DNA of 63,999 bases, filler included, from Jimgerdemannia flammicorona (taxonomy: Eukaryota), in assembly GCA_003990765.1 (NCBI GenBank). It is 3 parts of 3 records of this genome, joined end to end, with 100 filler letters (N's around TTAATTAATTAA, not from the genome) between each part and the next. Parts side by side here need not be neighbours in the genome. Positions count along the whole stretch, not along the records: positions 1 to 21,341 come from RBNJ01001476.1; positions 21,442 to 42,776 come from RBNJ01001477.1; positions 42,877 to 63,999 come from RBNJ01001523.1. One strand, given 5' to 3'. Positions 1 to 63,999 of this stretch are shown here, one piece after another (the stretch's first letter is position 1; every line of letters begins with the position of its first letter). The notes below the pieces were generated by a model. That model had not been told where the DNA came from. It was given only the letters and a program-made list of their open reading frames with translations, and searched no databases. The position numbers were made by a program, and so were the translations under genes.

Positions 1-3000
1 AAAAAAAAATCTACTGGAACTTACTATTCTTCTTGTTGAGTTCATAGATTGAGATTGCAATGTTAGAGAATCCTTTGATAAATCTGTAGTAGTATGAGGT
101 GAGTCCCATAAAGGCTTGGGCTTCAGTGATAGTTGTGGGCCTTGGGTATACTGCTATGGCTTGAATCTTAAGAGGGTCTATGTATGTTCCATCTCAGTAA
201 ATGATATGGCTAAGATAGAAGATCTCGAATTCTACAAACTTATACTTCTTGGGCTTGATGTAAAGAGCATACTTCCTTAGCTTCTCTCTTATCTGCTGGA
301 TGTACTGCAGATGTTCTTCAGCTGTCTTGCTCTGGATAATCACATCATCCATATAAACTATCATTCATCTTTCCATATAGTAGCAAAAGATTTTGTTCAT
401 TATTCACTGAAATCTTGCTGATATATTGTACATTTTATATAATATTTACAGGTAGACATAGGTCTGTCTGGAGTGATGAAGGCTGACTTCTCACTTGCTG
501 CTTCTGTGAGATCAATTTGATAGAATCCTGAATATAAGCCGAGATACAATAGTACTGTGCTTCATCTCATAAAATTATAAGAATATTGCTAATAAGGGGT
601 AGTGATTGATGATCCTTCTTAGTAATCAGGTTGAGATTCCTATAATCAGTGCAGAGCCTTAGAGCAAATTCTCCTGGTTTGCTTCCTTTCTTCAGAACTA
701 GTACAACTGGTGAAACCCAAGGACTACTGGCTTCTTTGATGATACCAACTTCTTCTATCTACTTGATTTCTTCTCTGAGCTATTCATGGTAGACTGGTAA
801 TATTGGTCTTGCTTTTTGGTAGATTGGTTTGATGTCCCCCATGTCTGCATTATGATAGTAGTATAGAGTCTTTTCTTTGATATCCTTGAAATCTGTTGCT
901 AGAACATTCTCAAATTCATAGAGTATCTTCTTAAGTTCTTTCTGGAGTGGGAATTCATTTTCAATTTTATAGCTATACTTGTTTGTGGTTTCCTTCTTAT
1001 GATCCAGCTTGGTAATATTAGTACTAGAGAATACTCTTCTTTCTGTAAATCCAAATTCTTTCCTATCTTTCTTTATTTCCTCCAACTTCTTGTCTTCTAT
1101 GTCCTTTGGCCATATGACTGAGAAGATTAACATCTGTACCAGTCAGTCCTTCTTCTTAATTGGAAATGAAATTATAAAGTTGTGGTTTCTAGTAATAAGT
1201 AGTATTTATTTAATATATTATGAATCAATGATTCCTCCTTTGATGGTAATCTCACTCTTGGCCAGACTACTTCTTGTCTTGAGGATTCCAATATTGTCTT
1301 TTAGAATGGTCATCTCCAGACCTATTGCAAGTAGGGTAGTTGTCTGGCCCTTAAGTATGGTTTCTTCTACAATAGTGATATCCATTCCTGCTACATTTTC
1401 TGACTCATATAGATTTCCAAATCTTGATCTTGATCTCCTCTTTATCATCACTATCTTTCAGGAGAGCTGGTAATTAGTCATTCTCTTCCTCCTCCTTCTC
1501 TTCTCTTGGTTGTTTCTCCAGGGTATTCTGTCTTTTTTCATAGTAGATCTTCTTGATTCCACTAGTACACTGATAGCAATCATTGACATACTCCATTTAG
1601 TACATCTTAATTCCATGAGGGCAGACTCCTTATAGTGTATATTCTTCTGTAATCTTCTTGCACCAGTCTTCTTCACTGATCCATTCAACTTCTTCTTTTT
1701 CTGAGTAGTCTCCTTATAGGCTTCTTCTTGTTCACTCTCTTCTTCCTCTATTTCAGAGAGTACTACTTTGTTGACATTGATAGGAATTTGTATCTCCTGG
1801 GAATTTAGATTAATTATTGCCTGGGCTTTATGAAGCCATTGGTTGCTGTTCAGAATGTCATAGTTGGTTGTATTGATTACAATGATATCTACTGAGATGA
1901 TTGCTCCTCTAAACTTGATAGAGATAGCTCAGCTCTTTCCAAGAAGTGTGGCTCTTATTCTATCTACTGTGACAAATACCAACTTGGTTGCTTCTTTAAT
2001 CTCCCAACTTCGGCAGTATGCTGCTTTCTTGCTGAGGAGGCATCCTTCTGCTCCAATATCAATGATAGCCTTGAAGATTCTATCTTCAATTTGACAGATT
2101 ATATAGACAGATCTTGCAATTATCTTCACTTTCTTCTTCTGAGCCTTCTTGAACATTGTTAGCCTCAGTTATTATCCAACCTTGCTATTTAGTTGTTTCA
2201 GTCAGTCCAAATCTCATTTGCTGTCTGAATATGGGAATTTCTACCAGCTGGCCAAAGATTCTATTGACCTTTTATTAGCTAAGGTCCTTGAAGATATCAT
2301 ACTTGAGGTCTTGGTTTTGTTAAGGTTCTTTTTCTTTTCTCCTTCACTGGCTGAGACTGAGGTAGTTTCTCTGATAATATCTTGAACTACTTGCTTGAGT
2401 TCCATGTCTTGATCCATTTCTTCAGCTTGGCTTTCTGTTGCAGTTTCCATCTATTTCTCCACTAGGTTCTTCTTGGGTCTCTCTGGTGGTCTCTTGTAGA
2501 GTTTCTTATGAACATCCTTGGTGGTCTGTGCAGGGTAGGTCTTCTATTCTTCTTTACCAGATTCTCCACTCGCTTCAAAATTGAGAGTGTTGGCTTGTTC
2601 TCTGTTCTATATAGCATTACTTAGTTGAGCCTTGTACTTGGTTTCACTCATATATTCATGTAAGTAGTGGTCTTCTTCTCCACAAGTATAGCAGATACCT
2701 CTTCTTGTCTGAGATAATGACAAACTTCCGAACTAGGTAATGAACTCTTTCTCTGATTTCCTTTACCATATCTCCTAAGTGGGTGGTCATTTCAGCAAAC
2801 TTCTTAGCTAGTTCCTCCATAGGGTCACTGTTTCTTTGCTACTCAGTAGCTCTTGGCTGAGGTGTTTTGATTGATCACTGTAGTGGGAATCACACTAGTT
2901 GTCTTGAGTGCTTCAATTCTGATACCAGTGACTCTTTCCATTGTGTGGTCTTGTAAATGTCTGGCTATCCAGTATTGCTAAGCATAGGTGACCTCCTGTA

Positions 3001-3766
3001 CCAGATCCAGGACTACTGGTGATGAGCAGATGGCTCTGGCTATTTTAGGGTAAACTCTCTTTATTAAGGTTGCCTTGACTACTTTGTCTTAGATGGCAGT
3101 ATTATAATCTGTGAGGATTATCTTATATCAAATCTAGTGTAGAATATATTTAGATCCTCATTCATTCCTTGGTATATTATATTGAGCTGATCCTTCAGGG
3201 CTTTCTTGATCTTATCTATATAGTAGGTGGCTTTAAGCCAGATCTTCTGTGCTGTCAGTAGAGCATCATCATCATTTTCCACATGAGTTATAGCTGTGAA
3301 TGCTGCTCTTGCTGGGCCTTAGAGACTAAAGGGCATGAGGGCTACTTGCTGCCTTGCTGTCAGTGTACTTATAGCAGCATATTGCTCAAAATCATCATTG
3401 AAGGTAATGATTGATTCATCTGAAGTATATCTGTGGAATACTGGTGATCTCATATCTATCTTGTCTAGATGTCTTGGTTTGGTTTATATAGTTGTTTAGA
3501 CAGTAGCAGTTATTAATTGTTCAGCTTACAAGTGAGAGATTCATCTTAAATAACCAGTCAATGGGCACTAAGTTATAACATAGTAGATGTATAACTGTGA
3601 AAGTACATTGGATTTCTATATCTTAAAAACTTGATCTTCCTTAACTCTGCAGAGTCCTTAGAATGTAGGGGTGGGTGAGTTCAAAGTATATTTACCTGCA
3701 GGCTTACTAGTTCTCTTGATTTCTCTTTGCTTTGAACTATTTTGATCTGATGTTTATTCACTCTAG
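1..3766 (-). mobile_element. Decayed Ty3/Gypsy retrotransposon A (part of 5' LTR, gag, protease, RT; runs off window start)
   Basis: Minus strand: RT motif VYMDDVI (~339-358), aspartic protease IIDIGAEGCLLS (ORF 1929..2156), zinc knuckle CYTCGEEDHYLHEY (~2652-2693). Many stops and frameshifts. LTR-like sequence resumes at 10206 after element B. Confidence 0.85.
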
Positions 3767-5016
3767 TGTAATATGCCTGGCTCGATGGAGACAATTTACA
3801 AGGTTGGGAGTTGGTGTAGTTTGGCTTGAACTCCCAGTTACTTTGTTAAACAAAATGTTCTCAGATTCCTTGTTAGTGTTTAGTGGTATAATAGTCAATC
3901 TGGATACAATAGTCAATTTTCTTATTGGGATAGTTCTTGGGTATAATAGTGATTTGTGTGTGTTGGTGACAATTCCTTATATAGGACAATCTGACAATTT
4001 AGCAGTTTTCTTCTTGGGTGACGATCTCCAAGAGTATGTAATTTCTGTATGATGACCTTGATATGATGAACTTGGCAGTATTCCTTATATAGATTTGGCA
4101 GATAATTTGGATAACTTGGTTTGGTGTGGATTCTCCTGAATCAGTGGACTTCTCTGGAAATGTCAGGTAACTTGATAACTTGGATAACTCAGTTTGGCAT
4201 AGATTCTTCTGAATTGGCAGATTCTTCTGGGAAATAACCTGGATGGCACAGATAATTCAGATAGCTTGGATTGTGGATTCCTGGCAAGTTACATCAAAAA
4301 CTGGCTTCGTTTGAATGGAGTTATATCAGAGAGAAACTGCCTCTACTGTGAAGTTGTATCAGATAGACTAGCTTGTGGCAAGTTTCCTTAAGGTAGGCTC
4401 ACCGGGAATTGCAGATAACTCGAAAATGGTGAATGATGTGAATTCTTCTGAATTAGCAGGCTTTTTGAATAATAACTCAGATTCTCTTCTTCTTGGCAAA
4501 GTTACATCAAGACTGGCTTCATTTGCATGAACAAGCTTACTGTAAGTTGTATCAACAGACTGGCGTTGTGACAAGGTGGTGGACTTCTTTTTGAAAATAG
4601 CAGCTCCTCCATGAGTGGCAGATTTACTCAAATTCTTCAGACTTTTCTGACAAGCAAACCAAAGCTTCATATCAGAAAGAGGACTGGAGTTAAAATATAT
4701 TCTGAATTTCAGACTGAGGTTTATTCACTCTTGTCTCTGGGGTATTTTATACAGTTGTGGTTGCTACTAGTTACTATGTAGCTAATTATAGATTGCTATC
4801 AATATAAGTATATCTTAATAGTACAGTGTACTGGACTGATATAGTTTAACTGACTTAGTATAGTATACTGGACTGATACAGATAAATATACTATTTCTGA
4901 TATCTCTGACTAATTATGCAGATTGATACAGTAAGGCAGTCTTGGTTGCTTAGAGCACTAGATATAGTATATAGCTAATTTATAATTTCAGCAGCATAAT
5001 TCTGCTACTCATCACA
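3767..5016 (-). repeat. 3' LTR of element B
   Basis: Minus strand TGTGATGAGTAGCAG...ATTACA; aligns by eye to 8945-10205. Preceded by degenerate purine tract TTAGTAGGAGCTGA (5017-5030). TATAAAA and AATAAA motifs at ~4720-4752. Confidence 0.9.
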
Positions 5017-8000
5017 TCAGCTCCTACTAAAGGATGATCTGTCCTTGGACTATCCTTTAGTCATTATCTCAATAAGCATAAGTATCTTCAGCATCAATAC
5101 CTGAACTGTTATCTTCATTTGGATTAGAGTTACTCAATTCTACAGGTTCTTCTTCTTTTTCTGAGAATAGGATTTCAACATAATTGATGATACTCAGATA
5201 GGTGATGAGATTCATTTGTTATATATTACTCAGAGATAACTATACCTATATCAGGTCTGGGGTATTTTGTTTATAGATTATATACAATCTGTCTACAGCA
5301 GTTGTGTTTTTCCAGGTCAGATCAGTGGAGTTCTTAATATAGATTAGGTCTGGGGCTGGAAAGTTCTGCAACTGTTCTCTAATTACATTGTAGACCTGTA
5401 GCTGAAAAACTTACAGTAAATATCTGACCAAGGTGAGGTTCTCCTGATGGGTCTGGATTCATTAGAGGGGGTTTTAATTGGCTTGGTGGAATTGTGCAAG
5501 AGGAACTGGAAGTAATTAGAATGAACTTAGGATAAGAGTCTGGAGACACTGGTCAATTGTCTAGTTTATAGTAAGGGGAGAGATATATCTTGAGACAGTT
5601 GATATACACTGGTGTCCTTAGAGTTCATCTATCTATACTTCTTAAATAGATACTGGGTTCTCTGATATTATATACAAGATAAGGTCCTTCCCATTTAGGT
5701 TTCAGTTTGGTGACAAAGTTTGTTTCGATCATATATCTCCAAACTAGTACTTGATCTCCAATCTTAATCTTCTGATCCTTCTGCTTCTGGTCATAATACT
5801 TCTTTTATCTCTCTTGGGCCTTAATAATCTGAACTTGGGCTTGATTATATAACTGTTCTGCCTTCTTGAGGAGATCTCCAAGGTTCTCATGATAAGTAGT
5901 TCTGGTTTTCTTTGCAAATATCATCTTGAAAGGCTTTTGTTTGATAGAGGCAGTAGGGGTGTTCTGAATTTCCCATAGGATCTCAGGTAAGCAGAGGTCT
6001 GAGTTAGTAGGATTGACTCAGACAAGTTCTTTCTTAATGGTCTGGTTCATTTGTTCTGTCACACCATTCTGAGAGTAGTATGATGTGGTCTGTTTGTAAT
6101 GGATCTTGTGAATTTAGATATAACTTATAATTATATTATTGATGAATTTGGTGCCTTGGTCAGAGATAAGTTCTTCTGGGGGTCTATATCTGGGTATAAG
6201 TCTATGGAGGAGGCCTACAATGGTCAAGGCACTGTGATTTCTATTGGGAAAGATTTAGGCCACTTGGTCAGATGTTCTACAAATATAAGGATATACTTGT
6301 TCCTTCTTGGTATAACTGGTAAAGATCCAATTATGTCTATTCTACACCTTTGGAAGATGTTGTCTGGTGGTATGTTTAGTTATAATGGTATTTGATAATT
6401 CTTCTGCCCTTTGTACTTTTGGCAGATATCACATTTCTTCAGTATGTCTTGGACTTATGTTCTGAGATTTGATCAATAGTGGTATATCATTTGTAGTTTT
6501 TCTTCTATATATATTTATCTGTCCTTGGCAGGCTTTCTGGTATTCTTTTTGGATGAGATCTTCTTGTGCTTTGATGGTCAAAGGAGTTTCCTTTAGAGTG
6601 TAGTTTCTTAGTACACCCTTCTTCTGGTTCATTGGAGTTGGTGGAAAAGTACATCAACATTGTTGTGAGCTTTCTCTGCTTTGAGAATGATGGTGATTTT
6701 ATGATCTTGAAGGATGAGGAACCAGCAGACCAAGATTCCAGTAGGTTGTTTGTAGTTGAATAGCTATTTGAGGGCTATATTGTCAGTTATTAGGGTGAAT
6801 CTTTTTCTGATGAGATAATACCTGAACTGGATAACTGTTCATATGACTGCAAGGAATTCCAATTTAGTGCTACCATAGTTGATCTGCTGCTGATTGGTTG
6901 CTTAGCTTGCATAAGCTATTACATAGTGCTGTTGGTCAGATACTTCTTGGGCTAGAACTACTCAAAGGCCATCTTTGGAGGAATCTGTATATAAGATAAA
7001 TGGCTTCTATAAATTGGACCAAATAAGGATTAGTGCTGTAGTTATGTAGCGCTTAAGTTCATTGAATGTTTTTTCTGTAATTCTATCTATTTATAGGATA
7101 CTCCTTTCTTGAGAAGGATTCAGATTAGGGCAGTAATTTGAGCAAAGTCCTTGATAAATCTTCTGTAGTAGATTACTAGCATCAGAAATGATAGTATTTT
7201 CTTTAGAGTCTTGGGTACTGGCCAATTGTTAATCTTCTCAGTTTTTTTTAAATCTATATGGATTTCTTTTTTCAAAACTTTGAATCTAAGAAATTCAAGT
7301 TTCTGTTTTCCAAAGTGGCATTTCTTGGTATTGAGTCTTAGGTAGTTCTTATAAGTGAGCTTGAAGAATTCTTCTAGGTAATTCCTCAAAATTTGCTGAA
7401 TAGATATTAGAATCATCCATGTATACAATCAGACAGTAGTAGATTAATAGGCTATAGACTGAGTTCATCATTCTCTGGAAGGTGGGAGGTTCATTGCAAA
7501 GTCTATAGGATATTTGGAGGTGTTTCAACAGTTTTCCTAGGGTAAGAAAGACTGTTTTTGGAATGACCTTAGGGTCTATAGAGATCTTGTGGAATCCGGC
7601 AAAAAGGTCCATAATGCTAAAGTATCTGATATCTTGTAACTGTCTAAGAGATCATCAAATCTGGGCAAAGGATGGATATTCTTTTCTGTAAATAAATTGA
7701 GTTTCCTGTTATCTATACAGAGTCTCCATCCTCCTTTCTTTGGTACAATAAGTATAGGGCTGGCCCAAGGGCTAGCAGATGGTCTGATGACTCTATTGTC
7801 TAAGAGTCTTAAATATGTTCCTTTTTGAAGGTCTTTAGGTAATGGGGTATTCTTTAGGATTTCTGCCAGATGGGTGTTACATTTGCTATATTTATACTAT
7901 AGTGATATGATGGGTTGTATGGCAGATTTCCATGATCAGTAGTAAAGCTATCTTGATATTTTTTGAGGAGTTCTACTAGCTGTTACTATTGCTGAGGTAT

Positions 8001-8925
8001 CAATTCTTCTCCAATATTGGTGGAAGGCTTCACTGTTTCCTAGGTTGCAGAGAGGTCTTTCCTTTCTTCTGAGACCTTTTTCCATTTCCTGATAAGTTTA
8101 GCTCATAGACTTCTCCATGGGTTTGATTGAGAAAAAGCACCAAATATCCAATGATGGTTTCTTTTAGAAAGATGATACTTTCCCAGCTCTGGTTGATTGC
8201 TCAGGAGTGTACTGGATTCATCTTGTCAGAGAATATGTGTCCTTCAATATTCAGATTTGAGATATCTTTATTAGGTTCAAAGAAAAGATTCCTGGAATCA
8301 GGTGGGGCAAAGATTTCGAAGGTATTTTGCTCTCTAGGCTCCAGGATGAGATTCTTATACAGTTTGACTAGTTAGTAATATAACTAATTCTGATTCTAAT
8401 TCTGATTCTGATGCTGATTCTGATTCACCTTCTGAGTTACTAGAGTTTGAGATACTTGGATATCCTGAGGATAGTGTTGGAGATCTTGGATGAGGTGGAA
8501 TAGGTCTGGATATCTTTGAAAGAGCTACTCCTTAGTTTTCTTGTTCTGTGACAGCTGGTGGTAGAGGTTCAATGGACGAAATTGGTAGAACCTCTGCGGG
8601 AAATCAGGCTTGTTCAATGAGGTCTTCAAGTTGTTGTACAAGCTCACCAAAGACTCTGGCAGGGCTGTCTGTATAATCTGGTTGATCTGGTTGATTTAGT
8701 AATAAGTATGTTGACAATGACTAGAGATTTTGTGCTATACTGGCTTTCTGTTGAGATCTTTCTGAAACTAGGTAGTTGGCATGTCTTGAAGTGATTACTT
8801 CTCTTCCTTTCCGAATGCTGGTAATGACTGGTTCTCCTGTAGTAGTAGAGATTGGTGTTTTATCAAATATATCCAGTATGACTGGGGGTTCTTGTAAGCT
8901 GAAAAGTTACATCAATTTGAAATCT

Positions 8926-8942
8926 TCCCAGTTGAGCTCCCA
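8926..8942 (-). promoter_or_regulatory. Primer-binding site, tRNA-Pro type (element B)
   Basis: TGGGAGCTCAACTGGGA 2 nt after the LTR end. Undoing transitions with the element C copy gives TGGGGGCTCGACCGGGA, close to the tRNA-Pro PBS TGGGGGCTCGTCCGGGAT. Confidence 0.7.
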
Positions 8943-8944
8943 AA

Positions 8945-10205
8945 TGTAATGTGCCTGGCTCAATGGAGGCAAATTACATGATTGGGGGTTGGTGTAGTCT
9001 GGCTTGAGCCCCAGTTACTTTGTTAAAAGCAACAAAATGTTCTAAGATTCCTTGTTGGTGTTTAGTGGTATATTAGTCAATCTGGATACAATAGTCAATT
9101 TCCTTATTGGGATGATTCTTAGGTGTAGTGGCGATTTGTGTGTGTTGGCAGTGATTCCTTATGTGGGACAATCTGACAATTTAGCAGTTTTCTTCTTGGG
9201 TGACGATCTCCAAAAGTATGCGATTTCTGCATGACGATCTTGGCATGATGAACTTGGCAGTATTCCTTATACGGATTTGGCTGATAATTCAGTTGACTTG
9301 GTTTGGCACGGATTCTCCTGAATTGGCAGGCTTCTCTGGAAATGTCAGATAACTTGATAACTCAGATAACTTGGTTTGGAGTGGATTCTTCTAAATCGGC
9401 GGATGCTTCTGAAAAGTAACCCAGATGGCGCGGATAATTCGGGTAGCTCAGATTGCCGATTCCTGACAAGTTACGTCAAAAGTTACATCAGAGGGACTGG
9501 CTCTACTGTGAAGTTGTATCAGATAGACTGGCTTGTGGCAAGTTTCCTTAAGGCAGGCTCTCTGGGAATGGTGGATAACTCGAAAACAGCGGATGACGCG
9601 AATTCTCCTGAATTAGCGGGCTTCTTGAATAAACTCAGATTCTCTTCTTCTTGGCAAAGTTATGTCAAGACCGGCTTCATTTGTGTGAATAGGTTCACTG
9701 CAAAGTTGCATCAACAGACTGGCTTTGTGACAAGGTGGAGGACTTCTTGAAAATGGCAGCTCTTCCTTGAGCAGTAGATTTACTCAAATTCTTCAGGCTT
9801 ATCTGGCAAGCAAACCAAAGCTTTGTATTGGAAGGGGACCAGAGTTGAAATGTGTTCTGAATTTCGGACTGAGGTTTATTTACTCTTGTCTCTGAATATT
9901 TTATACAGTTGTAGTTGCTACTGGTTACTACATAGCTAATTATAGATAACTATCTATGACAAGTAGACCTAGATAGTACAGTGTACTGGACTGGTACAGT
10001 GTACTGGCTCAGGACAGTGTACTGGACCTGTACAGTATACTGGCTTGATACAGCATACTGGATCAGTATAGGTAAACATACTGTTCTGATATCTCTGGCT
10101 AATTATACAGATTGGTGCAGTAAAGCAGTCTTGGTTGCTTAGTATACTAGATATGGTATGTGGTTAATTTTTGATTTCAGTAGTATAATTCTGCTACTTG
10201 TTACA
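8945..10205 (-). repeat. 5' LTR of element B
   Basis: Minus strand TGTAACAAGTAGCAG...ATTACA, followed by a PBS. Contains a tandem array of ~19-bp CAGTGTACTGG units at ~9975-10075. Confidence 0.9.
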
Positions 10206-10299
10206 CTAGATACTGGAGATATTTATACAAGTTTGGTAGCTATCAGGTGGCTAAGTTATGACTATGTTTCCTGTGAGTCACTTTTTACAAATATTAATC

Positions 10300-11544
10300 C
10301 TTGATATCTATTAAATCTTAATAATCATCAGAATCTTAACATCTGTGAAATCTTGATATTTGTGAATACTTTAACATTTGTTATAACTTCAATATTTGTG
10401 AAATAATTACTATTTGTAAGACTATACCATATTTGGAAATTGGATTCAGGTACTATAATCAAAAGTCTATTCTTCTGATTTATGTTCCTAATTTGGATCA
10501 ATTATCACAATATGTATAATATCCTTGTTGTTTATAATTATAATACTAGACTTATATATATATTTTCTTAGAGTAGATAGCTTCAATTTTTACAAAGTAA
10601 GTAATTATGACTTTTTCATAGTAGGTAACTTCTACTTTCTGATAGATATAGTTTTAATTATTATATTTGATAAGTTTTTCAATTTGTTGAACCAATTAAT
10701 CTAATTTTGAGATAAGGTTTTGAATTTTATTTCTGACTCTCTACTATTCTTTTGTGAGTTCTTTTTCTTTAGAGGATTTCTTATATAGTTTAGACCAGAA
10801 GATATTTCTTATCTTCTTTTCTATTATTGTCATTTTAGATGACTTTATATTTAATATTAAATTATTCTTACTAGATATTAAGACCTCTTAATATCTAGGA
10901 TATAGATATATTAGATAATATTATGAGAGATCTCATTTATAAAGATTATAGAGTCAATAATATCTTGGTTGATAGTATTGAGTTTAGTGATATATATTTT
11001 CAAATAGATTTTGATAAAAAATACTCATAAAGATTCTCTAAGATTTATCTTTATATCTATAACTAATTCTTGAGCCTTATGATAGATTTCTGTTTCTATA
11101 TATCTTTTAATTATTTAATATGTGATAATTTCATATTATTATATATAAAAGACTACAATATTAATAATAACTTCTAGATCAATACTCTGGTAATTTACTA
11201 TTCATATAAAGATCCCTTTGATAGGCTCTCTTAGCTGAGCTTTAATAAAAGGAGTTTGTCTTTAAAATATTATATCTTTGAAGATTATGATTCCTTAAAT
11301 AGTATTTAAAAATTCTCTTAGATATTTGTCTGAGTATTCTACAAATATAGACAGTAATACTATTATCTCATTATAACTACTTTCTGATTCTGCTTCTTCT
11401 TTTATACATATATATATTGATCTTATTATTAGATACTGTTAAATAGATAATTAAAAATAGTACTAGTCTATAAGTTATTAATATAGCTCTTAGTATTCTT
11501 GAAGATCTAATTCTTGATCTTTTAGAAGTAGCTGGTCTATATAG
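10300..11544 (-). mobile_element. Heavily AT-mutated Gypsy gag remnant (element D)
   Basis: Minus strand FIKAQLREPIKGIF (~11210-11250) matches element C gag IYKTQLREPARGIF. Decayed zinc knuckle *YYNYKQQGYYTYCDN at ~10501-10548. Confidence 0.7.
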
Positions 11545-12812
11545 TGTGATGAGCAATAGAATTATAATGCCAAAATCATAAATTAGCTACATACTATATC
11601 TAGTGCACTAAGCAATCAAGACTGCTTTACTGTACCAACTTATATATTTAGCCAGATATACTGTACTCTTAAGATACACTGTATCCTCAAGGTATACTGT
11701 ACCCTCAAGGAACACTTATCATAGTTAGCAATCTATTGTTAGCAACATAGTAACCCATAGCAACCACAACTGTATAAAATACCCCAGAGATAAGAGTGAA
11801 TAAACCTCTATCTGAAATTCAAAGCAAAAGACAAGTCTGCCTACCACACTTCAAGAGGAACTCTACAGTCACTGCTAGGAAATTGTGAGCTTACTTTCCC
11901 ACTCCAGTCCACTTTCTGATACAAAGCCTTGCTGAAGATATACCACCAAGTTTGAGAAAGAACTTCACCATCTTTTGAAGAGAAACCTACTACTTAAGGA
12001 ATAAGCCATGCTATTGGTTCACTTACCAGATAAGCCTGAAGAATCCAAGTTTGCTGCCAAGTTCAAGTGAAGGACTTTGCCACTGTTTTCAAGTTATCTG
12101 CATTCCCAGAAAGCCTAAGAGAAAGCCACCTGGCTCAAGCCAGTTTCTGACACAACTTTGCAGTGATCTGTCAGGCAAACAAAGCCAGTATTTAAGGTAA
12201 CTTCACCAAGAGACCCTTTCTCAGTTGAAACTGCCATTTCCGAGTAATATTCCCAGAAGCCCGCTGATCAGGAAGAATCTGCAACATTCAAGTTATCTGA
12301 GTTATCAGAATTATCTGCGACATCTGAGTTATTCATTATTCCCAGTAACCCTGACTTAATGAGTAATCCACTACCAGTATAATTCCCAGTAAGCTGCTAA
12401 TTTAGGAAACTGCTGTGCTACACAGAGATTGTCCATTACCCAAGAAGAAATACCACAAAATTGCCAGACCATCATGTATAAGGAATCTGCACTACACGAG
12501 ATCATCATGCCAAGATCATCATACTACATACGAAATTCTATCAATTCTCAGATTGACCTAAGAAGGAAAGACATACAAATCACCACTACACCCAGAGAAC
12601 CATCCCAATAAGGAAATCGACACACAAATCGACCACCACATGACCAGAAGAACTTCTGTTGTATCCAGATTGACTATTATACCACTAAACACCAAGGACC
12701 TCAGAAATCTTAAAACATTTTGTTGCTTTTTAACAAAGTAACTGGGGGCTCAAGCCAAACTATATCAATCCCCAATCTTGTAATTTGTCTCCATTGAGCC
12801 AGATACATTACA
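11545..12812 (+). repeat. 5' LTR of element C
   Basis: TGTGATGAG...ATTACA, homologous to the reverse complement of the B LTRs; followed by PBS TGGGGGTTCAACTGGA (12815-12830). Confidence 0.85.
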
Positions 12813-15800
12813 TTTGGGGGTTCAACTGGAAAGATTTCAAAATTGATGTAACTTTTCAGCTCACAAGAACCCACAGTCAAACTGGATACATTTGATACAA
12901 CACCAATCTCTGCCACCACAGAAGAACAAGTTATTACTAGTATCTGGATAGAAAGAGAAGTAATCACCTCAAGACTTGCCAACTACCCAGCATCAGAAGA
13001 ATCCCAACCAGAACCAGAAGCCAGTATAGCCCAAAATCTCCAACCAGATCAACCAGACAATACAGGTGACCCTGTTGGAGATTTGGAAGAACTTGTACAG
13101 AAACTAGAAGATCTTATTATACAAGTCCAAGATCTTACAGCCAGACACCCCCTACTAGCCCCACCAATCTCACTTATTGAACCCTTACTACCAGCCTTTG
13201 CAGAATTGGAAGTAGCTCCTACAAGAATACCTAGGCTCATTCCACACCATCTAAGATCCAGAACACCATCCTCTGGATACCCAAGCACCCTCATCTCCAG
13301 TGACAGCTCAGAAAGTGAATTAGAATCAGAATCTGGACCAGAACTAGAATCAGAAGAAAGTGGTGATGAAATGGCCACCTCATTGTCAACCTTTGCAGGA
13401 TATCCAGAGGAAGACCCCAGAGAATTCCTTGATAGAATAGAAGGAATCACAGCCTTGAGAAATCTCTCAGATGAAAGAAAAATCACCATTTACAAGACCC
13501 AGCTCAGAGAACCAGCTAGAGGAATTTTCCACTGAACAGAAAATGACCCAGATTCAGAACTGGTGAGACAGATACAAGCAGCAGCATCTTATGAGCTAGA
13601 ATATGTAGCTATGGTCCACTGGCTTATTGAAAAGTATACAGGAAATGAAACCCACCATAAGGCTCAAGAATCTATCATAGAGATGAAGATGAATCTTAGA
13701 GAATTATCCAGAGCCTTCATTACAAGAATCCAGAAGAGAATGCATGCAGCCTGGTTCAATGTCACCAACCAGGACATTTTAGATCCAATGACCTTCATGA
13801 ATGAGATTCCCCCAAACATTACCCAGTATGTCTGCATTCTAGGTATCAGAATATCTGAAGAGCAAGTAGATGTAGCCCAAGGATTCTTTAATGTCAGACA
13901 AGAAACTCCCTGGAGTGATCATGACAAGAAGGATGATAAGAAAGACATCTCGGTCAAAGCCCTACAAGGACTCCTCTAAGGACAAGGGATATCTGAAGAA
14001 AGAAGGCCAGCCAAGTAAGGAAAGAAAGACAGGAGTGAAATTCAAGATCTCAGCTCCAAATTGGACCAATTGGTTGGACAGATTGAAAAACTCACCAGAT
14101 ATGAAAATCAAAGTTACCAAGACAATAGAGGATATCCACCACAGAGGAGCCAAGGTTATCCACCAAGAGATAACAGAAACTACCAGCAAGAGAAAAGGAG
14201 GTACTCTGTCCAAGAGAGAGCCCAAGTCCAACACTTTCACTGTAGATAATTTGGACACTATGCCACCAAATGTGACAACATAAGAAGTGACCAAAGGGAC
14301 TCAGAACCACCAAACTGAAGGAATGACACTCAGTACAAGAAGACTGAAGCCCATCCTGTCAAAGATTTCGAGGAAACAAGTAACAGCAAAGACTACAGTG
14401 ACCTAGACTTGTACCCTACCAAGATTATCACCTGAAAAACAGTCTACTCAGCAGAGAAGAGGAAGAGACCTCTAGGAAGACCATCCAGGAATATCAGCAA
14501 AAGAATCATCTAAGAAGAAGATGAAGAGCATGAAGAGGATCAGATAGAAACACCCCCCTGAACTCTCTCACCTTTTGTCCCCAAGACAAATGAGCTGCCA
14601 CTAGAAGATGAAGAAATGGAACAAAAAGAATGGGAACCTGCTGCCCTAAAGCCCAAGAAGAAGTACACCCCAAAGACCATACCCAGAGACATCTACAATA
14701 AATCCTGGCAGAAGATTCAAGAAGCCAAGATGGAAGTCTCCCTTCTGCAGTTTCTGCAACTGACACTAGCTGGAGTCCAAAACAAATTACTGAGAACCAC
14801 CATGTCCAGCACTGGCCAAGTCCCCATCCCACAGCAGGAGTCAGCCCCCACACCTATCCAGGCGACAGAGAGATATGTCAGCACCTACTTACATAGAGAC
14901 AGTGGAGGAGAAAAGGCGAAAATCCTTATAAATACAGGAGCAGCTGTCTGTGTCATTGCTAAACGATTCCTAGACACCCTCCAATGGTCCATTGATAGAC
15001 CATCCAACCTCAGCATCATAGTAGCAGATGGAGCCCAAACTCAACCCCTTGGAGAAGTATGAAACATTACTATCTCTCTTGGACATTTTCAGTTCTCTAT
15101 CCCAAAAGCTGTTGTCACTGAAACTGTTACCTATAACATGATCCTTGGCACCAACTAGATGAAGGAAATGAATGCAGTTGTTGATATCAGTCAACAAGTA
15201 CTCAAGTTTGACTACTGAGGCAAGAAGTACAGAGTTAAGGTGACCAGCTATGAGCAATAAAAAAAGAAGAAGAAGGTTACTATTCAGAAAGAAAATGCCA
15301 GCAGTGAAGAATCTACTACAGAAGAGAAAGAAGAATCTGAAAATAGAAATGATCCCAGACTCAATCTCTGAATTAACCTGGTGGATGACAGACCAGAAGA
15401 CAATATATGGGCTAAGAACACTGTCCCCATTACCATTGGAGCCATTGCAGGAGAGATCAAAGGATGCCCCACTTGTCTCAAGAAATACAAGTGCCCTAAG
15501 CATCCTCCAAGATCATTGGGACAAGGAATTCGCCTGGCACAGCCTACTCAGAGTGCAGAAAAAAGAAGAAGAAATGCAGACACACTCCAGAAACACCTGC
15601 AGAGCTGCAGAAGTACAAGCAATTTGGGAACAAGAATCATCTGAGGAAAAGGAAGTTTCTGACCAAGAAGTTCCTGAACAAGAAGTGCCTGAAGAAGAAA
15701 AAGTCCCCAAACTCATTCTCGGGATGACCCTCACTGGACACCACCTGAAGATAATGACCCTTGGAATATGGAAGAAGGACCCAGTACAATCCCCATTATT

Positions 15801-15892
15801 TCCAAGAAAGAAACTCATCAAGAAAGAGCTTTTTAGCTAGGAAGATGTTCACACCAAATGGTCTTCTACTCTTCTCAAGACTACTGCTATCA
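11545..15892 (+). mobile_element. Ty3/Gypsy retrotransposon C (5' LTR, PBS, gag, protease; 3' part replaced by a LINE)
   Basis: LTR related to element B LTRs; gag fragments 13083..14290 with knuckle HFHCR*FGHYATKC; protease ILINTGAAVCVI (DTG->NTG) in ORF 14616..15062; abrupt change to G-rich LINE sequence at ~15893. Confidence 0.85.
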
Positions 15893-18800
15893 GTGCCATC
15901 TGGCAGGTGGGTATTCTAATTAGAAAGGTGATGGAGGACATTGGTGATATTGGTCATTGGGGGAGTAGGTTGGTGTGGAGAGTATGGAAGAGGCCTGGAT
16001 GGAGCCCCTTGACTGTTGGGTCATGTTATTGCTCAGTAGAGAGGGGGGAACAGGTAGATTGGATCAGAAATTTAAGAGAGGCTGGTATTATAGGTGAGGT
16101 AGAGATTGACTGCCTGGGTGGTGATTTCAACATAGTATGGGATAATGCAGTGGACAGAACAGATGGTGGGAGAGGATTGTTGAATTTATACTCACTGGGT
16201 GGCAGGGCTGGGCTCCAGGATCAACTGGATATTGATGGTGGAGTGCTGGGGAGTGGATGTCTGGGCTATACAGAAGGTGGTTTGGTGCCCATGGTCAGAT
16301 CACTGGGGTCTGATAGGGAGGGGGAGGTTTGGGGGAAGTGGGGATGGATCTGGCCATTGGTGACTAAATTCTTCTTTATTAGCGAATAGTTCTTGATGGG
16401 CAGACTGGGAGATGGAGGTTATTGGAAATATTGGTAGATGGCAGGAACATGGACTGGTGATTGGAGATCACTGACAGAGGCTGAAATCAAGTGCTCAGAA
16501 ATACTGGAGGGAGGCAGGGAAGGGAAGGAGTACTCAGTGGCAGCAGAGAGTGCAATGGGCTTTACAGTGATGGGCAGCACTCCTGGAGAGATGGGCAGGG
16601 GTGCTAGAGGATTGGGAGGTGGCTGACTAGTGTATTCTGCGAATTCAAAAGGAATTTGACGAGCTTAAGGAAGTTATATGAATGGAGGAAGAGGTTAAGC
16701 TAAAGAGGATAGTGGTAAGGCTGCAGTGGCAAGAGTTGGAGGAGGGAGAGAGACCCACTAGGTTTTTATCACAGTTGCTTCAAGTGTGGAGAACTAAGCA
16801 GCAGTGGGATAGTATCTTGGATGAGAATAGGAAGATGGTGTTGGGGACTCCTATGATTCTAGGATTGCTGAGAACTTACTGGGGGAACTTATGGAGTGAG
16901 GAAGAAGGGAGTGAGGATGCCCTGAATATTGAGCATCAATTGGAAGATTGGTATCTGGACTCTGCATTGGGCCTAGGGATGCTGGGGGTTCCAGTGAGGG
17001 GGGAGGAAGTATGTAAGGTCTTAGCTGCAACAAGTAAGGGAACTGCTCTGGGAGAGGATGGATTGCTCTGGGATTTTTGGGAGAAGATGGCTGGGGTGGC
17101 AGTGGCTCTGGAGAAAATGATAGTGATGTGTGATGAGGTGATTTAATCAAGAGCTTAGATTGGGGGCCAGCATCTAGGGCTGGTCTCCTTGCTCTATAAG
17201 GATAAGGGGAGAAGGGAAGATTGGAAGAACTGGTGACTGATCATGCTTCTTGACATGGACGGCAAGCTGGTGACAAAGATCTTGGTGACTAGGCTGCAGG
17301 GGATCGCTCAGCAGGTACTAGGAGTGGAACAGAGGAGATTTGTTGGTAGCCAGTTGATCTGAGATGGTACTGCCTGGATCCAAGGGGTGATTGAAGGGAC
17401 TAGGGCTACTAGGATGGATGGTCAGTTAGTGTTCCTGGATCAGGAGAAAGTGTATAACAGGGTGAGGAGAGTCTGGCTAAAGGGAGTGTTGAAATGAGTG
17501 GAGGTTCCCCCAGAATTCAGGAGGGCATTAATCAGTCTTTTGGAAGACAGTCAAGTAGTACTGATGGTGAATGGGCACAGGGGTATGACTTTTTCACTAG
17601 GATGTGGGGTACCACAAGGGGACCCTTTGTTATCCATCCTTTATGCCCTTTCCTTGAAGCCCCTGTTGGACAATATCTGGCATTGAATTGGGGGTTTGGA
17701 CATTCTGGAAGGTGAGGGCATTTGCTGATGACATAGTGGTTGGACTGAGTTCATTGGAGGATGTGGAGGAATTGAGAAGGACAGTAGAATGGTATGAGAG
17801 GGGCTCAGGTGCTAGGCTCAATTGGTACAAGTGTGAGACTCTGGTGTTAGGTAATGGCATAGTGGGCAGAGATGTGATTGGGATAGTGGTTCTGGCAAGA
17901 GAACTAGTCAGATACTTGAGGATATAATTTTCAGTATATGGTTCCCTTCTGCTCTGTAGATGATGGAAAAGACAGTTACTTATATGTAGGAATGTTCTTC
18001 TGTGGTGGGGTGGTTGGCATATATCTCTGGTAGGGAGAGTAATAGTGCTGAATGTGTATTGCCTACTGAAGTTATAGTATGTGGGGTACCATCTGGACTT
18101 TCTGGCATGGGTGGTCCGGCAACTTCTGAAGATGATGAGATCATAGATCTGGGCTGGGTGGTAAAGTCAGATAGGTTGGAGATTCTCACTCTGCCAGTTG
18201 AAAGAGGTGGGCTGGGTTTGGTGGACTTTACCAAGCATCTTCGTTGCCTGCAAGCATGGTGGCTGAAGAGAGCAAGTGAGTTGAGGGGCCTGGAGTGGGT
18301 TCCACTTATGCAGAGGTTGTGGGAAGTCCAGTATTCCCCTCATGGAGCATTGGGTGATCTGCTAGCAATGGTGGCCATGGATAGAAGTAAGAGGATGCAT
18401 TATAAGGGATTTTGGTGGAGAGTGGTGAATGGTATAAGGAGTATAGGGCTTCAGTGGCAGGGTGAGGAGGGGGAGGAGAACTGGGGACCACAGATGTGGC
18501 GATGGGACTAGCTATTGCTAAGTGGTACATTGGTGGAGAACTTTCAGCTTGGTGATGATATGGAATGTCTGCTGGGACTTAGGGGGGACTTGTGGCCTGA
18601 AGCATGACAATGGGTGAAGATTGGCAAGGTGTGGGACTGGAATGGTGTCTGGTCTTAGAGCAAGAGGATGATGAAGTGGCTTTCCCCCAAGTTCTGGATA
18701 GTCTGGTGGAGGTTCCTCAGGTGGAATGTGATGCTGAACAATTGGTCAGAGCACTTGGTTGCTGATGGCATGTTTGAATGTGAGGAATGTATGGATGTTG

Positions 18801-19336
18801 GTCAGGAGAGGAGAGTGGTACAAATGCCAAAACATTGGCTAGAGGAGTGTGAAGTCTTGAGAGAGTTTTGGCACAGTATTATGAGTAGGTTGGGTTTGTG
18901 GATACTGGTGGGGGGGGAGGGAGGTAGATGGGGAGACCTCCACCATTAGTTGGTGGGTGAGGTTGGAGATGAATGGTTGACTTTAGGGTAGACTCTAGTG
19001 ATTTGGGTAGGGATGGCCAGTCATTGGCTTCATGTCTTTGAGGAGGGCCAGCAGGTTGAGGTTGAGACTAGGGTGGTATGTTGAGAATGCCTGTTACTTA
19101 ATGTTTTGAATAGTTGGTGGAGAGGGTGGAGACTGGGTGGGTGGAGCTATTGGAAATTGGTGAATTGTATTTGTGGTAAGAGTGGAGGTAGGGTCAAGGT
19201 GCTGGGTGGCTGAGTTGTCCTTTGGCAGAGGGAGGGAGAGAGTGGGGAGAGGGATCCAAGGGGCATTTGCTGAAGAATTGTGGGTGCTTATGTATTATTA
19301 TGTATAGATAGAGTGGTAATAAATGGTAGTTCAAGT

Positions 19337-19371
<35 letters not shown>
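15893..19371 (+). mobile_element. 5'-truncated L1/Tx1-like LINE (APE fragment, RT, C-terminal Cys/His motif, poly(A))
   Basis: GGDFN (APE), GVPQGDPL, AFADD (RT), LPVERGGLGL, CEEC...HWLEEC; A28 tail at 19344-19371; multiple stops. Confidence 0.9.
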
Positions 19372-19375
<4 letters not shown>

Positions 19376-20855
19376 GAGAAAAGGACTTGCTGGAGGCATT
19401 GGAGGATGTGGTGAGTGTTGTTGAGAGGAGGAGATTAAACCGAAAGGAGTTTGAAGCCAAGATGATAGTGGAGATCATAAATAGCAATAAGGTGTGACTG
19501 GATCAGGCAGCCTAGGAGAGAGTATACAGGAGGTATATTCAGAAGGAGCTGTTGGCAAGGTTAGGTAGTAGGGCAGAGGTGGAGACTGCTACTGAAGACA
19601 TTGGGTTAAGGGTGAGTGTCTGGGCAGGGGAGAAGGTAGCAGCACCTAAGGTGAACCTGGGTAAAAGTGAAGGTGCAGGACAGAGTATTATCATAAAAGA
19701 TGAGAAGATGGGTGAGGAGGAGCACACTTGGTATGTGGTACCAGTGGGGGCTAGAGAAGATGATGAATTACAGAATATGCTAGAGAAGAAGTGAGATGAG
19801 TCAGCTAGAATGAATGCAGAGGGAGGGCAGGTGGAAGGGGGGAAAGAAGTGGCCCAGAGAGTGGAGGAGACTGTCAATGAGGAGAAATAGCTGTGAAAAA
19901 CACTGATGAATATAATAGCTGAGAAGCTGGGGGGGGAGGACTTTTGAGTACTGAGCAAGAGGTACTGGAGTGAAATCCTACAAGGTGAGAAGGTGCCACA
20001 GAAACTCAGGGATGAGATAATGGTGGCCTTTCTGGAGGCTGAGGTGAATCAAGTAGATGGTATCAGGGAGGCTGCACTTCTGGTGATTGTGAATGACAGA
20101 GCTATATACTTGTTGGACCTAAGGAAGGGGCTGACAAAATGGCAAGTAGTGTGCAAGGAGTACTGGACAGATATGGAAGTAATGGATGGTGCTGATTTTC
20201 AGGAGATATTGCAGACGTTGGAGGCTCAGCAGGGAGAGACAGAGGAATCTGGATGTTATAGGTGATATGGTGAGTATAGAATTGTAGAGTTTTCTATGAA
20301 AATACATTATTCAATATGAACAGTATAACTAGAATTTTCTCTTTGAATATCAATGGGCTGTAGGGAGCAGGGAGATATCAAAATATCTTTGACTGGCTGA
20401 AGGGGCTGAATGCAGATTTGTTTCTACTATAAGATATTGGGTGTGATAGTGACTTGGATAGTCTGGACTGGATGAAGAAATGGGATAGGGTGGCTATTTG
20501 GCAGGGGTAGGTGGGTATTCTGATTAGAAAGAGCAAGGGAGATGTTGGAGATATTGGATATTGGAGAAGCAGAATAGTGTGAGGAGTTTGGAGGAGACTG
20601 GGCTGGGGTCCTTTGACTGTTGGATCATGCTATTACCCAGCAGAAAGGGAGGAGAGAGTGGAATGGATTCAAGGGGTACAAGAATCTAGAGCATTGGTGG
20701 AGGTAGGGATTGACTGCCTAGGTGGGAACTTTAATATAATATAAGATGGGAAGGTGGACAGGACTGATGGGAGAAGAGAGATAGCTAGTAAGAGTGGTGG
20801 AATGGAAGCCTGAGAGGAAGTTGAAGGTCTGAGTTCATTAGTGGATGCTGGGTGC
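19372..20855 (+). mobile_element. LINE fragment (ORF1 3' half and ORF2 APE start)
   Basis: Similar to 57770-58230 and 59950-60900; ORF2 start MNSITRIFSLNINGL at 20316; GGNFN APE motif. Confidence 0.8.
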
Positions 20856-21341
20856 ATCTTTCTCTGGTAACATTCAGGTTACACAAGACTCGGACAACAC
20901 TTTCTACAACGTTTTTGGTGTCCAGCGACTAACAACATGGATGGCAACGATCGATCTGGTGAGCGTACTGGCCAGGGGGGCAGTGGCGCCTTTGGCTGGC
21001 AGCAGGTGGGGAGGAGGGGAGATGGTTTGGGGATGCCAGGGGCCTCGATGGCTAGCCGGGGCCCCAGCGGCGGAGGAAGGGGAGGTCTGAGGCAGAGAGG
21101 AGGGGAGAGGACGACCTTTGCTGACAAGGTCAGGATGGGGGCGATGGCTTCTGGGCTGGATAGTTGGCTGGGCTTGGGGAAGGCGTCGATGGCTGCTACC
21201 GGGGGTCAAGGAGGTGCACCCCAGGGTGCTTCTGGTGGTAGGGAAGGGGCTGGAGTAGGGGCTGGAGATGTGACGGCTGATGGGGCTGTGACTGGGGATC
21301 TGGCAAAAAATCCAGATGTGACGGCAGTTGGCAATTCGGGA
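20856..21341 (+). mobile_element. Young LINE 5' end (5' UTR and ORF1 start), CpGs intact, runs into gap
   Basis: Starts ATCTTTCTCTGGTAACATTCAG, as do copies at 57241 and 58243. Open ORF1 from 20937 with RTTFADKV, shared with decayed copies (RTSFTDKV, RASFADKV). Confidence 0.85.
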
Positions 21342-21441
21342 NNNNNNNNNNNNNNNNNNNNNNNNNNNNNNNNNNNNNNNNNNNNTTAATTAATTAANNN
21401 NNNNNNNNNNNNNNNNNNNNNNNNNNNNNNNNNNNNNNNNN
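21342..21441. other. Artificial assembly spacer (N44-TTAATTAATTAA-N44)
   Basis: Exactly 100 bp with an all-frame stop linker; identical to 42777-42876. Confidence 0.97.
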
Positions 21442-21553
21442 GTCTCTAGGGGAATTGGGTAGGGGCAGAGCACTGTGTATTATATAGAAGATAGACAGGT
21501 GTGTTGGTATTAATAAAGGATGGAGTCCAAGTGACTTATAAAAAAAAAAATAA

Positions 21554-21558
<5 letters not shown>
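21442..21558 (+). mobile_element. LINE 3' end with poly(A), followed by an (AT)n microsatellite
   Basis: TGTGTATTATATAGA...GTCCAAGTGACTTATA(n) matches LINE ends at 19290-19371 and 56660-56764; (AT)n continues to ~21596. Confidence 0.8.
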
Positions 21559-21599
<41 letters not shown>

Positions 21600-23123
21600 C
21601 TAAGATTGAGAAAGTAGTTTCTTTATAGTAAAATAAAGATACATATTACTCTTCTTCTATAACTATAGTTATAAGAAACTTATTCTTATTATATATAGAC
21701 TAAATCTCTTATAATTTAAATTTAAAAGAATTTTCTTTTTAGATTTATATATTAGTTCTCAGTTTGATAAAAGTTAGTTAGACTTCTAAAGTTTAGTTAG
21801 AAATACTTAAGTAACTTAAGTATCATTACTAAGAACTTAAAAAAAATATATAGAGAGAGAGAACTTCTTATATTTTATACTAAACTAAGAGCTGGTTTAT
21901 TTTGAATACAATTGCTGAGATATTTATACATATTGGTTAAGTAATAGTTTATAGATTTTAGTTATTTAGGAGTCTTGATATGTATATCATTTTTTATATC
22001 TTTTATTTATCTCATTCATAAGTCACTTATTTGTGACATTATCACCAGGTCATCATATAATTCTATTACATAAATAATAATAACTCTAAGAAACTAAAAA
22101 TAAAATAAAATAAAATAAATAAATAAAATAAATAAATAATTAATAAAATAATATAAAATAATATAAAATAAAGAACAAAATAACTATCTTAATAAAATAT
22201 TAGAGCTTAAGTTGAAAACCTTCTCTTATTATTAAAAGGCTATCTTAAAAACTTAAAACTAAAAGACTTGGCTATTAGAATAAATTAAATAATATATTGA
22301 GCCATACTTAGAATCAAAGATATAAATTATATACTATAATATATAAAATAGACATTTATTTCTCATTTATAATATGTATTATAAAATAAATATGATATAT
22401 ATCTTTATTGTAATAAACTATTAATATAATATCTTAATTTAATATATACAGATATATAAAACTTAAAAAAAGATATCATTGAAAGAATTAAAATAAAATT
22501 CAAAAAAGGAGATATAATTTATATACTTGTTATGGTTCCTTAATTTGGTAAATATTATTAAAACCTTAACAAGGCAATACTGTTATCTCCATGTATATAA
22601 TTATATAATGAATTCCGATATGTTGAATCTTACACTGATCATCACCCGAATACAGGCACACCGCTTCACACTAAGCCACCGGCACTTCCAAATCGACCGG
22701 AGGACCGGAACCGCTAGGTTTGTGTGCTTGCTCTATTACCCCGTATGTGCTTGGAAAAAAGATGAAAGAAGAGGAATGTGTTCATTTTCGGCATTCTTGA
22801 ATTATTAGAGATTACAACCTTTATGTGGTCATTGTCGTGTGACAACCAAGTCGGCCCCGCTCTGACATATGGTCCAAGTATGGAAATGACACGCGTTCTT
22901 AGAATTCCATCAATTCCATCGACGATCTATTAACGCCAACGGTTCCTTATGCGGAGGCGGAATACCGAATACACTGAGTCGGGGCGTGTCGGGTTCTGAT
23001 GAACCACATTATGGATCGACACTGCGCCATTAACTGCGGACACAGGCTTCAAGATTATAAAATAATTGCTTGGTAAAGCGCACTTATCGATACTTAGCCC
23101 CGCAACAAATATAAACATCAAAC

Positions 23124-25549
23124 ATGACCGCTGCGCAAACCGAGCCAGATTGGTCGTTTCGGCGGGTCCCGACGATCCAGCAAAAGGAGGTCATGCAGAA
23201 GCATAAGGCTAGGTTCCCCAACAACGAGGAGAAGCTACAGTGGTGGCTGCGGAGGCTCGATATCAACATTCTTTGTGACTATCTGGTTTACATACCATAT
23301 GACAGATTTGTGCTGGACGAAACACCGTTGGGGAAAGGTGGATTCGGAATCGTGCACAAAGCCGAGATCATGGAGATCGGCGAGAGTGGAGTGAACCGAA
23401 CAGTTGTGCTGAAACTTTTCAAGAACACGTCGGATAGTACGATTCGAAATGAGGTAGGATTTGATGTCTTCATACTCTTTTGTTTGGATTGATTTGGCTG
23501 AGACACTAATGCATTGTCTTCTCCATGTCACTTCAGCTTTGCATCAATGTCCACCTACAATACCATCACTACCACCACGACCAAACTCGGAAATCGCTTT
23601 GGGCGGGAGCCCTACGGGTCATCGGCATTACAGAGAACAATAAGGGCAAATTAGCCATCATCGTGCAACACGCTCCAGGCGGCAATCTAGAAGAGAACTT
23701 GCGCGACTTCCCGCCGCAATCATGGGGACGAGTTTGGCGCATCGCCGTGGGGATCACCCGCAGGCTGCAGGCCATGCACGAGGCGAACATGGTCCATTTC
23801 GACCTGCACCCAGGTAACATCGTGTTCCTCGACAACACCGTCGACGCAAACCTGTCCATCATCGATGTCGGTATCAGCAAGATGGTCGAGGACCTCCCGA
23901 ATGGATCCCGAGGAATCTACGGTCGGACGGCATATCTTCCCCCAGAAGTTTGGACAAACCAGGCAAACCAGAAGGTTTACACTAAGGCATTCGATATTCA
24001 TTGTCTTGGTACACTTTTATGGCAGCTCACTTCGCTTACTCCTCCGAGGGAATCCGCCGGAGCCCTACCGGCTGATGTTGATGTCTCCTCTGGTTTACGT
24101 GAGGTTCCAGTTCCGGGCACACCTGTCGTCTTTGAGACCATATACAGGAAGTGCTGGAATCCTGACCCGCACAAGCGACCAACCATAGAGGAGGTGCTAG
24201 AGGAACTCATGCGGGCGGAAAGCAAAATGTTCGAATCTGAATATACTCCGCCTCATCGCAGGAGAGATCTTGTCTCATCCCCTAGTCGATTCATCTTGCA
24301 AGACGAACTCGACAGAAAAGATGGATCTGGTAGAGATCTTGAATCGATACGAAATCCTTCAGGTGAGCCTCGAACTGCTCGGTCACTGCAAACATTGAAG
24401 TAATATATCTAACTGCTTTCTCAATTACCAGAACCACCTGAGGTTTTGAACGATTCGAGTTGGTACGGAGTGCGTGAGTATTCCATCGTCAAGCATTTTA
24501 ATACTTTGCGTTAAGGGTGAATCCACCCAGCTCATGGGCTTTAAGACCGGGAATCCATTTATTTTTGACCATTAACTCATCTGGTACCCTTTGAAACGTC
24601 ATTCAGAATTTATAAATGGTGCTGCGCGGCACACCCCATATTCCCAAATCATGGATGTACTCTTGGAAACCCTAGGCGAAGATACGAAAGTGAGGAGTTT
24701 GCTTGACAAGCCTAACATTCTGGTGGGTTTGTGCCGATATCAGTTTTCTTGAACTTGTGATCCAACCAGAAAGAAAGCTCACTACCTTTTCTTCATCAGT
24801 ATAGCTCCAGAGGCTTCGCAAAGGCATGGAAAGACGCCAGTGAAAATTTGTCGAGAGATGGATCCCAATTCATCAAAGCGCAAATAAGACTTGAGCGTTG
24901 TTTGGACGAAATCATCGACATCGAGAATCGCTTTACTTCCAAAAGTTCCTCCTGCCTCTTCACCGCAAAAGCCGTCTTCAGCGACGTGAAGAAGTACAGG
25001 GACAACAAGCTCAGGGACTTGACGATGCTTGCAAGGTTAACGAAGCTCGTGAATATGGTGCTTCGGATGGAGAAAGGACTTCGATTACGTGATTTGTATA
25101 AACTTCAGGAACAACTTCGGCCGCCATCTCGAGCCAATCCATTCCTCTTGTGCTGTTCCTTGACTCCCAAACCCCCTAAAATTGTCACGGCAGAGTGTGT
25201 TTACGCCGCTTATGTGGAGGTACTCGATCATGAAAACCAGAACGACAGCCGTCTTCGTGGCAGTTGGAATTTTGAAAATCCGCCCGAAGAACTGAAGGGC
25301 GAAACCGGGATGTGCAATTGGGCTCTCGGGAAAGACATACACAATTATGAAGAGCTCTTGGATGCCTGGCAGCAGGAAGTCGTCAACATCGCGAGGCAAG
25401 TCTGGGATAATCTTACACGCGACGACGGTGAGAGGAAAATTGTCACGGCAATTGAAAGCCTTATCAAGAATATCAGAGAGAAGGGCCCAGGGTTCTCAAA
25501 AGTCAGAGGAATAACCTATCCGGAGTCATTGAGGGAGGTTTCCGTTTGA
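23124..25549 (+). CDS. Tyrosine-kinase-like protein kinase with ~300-aa unknown C-terminal region, ~687 aa; exons 23124-23453, 23537-24362, 24432-24473, 24607-24722, 24800-25549
   Basis: GKGGFGIV, VVLK, alphaC Glu (RNE), HFDLHPGN, DVG, GRTAYLPPE, DIHCLG, CWNPDPHKRPT. Four GT-AG introns join in frame (2064 nt). Confidence 0.88.
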
Positions 25550-26386
25550 AATGAAAACCTACTCCCAAAGTCTTAGATATTGATAACAATCGCTTAATAT
25601 GTGCTTTTTCCCGAAACCCACAACTCATCGCCAAGCGGTCAGTTGGTAAGGTCTTGACTCAAGGTCGTTTTGCCTGAACAAACGACAGTCCAGCAGAAGC
25701 TCAAACATAATTAGCAAGCAGAATGGCAAAGTACAGCCACCAAGGCAAAGCCTAGTATATACTAAGTACAGATAGACAAAGTGGATCACAAGACCAGGAT
25801 TGTTCACGTGCATGAAATACGATGGATATGATTTAGTTTTATTTATTTATTTACTTATTTACTTATTCATTTGCGATACTTATTAGCTTCGCTGCCTTCG
25901 AGTAAGTTAGCTTGCACGTACATACACAAATGTTATAAATATCTACAAAGCTGCTCGACTTGTAATCGTCTAAAAGGCTTCGACGGCAACATTTGAGTTT
26001 GTGAAATTGGGTATTGCATGTTCGAGCTGGCATATCGTTCGTTGGTCCGAATCTTGATCGACTACCACTAGAGTTATCCGTGGGCACATCAAACGTTTTG
26101 TGTTATCAGGATTCCGACGTGAATTGGTTTGTGCGATATGGTCGACCTCTTGGATCAACGGTTCCGATCATTTTAAATGAAGTGGTGAACATGAGAGATC
26201 CTCGGAGCGCTCCCCCAAGAGAGCCCTCTACATTTGCCTGCAGGACGCCGATGTAATGATTTCACAATGGAGGGATAATTAAAATTAAATCACTAAATAA
26301 TCTGCGATAATCAGCGTTGATATCTCCTCCCCTGTTTCGCCTTTAATCCAAAGCACTCTCTTCCAGGGCCGGCATGCTGCGAGGAC

Positions 26387-26396
26387 AATATAAAAG
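26387..26396 (+). promoter_or_regulatory. Candidate TATA box of the secreted-protein gene
   Basis: TATAAAA ~110 bp upstream of ATG 26504, followed by a CA-rich leader. Confidence 0.5.
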
Positions 26397-26503
26397 AGCC
26401 TGCCGGCAATACCACCCAACCTCATCCATTCAGCACAAGAACCACTTTTCTCCCAAAGGCCCCACAACAAAACCGCATCACCACCCACAAAACAAATCAC
26501 GCA

Positions 26504-27759
26504 ATGTCCAGCACCAGCCCCCTTACCCTCCTCGTCGTCGTCGTCGCCCTCCTTGCGACCACTATTACCGCGATTCCTTTCTCCTACCCGTATTCCAGCC
26601 CTTACAGCTGTGGGTCATATGCCTCTCGTCTCTACAACTACTATTCCGGCCGTCCCCTCTACATGTGCCCGACGTTTTACCCGACCCCCTACACCGGTGG
26701 CTGCCACACCGGTAGGTGCGCGCCCTATGTGGGTAGCGGTACCGGTGCCGGGCCCATCAATCTGAACAACATGAACAAGGTAGGTGGTGAGATGACCAAA
26801 TTATGGAAAGATTCGTCTTTGCTCGACTATCGTCTCAATCAGCATTTTCGTCACATCAGGTGAACATCGGCCCTGTCCCTGCCCCTGCCAGCCAGGCCAC
26901 CCCAATCGCAGAAGACACGACGACCGGTGCCGCCCCGGCCACAACGGACGAAGCCTCAATGGCCGCGCAGTCCGAGGAGGAGAGCACCGGTCTCGGGAAG
27001 CTGCAGAAGCGTTGCTACAAGTGTATAGCCTACAAGATGCGCAAGGTCGTCTATGCGTTGCCGTCGTGCATGGGATTCCGGAGCGGCGCTTGCCCTTACT
27101 CGCGCAAGACGATCGCTCCCGTCGCGGTGCCGTATGCTGTACCGGCGTCGAATAACATCATGATCAACGATCGCAACAAGGGTGTGTAATTACAATGTAT
27201 CTTTTCTTTCCAGTTTGAGGCTCGTAGCTTAAGTGTTTCTGACCCCACCTTTCTCAAATCCGATAATCCAGTCGTCGTGAACATGCCCGCCGCGCAGCCC
27301 CAGCGCCAGTATATCCAGGTGAACGTGCCCACCCAGCATGCCGCTCCGGCTCCCATCTACATGGCCCCGCTGCAACCCGTGATCCTCACTGTCACCCAGA
27401 CGCTGCCGTCCGCCCCCACCCCTACCCCCACTCCGGTTGTCCCGGTGCAGACGGAGGTGTCGGTTCCCACCGAGACCACGATGCACGACGCCGAGCCTTC
27501 CGCGATTCCATACTTTGAGACGACTCAACCCGCCCCTGCAACCGAGACAGCCGAGACTTCCGCTATTCCGTACCAACCCGCCTCCGTAATACAGACGGTG
27601 GAGATGCCGGCTTCGACCGTTACCATGATGATACCCACATTCCCAGCGCCGCAAGTCTCCGTCATCGTTATCCCCGCGCCAGGAGCTACGCACTGCGCCG
27701 GGTGTTTGGAGGCGGCGCCCTGCGACATGAAGATGGGGTCATGTGTGTCAGCCTACTAG
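26504..27759 (+). CDS. Secreted modular Cys/Tyr/Pro-rich protein with Kex2 site, ~361 aa; exons 26504-26779, 26860-27181, 27272-27759
   Basis: Signal peptide MSSTSPLTLLVVVVALLATTITA; two GT-AG introns join three ORFs in frame (1086 nt); acidic spacer ending KLQKR; three 4-Cys modules; Pro/Thr-rich stalk. Confidence 0.85.
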
Positions 27760-28903
27760 AGCGGCGTGATTGCTAACAAATGAAATCCTTGTTACTTCTC
27801 ATCATGGCGCCGTCGCGTAGAGTAAATGTCAATCGTAAACGCAATACATAATAAACGGATCGGAAATTACACAGATGGATAGGAATTTGTGGAGATATCA
27901 CTGGTGCGCTAAAGAATGCGATGGCCCGAAAACAATATCCGCAACGTATTTCTAACACCCAAGCATAAGAGAGCGGCTCGTCCTTGCTCAACGGACTCCC
28001 AATTAGCTTTGCTTGCAACAAGACTGGCCCCCAGTCTACTCCCGTACAGTGTGAGAAACTGGGCTGAAGGGAAAAGGCATGCTTGCATACGGCCGGTCCA
28101 CATGCATCATGTTTAATTTCGTATCCACGACGAGTGACGTGTGCATGATGTCATCGCCACCAGCGTATATAAAATGCCCGCCTCCTCCGCACTCCCCAAG
28201 CTAGAAGAGGGACCTCCTTCATGGAAGCCAGCTGTTGCAGACAAATTCCAGTTGTGTTCTCAAATTCAATGAGCTGACTTCCTCAGTAGAGATGACATCT
28301 CCCTCCTTTGTAACTCGTAAAAAGACCTCACCACCTGTGTTGCTTCTCTGGCACATTAAACCACCTCCATCCTTATTAACAAGAGTTCGCCATCGCACCT
28401 TCACTTCATTTCTGTGCTTTGAATCGGATTGCCTTTATTATCTGCGCCTGAGGCCTTCCATACCCAAGACTCGTTCCATGTATCGTTAGGTGGTCATCGC
28501 TCTATACCAGGGGGATGAGCCAGGTTCGCTCGCAATCATGTGCTGACCTTCCTCTCTCCCGATCCGGCTACCGAACCAACCGCATCCTTCATTCGTCCTC
28601 GTAGGTATGGCACCGCGTGGCATCAGCCGCGACGACAGCCTTATCGCATGTACGGTAAATACTGGTAGGGATCTCAAATCCTGGGTAAGAGGGTTAAGTG
28701 AGGGGATAAACAATGTCATTCGGATTGGGCCTTTTATCGCGATACGATGGTATGGGGATGGGACCAGTTTAGGAATGGTGTATCCGTCTCGGACATCAAA
28801 AACTCCAAGTATAACGATACCATTAAGTGCTTCAAATGACTCTATTAATGACGAAATTCGAATAGGCATTACTGTGCGAGTTCATATACAACCGTACCAC
28901 TCC

Positions 28904-30716
28904 CTACTTATCCTCTTCCTCCGCACCTTCATCACCATCTTCCTCCTCCTCCTCCTCCTCCTCCTCCTCCTCCTCCGCCTCCTCCGCCGCGCCTTTCAGA
29001 TTGAACCCCAGCGTGACGGCCACACATGTGAGCCTGCTGCCGGTATTATACTCGGTCAGGGGATCGCAGTCCTCGCCCCCTGCAGTGATGGCGGCATCCA
29101 GGTCCCAGACCTTGATGGCGCCGTCGGATGAGATGGAAATCAGGATGGCGTATGGCGTAGTGGTATGGCGGGGTGTGGAATGGATAATGTCAAAGGATTT
29201 TATTCTGGGGGACGGTTCCGGGAGAGGAGGATATGTTCGATTAGGCTAGGCTTGGCGTTATTGGGTCTTATTGAAAATAAATTAAACTCAAAAGACACAT
29301 CCTCTCCCCACCTATTCTTATGCCCCTTCAAGCTCGCAATGCATTCGCCCTTCTCCGTGTCCCATATCCTTACGACTCTGTCCTCGCTGCCCGTGACCAG
29401 GAACTCGCGACCGTCGGCGTCGCGCCTGTAGTACTGCATCGACAAAAATCGAGATTTGAGTTGGATGGTCTTGCGGATCTTGGCGTCCTGCGGGATGGAT
29501 TGAGAAGGATTAGGATCAGATTGCAAGTAAGAATACACGATGACGAAGATGTATTATGTTGGCATTGTGAGATTACCTCCACGTTGTAGATGGACACATC
29601 GCGATCAAACATGATAGCGTACTGGTCCCCCGCCGTGTTCCATACAACCAACTCGCCCTCTAAACAAACATCGCGCCGACTTTAGGATCACATCCCACAA
29701 CGGAACATCATAAAGCCCATTTAACATTTTCAATGCATGAATCTTCACCATGCGAAATCCCGAAAAGGCAGACGCCACGCACCTTTGGTTAGCTTATTCA
29801 CGCTCGCTTTCCGCCCCGTCATCAGGTTCCAAAGTCGCACTGTCTTGTCCGCGGACACCGAGAGCGCAATCTTGCCCGTAGGGTGGACCGCCACGGAATT
29901 GACACGAGCCCTGCACGTCGCAAAGTAATCCCAAAATAATAAGATCTTTGCACAAGAAACCAACTCCAAAATTGCCATGATCAAAAAACAAATCCCGAAA
30001 ACATACGTATGCCCCTTCATCGTTTTCAAGCACTCCCAATCCTTAGATCTCCAGATGCACAAAGCGCCGTCGTCGCTCGCCGATAACATGTGCGATTTTC
30101 CGTAGAACCTGAGGCACGTGATTGAGCCCTGGTGTTGGCCGAGCAGGAAGCCGAGCTCCTTGCGGCGTTTGACGTCGTAGAGCCTGCGAATTGAATCGAT
30201 GACGAACACCGTCAAAAACAAAGCAGGCATCGTGATGAGGTCCAGCGATGTGGAGGTACACACTTTATGATCTCGTCCGTGCTGCCAGAGGCCAGAAACG
30301 GCCCGCCAATGGCGACAGTCTTGATGCACCCGCTATGCGCCGGGAAGATGAAGATAGGCTCCAGTCTCAGCTTGGGGGTGACCTGTATGTATCACGACAA
30401 GCAGAGTGGTGCGAGTTTCAGTGGGATTCCTTCGACAATAGCCCCAGCCCAGCCTATAGCGACCAATACATACGCTCTCACCCTCTGGCTTCTCCCAGTA
30501 CGCATCTATTCCGTACAAGATCCTCTCATAGCACCCGACGACGATGCGGAAGTCCTCGTCGGTGACTTTCTTGGTCAGGCTCTTTGTCGGGAGGATGCTG
30601 TCCAGGAGCGAGTTCGGCCCCTTGGCAACCTTCTTTGCCGCGCGGGCATCATCACTCGACGGTTTGGGGGTCTCGGTCGTTGACTCGAAACGTGCGCGCT
30701 TTTTGGAGTTGGACAT
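28904..30716 (-). CDS. MAK11: WD40 60S ribosome biogenesis factor Mak11/PAK1IP1-like (multi-exon)
   Basis: IVVGCYERILYG, FIFPAHSGCIK, LASGSTDEIIKLYD, WRSKDWECLKTMKGH, VHPTGKIALSVSADKTVRLWNLMTGR, LKGHKNR; acidic C-terminal tail ending EEEDK*; GT-AG introns. Confidence 0.92.
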
Positions 30717-30927
30717 TGGCGAATGGAGGACTTACTAGACACCAAAAAAGAAAAATAATTCTTGTGACTGCTACTTACAATATCACGTGGTGCTCGCAGC
30801 CTATGCCATCATTGTTTGAGACAGCCAAAACTATTCGATAACAATTTTTTGTCGGTTGTCCGATAATTCGTTATTTATTTATTTATTTATTTTGAGGGGG
30901 CCCCGTCGAGGCCATAGAACACAACTA

Positions 30928-33677
30928 TTAGTCATCGTCGGCGGTGATATCACCGTATTCGAACAGGTTCAACTGCAAGAGGGAAGAAAGAGGTATGAGT
31001 AACAACAAAGACGATTAATTTGTAGACTCGCGATTTCCATAATATCCGCCTTCATCACAAACCACCAAGGCCTATAAGAAACCACCAACATACCCTGTCC
31101 TCCTTAGCTGCCGCCAGGGCTTCCTGAAGTTTCTTCAAGGTGTTCTGATTTCCTTTGGCGTAGCGCACCTTAGCGTTGACGGTGGCCAGACCGTCTCGTA
31201 CCATGTCCGCGTTGATGCTGGCCTCCGGGGTCTGCGACTGCGCGGGATCGTACAGGGTGAGCGAGAGGACACCCTTGTCGCGGTAGTCAACATTGGCCAC
31301 CAGCTGTTTGCCTCCGATCAGCTCCTGGAGCCGCTCGTACGCTTCCTGCCCATAGTCATCCTGTTGGGTGGGAAGTAGGCAAGTAGTGGAGTATAAGCCG
31401 ATGTAATACCGTGATCGAGAAGTCAAGATGTAATAGCAGCGGAATTGATTGGGAAGGTTTCGTACCTCACGGGCGGGAACCTTCAGGAATGAAAGGGTGG
31501 CCTCCTGTGCTTGATGCGGCAACTGGTTGAATGTCGATGTGATCGGCCGGATTTGCGTCAACGGGATCACCTCCGACTATCACAAAACAAAATGCATTGT
31601 ACCGTGAGCCAGGCGAATAATCAGAGTCCAAGTTATTATTGCTCTCGAATCATAGTCGTCACAACAACAGCGAAGAAAAACGATGCACAGCTCCCATTCG
31701 ATACGTACATTACCGTAGTCGACGTAAATGACCTCGACCGACTTGATATCCGGCAGCTGTTTGCGGATCTTCGCGCGGTACCATTGCTTGTCTTCGGTGA
31801 ACCTAGCGCTAACGATCTCGTTGGTCTTTGGCTTGAAGTCAGCGGGGCTTTGTTGCGCGCCCGAATGGTGGATCGAAAATTCCGCCATCATTTTTTCGAG
31901 TTTGTGGACGTCTAGGTCGCAAGGGTGTTTTTTTTTTTTTTAAAAAAAAAAAAAAACCCCCTCGTCAGTTCGAGGATACAGGTAGACTCGCCACGTAACA
32001 ACACCTCATAGCGAGCCTGCCCATCCGCAGATTTCCAGCCACCAAGTGTAAACTACTCACTTTCATTCACGATCTGCACATAGAACCTGCCACCATCTAT
32101 GATCTCGGTAACGACGACGTCGACGTAATCGCGCTTTACCTCACCGGCGCCATCAGCCTGAGCGTCGTCGTCAGCGACATCAATGACCTCCTCGTAGCCA
32201 GCCCAGACGCCCTTCTGGGCGGCCTTTGCGACGCGCTCAGCGGCGTAGAGCTGATTGGTGAAGGTCGACTGCTCGGCGGAGAAGTCGTGGACGGTGGCAT
32301 AGCCAGCCTCAAGTAGGGAAACGGCAATGTTCTCGTTGTGCACAAACAACGAGCCAATGAAGCTGCCGTTCTTTTCGACGTTCTCGATCTCGAGTTCCAC
32401 CTTGAATTGGAGCGTAGAATGAGCGTATGTGAGTTAAAGGGATCATAGTCGCGAAATACTGCAATTACGACCTTCAATATACGAAGCCACAAAACAACAG
32501 AAACACCTACATCGCGCTGCAAAGTCTTATGCGTCACAAAGTCCAGCGCCTCTTGGCCAAACGGATCAGACTTCTCCCCTGTACGACCGACGCGTGGGGC
32601 GCGGATACCGCTAAGAACGAGCGCGAGGCGGCAATTCTCCTTCGGGACCCAGACGAAGAATCGAGATCCGTTCGCGACGTAATCGATCACGCCGTTGACG
32701 CGGCCGCCGCGCTTGAAGAACGCCAGGAACTGGCGGGCCTTGACAGCGCTCTAGTGGCGAGAATTCCGCGTGAGGGTGCAGCGTTAGCTTTGTAAACAAA
32801 CCGCGGGAAATAGGAAATGCGGGAAGCCACTTGGCGCTCTCGTTACCTCGGATGCATCGACAATCCTAATTGTCGGCGGCTCCTTGCTGCTGTGGACGCC
32901 TTTGCCTTCCTCCGTCGCCCTAATGCGAGGATCAACGGTGAGTTTCGGATTGGTAGAGAAACCGTCCCAAGGGATGTAAAAAAGAATAAAAAAAAATACA
33001 GTCACATACTTGGTCTCCGCTATCAAAAGCTGATCATACGCCAATGACCGGTTCTCGTCGTCCCTGCGATGCTTGATAACGGTCGCTAGACCGCGTTCCA
33101 CGAGGGCCTCGGCGATGTTGCTAACAACGAGGTGTATTTTTAAGGCAAGAACGATCAACAAACATACTAATGGATACAACTTGAAAACAAACTCGTAACT
33201 TACACTTCGCCAATTTTGACTGTGGCACACTCACGCGACTCGTAACCCTCCGACGGCGGCTTGGTGTAATCGATTGTGACATGGACCTGAAGACACATAA
33301 GTACGCGATATGGCGAAATGTTTGGGCAAATTGAGAATATGTCTTTGATGGCTTTGCATCAAAGTGTAACCATTGTCAAAAACCCGAAAGACGGGCCAAC
33401 CGATAGACGGATACACACGTTCTTCCCGATCAATTTCTTCCTCAGGAACTCGCGCGCCTCCCACTGATACCCGGTCTCCGATTTTCTCTGATTGTCCTTG
33501 TTAACGTCTACGGTCCTGAACGTCATGACACAGATATATACGTCAGTATGACATTGGCTATTTTATGATTACGGTCGCAATGTCAAGTCCTCCGCCACAA
33601 CGCCAAACCATATATTCCTCGTAATCCTCTCACGGCAGCACACACCATATCCGAATAAAGTTATACAAAAGGAAAGG

Positions 33678-33724
<47 letters not shown>

Positions 33725-35544
33725 TGCAAACAACTCACTTGGGCGCCTGCTTGATGCTAGACAGCTGCAACTTCTTCTCGACGCCAGTCTTGGTGTTACG
33801 CACCTGGACGGTATCACCAGAGATGATCTTCGTGACCAGCCCAGAGAATTCCTGATCCTCCGTCTTCTCCTTGGCCACATAGTCTTGCCAGATGTGGAGT
33901 CGCTTCTCCTTGGCAGCACTGCATGCATGACAATCGAGACATACGGGAACATACAGAAACAATCAGCATCGGAAATGCCCACTCATTTCCCACTACAATC
34001 CAAATCCGACTCCTCGTACCTCTCTGCAGCCCTTATCTTGCCTGGCCCCTCGGTTAGCAGCGTGACGGTGTGTCCCGCAACCTTTGCTAATCCCGCAGAT
34101 ACCAAGCTCTCGGCAATGTTTCCGGCGGCGTGGCGTACGGAGCCGATGAAGTTTTCGCGGTCGACCCCTTCGAGGATGATCTGGACCTGGCGCTGGAGCA
34201 GGCGGGACTCGACGAAGGACCTGGCCTCCTCGCCGAAGGGCTCGATCACGTTCTCCTGATTCGAGATGTCCCTGCGGACCATCGGGGCTTTGACACCCGT
34301 CAGGAAGAGCGTGATGTATTGGTGCGTGCGGTTGGAAAGCATCAACAGGACACGGAGCGTCGAGCCGTCGCGGATTTGTTCGACGATGGCTGGGTGGTGG
34401 AGGTTGTGAGATTTGTGAGGGACGTGAATTGTCTAGATAACATTTCCGGATTCAGTCAAGAGAATAATAATTACCATCGATAGGTTTGCCCTTGTGCGTG
34501 TTCAGGAACTCTCTCGCGTCGCCGGACCATGTATAATTTACGGTGCGAATGCCCTAAAATGTGTAAACGAACCCATGGATCAGACATCCATCCACCCATT
34601 TCCCCAACGATCAAGACGCATGCGTAGTCGGGCTTCTCTTCCAAAAACGCCAGCCCCCACCTCTTCCTTGTTCTCCGTCCAGACGCCCTTCTTAGCCGCC
34701 ACGGCCTCAGCCTCAATCTTCTTGAGTGCCTCAACCTCTGCGACGGTCTCCTCGGACGCGTCGCGACGCGTCTCGCGGACCTTGAGCCATCCCTCCTTGA
34801 CGCAAAGCTGCGCGACGTTCTCGTTGTTAATAAAGATTGAGCCGTACTCGCGATTGGAGATCGTGTACTCGGGCTTGAACGACACCTCTTTGCCCACCAA
34901 GAGTTTGCGAATGTAGTCGCGCGCGGCGAAGGCGAAGGGCTGCGAAAGAGTATGGGACGGGGTGGTGAGTGAGTGCGGCGAGGATTGGTGTGGATCGGGG
35001 TGCGATTAATGTAATTAGGTCCCGTGCATGGGGTTCTAGTAGGGGTGGCCTACTTGGATGGATTTGGTTGATGCCAAAGGTTTATCGCGCCATGCTCTGT
35101 ATTCGTGGGTGGGAGCATGCTCAATTGGTTTCGGTGCTTTCTTCAACCCTCACAGCAACAGATCTTTTCGTGTATAATTCCAGTGAAACGTCGAAACCAG
35201 CCGTGCACAGATACTCTAGATTCGGCCGATCCGTGTGCACCAGACGGCCCAGATCTTCCCAACACACTCCTCCAATTTTACGCGGCGGCGACTGCGTTGC
35301 AACGTACACTTCGTCCGTCGAAAGCAGCAGCCAATGTGACGTTTCACCTTGCCAACCAACTCCACTCGCTATTCGAATGTTGACATGTTACCTCGTCTTC
35401 CTTTTCCCTGTTACCCAGCCTCGGGGCCTGGACATTGCTCAGAGCCAGCAGACGCTCTGCAGGCGGGCCGGTTTGGCGCACCTTCCTCAGGATAACGGTA
35501 TCGCCGGAGAGGACGCTCTTGACGGCGGCTTTGTTCTGGGCCAT
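30928..35544 (-). CDS. SND1: Tudor staphylococcal nuclease (SND1/Tudor-SN), multi-exon
   Basis: MAQNKAAVKSVLSGDTVIL, repeated SNase domains (PFAFAAR, EPFGEEAR, DPFGQEA, NIAEALVERGLA), Tudor SARFTEDKQWYRAK...VIYVDYGN, C-terminus LFEYGDITADDD*. Confidence 0.95.
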
Positions 35545-35992
35545 GGTTGAGAGAATTGAAGGAGGGTTGAGGCTGGGGACTTTGACGGGGTTTTGTGGCT
35601 GCTGGTGCTGGATCGCGTCTATTGGGCGCCGGGGGAAAGTGACTTTTTTACCCCGCACACTTATTGGGCTATATAATGTTCAAATGTTCCTTATGTGAAT
35701 AAGTGGCTTTGAAACTAACAGTCCTCATTTGCATCATTGAATTCAATCAATCTTTTTAGAGAACTGCAATGTATGCTGACCCACACGTTGAGAAAAGGCC
35801 TACCCAATATGTGGTGGTTGACCGGTGGAATGTTTTCATTTTTTATACATTTCAACGCGCTACGCAGCTGTGTACAGACACCACTTTTCAAGTAGAACAA
35901 AAAAGAAATCATGTAACGGAAACGATAGCTGTCGATAACTCCATTGAAAACCCAACAGCCAGCTTCGATGATAGCAGCGCGATGTAATCACT

Positions 35993-37422
35993 TTAGCCGT
36001 TGATAACATCACCACCGTTCGGATGGAGAACCTACCAGGCGATTTTCGGTGTATGAACAAGATATAAGAACCCTGTAAACATAGCACAGAACGACGTTCG
36101 TCAGTCCGCGTACCTGCCCCGTGAAGTAGGAGGAATCCGTGCTCGCCAGGAAAACGTAGCTCGGGCCACACTCGGCAGGCTGACCCACGCGACCTATGGT
36201 TGTGACATTTGAGGTTAGCGAAATGGAGCAATGTAGACAGATTCATAAAGTAAAGGGACCATGTTCAATATGTTTATACGTCACCAAGGGGCACCTTCCC
36301 ATCGCCGAAGCCTTCGACCTCCTTATCGTCACGCGAAGCAACCTGAAGAGGAGTCCAGATGGGGCCTGGGGCGACAGCTTCATCGATTTGAGGTAACATA
36401 TAAGAAACCACAAGATAGGCCCATCCCAAAGCAATAAACATAGCGAAACGCACCGTTGACACGGATCCCTTTGCTAGCCACCTGCAGAGCAAGCGACCTG
36501 GTAAACGAGACGATGGCACCCTTGGTGGCGCTGTAGTCGAGTAGGCTGGGCGAACCGCGGTAGGCCGTCACGCTGGTAGTGTTGATGATGGACGCGCCCT
36601 GGTAGAAATCGTCAAAAGTTGAGAAGTATTCGGTGTCTAGATTGTAATGTAGCCCGAAACCGCTTGCTTACAAACCTTGCGCATGTGTGGGAGTGTGTGC
36701 TTGACAAGGTAAAACATGCTGAAGACATTGATGCGGAAGGTGTGCTCGATTTGGTCGGCCTTGATATCGGTGACGTCTTTGGTAATATGTTGCTGGAGAG
36801 CGATTACACAAACTAAGCTTAATATCGTTGCATATGTTGCATTCTTCCACAACAATTTCCACAAACCCACCCACCTCGGCAGCATTATTCACCAATATGT
36901 CAATGACATCTCTCTTGGATTCCTCGAGGACGTGCTTTACGACTCTCTGGCATTCCTCCTCGGTTCCGAAGCGATGATAGTCGACAGGGACGGGGAAGCA
37001 CCGACGACCCTCACGCTCTACCATCTTCGCTGTTTCCTTGGCGTCCACCTCCTCGCGGTCCTTGACGTAGGTGAGAGCGACATCAGCGCCCTCCTTTGCG
37101 TACATGACGCAGACGGCGCGGCCGATACCCGAGCTACATACAAAAAGGGGTGGCGGGGCCTCAGTAAAGAGGATGTGCCGGAAAAAAAGGAAAAAAAGGA
37201 AAAGAAACCGCACTCGCCGCCAGTCACAATCGCGAGCTTCCCCTGAAGCTTTCCGGCGGCCTTATAGGCTTCCAGAGTCGGTGCATCCTCAAGAGATTCG
37301 AGCTTGCTGACGACGGGACGCGGTTTCATCTCATGTTCCAAGCCGGGTTGCGGACGCTGGACCTGGGCTGGGATGTCCTTGCCGACTGGGAAGCTGGTAT
37401 CTTTGTCAGAGGGTTGGGACAT
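35993..37422 (-). CDS. Short-chain dehydrogenase/reductase, glucose/ribitol dehydrogenase-like (YhdF/YghA type), multi-exon
   Basis: [13 protein letters not shown]-terminus, spliced [23 protein letters not shown], catalytic [20 protein letters not shown]-terminus [11 protein letters not shown]. Confidence 0.92.
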
Positions 37423-39352
37423 GTTGGATTTTGTCTAGATAGGGTGTGAATGTGAATAGTGAAGGTAGTTCGGCCTCCGCAGAGCAGAACGAGAGGGGGA
37501 GAAGGGGGGTTGTTTGACCCGTTTCTTCTAGTTTCTTCTGGTCTACCCACTCGCAGCCGATGATGTCAATTTGGGTCTTTGGTAGTAGCGCCCGCTTCTT
37601 GCATAACTCGCCGAGGGCTACGGGCGCCCATCATTCCATCACATTATCAAAATGTGGTTCAGATGGGCGCACTGTCCATCACATACGGCGCGTAAGTGTG
37701 CCATCAATTCACACGTGGTTGGCGAACCTGGCTTGCCTCAGTAGGGTGACCCTTGATAAGATTGGGAAAGGTTCTAAAGTCCCCTACCATGTTGCCAGGC
37801 CCAAACCTCACTGTTAACGCAATAACATACACAGAACGCTGAATATTACGGATGTGTGAAACATTGCATCTGTACATAATCGGCGCAGTGAGCGAGTTAT
37901 GGGATGCTGTGTGTGCTATTATCTAATCCAGATTCACACACGTCACATTTCCACCTTTTCGGCCACTCAGACTGCTACTATACTTTGATGCAGAGAGAGC
38001 CACCGTCTCGCCCATTCTGTGGTAGACAGGGATCGGTAGTCGGGAAGATCGTCAGGATTAGACGAACCGCGCCACGGCTGGAGTGTAACAGTTCTCTCGC
38101 TGCCAAGTCGGGCTTCCCATTTTATTTATTCTCCCTCTTTCTTGTCATATCCTTGTTGAAAATGAACGATGATTGCCTCTTTTCTTTTGGTGTCTCTCGA
38201 CGCCGCGTCACAAATCGGATCGGAATCGGCCCTTGCCCACGTAGGGGAGGGAGGAGGGGGTGATTTATTTTGTCGGAGCCGAGAGGAAGAACAGGAGGAC
38301 GTGTACCTCACCTCGGCTGTGGGAAACGTTGAGTTGGGCGTGAGAAAGGCTTGGGGATGGCTCGGATTCTCTCAAATCGACTTGGACAGAATCTGGGGGT
38401 ATTTCACGTCGTGAGTCGAACGTGGGTGTCTTTGAAAGAGTTGTGGGGTGTAGTATATGCAGGGAGTGGGATGTTGTTAAGCAATATATGCGTATATACC
38501 TGTTTCACGAGCCAACGAGCCACCGTGCATCTGGTTGCGTAAATTAGATTATTGTGCGATGTTAGGAGCCTTTTTGGTCAGGATACTACTGTACATATAT
38601 ACTTCATGCGTTTTCGCGACAACTCGATAGAACAAAATGATGCAGGCGGCCAGAGTATAGATTATTGATGCATGTAGATACTCATGCTAATTATGAAGGT
38701 GGTGAAGCCTTGTCTGCCATTCCTTCCCAAGAAGAGATAGAGAAATGTTATTGGGTACCTACAATGATGTGGTGATGATTGTTGCTGTATCCGATGATTT
38801 CACGACGATCCGTTTGTTTGCAGAATGAGGGCTACAAAGTTCTGTTCAATGTATCAATCAGGTGAGACATGGTATGGCATCATGATGAGAGTTGTGGGTC
38901 TGGTCTAACTAAGCACACTTGAGAGAGTTCAATTCGATCACGTGGACAGACACGGCGATGACGGAGTGGCAACATACACAACACAGAGGGCCAAGAGTGG
39001 TGAAAGGGAGTGAGTGAAATTTTGGGGATGATGCTCAAATGTTTATGGGACATGGTCGTCATGCAGTGTTTCGTCATCGGCAATTTTCTGCCGTACTCCA
39101 CTTGTCGACCACGCTCGCACTCGCTCTTCTTGCTGACTGACACCCAAAAAAAAATACCTGGTCTCTTGTGAATTCCAAGCCAATCCATAAGCAGCTTGTC
39201 GCCCCCTCCCCCTTCCCGAACGAAATTGTTGGCCGTACCCTCCAGCACAAAACACCATTTCTAAGCCTCTACCCTGAGCTCGTCAGCAACACTTGCACCC
39301 ACATTCACTCCAACAATTACATCACACCTACCTAGCGCCCGCCCGCCCCATA

Positions 39353-42300
39353 ATGAGTAATAATTCCTCCTCAATGACACAAGCCAACGGCTCCACTCCA
39401 CACGCGGCACCCTCCTCTACCAGGAGGTCGTCAAAAAAGTCATCCTCGAAAAGGTCCGCTGCCAGCCATGCCGCGAGCACCAGCGCAATATCCTCGCCAA
39501 TGCCCAACGGTACAAACCCCGAGGCGCCGTCACCAGCGCCAGTGGCACCCGCGGCAACAGCAACGCTCTTCACGACCACCATGCCCAACGGCCGCAAAAT
39601 GGCCACGCCAACCTCGCTGAACGGTAAGGTTTCCACCACGATTCCCGTCAGCTCCGCCGCGTCCACCACGACCACACTCTCAGCGCATCTCGCCCTCAAC
39701 GCTGATGGGAGACCCGTCCTATGTGAGCCTGGTGTCGACGGCACCAAGCCCAGCGCGCAGCTCGCAAACGGCGGGAGACTGAAAACGATTATTTTTGATC
39801 TGGGAGCTCGGACGACACAGGACGGGACCTCCTCGACCGTCTCCCCGGCCGCCAGCTCTCCGTCTCCCCTATCCACTTCATCCGCGCCCCGCGTGATTGC
39901 GCCCATGAAACTGACCTCTGCCACCATGTCCACCACAAGCACGGCTCAACCCTCGACGAGCGTGCCGTCACGGACATTGTCGTCGGGCCGCAAAAACCCC
40001 ACGCCCCCAACAGACGCAAACCCGTCGACCTCGTCTCCGTCAAGCTCACGACCCTTCTCAAGCTCCATCCTCGACAACGCCCCGAGTTTCCGATCCTCCC
40101 TCTCTGCCGTCGTCTCGTCATCCTCACCATCCTCGTCGCCATCTCCGGCCTCCTCGGTCTCCGCGGCATCCAAGACAACCATCGCCGGAAATAACAATCC
40201 CATCCTAACCTTCATCCCGCCCGCCAACGGCCTGTGGCCCCTGCCCCCAAGCTACTACAGCTCGCTCCCGGCACCTCCGCCCTCGACCCAACAGCCCACC
40301 GCTGTTGCCGCCGTTATGATGGCCTCGGCCGGCTCCGTAGGCGTCACACCGGGGTTCCCGCTCATCCCAGACATCGCTAAGTTTGTCTTGAACAACGCCA
40401 CAAAGTCCGCCGCGGCGGCTGCGTCCATGAACTCTGGCATCGGCAACCCAGCCGCCATCTTTCCCGCCGGCCTGGCGGCTGTGCCGAAGCCGTTCAACAA
40501 CTTCGCCCTCAACATCCATCATCGTCCCATTAGGTACCCATCGAAACGGTGGAGAATGGTACGGACGTCGGATGGGAACGTGGGAGAGGAGGTGGAGAAT
40601 GAAGGTGATGGCGGTGGCGGGGAAGGAGGGGTACCTGTGGCGGCGGCGGTGGCGGCGGCGGCGAACTCGTCGTCGCCCTCCTCGTCAGCAATCAGCACGT
40701 CGATGCCGAGTGAGGCCCGTGCCTCTTCGTCTATCTTGTCACCGGCGACAACAACGACAACATCATCCCTCTTCGGCTTTCCGAGCATGACACCCAACGC
40801 ACCCTCGACCACCGACACAACTACAACCACCACAAGTACAAACCTCGCATCCGACCCTTCAGTAGGCGTCAACTCCACGCTCACCCCTACCGTGGCCACT
40901 GGCAGCATATTTGGAACCCTCGCTGCTTCGCTCGCACAGGTTGCGCGACAGGACCTCGGGCTGGGTCTTAGCGGCGGCGGGGTCGTCGCTTCTCCAGTAT
41001 CGTACGATGACGCGGACGACGACGACGAGGAAGACGAGCTGGACCTTTTCGGCGGGCCACCGAGCAGCGCCGGGTTCGCGCCGGCGGGGACGGCGGGCGA
41101 CGCCCAAACCGAGGTCGGGGCCGGGGGCGGTGGTGGGGACCTGGACCGCGAGAACGCCAAGAAGAAGAAGCGTACCGCCGGCAGCTCGCTTTCGGGCGGC
41201 GCGGGCAGCGGTGGGCACGGCGTGGGAGGTGGGGATGGCGGGGCGTCGGCGGAGAATTTGGAAGGTGCCGGAGGGGGTGGGGGTGGGGCCGGCGGGGCCA
41301 TCGGGAAGGCTAGGACGTCGCCGTTGGGGAAGAAGAGGGAGAGGGAGAGGGAAAGGCATCGGTTAGCGGCCGCGGTGAGACATCATGTGTTTAATGAGCG
41401 GGCGGAAAGGGAGGGAGCGAGGGGGGAGGGGAAGAGTACGGAGGAGGGGAAGATTAAGGACGTAAAGGAGATGGACGAAGAGCCGACGGTGAAGATGCCG
41501 GAGGCGGAGTTCCAGTTTGTGGTCAAGAGCCCTGCAACCGAAGCGCTGAAGAACTACGCGCCACCCACGATGTTGAAGGTGCGAACGGCGATCAGTGGAT
41601 CCGCAGTGCTGACGGATGCGACGAACAAGGGCGTGCAGCAGCAGCAGCATCCGAGCGCGCCGTCGGCCACCAGCACGAGCGCCATCACCACTAGTACGCC
41701 CGAACGGAAGAAACCTGCGCCGGTCGCCCCATCGTCGTCGTCGGGCGTGCACAACCTCTCGAACGCGGACCGTCGGAGCAGCACGTCCAGTACGGGGACT
41801 ATACCCACTACCACCACGCACGCTTCCAAAGGCCCGCCGTCGCTCATTGCGTTGCCACCGGGTGCTAAGCGGCCACCTAATGCGCACAAGAAGAGAGTGA
41901 AACCGAAGCCGCAGCCTGCAACGGCGGCAGCGGGACAACCGCCTGCCAGCACGTCGTCGTCGGATCACGAGTTTCAGCAACAGCAACAGCCACAGCAACA
42001 GCAGCAGCAGCAGCAGCCCCCCCCGCCACCTGCATCGCCGTCGACGGGGATAGGGATGGGGACGGGCGCGAAGATGAAGCGCGCAGCCAACAACAACCAA
42101 CCTAGCCCCGCGAGCCACGAGCGTGGCGGCAACGCCACCGGCTTGTCGCGTGGGAAGGACAAGGACAAGGACAAGGATGACGGAACCAACGACTGGGTGT
42201 GCCTGTTCTGCGAGATGGAGATCCTGTACGGGGGAGGGTGGGAGGCTGCCAGAAGGAAGGGTGGGTATTATCGCAGGAAGAGGGATCAGGAGAGGAGGGA

Positions 42301-42703
42301 ACACGATAAGGATGGGAAGAAGGCCAGCGGAAAGACGGCCAAGGATGGAGTGGTTCTGGCATCGGCGAATGGTGCTACGTCCGTGCCGACGGTGGTTATG
42401 AATGGAGCTTCGGGCGCGAGGGTTGAAGCGGGCATGCGGACAACATCTCCTGGTGGTGGAGGAGGAGGAGGTGGCGGTGGCGGTAACCCCGGAAAAGGGC
42501 AGGAGGGAACGCGTGATGCGGTGGCGCCGGATCGTGGCACCGGAGTTGCGAACGCGGCGAAGAATGGGAAGAGAGATCGCGGAGGCGGAGGCGGAGCTGG
42601 TGGCGAATCTAAGGACGCGAGCGGCAAGACGGTCAGTGGCTGCAAGGCGCCGCCGTTAAAGGACGGGGTTGGGAGAGAGAGGGGCGGCGTACAGGTCGGA
42701 TAG
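39353..42703 (+). CDS. Large low-complexity protein (1116 aa from first ATG) with a WVCLFCEMEILYG motif
   Basis: 3.35-kb uninterrupted ORF; Ser/Thr/Pro, Gly, poly-Q and basic NLS-like tracts; single CxxC motif followed by a basic helix. Confidence 0.8.
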   Translation: MSNNSSSMTQANGSTPHAAPSSTRRSSKKSSSKRSAASHAASTSAISSPMPNGTNPEAPSPAPVAPAATATLFTTTMPNGRKMATPTSLNGKVSTTIPVSSAASTTTTLSAHLALNADGRPVLCEPGVDGTKPSAQLANGGRLKTIIFDLGARTTQDGTSSTVSPAASSPSPLSTSSAPRVIAPMKLTSATMSTTSTAQPSTSVPSRTLSSGRKNPTPPTDANPSTSSPSSSRPFSSSILDNAPSFRSSLSAVVSSSSPSSSPSPASSVSAASKTTIAGNNNPILTFIPPANGLWPLPPSYYSSLPAPPPSTQQPTAVAAVMMASAGSVGVTPGFPLIPDIAKFVLNNATKSAAAAASMNSGIGNPAAIFPAGLAAVPKPFNNFALNIHHRPIRYPSKRWRMVRTSDGNVGEEVENEGDGGGGEGGVPVAAAVAAAANSSSPSSSAISTSMPSEARASSSILSPATTTTTSSLFGFPSMTPNAPSTTDTTTTTTSTNLASDPSVGVNSTLTPTVATGSIFGTLAASLAQVARQDLGLGLSGGGVVASPVSYDDADDDDEEDELDLFGGPPSSAGFAPAGTAGDAQTEVGAGGGGGDLDRENAKKKKRTAGSSLSGGAGSGGHGVGGGDGGASAENLEGAGGGGGGAGGAIGKARTSPLGKKRERERERHRLAAAVRHHVFNERAEREGARGEGKSTEEGKIKDVKEMDEEPTVKMPEAEFQFVVKSPATEALKNYAPPTMLKVRTAISGSAVLTDATNKGVQQQQHPSAPSATSTSAITTSTPERKKPAPVAPSSSSGVHNLSNADRRSSTSSTGTIPTTTTHASKGPPSLIALPPGAKRPPNAHKKRVKPKPQPATAAAGQPPASTSSSDHEFQQQQQPQQQQQQQQPPPPPASPSTGIGMGTGAKMKRAANNNQPSPASHERGGNATGLSRGKDKDKDKDDGTNDWVCLFCEMEILYGGGWEAARRKGGYYRRKRDQERREHDKDGKKASGKTAKDGVVLASANGATSVPTVVMNGASGARVEAGMRTTSPGGGGGGGGGGGNPGKGQEGTRDAVAPDRGTGVANAAKNGKRDRGGGGGAGGESKDASGKTVSGCKAPPLKDGVGRERGGVQVG

Positions 42704-42776
42704 ACGGGAGGAGGTCGGTGGTGAAGGTAATTGCAACGTGTTTGATGTTACAGAAATAGGTTTTTTTTTTTTTTTT

Positions 42777-42876
42777 NNNNNNNNNNNNNNNNNNNNNNNN
42801 NNNNNNNNNNNNNNNNNNNNTTAATTAATTAANNNNNNNNNNNNNNNNNNNNNNNNNNNNNNNNNNNNNNNNNNNN
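42777..42876. other. Artificial assembly spacer (N44-TTAATTAATTAA-N44)
   Basis: Same 100-bp construct as 21342-21441. Confidence 0.97.
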
Positions 42877-43704
42877 AAAAAGTATTACTTCTTTTATTTC
42901 AATCTTATTCTCTTTTAAATTACTAATATGAAAAAAAAAATTCTTATTTTTATCCTAGCAATTAATATCTTATAATATAGTAGATAGTAGATTAATATCA
43001 GAACTATGAGTTGGAAGTTCAATTTCTTCAAATTTAGTATTTTTTAGTCCACATTATCTAGATCTGTTGTATCTATTCATTCTTCTTAGACTAAGAGATA
43101 CATATAAGTGATATACATATATATCAGTGAGATTATAGTTTTTTTTTCAAATTATATCAAATATTCTAGGATCTTTTCTTTAACATTAGTGAGATTTCTT
43201 CCAGTTCTCAGATAGTTATATAAAGAATAGCCTTCTCATTTTACTAAGTATAGTACACCATACTTATACTCAATCTTTTTGCTACTCCTTTTTAATGTAT
43301 TTAATAAAAATAAAAATAAAATCATAAATTAGTAGAAAATCCTATCAAGTTTAATCAAATAGAGAGTTTTTTTTATTATTACATATAATATTTTAATAAA
43401 AATAGGGTTTTTTGCTATTTTGTAGTGAATATCATAACTAATCACAATTTTGACCTTAAATTAAGCATCTTTTACAAAGCCAAATTAATTAAAAAGGCTA
43501 CTCATGAGGCCAGTCACAATTTCAGTTAAATCTTTATAGTACTTATACTCAACTTTTTGCTACTCCTTTTTAATAGATTTAATAAAATAAAAATAAAAAA
43601 TTAAGTTTAATCAAATAGAGAGCTTTTTTTATTATTATATATAATATTTTTTAAAAAATAGTTTTTTTATTATTTTATAATATAAAATATTATAATTTAT
43701 AAAT

Positions 43705-44180
43705 CTCATCTCAATTGTCAATCATCTGTTTGTCTTGTCTCAATTGTCTGTCTCATCTCAATTATCTATCCTATCTCTCTATCTTGTCTCAATCATCTTA
43801 ATCATCCATCTCATCTGTCTTATCTCAATTGTCCATCTCATCTGAATTGTCCATCTTATCCTATTGTCCCATCTTATCTCAATTGTCCATCCATCCATCT
43901 CAATTGTCCATCTTGTCTGAATTGTCCATCTCATCCCCCCATCTTATCTCAATTATCCATCCTGTCCATCTTGTCTCAATTGTCTATCTTGTTTCAATTG
44001 TCTGTCTCATTTCAATCATCCATCTCATCCCATATAAGAGATGAGATGGATGATTGAGATGAGACAAGATAAGATGAGACAGACAATTGAGATGAGATGA
44101 AATAGAACAGGACAAACAATTGAGAAAAGATAGACAATTGAAATGAGATGGATGATTAAAATGAAATGGACATGAAAACT
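43705..44180. repeat. Degenerate GATGA/GACAA/GATTG satellite, left arm of the transposon (orientation flips at ~44033)
   Basis: CT-rich units TCTCAATTGTC/TCATC to ~44030, then GA-rich units to ~44180. Confidence 0.85.
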
Positions 44181-44239
44181 AAATATATTTGATAGAGTTA
44201 TTTATATAATATATATATCAGGCAGCTAACTAATACCTT

Positions 44240-46288
44240 AGCTAAATAATATTTTGAGAGATATGGTAATGTGAATGATATTTTTTAACATTATTTTCTA
44301 TATCAGCCAATACAAGTTCTTTTTAATATACATTTATATATTTTTGTGAATGATATGCATATTTTCTAATTATAATAAGATCAATAGAGGCCAAAGCTTT
44401 TGGAATATTTTGCTTCAGTCCAGTCCATGTATAATTACAATGAGTTCTAAATATTATAATTAATAAACAAATAATTAGTATTATTATTAAATTATAATTA
44501 TAATTTAATAATATATATAACATACCTGTAATACTTTTTTATACTACAAAAATATTCAATATAATTGAGTTCACAATGGAACTTAAGATAAAAATACATT
44601 TATATTATAAGCTTTCAACAACTTCTTGAATAAATGGCTTCTGTACTTTAAATCTTCTTGAAGAGATAGAATTTGTACAGTACAACAATCTTCTTTCTTG
44701 CATTTTTTCTTATATTTTCTTTTTAAATCTTCTCTTTAAAGATTTCTTTCTTCAAGTATTTTTTTTAAGCCCTTTGCTTTACCATGCAGTTTATCAATTT
44801 TATATTTTGGTAAAAATACCATTTCTTGAGTAATATTGTTAAACTTTGTAGTCCTCATAAGTGGCTGCTTTCCACTAGGTCCAAGATTCATCTTGTAAGC
44901 AAATAAAGCATCTGATATATATATTGAATATCCTTGACTATGATCAAATATAAATACTGCTATATAGTTGAGATGAATAATGTTGAAAATTGGAATAGCT
45001 TTGGTTTTAATCTAATAATATAATATTAATTTAAATTATAAGAGTTTTTTTATTTAATTGATTTATTAAATTTAATTATTATTATAAATATGCATATCTG
45101 AACTATTAGATTATTTTCAGTCTAATAACCTTTTTTAGCTTTTCCAATTTCAAGTAAAGAACAAGCTTCTCTTTCAGGCTTTGGACTTTTTATATCTTTA
45201 TATTGTTCTTCAGATATAGCCAGTCTTCCAACAGTATCTAGTAGAAAGTCACTAACTATTATACTAGTACCTTTACTTTTTTTTCTTAGAGAAAATTGTC
45301 CTTTTGGTCCCCATCCATAGTTTAAATCAATATTAGCATTAAAAGAAGCCTCATCATGTGTCACCAGAATATGTTATTGTCTAAGAGAAATAGTATGCTG
45401 TAATAGTTGAAAATCTTTATCATATTGAACTATAAATAGTTTCCAGTTAGTCATCTGTTTTAAAAATTATTCATAAGATGCTTTGACATCATCTCTTTTA
45501 TGACCATCAATATAAAGTCCTTTTCTGCATCTACTATAAGTATAGCCCATATTCAGCATCCATCTTCTTGCTGTATCTTCATATATTTTTATAGATTTTG
45601 TTGATATTGAAAAAATCTCTTCTTCTAAGTATTTTTTAAAAGATTTTAGAGTAGCAGTAAACTTATTCTTTTCTAAATAAGTTTTAACTGCAAGTTTAAT
45701 GTTCTTATCTTTAAGAAGACTTTTCTTCTTAGTATGTCTTTCTTGCTGAGAAATAGGAAGAGTTCTGTTATTAATCCAATCTTGTGCCCATCTTCTCAAA
45801 AGCTTTGTATAATATAAGCCTTTGTTGATACTTTCTGCAATTAGGTGACTAGCTTGAGAAGTACTCTTATTATTATTTCTAAATACCATATATTGTGATA
45901 TATAATGATATTTTAGAATATAATTTAGAGATAAATTCTCTAAACTCTTTATATGAATATTAAGTACAGTGATGTGAGGTTTCCAGCTACTATTAGCTTT
46001 TTTATCTTCATCATCATCATCTTCATTTTCATTATCTTCATCATCATCATCATCTCTCTCATCATCATCTTCTCTCTCATCTTCATCATCTTCTTTATAT
46101 TCATCTTTATCTTCTCTTTTATTATTATTATCTATATTATAATTATAATTATAATTATAATTATAATTAATATATTATTATTATTATTATTATTATTATT
46201 TATATAATAATATACCTATAATTTCTTCTTCAAATTTATGATATCTAAGGACTTGCAAGTGCTGATTTTATTTAGCTAGTCTTAGCAT
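44240..46288 (-). pseudogene. DDE transposase pseudogene with spliceosomal introns
   Basis: YIDGHKRDDV, THDEASFNAN, RKKSKGTSIIVSDFL, FIFDHSQG, KFHCELN motifs; acidic N-terminal tract; AT-rich introns (clear GTATG...TAG at ~44525-44447). End coordinates approximate. Confidence 0.8.
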
Positions 46289-46379
46289 TTTGTTATAACT
46301 AAAAATATAAATTTAATAATTTAGTAAAATCTATAGATAGATGATTTAGATAAATATAGTAAAGGTCTTACCTTGAAAG

Positions 46380-47650
46380 AACAGAACAATTGAAATGAGA
46401 TGGGACTAGATTGAGACTAGATGGACAGATAATTGAGATAAGATAGACAGACAGATGATTGAAATGAGACAGATGATTGAAATGAGACAGGATACAATTG
46501 AGATGAGAGAGACGAGATGGATGATTGAGATGAAATGGATAGATGGACAATTGAGACAAGATAGATAATTGAGATAAGACAGATGAGAGAGATGAGATGG
46601 ATGATTGAGATAAGATAGATGAATGAATAATTGAGATAAGACAGACAATTGAGATGAGATGGGACAATAGAACAGGATAGATGATGGAAACAAGATAGGA
46701 TAGAATGGATGATTGAGATGAGATGGGAGATGGGACAGACAACAGGATGGGAAATGAGGCAGAATAGAATGGATGATTGAGATGAGATAGGGAGATGGAA
46801 TGGACAATTCAGACAAGACAGATGATTGAGATAAGAGAGACAGACAATTGAGATAAGGCAGATGGGATAGATGATTAAGATAATTGAGACAAAATGGGGG
46901 AACAGGATGGATGATTGAGACAAGATGGGACAGAATGGGATGAGATGGATGATTGAGACAAGATGGGAGGATGAGATGGACAATTCAGATAAGATGGATG
47001 ATTGAGACAAGAGGGATGGATGATTAAGATGATTGAGATGAGATGGGGGGATGGAATAGACAATTGAGATGAGATAGAGAGACAGGATGGACAATTCAGA
47101 TGAGATGGACAATTGAGACAAGAATGGATGGATGATTGAGACAAGACAGGTGATTGAGATGAGACAAGATGACAGGATGGAATGGACAATTGAAACAAGA
47201 TAGGACAGGATGGACAATTCAGACAAGATGGATAATTGAGAAAAGATGGATAAGATAGACAATTAAGATGATTGAGATGAGATAGAGAAACAAGATAGAT
47301 GATTGAGATAAGACAGGATGAAATAGATGATTAAGATAAGATGGGGGGATGGGATGGACAATTCAGATGAGACAGACAATTGAGATGAGAGAGACAGATG
47401 ATTAAGACAATTGGGGAGATGGGGATAGATGATTGAGACAAGATGGAGATAGAACAGACAATTTAGATGAGATGGATGATTGAGATAAGAGAGATGAGAT
47501 AGATGATTGAGACAAGGGAGATGAGATAGGATTGAGATAAGATGGGGGGATGGGACAGATAATTGAGATAAGACAGGATGGATGATTGAGATGAGGCAGA
47601 TGATTGAGACAAGACAGACAGACAATTGATAATTGAGATAAGATGAGCTG
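46380..47650. repeat. Degenerate GATGA/GACAA/GATTG satellite, right arm of the transposon
   Basis: ~1.27 kb of GATGATTGAGATGA / GACAATTGAGACAA variants, inverse of 43705-44030. Confidence 0.9.
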
Positions 47651-50600
47651 GAGTATGGATGATATCTCCTCTACATTATATATATATATATAATTACCTT
47701 GAATTTGTAAGATATCAAAAAAGATTATTGACAGTATTGACAGATGAACAATCTTATAGCTAAGTTAGAAATAAAATGTAGATATCACATTTGCAACTGA
47801 ATGGATTTGGCTTGTAAAATAAAGTCAAAATTGTGATAAGTAAGTTAAATTTATATAATTTTTAAAGCCAAATCAATATCTGTAAAAGGTCAGTTACAAT
47901 TTTTAACCTTTATTGTGTAATAATATTTCTATATTATAATACTAATAATTATATTATTTAAATTATAATTGGAATGAAAATAAAAAAAACTCTCTATTTG
48001 ATTAAAGTAGATAATATTTACTATATATATTTAATATATTTTTTTTTAATATAGCTAATAAAGAGAAGAAGAGATTTATAAATTATAATATTTTATATTA
48101 TAAAATAATAAAAAAATAAAAAGCTCTCTATTTAATTAAACTTAATAGTATATTCTATCAATTTATGATTTTTAATTTTATTTTATTAAATCCATTAAAA
48201 AAAAGTAGCAAAAGGTTAAGTATAAGTGCTGTGCAATAATATAATATTATAACTAAAATTGTGACTAGCCTTATGAGTAGCCTTTTTAATTAATTTAGCT
48301 TTGTAAAAGGTGCTTAATTTAAGGCCAAAATTGTGACTGATTACAATATTTACTACAAAATAGCAAAAAAACCTATTTTTATTAAAATATTATATATAAT
48401 AATAAAAAAACTCTCTATTTGATTAAACTTGATGAGATTTTCTATCAATTTATGATTTTATTTTTATTTTTATTAAATACATTAAAAAGGAGTAGCAAAA
48501 AGGTTGAGTATAAGTGTGGTGCACTATACTCTAAAGAGATTTCTTGTCTCTTTTTTATAACTCAATAGTCTAAAATTTAGTCTATAATATATTCTAATTA
48601 TCTTTCAATTATTATTAATGATAGCAGAAGTACTTCTTGATTAGAAATTTGATTTAGAGTATATTACTTAAGTAGTGAGATATAAAATATATTATATATT
48701 TTCATATCTTGAGAGAGTTTTAATTAATATGATATGTCAGATATTATTTCTTTAACTAAATAGAGTTTAATATATTTTAGATATAGATTTTGTTTAAGTT
48801 GTTTAGTCTAATTTACTATAGTTATATTGAAGGCTTCTAAGAGAACTAAGTTTCTTACTTTGAAGAAAACTTCTCTTTTATATTAATTAGTATATTTAAC
48901 TTATTGCTCCTGAGTCTTCTATAATTCCTTTTATACTAACTATGTAATATTTCTAATAGTTACTACAAGGTCTTCTGCTGCAGAGACTATAGATTTTTCT
49001 ATAATTGCCAGAGTTCATAGGTATTGACTTATATTTATAAAGAAAGATATTATTTGAGTAGATGACTGTTTGGTATTATTATAGACAAACTTTATTAATA
49101 GAAAATATTAGTCTCAGTTATCTTATTTATATCTACAGAATATTCTCAATATTTGTTTGAGGGTTCTGTTAGTTCTTTCTTTCTGACTATTAGTTTGTAG
49201 ATAGTAGATAGTAAAGAATAATAACTTAGTGTTTATTATTTTAAAGAATGTTTTTCAGAAAGTACTTATAAAATTTAGGATCTCTATCTAAGACTATTAC
49301 TATTTGCTAAGCCTATTTATAAATACTACTATAGTATCCTTTTCTTGGTTGGTTTTGAATAGTCTCACTATAAAGTTTAAAGTAATCTGGTTCCAATTTT
49401 TAGTAGATATTAGTAGAAGTTGAAGAAGTCCTGAAGATACTTTATTTCTTACTTTATTTCTTTAGTATAGATTATAAGAATAATAGAAGTCCTTAATATC
49501 ATCTGTCATTCTTGACTAGTAAAAATTCTGGGTTATATTAGTAAGAGTTTTTTTATAACCATAATATCTTACAAAAGATATATTATAATATTTTTGTATA
49601 ATCTGGAGTCTCAGTTTTTGATTTTTAGAAATTAAGACTCTTATTTCATTATAATATAGTAACTTTCTTTAAGAGTTATTCTTTTAATCAATTCTTTAAG
49701 TCTGAAGTCATTATTTTGATTTTGTAGAAATCTATAAATTTCTTGATAAGTAAGATTATAGGCTTCTCTGATCTGATTCTTGAGATCATTAGTTATAATT
49801 ATGATAGCTACTATTTACTCTATTTATTCTATTCTTGAGAAAGTATCAGATACTATATTTATTTTTCCAGGGTAGTATTCTACTATGAAGTTATAATCTG
49901 CTAAAACTTCTATCTATCTTGCTTATCTTTTAGTTAAAGTAAGTTAGCAGTAAATATAAATAAGAGATTGTTATGATAAATAGAAGAAGCAATTTATTCA
50001 AAATACATATATCACATATTTCATATATTACTACATAATAAATGACATAAAACTGATGAAATAGTGTGTGGCATAAAGTCACATACCTATATATTGAGTT
50101 GCTATCTCAATACTCCTATATATATGCTAAAATAAAAAAAAAGAAAAATTTCTATATCTAAAAAAAAAAAAAAAAAAAAAGAAAAATTAATATATAAAAA
50201 AAAAAAAAAAAAAAAATACAAACTAGAATAAAAAAGTAATACATATAATGTATATAAAAAACTAGAACTATATATAACTCAGAATTGTAACTATCTAGGA
50301 ATTTTTGTGAGTTGAAAAGTATTCCAAAATATCTGAAATATCTACAAAAAAATATAACATATATAATCTACTTATAGATGAGAGATGTCAATATATATGC
50401 AATATAAGACTTTTAACAGTCTAAAAAATATCTGATTATTAACTGCTAGACTTTGCCAAAATGCTGGATATTATTGTACTGATTGTTGTATTATTTATGT
50501 TAGATATTATTGATAGTATCCATACTACTAATATTATTGGTAGTATCTATACTACTGATGTTAGCAGTACTTGTACTGAGCTTGGGTTTGGATTTATCTC

Positions 50601-50983
50601 TATTATTGTTATTATTGTCTATGCTTTGAATCTTATTAGTATTTGCCTCATTGGTACTTTTGATCTTATTGTCTATATTAGCTTTGTTTACCATATTGAA
50701 CTCATCTAGTATAAGAGAGTTACTTATAAAATTACTATTATATAGTTTTAGAAAGATTTTCTGGAAGTTCTGGATGTTCTAGAAGACTATTTTCTTTAGG
50801 TTAAGATCAATTTCATATGAAGTACATCCTCTATACTTATTGATTTCAAGATTAGGTTAATGTCTCAACCAAAGTCCTTTTTTAAACTAGTTCTAAATGT
50901 TTAGGATTTTCTGTATTTAAGAAAGTTCAGGAAACTAAGACTAGCTTAGTTGAATTGGCATATTACTGTAGACAATACTCAAT

Positions 50984-51017
50984 AGTCCAAGGGACTATAA
51001 AAAAAAAAAAAAAAAAA
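50984..51017 (+). mobile_element. Extremely 5'-truncated LINE insertion (15 nt + poly(A))
   Basis: AGTCCAAGGGACTAT+A19 flanked by 15-bp TSD TAGACAATAC(T/C)CAAT (50969-50983, 51018-51032). Confidence 0.85.
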
Positions 51018-51928
51018 TAGACAATACCCAATTAGGAAATTTCATAATATGGTTAGGAGTGGGATCTAATGAGGTGTAGATTACTTAAGAGTATTTGTAG
51101 ATTATTAAATAGATTTATTTGCTATTTATAATATTGCTATACTAGGAGTAGTATGTGAAGAGATATTGTGGGGAAGAGTTTAGAAGTTCTATTTGTATCT
51201 ATTTGTATCTGAGTTTCTGAGGTCTGAGAGAGTGGATATTTATACTAATAGGAAGCTATCTGGACTATGCTAAATATGGATATAGTACTTAGTATCTTAC
51301 TAAGTCAGAATATAGTTATATTATATAAGACTAATCTAACTATACTAATGACTACTAAGCTATCTATAGATTTAGATACTATCTGGGTAGTCTTTAATGA
51401 GGTTACTATTGATAATATTATCTCTGATAAAGTAGTTATCTAAGAAGAGAGATTCTTAGATAACATCTCTCTATTTATTCATATAGTAATAGGTTGGGAC
51501 TATATTACCATCTCACAAGATAGTATTATCTGTCTCATATGCTAGATAGGGTGTCAGTGGGCTGAGAAGGAGTGCATTATCTTCACTTTCATCGAATTCA
51601 CTATTTATATATCTTCTATAGATAGCAGTACTATAAGTTATAGGGTTATAGTAAGCTAGCAGCTATAGTTTATTTTGTTTGTACTTAGGAGATAGGATTG
51701 TTGATTTAATCTCAAGAGTTGTCTGAAGGTACAGATTGTGTTCTCTAGTCTCTTTATTATAGTTGAAGTAGTTGAGTATAAATGTAGGTACTAGTGATCA
51801 TTAGGTCTTGTAGGTGGTTATAAACTGTTGTAAGTTTATCAGCAAGATTGGTAGAGTGATCAGGGCTGACAGAGATCCTTGGCTGGAGGTTATGTCAGTA
51901 TTGGAGGGGTCATTATCTTCTGCTTTAT

Positions 51929-52506
51929 TTTTTTTTTTTATAGTCTCTTGGACTCCTTTCTTTATTAATATATCAATCTATTTAATATATAGTATACCAA
52001 TCTCACTCCTACCCAATTATCTAAGGGGGAAGACCCCCCCCCACTCCCTCTCTATTAAAAACTACTAGGTCATTAATTACTGCCACCTGCCCACTACTTT
52101 GTCCACAAATTTTCTCCACCAGCCTGTGATGATGCTCACTCTATGGACTCCATTCCACCTACCACTCTATCAGCAAATCACCCAACAACTCCTCCTATCT
52201 CAACAACCTCTCCCACATATCCAGCTGTTGGCCCTTCTCAAAAACAAAGAGCCAATATCTGGCCAGCCCTACTTATATAGCTAATACCCACCCTATAGTG
52301 AGCTATTCATTACCCACACCTCCCACCAACCTAGTCCTTAAGTCTTCCCAGCAACCTCTCTCCCCATCTGGTCTCCTCTTCATATCCAGCCTATCTTCTA
52401 CTACTATCCAAAAGTCTCCCAGAATCTTGCACTCTCTCAGTCAATATTCTGAAGTCTGCTATTGAAGCACTCCTCACATTCCAGTAGACCACCATTTACT
52501 AGATGC
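51929..52506 (-). mobile_element. 5'-truncated LINE 3' fragment
   Basis: Poly(T) then the reverse complement of the LINE 3' end (GAGTCCAAGAGACTATA); approximate TSD TCTGCTT(T/C)AT at 51919-51928 and 52507-52516. Confidence 0.8.
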
Positions 52507-53379
52507 TCTGCTTCATCATTATTGAACTAGATTATATTATAGATATTCTTTATGATATATTCAACTTGAGGCATTTGTAGGATGTGGTCATTGGAGTACA
52601 GAAAGGTTCTGTCTGTGGTTTGAACATACTTAATATACTTACAGTTGAGTTCTTATATCATATAATCAATTTGGCCATAGGATAGAGTAGTAACCATTTC
52701 AGTAGTAATAACTCAGAGGCAGAAAATAAAGGTGCTGTATTTATAAAGAGTTCTCAGTATTTATGAGTAATGAGTTTCTGGTGTTAAGACATCTGAATAA
52801 TATCTATATTATGGTAGTGTTCAACTATATCTTCTAGGAGGTAGCTGATCTGATAGTAGCTTGAGATTTTTCCAATTCAGTAGACTTCACTGAGTATATT
52901 CAGGATATTTCATCAGGCTTTGACAAAGTAGAGAGGTACTAGGCTTAAGAGATAGGAGAGGTATAGCTCAGTTGATAATAGTATTTCAAATATCAGTATA
53001 GATATAATTGTAAATCTCAGTGATCATATTTATATATATGTTGTCACATAGTGGTCGCTGAGTCCTTCAAATATGCCAGATTCTCTTCAAGGTATATCTC
53101 TTAGACTAACTCAAGTTTGTTATAAGCAAGTTCTTATTGTAGTACCTTCCCAAGGTCTTATAGTCCTCAAACTTCTTATCTTTAACTATCTTGTTATCTC
53201 TTAGATTGCTTGCAAGGAAGTGTGTATATTGTACTGAGAGGAACTGACTTTATTTCAAAGGAAATAAGAGGAGTATTTATACAAAATATAATTCAATAGT
53301 TGCTAAGATATAAAGCTAAATATAAATTCCAATAACTAAAACTACTAAGTTCCAGGGTCGGTACTGATGGTTGTACAGG

Positions 53380-53514
53380 TTCAGGATACTGGCATTATTT
53401 AGTGTCACATCAAAATGCCAGTGCTGGAACAATTTCGCATTACCTCAGAATACCAGTGCTGGCATTATCCAATGTTACATGAGAATACCAGTGCTGGCAT
53501 TATCCAGTGTAACA
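53380..53514. repeat. 35-bp-period tandem repeat with palindromic core AT(G/A)CCAGTGCTGGCAT
   Basis: Cores start at 53415, 53450 and 53485, with a partial unit near 53386. Confidence 0.8.
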
Positions 53515-53520
53515 AAGAAC

Positions 53521-54294
53521 TTAAAGCAGAAAGTTCAGGATCATGGGGGCTTTATCATCATCATCATCATCATCACTGAAGGAGATGAGATCCGCGAATT
53601 CATCATGCAGGTCATGCATTTCGTGTACTTCACATGCTTCGGGTATGTCGCGCGGGATGACGTCATCGATGACGTCATCACGTTCGGCTGTGGCGGGGAA
53701 ATCGGGAACAAGATCTGGAGCTCTCCAGTCTATGAGGTTCTCTTCCACAAAATAGGGAACAAATGTGGGGTCTTGGGGAGGTCTAACCTGGATGCTTGGG
53801 CCTTGGAATACTGAGATTAATCCTTGCAGGAATTGATCTGGGTTGTCCTGGAGGATAGGGTGCCAGAAGTCTTCTACTTCTTCACTGTTGAGGGTGATAG
53901 TGGACTGGGCTTCTGTAGCCACCCTGGCTTCTAGTGCATTGATACAGCAGGATGACAGGTCTCTGAAATCTGAGACTCTAACATACTCCAAGTTGGGGAT
54001 CGACCATGGTGCATGCCTGAAGATCTGATGGATCTTCTTAGCTGTCCTTGTTTTGCATATGTCCATGGGAGTGGCATCTTGTAGCTCTTGGGTGCTGGCC
54101 TGTGGGAACTCCTGGCAGAGGAGGTTTCTTATTTCATACTCCTGCCATATTTGGAGGCATTCAGTAGCAATGGTGATCCTTGTTTCCATTTCACAATGGT
54201 AGAGAATGAAGTGATAAGGGTCTGCAGTACTCAGGTTGATACTAGGAGTCCTTCTTGAGTGGGTCCCCATGGCTCTTCTGATGTCTTGGAACAT
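53521..54294 (-). CDS. Unknown ORF (257 aa, acidic C-terminus) inside the repeat nest; probably element-borne
   Basis: Longest complex-sequence ORF in the right block; the frame continues upstream to a TAA at ~54340 that could be a mutated CAA. Confidence 0.4.
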   Translation of the reverse strand: MFQDIRRAMGTHSRRTPSINLSTADPYHFILYHCEMETRITIATECLQIWQEYEIRNLLCQEFPQASTQELQDATPMDICKTRTAKKIHQIFRHAPWSIPNLEYVRVSDFRDLSSCCINALEARVATEAQSTITLNSEEVEDFWHPILQDNPDQFLQGLISVFQGPSIQVRPPQDPTFVPYFVEENLIDWRAPDLVPDFPATAERDDVIDDVIPRDIPEACEVHEMHDLHDEFADLISFSDDDDDDDKAPMILNFLL

Positions 54295-56500
54295 CCTTTC
54301 TTCGACTGAGATACCTTGGTGGTTCCTTGACCTTGAGATTTAGTGGGCAGCAGGCATTTCATTTGTGGTAAGTCTTTGAGCTATTTTGGGATTGGTGGTT
54401 CTTGTTGGTTGCTGCTACTGCAGTTCCTTGATTCTTCTTTTATATTCTTCAGAATGCTTGTACTATAGTCACAATGACTCATAGTTGGTCATCATTGCTC
54501 ATCTCATATGCCATATAATCTTCTTATGCTCCAATCTGGTGGCTTGTAAGGAAAAGCTGTCTCCTGTGCTGATGTCATCATTCTGGGGTCACCGTTACAA
54601 TGTTCAAGAATTATAGTTATTTGTTTAGTTTGTTGTAGTTCTTTTATTTTGACATATCTAAGTGTTTGGTATATATATTCAGTTCTAATTGGTAAGATTC
54701 TATTTATGTAAATCTTGTATGTATTCTGTGACTTTGAGTTGACTTAGCTTTGTACTCCATGACTTCAGTTTGACTCAACTTTGTGATCTTGCATGTAATT
54801 TCTGGATTTGTTCTGAGAGTGATATGTGATTTTGGTAGCTTAGAGGTTGTGTACTTATATCTAAGCTTATTGGTCTCTTTCTGATCTCATTGATCTTATT
54901 GGTCTTTTCTGTGACCTTGTTACTATCCATATTACTAATCTTGTTTGCCATATTTTTGCTAGTATTATTGATCTTATTTGCTAGTCTTATATATACTAGC
55001 TTTATTGACCTTATCAGCTGGTATCCTTGTTGTGATAATTGTCTCAACCACTTGGAAGAACTTAAGTAATTATCTTAACACCAAAGAGGATTTCACTTAT
55101 CACCTGAGAGAACTTATAATTACCTCAAATACCTGAGTGAGTACTTTTATTATAATCATCTTCTGCCACTAGAGAAGACTTCATTATTATCATTAGTGGA
55201 CTTCTTTTACAATGAGACTGTATTTTCCATTATCAGAAAGCTATTATAAAGATACCTATCTTGATGCTCTGGCTCACACTCATGTTCATCAGTATAGCAT
55301 ATAAACTAGAGAAGTTCTAGTCACTAACTAGAGCTTACTACTAACTGAGCTATATAGCTACTCAGTTACTAACAGGGCTCATAATCTATTGTAATGAACA
55401 GAAGAAGTAATTTATTCAAAAAATGACTAAGTTATGTATTTTATACATTACTGATGAATGATATAAAACTGATGAAATAGTATATAGTATAAAGTCACAT
55501 ATCTATATATTAAGTTGCTATCCCAACAGAGCTTATTGATATATAATAACAAGAAAATGTTTTTTTTTTTTATCAGAAAGTATCTCTATTTTTTAAGAAT
55601 AAATAATTTCTTTTTATAAGTAATATATCTGATTTCTGCCTCTTTTTACTTTTGAGAAAAGTAGACTATTGGTTGTATTTCTTAAGAGAGGACTACTCTA
55701 ATTACTATATCTGAAACATCAAGTAACTTTAAAGAACTCTTTTAGATCATAGATTATCAATACTGATATATTAATAAGAAGTCTTTTTAGATAATTAAAG
55801 GCTTATATCTGGATAGAAGTCTAATGTTTTTTAACATTTATAGATTTTTGAGTAAGTACTATTAAAGAAGTTACTACTCTAGAGAATTCTTTTAAAAAAG
55901 TTAAATAATTCTAGAAATTCTTGTATATAATTCTTTAAGGTTTCTAGTTAGAACTAATCTTCTATAGCTTTAATCAGTTTGAGTGAGTGAAGTTTTAACT
56001 ATTTCTTTCCCAATAATATACTACTTCTTCTTATAAAAAGTGACATTTTCAAACTTTAGATATAATTGATTTTTTCTCAGTATAGTGAAGACTTCTTTCA
56101 GATATTGAAAGTATTCCTTTTGAATTATACTATAGATGAGAATATCATCATTATAAACTAGTATACACTTGTCTAATAGAGGCTTAAAAATATCATTCAT
56201 AAAGGTCTAAAATATTACTAAAGTATTTATTAATCTAAAGGATATAACTTTGAATTAATAATATCTATATCTTATTTTAAAGACTGTTTTTTTTTATGTC
56301 TCTTTTATCTATTTCTATCTGTCAAAATTCTTCTTTAAGATTACCCAAGATCATAACTTTAGCTTTGTAAAGCTGGGTGAGTAATTTCTTTATACTAGAT
56401 AGAGAATATTGGTTTTATATAGTATTCTTATTAAGTAAGCAGTAGTTTACACATATTCTCAATATTCTATTCTTCTTTTTTATAAATGGAATAGATGCTC

Positions 56501-56716
56501 CTGGGTGGTGGGTGGGTTGGGGTCTCTAGGGTGGGTGATATTACTGTCTGGTGGCAGAGATCTGTAAACTGAGTGATGGGCAGGTAGAGATGGTATTTGA
56601 CAAAGTGGTCTTTCATCAAGAGGGGGGGGTCCCCCTAGAGGGATTGGATAGGGGTGGGCACTGTGTATTATATAGAGGATAGATGGGTATATTAATAGAG
56701 GAAGAAGTCCAAGGAC

Positions 56717-56764
<48 letters not shown>
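56501..56764 (+). mobile_element. 5'-truncated LINE insertion with poly(A) and 17-bp TSD
   Basis: Perfect TSD AAATGGAATAGATGCTC at 56484-56500 and 56765-56781; poly(A) of ~45 nt. Confidence 0.92.
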
Positions 56765-56770
<6 letters not shown>

Positions 56771-57240
56771 AATAGATGCTCTATAAGAAGATATACTTGG
56801 TTTAATATATTCTTTATTAAGAAGTATCTTTAGAGTCTCTCTTAAGACTTCTAGTTCTGGCTGAGATATAGAATAAATAGACTTATAAGAAAGTAATAAT
56901 TCTGAAATTATATCAATCTTATGATTGACTTTTTTTTTAGATAGAGGTTTTATTAGTTTTTAAAATATATCAGAGAATTCTTCTAAGAGGCTGAATTATT
57001 TATAAGATATGAATAGCTTTCTTCTCTTTTAGAGCTATTTATATCAAACAGAGATAACAATATTTTATTCTCTTGACTTCTTTATAAAATCATATAGCTG
57101 AGATTATTTCTACTTATATTTACTTTGGATTTAGAGTAAGCTTTTGACCTATATTTTTATAGAGTAATTTCATTATTACTCTAATTAATATTAGAGTTGT
57201 ACTTTCTGAACTATAGGATTTTAAGTATAATATCATAATA

Positions 57241-58242
57241 ATCTTTCTCTGGTAATATTCAGATTATACAAACTTTTAACAACACTCAAGATATTATTTT
57301 TGAAGAAAAAATACTAGTAATATAGTAACCAATGAACATTCTGAGATATGTACTGGGCAGGCCAGCCATAGTGTATTCAACTAGCAGCATATAGAGAGAA
57401 GTTATGGCTTGGGGGGAAGTATATAGAGCTTGCTGGCTGGGAGATATGGAAGGGGAAGAGGTAGTACTGAAAGACAGGAGACTAAAAGGACAAGCTTCAC
57501 AGACAAGGTGAAGAGGAGTCATCTGACAACTGAACAGAAGGGCTGGCTGAAGAAGGACAAGGAGATAGTGAGGACTGCAGAGGCCAGTAGAGTGGCCCAT
57601 AGTAGTAAGAGCAGCAGGGCTGGGGGAGTACTAAATTCAGAACTAGTAATGTAGATATCAGGGTATAGCTAGTGGACAAGAAGAATATAGGGAAGGCAAG
57701 GGACTAGTCAGTGATCCTCAAATAGAGATCTGTGGAGTATAAGATCTTGAGAGTAAAAGGGATGCTAGAGGAAGAAAAGGACTTACTAGAGATATTAGAG
57801 AATCTGGCTAAAGCTATAGAGAGGAGAAGATTGGCATATGTAGAAGGAGTTTGAGACCAGGATGATTGTGGAGATTATAAATGGCAAAAAGGTGTAACTG
57901 GACCAGACAGCCTAGGAGAGAGTATAGAGAAGGTATATTCAGAAGAATCTATTGACTAAGTTGGAAGAGGAGGCAGCTAGGGGGACCACTACTGATGAAA
58001 CTGGATCAAGGGTGAGTGCTTAGGCAGGAGAGAAGGGAGTAGTGCCAGAGTAGACCCTAGGTGAGGGGGTAGGTGTAGGGCTGAGTATTGTAGTGGAGGA
58101 TATAGAGATGGTAGAGGGGGAGAGCCCTCAGTATGAGATACCAGGTAGGACTAAAGGAGATGATAAATTATAGGATATGCTGGAGGAATATTGGGATGAG
58201 TTGGTAAGGAGGAATGCAGAGGGTGAGCAGGTAGCAATCAAT
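57241..58242 (+). mobile_element. LINE 5' fragment (5' UTR, internally deleted ORF1)
   Basis: Starts ATCTTTCTCTGGTAATATTCAG; RTSFTDKV; distal part similar to 19372-19840. Confidence 0.8.
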
Positions 58243-61200
58243 ATCTTTTTCCAGTAACATTCAGATTACACAACCTTTTGGCAACACTCTTGACATAGTT
58301 TCTGGGAAAAAGCTACTAGTATTAGGGTAACCAATAAGTATTCCAAGTGCATACTGAGCAGGATAGCCCAGGGGCATTCAACTGGCAGTATGTGGAGAGG
58401 GGCTCTGGCTTAGGGGGAAGCATGAGAGGCCTGCTGGTAGGAGGATGTAGTAGGGGAGAGGGCAGCACTGGAGGTCAGGAAACAGGGAGGGCAAGCTTTG
58501 CAGATAAGGTAAAGGGGGATCAGCAGGGAGCTGGGCTGGAGGGCTGACTTAGGAGGGGCAAGGAGATAGTAAAGACTGCAGAGAAGTAGCCTCAAGAGAG
58601 AGTCTCTCTGGGAGGTAAGAGTAGTAGAGCTGGTGGTGTAGGGGCTGAGGAAGTGATTGCTGATGGAAGTATGACAGGTGATCAAGAAAAAATCTAGATA
58701 GGACTGCTGATGGTGGACTGAGCAGTGGGAAAGATATGAGACTAGTGATCTGGCAGATAGTGTAACAGAACTGGTGGTGGTACCATTACTCAAAAAGTTG
58801 ATCTCAGAGTTTGCAGTCACTTTGTGCTTCTGGGGCTTGACAGTAACAGTGAAAATGGTCCTGGGGCTGATTGCTAAGCAGGTGGCTAGAGCAGTATCCA
58901 TGAAGTTCTTGAAGAGACTAGAAGGAGTAGAGGTTGGCTTTGAGAAAGCTGGACCATTGGAGGAGGCTCTGAAGGCAGGGTTGACAGTTGGAGAGATGTA
59001 CATTCCAATAGTACACTGCTTGAGATGGGACCCCAGGGTGGTGCAACTGCTGGTGAAGGGAGTGCCCATGGTGACTGCTGAGGAGACAAGGAGAAGAGTT
59101 GTAGAAGTCATGGCTGAGTATGGTGAGGTGGTCAATGTTGGGTTCCAGATCTAGGAGGGGACCTCATTCAGGATTGGAGATATTGATGTTCAAATTCAGT
59201 TAGCAGAAAAGGAAGCTACTGGGAAGGCTAGAGACTGGCCTTCAGTGATGGTCTGGGGGGCTTTCTTGTACAAGGTGATGAGGGTGAAGGAGAGTGAGGA
59301 GGAGGAAGAGGATCTGCTGGAGACACTAGAAGAGCTGAGCAGTGCTGTAGAGTAGAGGGCTAAGGCTTGGAAGGTGTATGTTGAGTTGACACATTTGGAA
59401 GTAGTGGATGGAAAGAGAATTCAGGTTGATAAGAAGTGGTGGGAAAGATCCCAAGAATGCAAGAGACAGAGAGAGCTGTTGGCAAAACTGGATAGCAGAG
59501 CAAAGAAGGATGCTGGTGGTATTAAAATCATGGGGGGAGCCAAGGAGAGCATCTGGGTCAGCAAGGATAGAGAGAATATAAGGAAGGGGTCAGGAGGGGA
59601 AGAGGAGGTGAAGGGAAATAACCCTTATACAGATGGTACCTTTGTGGTCTGGAAGCTATTCCTGATCCCTATACCACTTATTAGATGAGGTCCAGTTTCA
59701 AGAGGCAGAGTGGTAGAGAATGTGCCCATGCAGGGAGTCCAGAGAGTATACTTTGGAGTTCTTGAGGTGGCAAAGAGGAGGCAGGTGGTGGTAGTGGGTG
59801 AGGATGAACTGGTGGATGTCCAGGAGGAGGAGTGGGATGAGATTGTAAGTATAGTGGCTAATATCTCAATGTTGAATAGAGGGTGGCCAGCGACTCCTGA
59901 GAGGAAGGAGGTGGGAAATCTGTTGTAGATATACAGGATGATGAACAACTTTACAGTGGAGGAGTTGGGGGAGATAGACCTGCAAGTGATGAGTGATGAG
60001 TATTGGGCACATATCCTGTATGGTGAGAGTGTGGTAGAGGCACTGAAGGTAGAGATTCTTGCTGTTTTCCTGAAGAAGAAAGGGTATGAGATTGATAAGG
60101 AGAGAGAGGCTGGGCTGGTAGTTGCTGCTGGTGAGAGGGCTGCTTACTATTGGGCAGAGTGGTGTGGGTTACAGCTCTGGCAGGAGGTCTGCCTAGAATA
60201 TCAGGAGGAATTTGAGATGGGGAGCTCACTGAACTTCTGGTTAGACTGGAGGCTATAAGGACTGAAGAGGAGGCAGAAGCTACAGAATATAATCTAGACC
60301 TGGCTCAGAAGGAGATAAACATGGAGCAGTAGAAGATATGCTTATTATTATATATTATTTCTTATAAACAGTATAACCAACATTTTTTCCTTAAATGTGA
60401 ATGGACTCTGGAGTTCTTTTTATTAATAGAACATTTTTGCTTAGCTGAAGAGATTAGAGGCCAATCTCTTTCTTTTGCAGGATATCAGATGTGAGGATGA
60501 TTTAGATAAACTAGAATAGATAAAGAAATGGAGAGAGGAGACAGTTTGAAAGAGCAAGGTTGGAATTCTGGTCAGGAAGAGCAGAGGGGAGATATGGAAT
60601 GTGCAGAACTGGAGAGACAGACTGGTCTGGGGTGAGTGGATTTACACTGGTTGGGAACCAGTTACAGTTAGATCCTGCTACTGTCCTACAGTGAGGAGTG
60701 AGTATATAGAGTGGGTGAAGGGTCTCCAGGAGGAAGAGACTCTGGCAGGGGCTGGAATGGATGTACTTAGCAGAGACTTTAATATGGTCAGAGATGTACT
60801 GCTGGATAGAACTGATAGAGGGTGAGGGACAGAGGGAAGGAGTGGAGGTTTGGAGGTGTGGGAGAAAGTAGAGAGACTGAGTGCTTTGGTGGATGCTGGC
60901 AGGGAGCTATGGGGTGACAGAAGGGTGTATATATATTGGACAAGTGGCCTGGGGACAAGGATTGACTGGATTTTAACAGTGGACTGCTGGGGTCTAGATG
61001 TTTAGTGGTCTCTGGAGGCAGAATGGTGTCTGTGGTCTGATCATTAGAGACTGCTAGGATGGGGACATTTTGGGGGAAGTGGGGATGGACTGGGACATTG
61101 GTGCCTCAACTCCTCTCTGGTAGACAATAAGGTGCTATGGGACAAGTGGGCTGAGGATATTCAGCAGAGGGTGGAGAGGTGGATACAGAAAGATGCCTCA

Positions 61201-63999
61201 ATTAGCATTAAGTAGATGAGGCTAAAGGAAGCTACTCAGGTTTATTGGAGGGAGGCAGGTGCAGTAGCTAAGAGACAGAGGAGAAGGAAGAGGGTGTGGG
61301 CCTCTGCTAGATTGGTGAGGCTGTTGGAAGATTGGGCAGGTTTGGTGGCCCTGGAGGGGGTGGAGGATTAGAGATTGCTATAGGTGAAAAAGGAGATTAT
61401 GAAGTTGCAACAGATCTTGCAGGAGGAGGAGGAAGCACAGATGCAGAGTATGGTAGTATATCTCTGTTGGTAGGGACTGGAGGAAGGAGAAAGGCTCTCT
61501 AAGTTTCTCATGAGGGTCCTTTGGGTAAGGAGGGTTCAGCAGAGGTGGGAGGGGGTTCTTGATACTGAGAGGACTTGGGTGCATAGTATATAAGACATTC
61601 TCAGGATACTGAAGGAGCAGTGGAGTGGCTTGTGTAGTGAAGAGGAGGATGGAGCAGAAGATACCTCTATTGATATTGCCTTGGAGGATTGGCACCTGCC
61701 ACAGATAGAAGAGCTGGGCAATCTGGTGATGCTGGTGCAGGAGGAGAAGATTCACCAGATTCTTGCTACAACTATACTGGGTATAGTACCAGATAAAGAT
61801 GGCCTGCCCTGAGCTTTCTGGAAGAAGATGGTAGATGTCTCCAGAGTGCTGGGAGAGATGAGGACACTCTGTAACTTGGTACTATAGTCTGAGAGATGGG
61901 TGGGGAGCAGAATCTGGGGCTGTTGATACTGTTGTATAAAAACAAAGGTAGGAGAGAGGACTGAAGGAACTGGAGACTGATCATGCTACTGGACATGGAC
62001 AGGAAGTTGATTACTAAGGTGGTAGTAGTGAGGCTGCAGAAAGTGGCCTAGCAGGTCTTGGGAGTAGAGCAGCAGAAATTTGTTGGGGGCTGACTCATTC
62101 GGGATAGCACAGCTTAGGTATATAGTGTTATCAAAGGGGCATGGGCCTGTGGATTAGATGGGCACCTGGTCTTCTTGGATCAGGAGAAGGCATATGACTG
62201 TATTCAGAGAGTCTGGTTGACAAAGGTACTAGACAGGATTAGAGTCCCTCATCAGTTCTAAGTAGTAATGGTCAGCCTACTAGAAGGGAGCAGGGCTGTA
62301 CTCATGTATAATGGGTATCAAGGAGTGGCTTTTCCTCTGAGTAGGGGTGTTCTCCAGGGGGACCCACTGTCTTCTATTTTGTATGCACTCTCTTTGGAGT
62401 CCCTAATGGATAGGATTTGATAGAAGATAGGAGAGCTTTCCATTTATGGCATTGAGTGGAAAGTTGGTGCTTTTGTAGATAATATAGTGGTTGGCCTGGA
62501 TTTGATTATCAATGTTGAGGAACTCAAGGAGACTGTGAAGTAGTATGAGGCATACTCTGGGACTAAACTCAATTGGCACAAGTGTGAAACAATGGTGCTG
62601 GGTAATGGTTTGGTAGGGGGAGAGGTCATTGGAACAATTGTCCCTGCTAGAGAGACAGTGCAGTACTTGGGCATCTATCTGTTAGTATATGGATTCATTC
62701 TTCTAAAATTCTAGTGAGAGCAGTGGGTGGTTATCTGGAGGGAGGCTCTGCAGAGCTGGAGAGGCTGCCACTTGTCTCTGGCAGAGTGTGTTTCCATCTT
62801 GAATACTTACTGGCTACCAAAGTTGTGGTATCTGATATATCATCTGGACTTCCCAGCCTGAGTGGTGAAGAGACTGCTGAAACCAGCCAAGGGGTGGATC
62901 TGGGCAGAGAGGAGGAGTCAGATTAGCTGGGAAATTTTGTCCTTACCAGTGACTAGAGAGAGACTTGGGCTGGTTGACTTCCTGAAGAGATTATACTATC
63001 TGAGAGCATAGTGGCTGAAGAGAGCTGTTGAGCTGGGGGGAGATAGTTGGGTCTCTCTATTGAGAAGGTCTGGGAGATGAGGTCCTTACTGAGAGGATCT
63101 ACAGGAGATCTTCTGTCCTTGGTTGGACTTCAGAACATTAGGCACATGCATTTTAAGGGCTTCTGGTGGGGAGTCGCTGATGGGGCACACCACATTAGCA
63201 TTTGGTGGCAAGGAGATGAGGGAGAAAGGCCTTGGGGTCCAGCAATGTAGAGATGGGACTGAGTGTTACCGGGGGGTATCCCCCTTAGTGACTTTGATAT
63301 TAGTGATAGGGTGGAATGTCAGAGAGGGTTGGGGCAGGATCTGTGGCCCAGCAGATGGCAGTTGATAAGTATTAGTGAAGAGTGGGACTGGAACAGGATC
63401 TGGAACTGGAGTGCTGAGGTTTGATGGTGGCTGCCACTGAAGTATTGGTACATGTTGAGGAGGAATGTCATACTCAATTTTCACTCTGGCCACCTGGTGG
63501 AAGGGGGAACCTTTGACTGTGAGGAGTGCTATAATGTTGGACAGAAAGGGGGTTTTGTACAGACACCTAAACATTGGCTAGGGGAGTATGAGGTGCTTAG
63601 TGATTTTTAGATAGTAGTTAAGAAGAGGTTGAGTATTATGTAGAGGGGGGATGATGTGAGGGATCAGTGAGAGGATCTGCAGAATAGATTGGTAGGAGGG
63701 GTTGAGAGGGAATGACTTACTTTAGAGTGGGTGCTGGCTGTATGGGTAGGGTTGACAGGACACTGGCTATATGTGTTTGAGGATGAGAGACATCTGAGAT
63801 TAGGAGTACAACTGTTGTGATAGAAAGAACTGATGGAGGATACTCTGATGGGTTGGTAGCATGGGTGGAAAATATAGAGTGGTCAGCAATATTGCTTGGT
63901 GGAGAAGATATATAGTCAGAGTGGGGGGAGGGTTAAGGTCATGGGAGACAGGGTGGTCTTTATATGTGATAAGGTAGGGTGGGGCCCCCCGATGGGGAT
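58243..63999 (+). mobile_element. Near-full-length decayed L1/Tx1-like LINE (ORF1 ~58330-60330; ORF2 ~60365-63990)
   Basis: 5' ATCTTTTTCCAGTAACATTCAG; ORF1 with RRM-like LLVKGVP...EYGEVV; ORF2 FSLNVNGL, RDFN, RIDW, SDH (APE), NWRLIMLLD, LDQEKAYD, QGDPLS, FVDN (RT), YLGI; many TGG->TAG/TGA stops. Confidence 0.9.

What the first reader, a model, noticed from the sequence alone, without database searches (positions are those of the whole stretch)
1..63999. RIP-like, repeat-restricted hypermutation (CpG then CpA/TpG->TpA) in a probably non-Dikarya fungus
Seen: every old repeat class (Gypsy, Copia, LINE, Tc1) is almost CpG-free while the gene island is CpG-rich. The twin LTRs of element B differ mostly by transitions, including CG versus TA (TGCGATT/TGTAATT; TATACGGAT/TATATAGAT) and TGTGA versus TGTAA, which CpG deamination alone cannot give. 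Zinc knuckles show Cys->Tyr and His->Tyr, and LINE Trp codons become TAG. Known: RIP (CpA->TpA, RID-dependent) is established in filamentous ascomycetes. Inference: either a RIP-like defence or heavy CG plus non-CG methylation with deamination acts on repeats in this lineage.
Basis: partly seen in the sequence, partly recalled or inferred. Interest (0 to 1): 0.7.

Follow-up and report, generated by a model that had tools for sequence, protein, structure and literature searches.

The report
Transposon-targeted C-to-T decay, not classical RIP
In the early-diverging mycorrhizal fungus Jimgerdemannia flammicorona, transposons in this window have lost almost all CG sites and many cytosines before A or C, while neighbouring genes and duplicated host genes are untouched, which looks like the mutational scar of DNA methylation more than classical repeat-induced point mutation.

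Summary
The hypermutation is real, but the RIP label fits poorly. The organism is Jimgerdemannia flammicorona (Endogonales); the window is three separate contigs joined by spacers.

Repeat contigs have CpG o/e 0.04-0.09, against 1.05 in the gene contig. With ancestral-CpG columns removed, C>T rates are CpA 0.25/CpC 0.23/CpT 0.06 (Gypsy), 0.19/0.17/0.04 (LINE) and 0.16/0.11/0.05 (DNA transposon). The order is CG >> CA ≥ CC >> CT, not CpA-specific.

Against RIP: kinase paralogues 82-96% identical keep their CpGs and show a flat spectrum; mutations show no strand coordination in 76 copies; 5' LTRs tend to be spared. Three DIM-2-type methyltransferase genes were found. No RID-like gene was seen, but no RID query was available.

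Best reading (0.62): DIM-2-type methylation of transposon chromatin followed by deamination, matching the Dim2 site order in Zymoseptoria. No methylome was seen. A published survey scored this species "no_rip". This scan noted the same pattern before on other pieces of this genome.

The parts
1..21341 (.). Contig 1 (G000:C1476): nested retroelement relics, CpG o/e 0.09
10..8382 (-). Tandem Gypsy unit (element A, shared LTR, element B internal part), present as two further ~92% copies on C295 and C1455; used for the polarised three-copy spectrum
   Evidence: RT and protease matches
3767..5009 (-). LTR between elements A and B (3' LTR of B); 6 CG left; the more mutated of the pair
8945..10198 (-). 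5' LTR of element B; keeps a CpG block (20 CG)
10200..12650 (-). Heavily decayed AT-rich relic with a knuckle-like motif carrying Cys>Tyr and His>Tyr
   Evidence: motif pattern recalled
12656..15900 (+). Related LTR-element fragment (LTR part, gag, weak aspartyl protease match)
15900..21341 (+). LINE relics; the last ~550 bases keep some CpG; boundaries approximate
21342..21441 (.). Artificial N-TTAATTAATTAA-N spacer between contigs
21442..22600 (.). CpG-free AT-rich edge of the gene contig (0 CG in 1159 bases, GC 0.19): the two compartments meet on one contig
22601..42776 (.). Unmutated gene compartment (G000:C1477): protein kinase, WD40 gene, SND1, short-chain dehydrogenase and others; CpG o/e 1.05
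42777..42876 (.). Artificial N-TTAATTAATTAA-N spacer between contigs
43247..48530 (-). DNA transposon with ~465-base terminal inverted repeats and a decayed DDE-like transposase near 44200-45950
   Evidence: no Pfam hit
47700..57240 (-). Decayed Gypsy-type relics (integrase zinc finger, SH3, RT); small CpG-keeping block near 53300-53700; boundaries approximate
57241..63999 (+). LINE relic; 60300-63900 used to collect 30 genomic copies

Best explanation
Transposon chromatin, not sequence duplication as such, is the target. DIM-2-type cytosine methyltransferases methylate transposon DNA, most at CG, less at CA and CC, and hardly at CT. The methylcytosines then deaminate to T gradually and independently on both strands over many divisions. 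Each copy first loses its CGs and then drifts to AT-richness through CA>TA and CC>TC. Genes, introns, host gene paralogues and some element promoters stay unmutated. SHOWN: the spectrum, its confinement to transposons, the lack of strand coordination, the order of decay and the presence of three DIM-2-type genes. INFERRED: that methylation exists in these contexts, that these enzymes deposit it, that H3K9me/RNAi chromatin targets it, and whether deamination is spontaneous or enzyme-assisted.
For: Three-copy polarised spectrum: C>T at CpA 250/2253, CpC 93/1095, CpT 59/3178; T>C 131/11523. Only 27 of 1701 CG/CA/TG/TA columns show any sign of an ancestral CG, against 283 with a private TA. The same order holds in Gypsy (27 test copies), LINE (27) and DNA transposon (22) after removing CpG-flagged columns. 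Both strands mutate equally at CpA (100/910 and 162/1497). Same-strand neighbours match chance: 2273 vs 2301 expected, 2029 vs 1988, 487 vs 465. Across 30 Gypsy copies, CG density falls as TA density rises (rho -0.82). The kinase paralogue control is flat: CA 47/1143, CC 22/638, CG 23/542, CT 31/841, p=0.86. Three genes (C8187, C11271, C3657) group with DIM-2-type proteins apart from DNMT1/CMT at 100/100. In Zymoseptoria tritici, Dim2-dependent methylation in TEs runs CG > CA > CC >> CT (PMC8016269 passages). DIM-2-like homologues are reported in Endogonales (PMC9963178 passage).
Against: No methylome was seen. In Z. tritici, more than 98% of Dim2-dependent mutations are at CA although CG is more methylated, so mutation order need not follow methylation order. 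A review table gives DIM-2 a CpT preference (PMC13297926). Loss of 20-45% of CA/CC cytosines in old copies is large for passive deamination of weakly methylated sites (inference). The kinase control is coding, under selection, biased to survivors, and some pairs may be alleles. Many RIP rounds could blur strand coordination. The tree has no RID row, and two of the three Jimgerdemannia branches are long.
Confidence: 0.62

Rival explanations
1. RID-independent, DIM-2-mediated premeiotic RIP: homology pairing in the sexual stage nucleates heterochromatin and DIM-2-type enzymes drive C>T, with a lineage-specific CA+CC context.
For: DIM-2 can mediate RIP in Neurospora without RID (bioRxiv 10.1101/115501, abstract and passages). 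Three DIM-2-type genes are present. The mutation load is high and confined to repeats.
Against: Kinase paralogues, up to 94.7% identical over 2247 bases, keep 99 CG each. No strand coordination. The 5' LTR tends to be spared while its 3' twin is not. DIM-2 RIP in Neurospora strongly prefers CpA.
Confidence: 0.17
2. Classical RID/Masc1-dependent RIP operating outside Dikarya.
For: A large C>T excess including CpA>TpA, confined to repeats. One paper lists RID in arbuscular mycorrhizal fungi (PMC8298701 passage). My searches cannot exclude RID.
Against: CpA is not dominant over CpC and CG goes first. The composite RIP index is positive in 9 of 42 repeat windows. All three DNMT1-superfamily genes found carry DIM-2-like N-terminal regions, whereas RID lacks BAH (PMC7862722). 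RID-1 is reported only in Pezizomycotina (PMC9963178). A kingdom-wide screen scored the species no_rip.
Confidence: 0.05
3. A methylation-independent process of closed chromatin (a deaminase, or weak repair of deaminated C in heterochromatin) makes the CA/CC excess, while CG loss alone comes from CG methylation.
For: CA and CC rates are nearly equal and show only modest further context effects. Z. tritici data show that mutation and methylation contexts can be uncoupled.
Against: The sparing of CT matches the published Dim2 methylation pattern. No deaminase was sought or found.
Confidence: 0.12
4. Plain CpG deamination, retroelement-specific editing or sample damage explains everything.
For: CpG loss is the strongest single signal.
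Against: CC>TC cannot derive from CpG, and CA>TA persists after CpG columns are removed. Both strands and a DNA transposon are hit. Genes and introns are untouched.
Confidence: 0.02

Closest known systems
Dim2-dependent TE methylation and mitotic C>T mutation in Zymoseptoria tritici (PMC8016269)
   Same: Confined to TEs; DIM-2-type enzyme present; site order CG > CA > CC >> CT; TEs gain TA.
   Different: There more than 98% of mutations are at CA and CG is hardly mutated. Here CG is erased first and CC mutates about as fast as CA. Here the organism is a Mucoromycota fungus with three DIM-2-type genes, and nothing is shown experimentally.
RID-dependent RIP of Neurospora crassa and other Pezizomycotina
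   Same: Massive C:G>T:A confined to repeats, inactivating transposon ORFs; includes CpA>TpA.
   Different: No CpA dominance, host paralogues spared, no strand coordination, no RID-like gene seen, and a graded series of copies.
DIM-2/DIM-5/HP1 branch of RIP in Neurospora (bioRxiv 10.1101/115501)
   Same: RID-independent C>T tied to a DIM-2 enzyme and heterochromatin.
   Different: That branch is homology-triggered, premeiotic, strongly CpA-biased and spreads into single-copy flanks. Here the context is CA+CC after CG, and homology alone did not mark the kinase paralogues.
TE methylation in Phycomyces blakesleeanus and Rhizophagus irregularis (PMC11258239, PMC8647823)
   Same: Related fungi with TE-focused 5mC; Phycomyces TEs carry CG and CHH methylation. 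Two Jimgerdemannia genes group with the Phycomyces enzyme (99/98).
   Different: The passages read report methylation, not a context-resolved substitution spectrum; RIP signatures are stated as not detected in Mucoromycotina.
RIP-index signal in Entomophthorales (PMC10515909)
   Same: An earlier claim of RIP-like change outside Dikarya.
   Different: It rests on dinucleotide indices, without an alignment-based context or a paralogue control in the passages read; different phylum.

Membership tests
Classical RIP (RID/Masc1) | C:G>T:A excess confined to repeated DNA | tested here: met
   C>T 404 of 660 private substitutions in the three-copy set; genes and introns CpG o/e 1.05-1.09
Classical RIP (RID/Masc1) | CpA>TpA dominant over other CpN contexts | tested here: not met
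   CA/CC ratio 1.06, 1.15 and 1.44, all CIs including 1; CG differences highest wherever CG survives
Classical RIP (RID/Masc1) | Triggered by homology whatever the sequence, so host gene duplicates are hit | tested here: not met
   23 kinase pairs at 82-96% identity over 600 bases or more among 30 loci fetched; CpG kept; flat spectrum in two triplets. Caveats: coding selection, survivor bias, possible alleles
Classical RIP (RID/Masc1) | Strand-coordinated, clustered mutations per round (feature recalled) | tested here: not met
   Same-strand neighbours at chance level in 3 + 76 copies; variance close to the mean; many rounds could hide it
Classical RIP (RID/Masc1) | RID/Masc1 orthologue in the genome | tested here: inconclusive
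   PF00145 and two protein searches found three DIM-2-type genes and two DNMT2-like pieces. No RID query was available, and the Pfam search itself missed C11271
Classical RIP (RID/Masc1) | Acts in the premeiotic stage of the sexual cycle | not testable with these tools
   Needs crosses or parent-offspring sequencing
DIM-2-dependent methylation-linked TE mutation (Zymoseptoria type) | DIM-2-type methyltransferase with intact catalytic motifs | tested here: met
   C8187 and C3657 proteins keep motif I and PC, with best PDB match 9bap/9baq, recalled as Neurospora DIM-2; C11271 placed in the tree from pieces only
DIM-2-dependent methylation-linked TE mutation (Zymoseptoria type) | CT spared, CA and CC targeted | tested here: met
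DIM-2-dependent methylation-linked TE mutation (Zymoseptoria type) | Mutations almost only at CA | tested here: not met
   CC about equal to CA, and CG erased
DIM-2-dependent methylation-linked TE mutation (Zymoseptoria type) | 5mC on TEs in CG, CA and CC contexts that depends on the enzyme | not testable with these tools
   The run search returned three runs, all RNA or guessed RNA, none a methylome
DNMT5-maintained CG methylation | DNMT5 gene in the genome | not tested
   No query sequence available; PMC8298701 states second-hand that sister clades of the AM fungi lost it

The most novel reading that the evidence does not exclude
Endogonales run an active, RID-independent transposon mutator: an expanded trio of DIM-2-type enzymes, with no canonical DNMT1, that both methylates and promotes deamination at CG, CA and CC but not CT. 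It reads chromatin state, so it spares gene duplicates and active element promoters. This would be a living form of the step from methylation silencing to RIP, older than Dikarya and missed by RIP indices.
Probability: 0.2. Interest if true: 0.8.

Novelty: new variant of a known kind. Interest (0 to 1): 0.5.

Why it matters
Surveys treat repeat-directed hypermutation as almost wholly an ascomycete trait, and one scored this species 'no_rip'. Alignments show a strong transposon-only mutational sink with an unusual context (CG, then CA and CC, sparing CT). It inactivates transposons without blocking host gene-family expansion, which classical RIP does block. It gives a precise prediction for a methylome and a way to ask whether DIM-2-linked mutagenesis came before RID-based RIP. 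It also means that divergence-based dating of transposons in this genome is inflated unless CA and CC sites are corrected as well as CG.

Tried and rejected
RIP indices: the composite index was positive in only 9 of 42 repeat windows, so it is uninformative here.

Contamination as the source of the two compartments: rejected, because genes and CpG-free repeats abut on single contigs (C2181, C58, C295, the gene contig's edge and several kinase loci).

CG double hits as the source of TA: rejected. CHG or CCG specificity: not seen; CAG was 62/743 and CAT 85/502.

Public RNA contigs as a single-copy polymorphism control: only 40 of 214 differences were shown, many from one divergent contig, so they were not used. 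The introns they defined were used.

DNA search for copies of the window's kinase region: only two short matches, so paralogues were found by protein search.

Copia motifs: none real. Representative-library search with a C3657 exon: 2 hits, one a false plant MADS protein. The first tree lost 6 of 17 rows (five to a too-strict motif match, one the false hit) and was rebuilt.

RID and DNMT5 could not be sought with their own sequences, so their absence is left open.

Literature: eight searches found no paper describing this spectrum in Endogonales. The original Endogonaceae genome paper, Bewick 2019 and Venice 2020 were not read.
Full report
SOURCE AND LAYOUT. An SND1 exon from the gene block matches two Jimgerdemannia flammicorona proteins at 100% and an Endogone protein at 71%. 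The organism is therefore in Endogonales (Mucoromycota), not Dikarya. The window is three contigs joined by N-TTAATTAATTAA-N spacers: 1-21341 (C1476), 21442-42776 (C1477) and 42877-63999 (C1523). The 'gene island' is not a physical neighbour of the repeat blocks. The two compartments do meet on single contigs: the first 1159 bases of the gene contig have 0 CG, and C2181, C58, C295 and several kinase loci switch within a few hundred bases.

OBSERVATION. CpG o/e is 0.09 and 0.04 in the repeat contigs, 1.05 in the gene region and 1.09 in 15 RNA-defined introns. The LTR pair differs by 153 transitions and 23 transversions, and both quoted CG/TA examples are real. The TGTGA/TGTAA example is not an aligned difference, Copia was not found, and the Tc1 label has no Pfam support. 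The composite RIP index is positive in 9 of 42 repeat windows.

SPECTRUM. The stretch 10-8382 has two further copies at about 92%. Polarising by two against one gives C>T 404, T>C 131 and transversions 125. C>T is 250/2253 at CpA, 93/1095 at CpC, 59/3178 at CpT and 2/14 at CpG. Only 27 of 1701 relevant columns show a trace of an ancestral CG, while 283 show a private TA, so CA>TA is a primary event. I then took the best-scoring copies of three families: 30 Gypsy, 30 LINE and 25 DNA-transposon loci. Each search scored only 40 of 2405, 14104 and 180 candidates, so the sets lean towards copies like the window's. Each remaining copy was compared with three GC-rich copies where these agreed, with any column showing CG, or both TG and CA, removed. 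CpA/CpC/CpT rates were 0.246/0.232/0.063 (Gypsy), 0.189/0.165/0.036 (LINE) and 0.155/0.110/0.047 (DNA transposon). Column-bootstrap CIs for CA/CT were 3.1-5.1, 4.3-6.6 and 2.4-4.8; for CA/CC they were 0.92-1.23, 0.97-1.34 and 0.96-2.36. Where CG survives it differs most: 14/22, 8/10, 16/20, 7/7 and 9/37 in the five pairs that had CG sites. The order is CG >> CA ≥ CC >> CT. Gypsy copies form a gradient from GC 0.43 with 18 CG to GC 0.32 with 0-1 CG, and CG density falls as TA rises (rho -0.82).

TESTS THAT SEPARATE RIP FROM METHYLATION DECAY. (1) Host duplicates. A kinase family gave 133 matches, of which 30 loci were fetched. Among them, 23 pairs are 82-96% identical over 600 bases or more; one pair is 94.7% over 2247 bases with 99 CG in each copy. 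Two triplets give C>T of 47/1143 (CA), 22/638 (CC), 23/542 (CG) and 31/841 (CT), homogeneity p=0.86. These are coding, selected, surviving genes and some pairs may be alleles, so the test weakens RIP but does not exclude it. (2) Strand coordination. There was none in the three-copy set or in 76 further copies; repeated rounds could blur it. (3) LTR asymmetry. Of 30 LTR loci, 10 were classed as 5' and 9 as 3'; 3 shared and 8 unclassified were left out. At least 15 CG remain in 8 of 10 5' LTRs and 2 of 9 3' LTRs (Fisher p=0.023; 0.057 without one near-twin; rank test p=0.031; threshold chosen after seeing the data). Twins that start identical but decay unequally fit promoter protection from methylation better than pairing-triggered mutation. 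This result is suggestive only.

MACHINERY. PF00145 gave 4 matches among 8 candidates: C8187, C3657 and two pieces that look like DNMT2 by recalled motifs. A protein search added C11271. The C8187 and C3657 proteins match PDB 9bap/9baq best (recalled as Neurospora DIM-2). The margin over DNMT1 is wide for C8187 (136 vs 92 bits) and narrow for C3657 (123 vs 116). In a 17-row tree of the catalytic part, all three fall with Phycomyces, Gigaspora, Basidiobolus and Trichoderma proteins, apart from DNMT1 and plant CMT (100/100). C8187 and C3657 are long branches and the tree has no RID row. C8187 and C11271 carry DUF7893 and weak RFD matches. C3657 has only PF00145 by Pfam, but aligns over about 830 residues with the Phycomyces and Gigaspora proteins, and its nearest Atlas clusters carry DUF7893 and BAH. 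A DNMT1 query found nothing new. RID and DNMT5 remain open: no query was available, the searches miss intron-split genes, and the survey's assembly of this species is 70% BUSCO-complete.

LITERATURE (what was seen). PMC8016269 (abstract, passages): Dim2 methylation in TEs runs CG > CA > CC >> CT, but mitotic mutations are more than 98% at CA. PMC9963178 (passages): RID-1 only in Pezizomycotina, DIM-2-like proteins in Endogonales. PMC8298701 (one passage): AM fungi said to have RID, sister clades not. PMC7862722 (passages): RID lacks BAH. PMC12543289 (passages, section 9, supplements 1-13 searched; 14-19 and three oversize tables not seen): J. flammicorona scored no_rip. That method contrasts repeats with all non-coding DNA, which I infer is blunt where 73% of the assembly is repeat. 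The unseen orthogroup table may state Rid1 and Dnmt5 presence. PMC8647823 (passages): RIP signatures not detected in Mucoromycotina. PMC10515909 (passages): RIP index signal in Entomophthorales. PMC11258239 (passages): CG and CHH methylation on Phycomyces TEs. PMC13297926 (passages): lists a CpT preference for DIM-2, which goes against my reading. bioRxiv 10.1101/115501 (abstract, passages): DIM-2-mediated RIP, CpA-biased. PMC2621366 and PMC7928374 (passages) added only background. Eight searches found no description of this spectrum in Endogonales; papers outside the open library were not searchable.

EARLIER SCAN NOTES. Eight notes on other pieces of this genome reach much the same reading, so the finding is a repeat within the scan. 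My spectrum, the paralogue control, the three-copy strand test and the Zymoseptoria comparison were made before I saw them. One note gave the lead to the Neurospora DIM-2 preprint.

VERDICT. The effect is real, strong and specific to transposons. It works like methylation-linked TE decay of the Dim2 type (0.62). It fails three tested features of classical RIP and should not be filed as RIP. It is a new variant of a known kind, and a methylome would settle most of what is open.

Noticed in passing
window 21342-21441 and 42777-42876: Artificial N-TTAATTAATTAA-N spacers join unrelated contigs; adjacency across them has no biological meaning.
   Followed up: yes
window 8945-10198; loci L004, L009, L014, L019, L022, L025, L029: 5' LTRs of this Gypsy family often keep a 600-800-base CpG block while the adjacent gag DNA and most 3' LTRs have almost none, which suggests promoter protection.
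   Followed up: partly
window 10-8382; G000:C295 and C1455: Two Gypsy elements share one LTR, and the whole tandem unit is copied at least three times at about 92%. C295 and C1455 share about 15 kb or more, so large nested blocks were duplicated as DNA.
   Followed up: partly
G000:C8187, C11271, C3657 (L035, L147, L038): Three DIM-2-type methyltransferase paralogues and no canonical DNMT1 detected; C3657 is divergent around the catalytic PC motif.
   Followed up: partly
window 23115-24403; loci L112-L140: Member of a large expanded kinase family (133 matches), many with tandem ~160-base repeats upstream of the kinase exon; recent paralogues up to 95% identical.
   Followed up: partly
window 43700-44170 and 46400-47650: Long arrays of an ~18-base GA-rich unit in inverted orientation inside the two ends of the TIR transposon.
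   Followed up: no
window 26300-27760 (+): Very highly covered spliced transcript(s) in run X1 (depth over 10,000, against under 5 in X2), over ORFs for small Pro/Thr/Cys-rich proteins with a signal-peptide-like start.
   Followed up: no
window 39278-42703 (+): 1141-aa low-complexity ORF with no Pfam match, covered by RNA contigs in X1 and X2.
   Followed up: no
window 53300-54600 (-): A 272-aa open frame of unknown family with a CpG-keeping block; an 88% copy lies in L012 and shows the same CA/CC-biased spectrum.
   Followed up: partly
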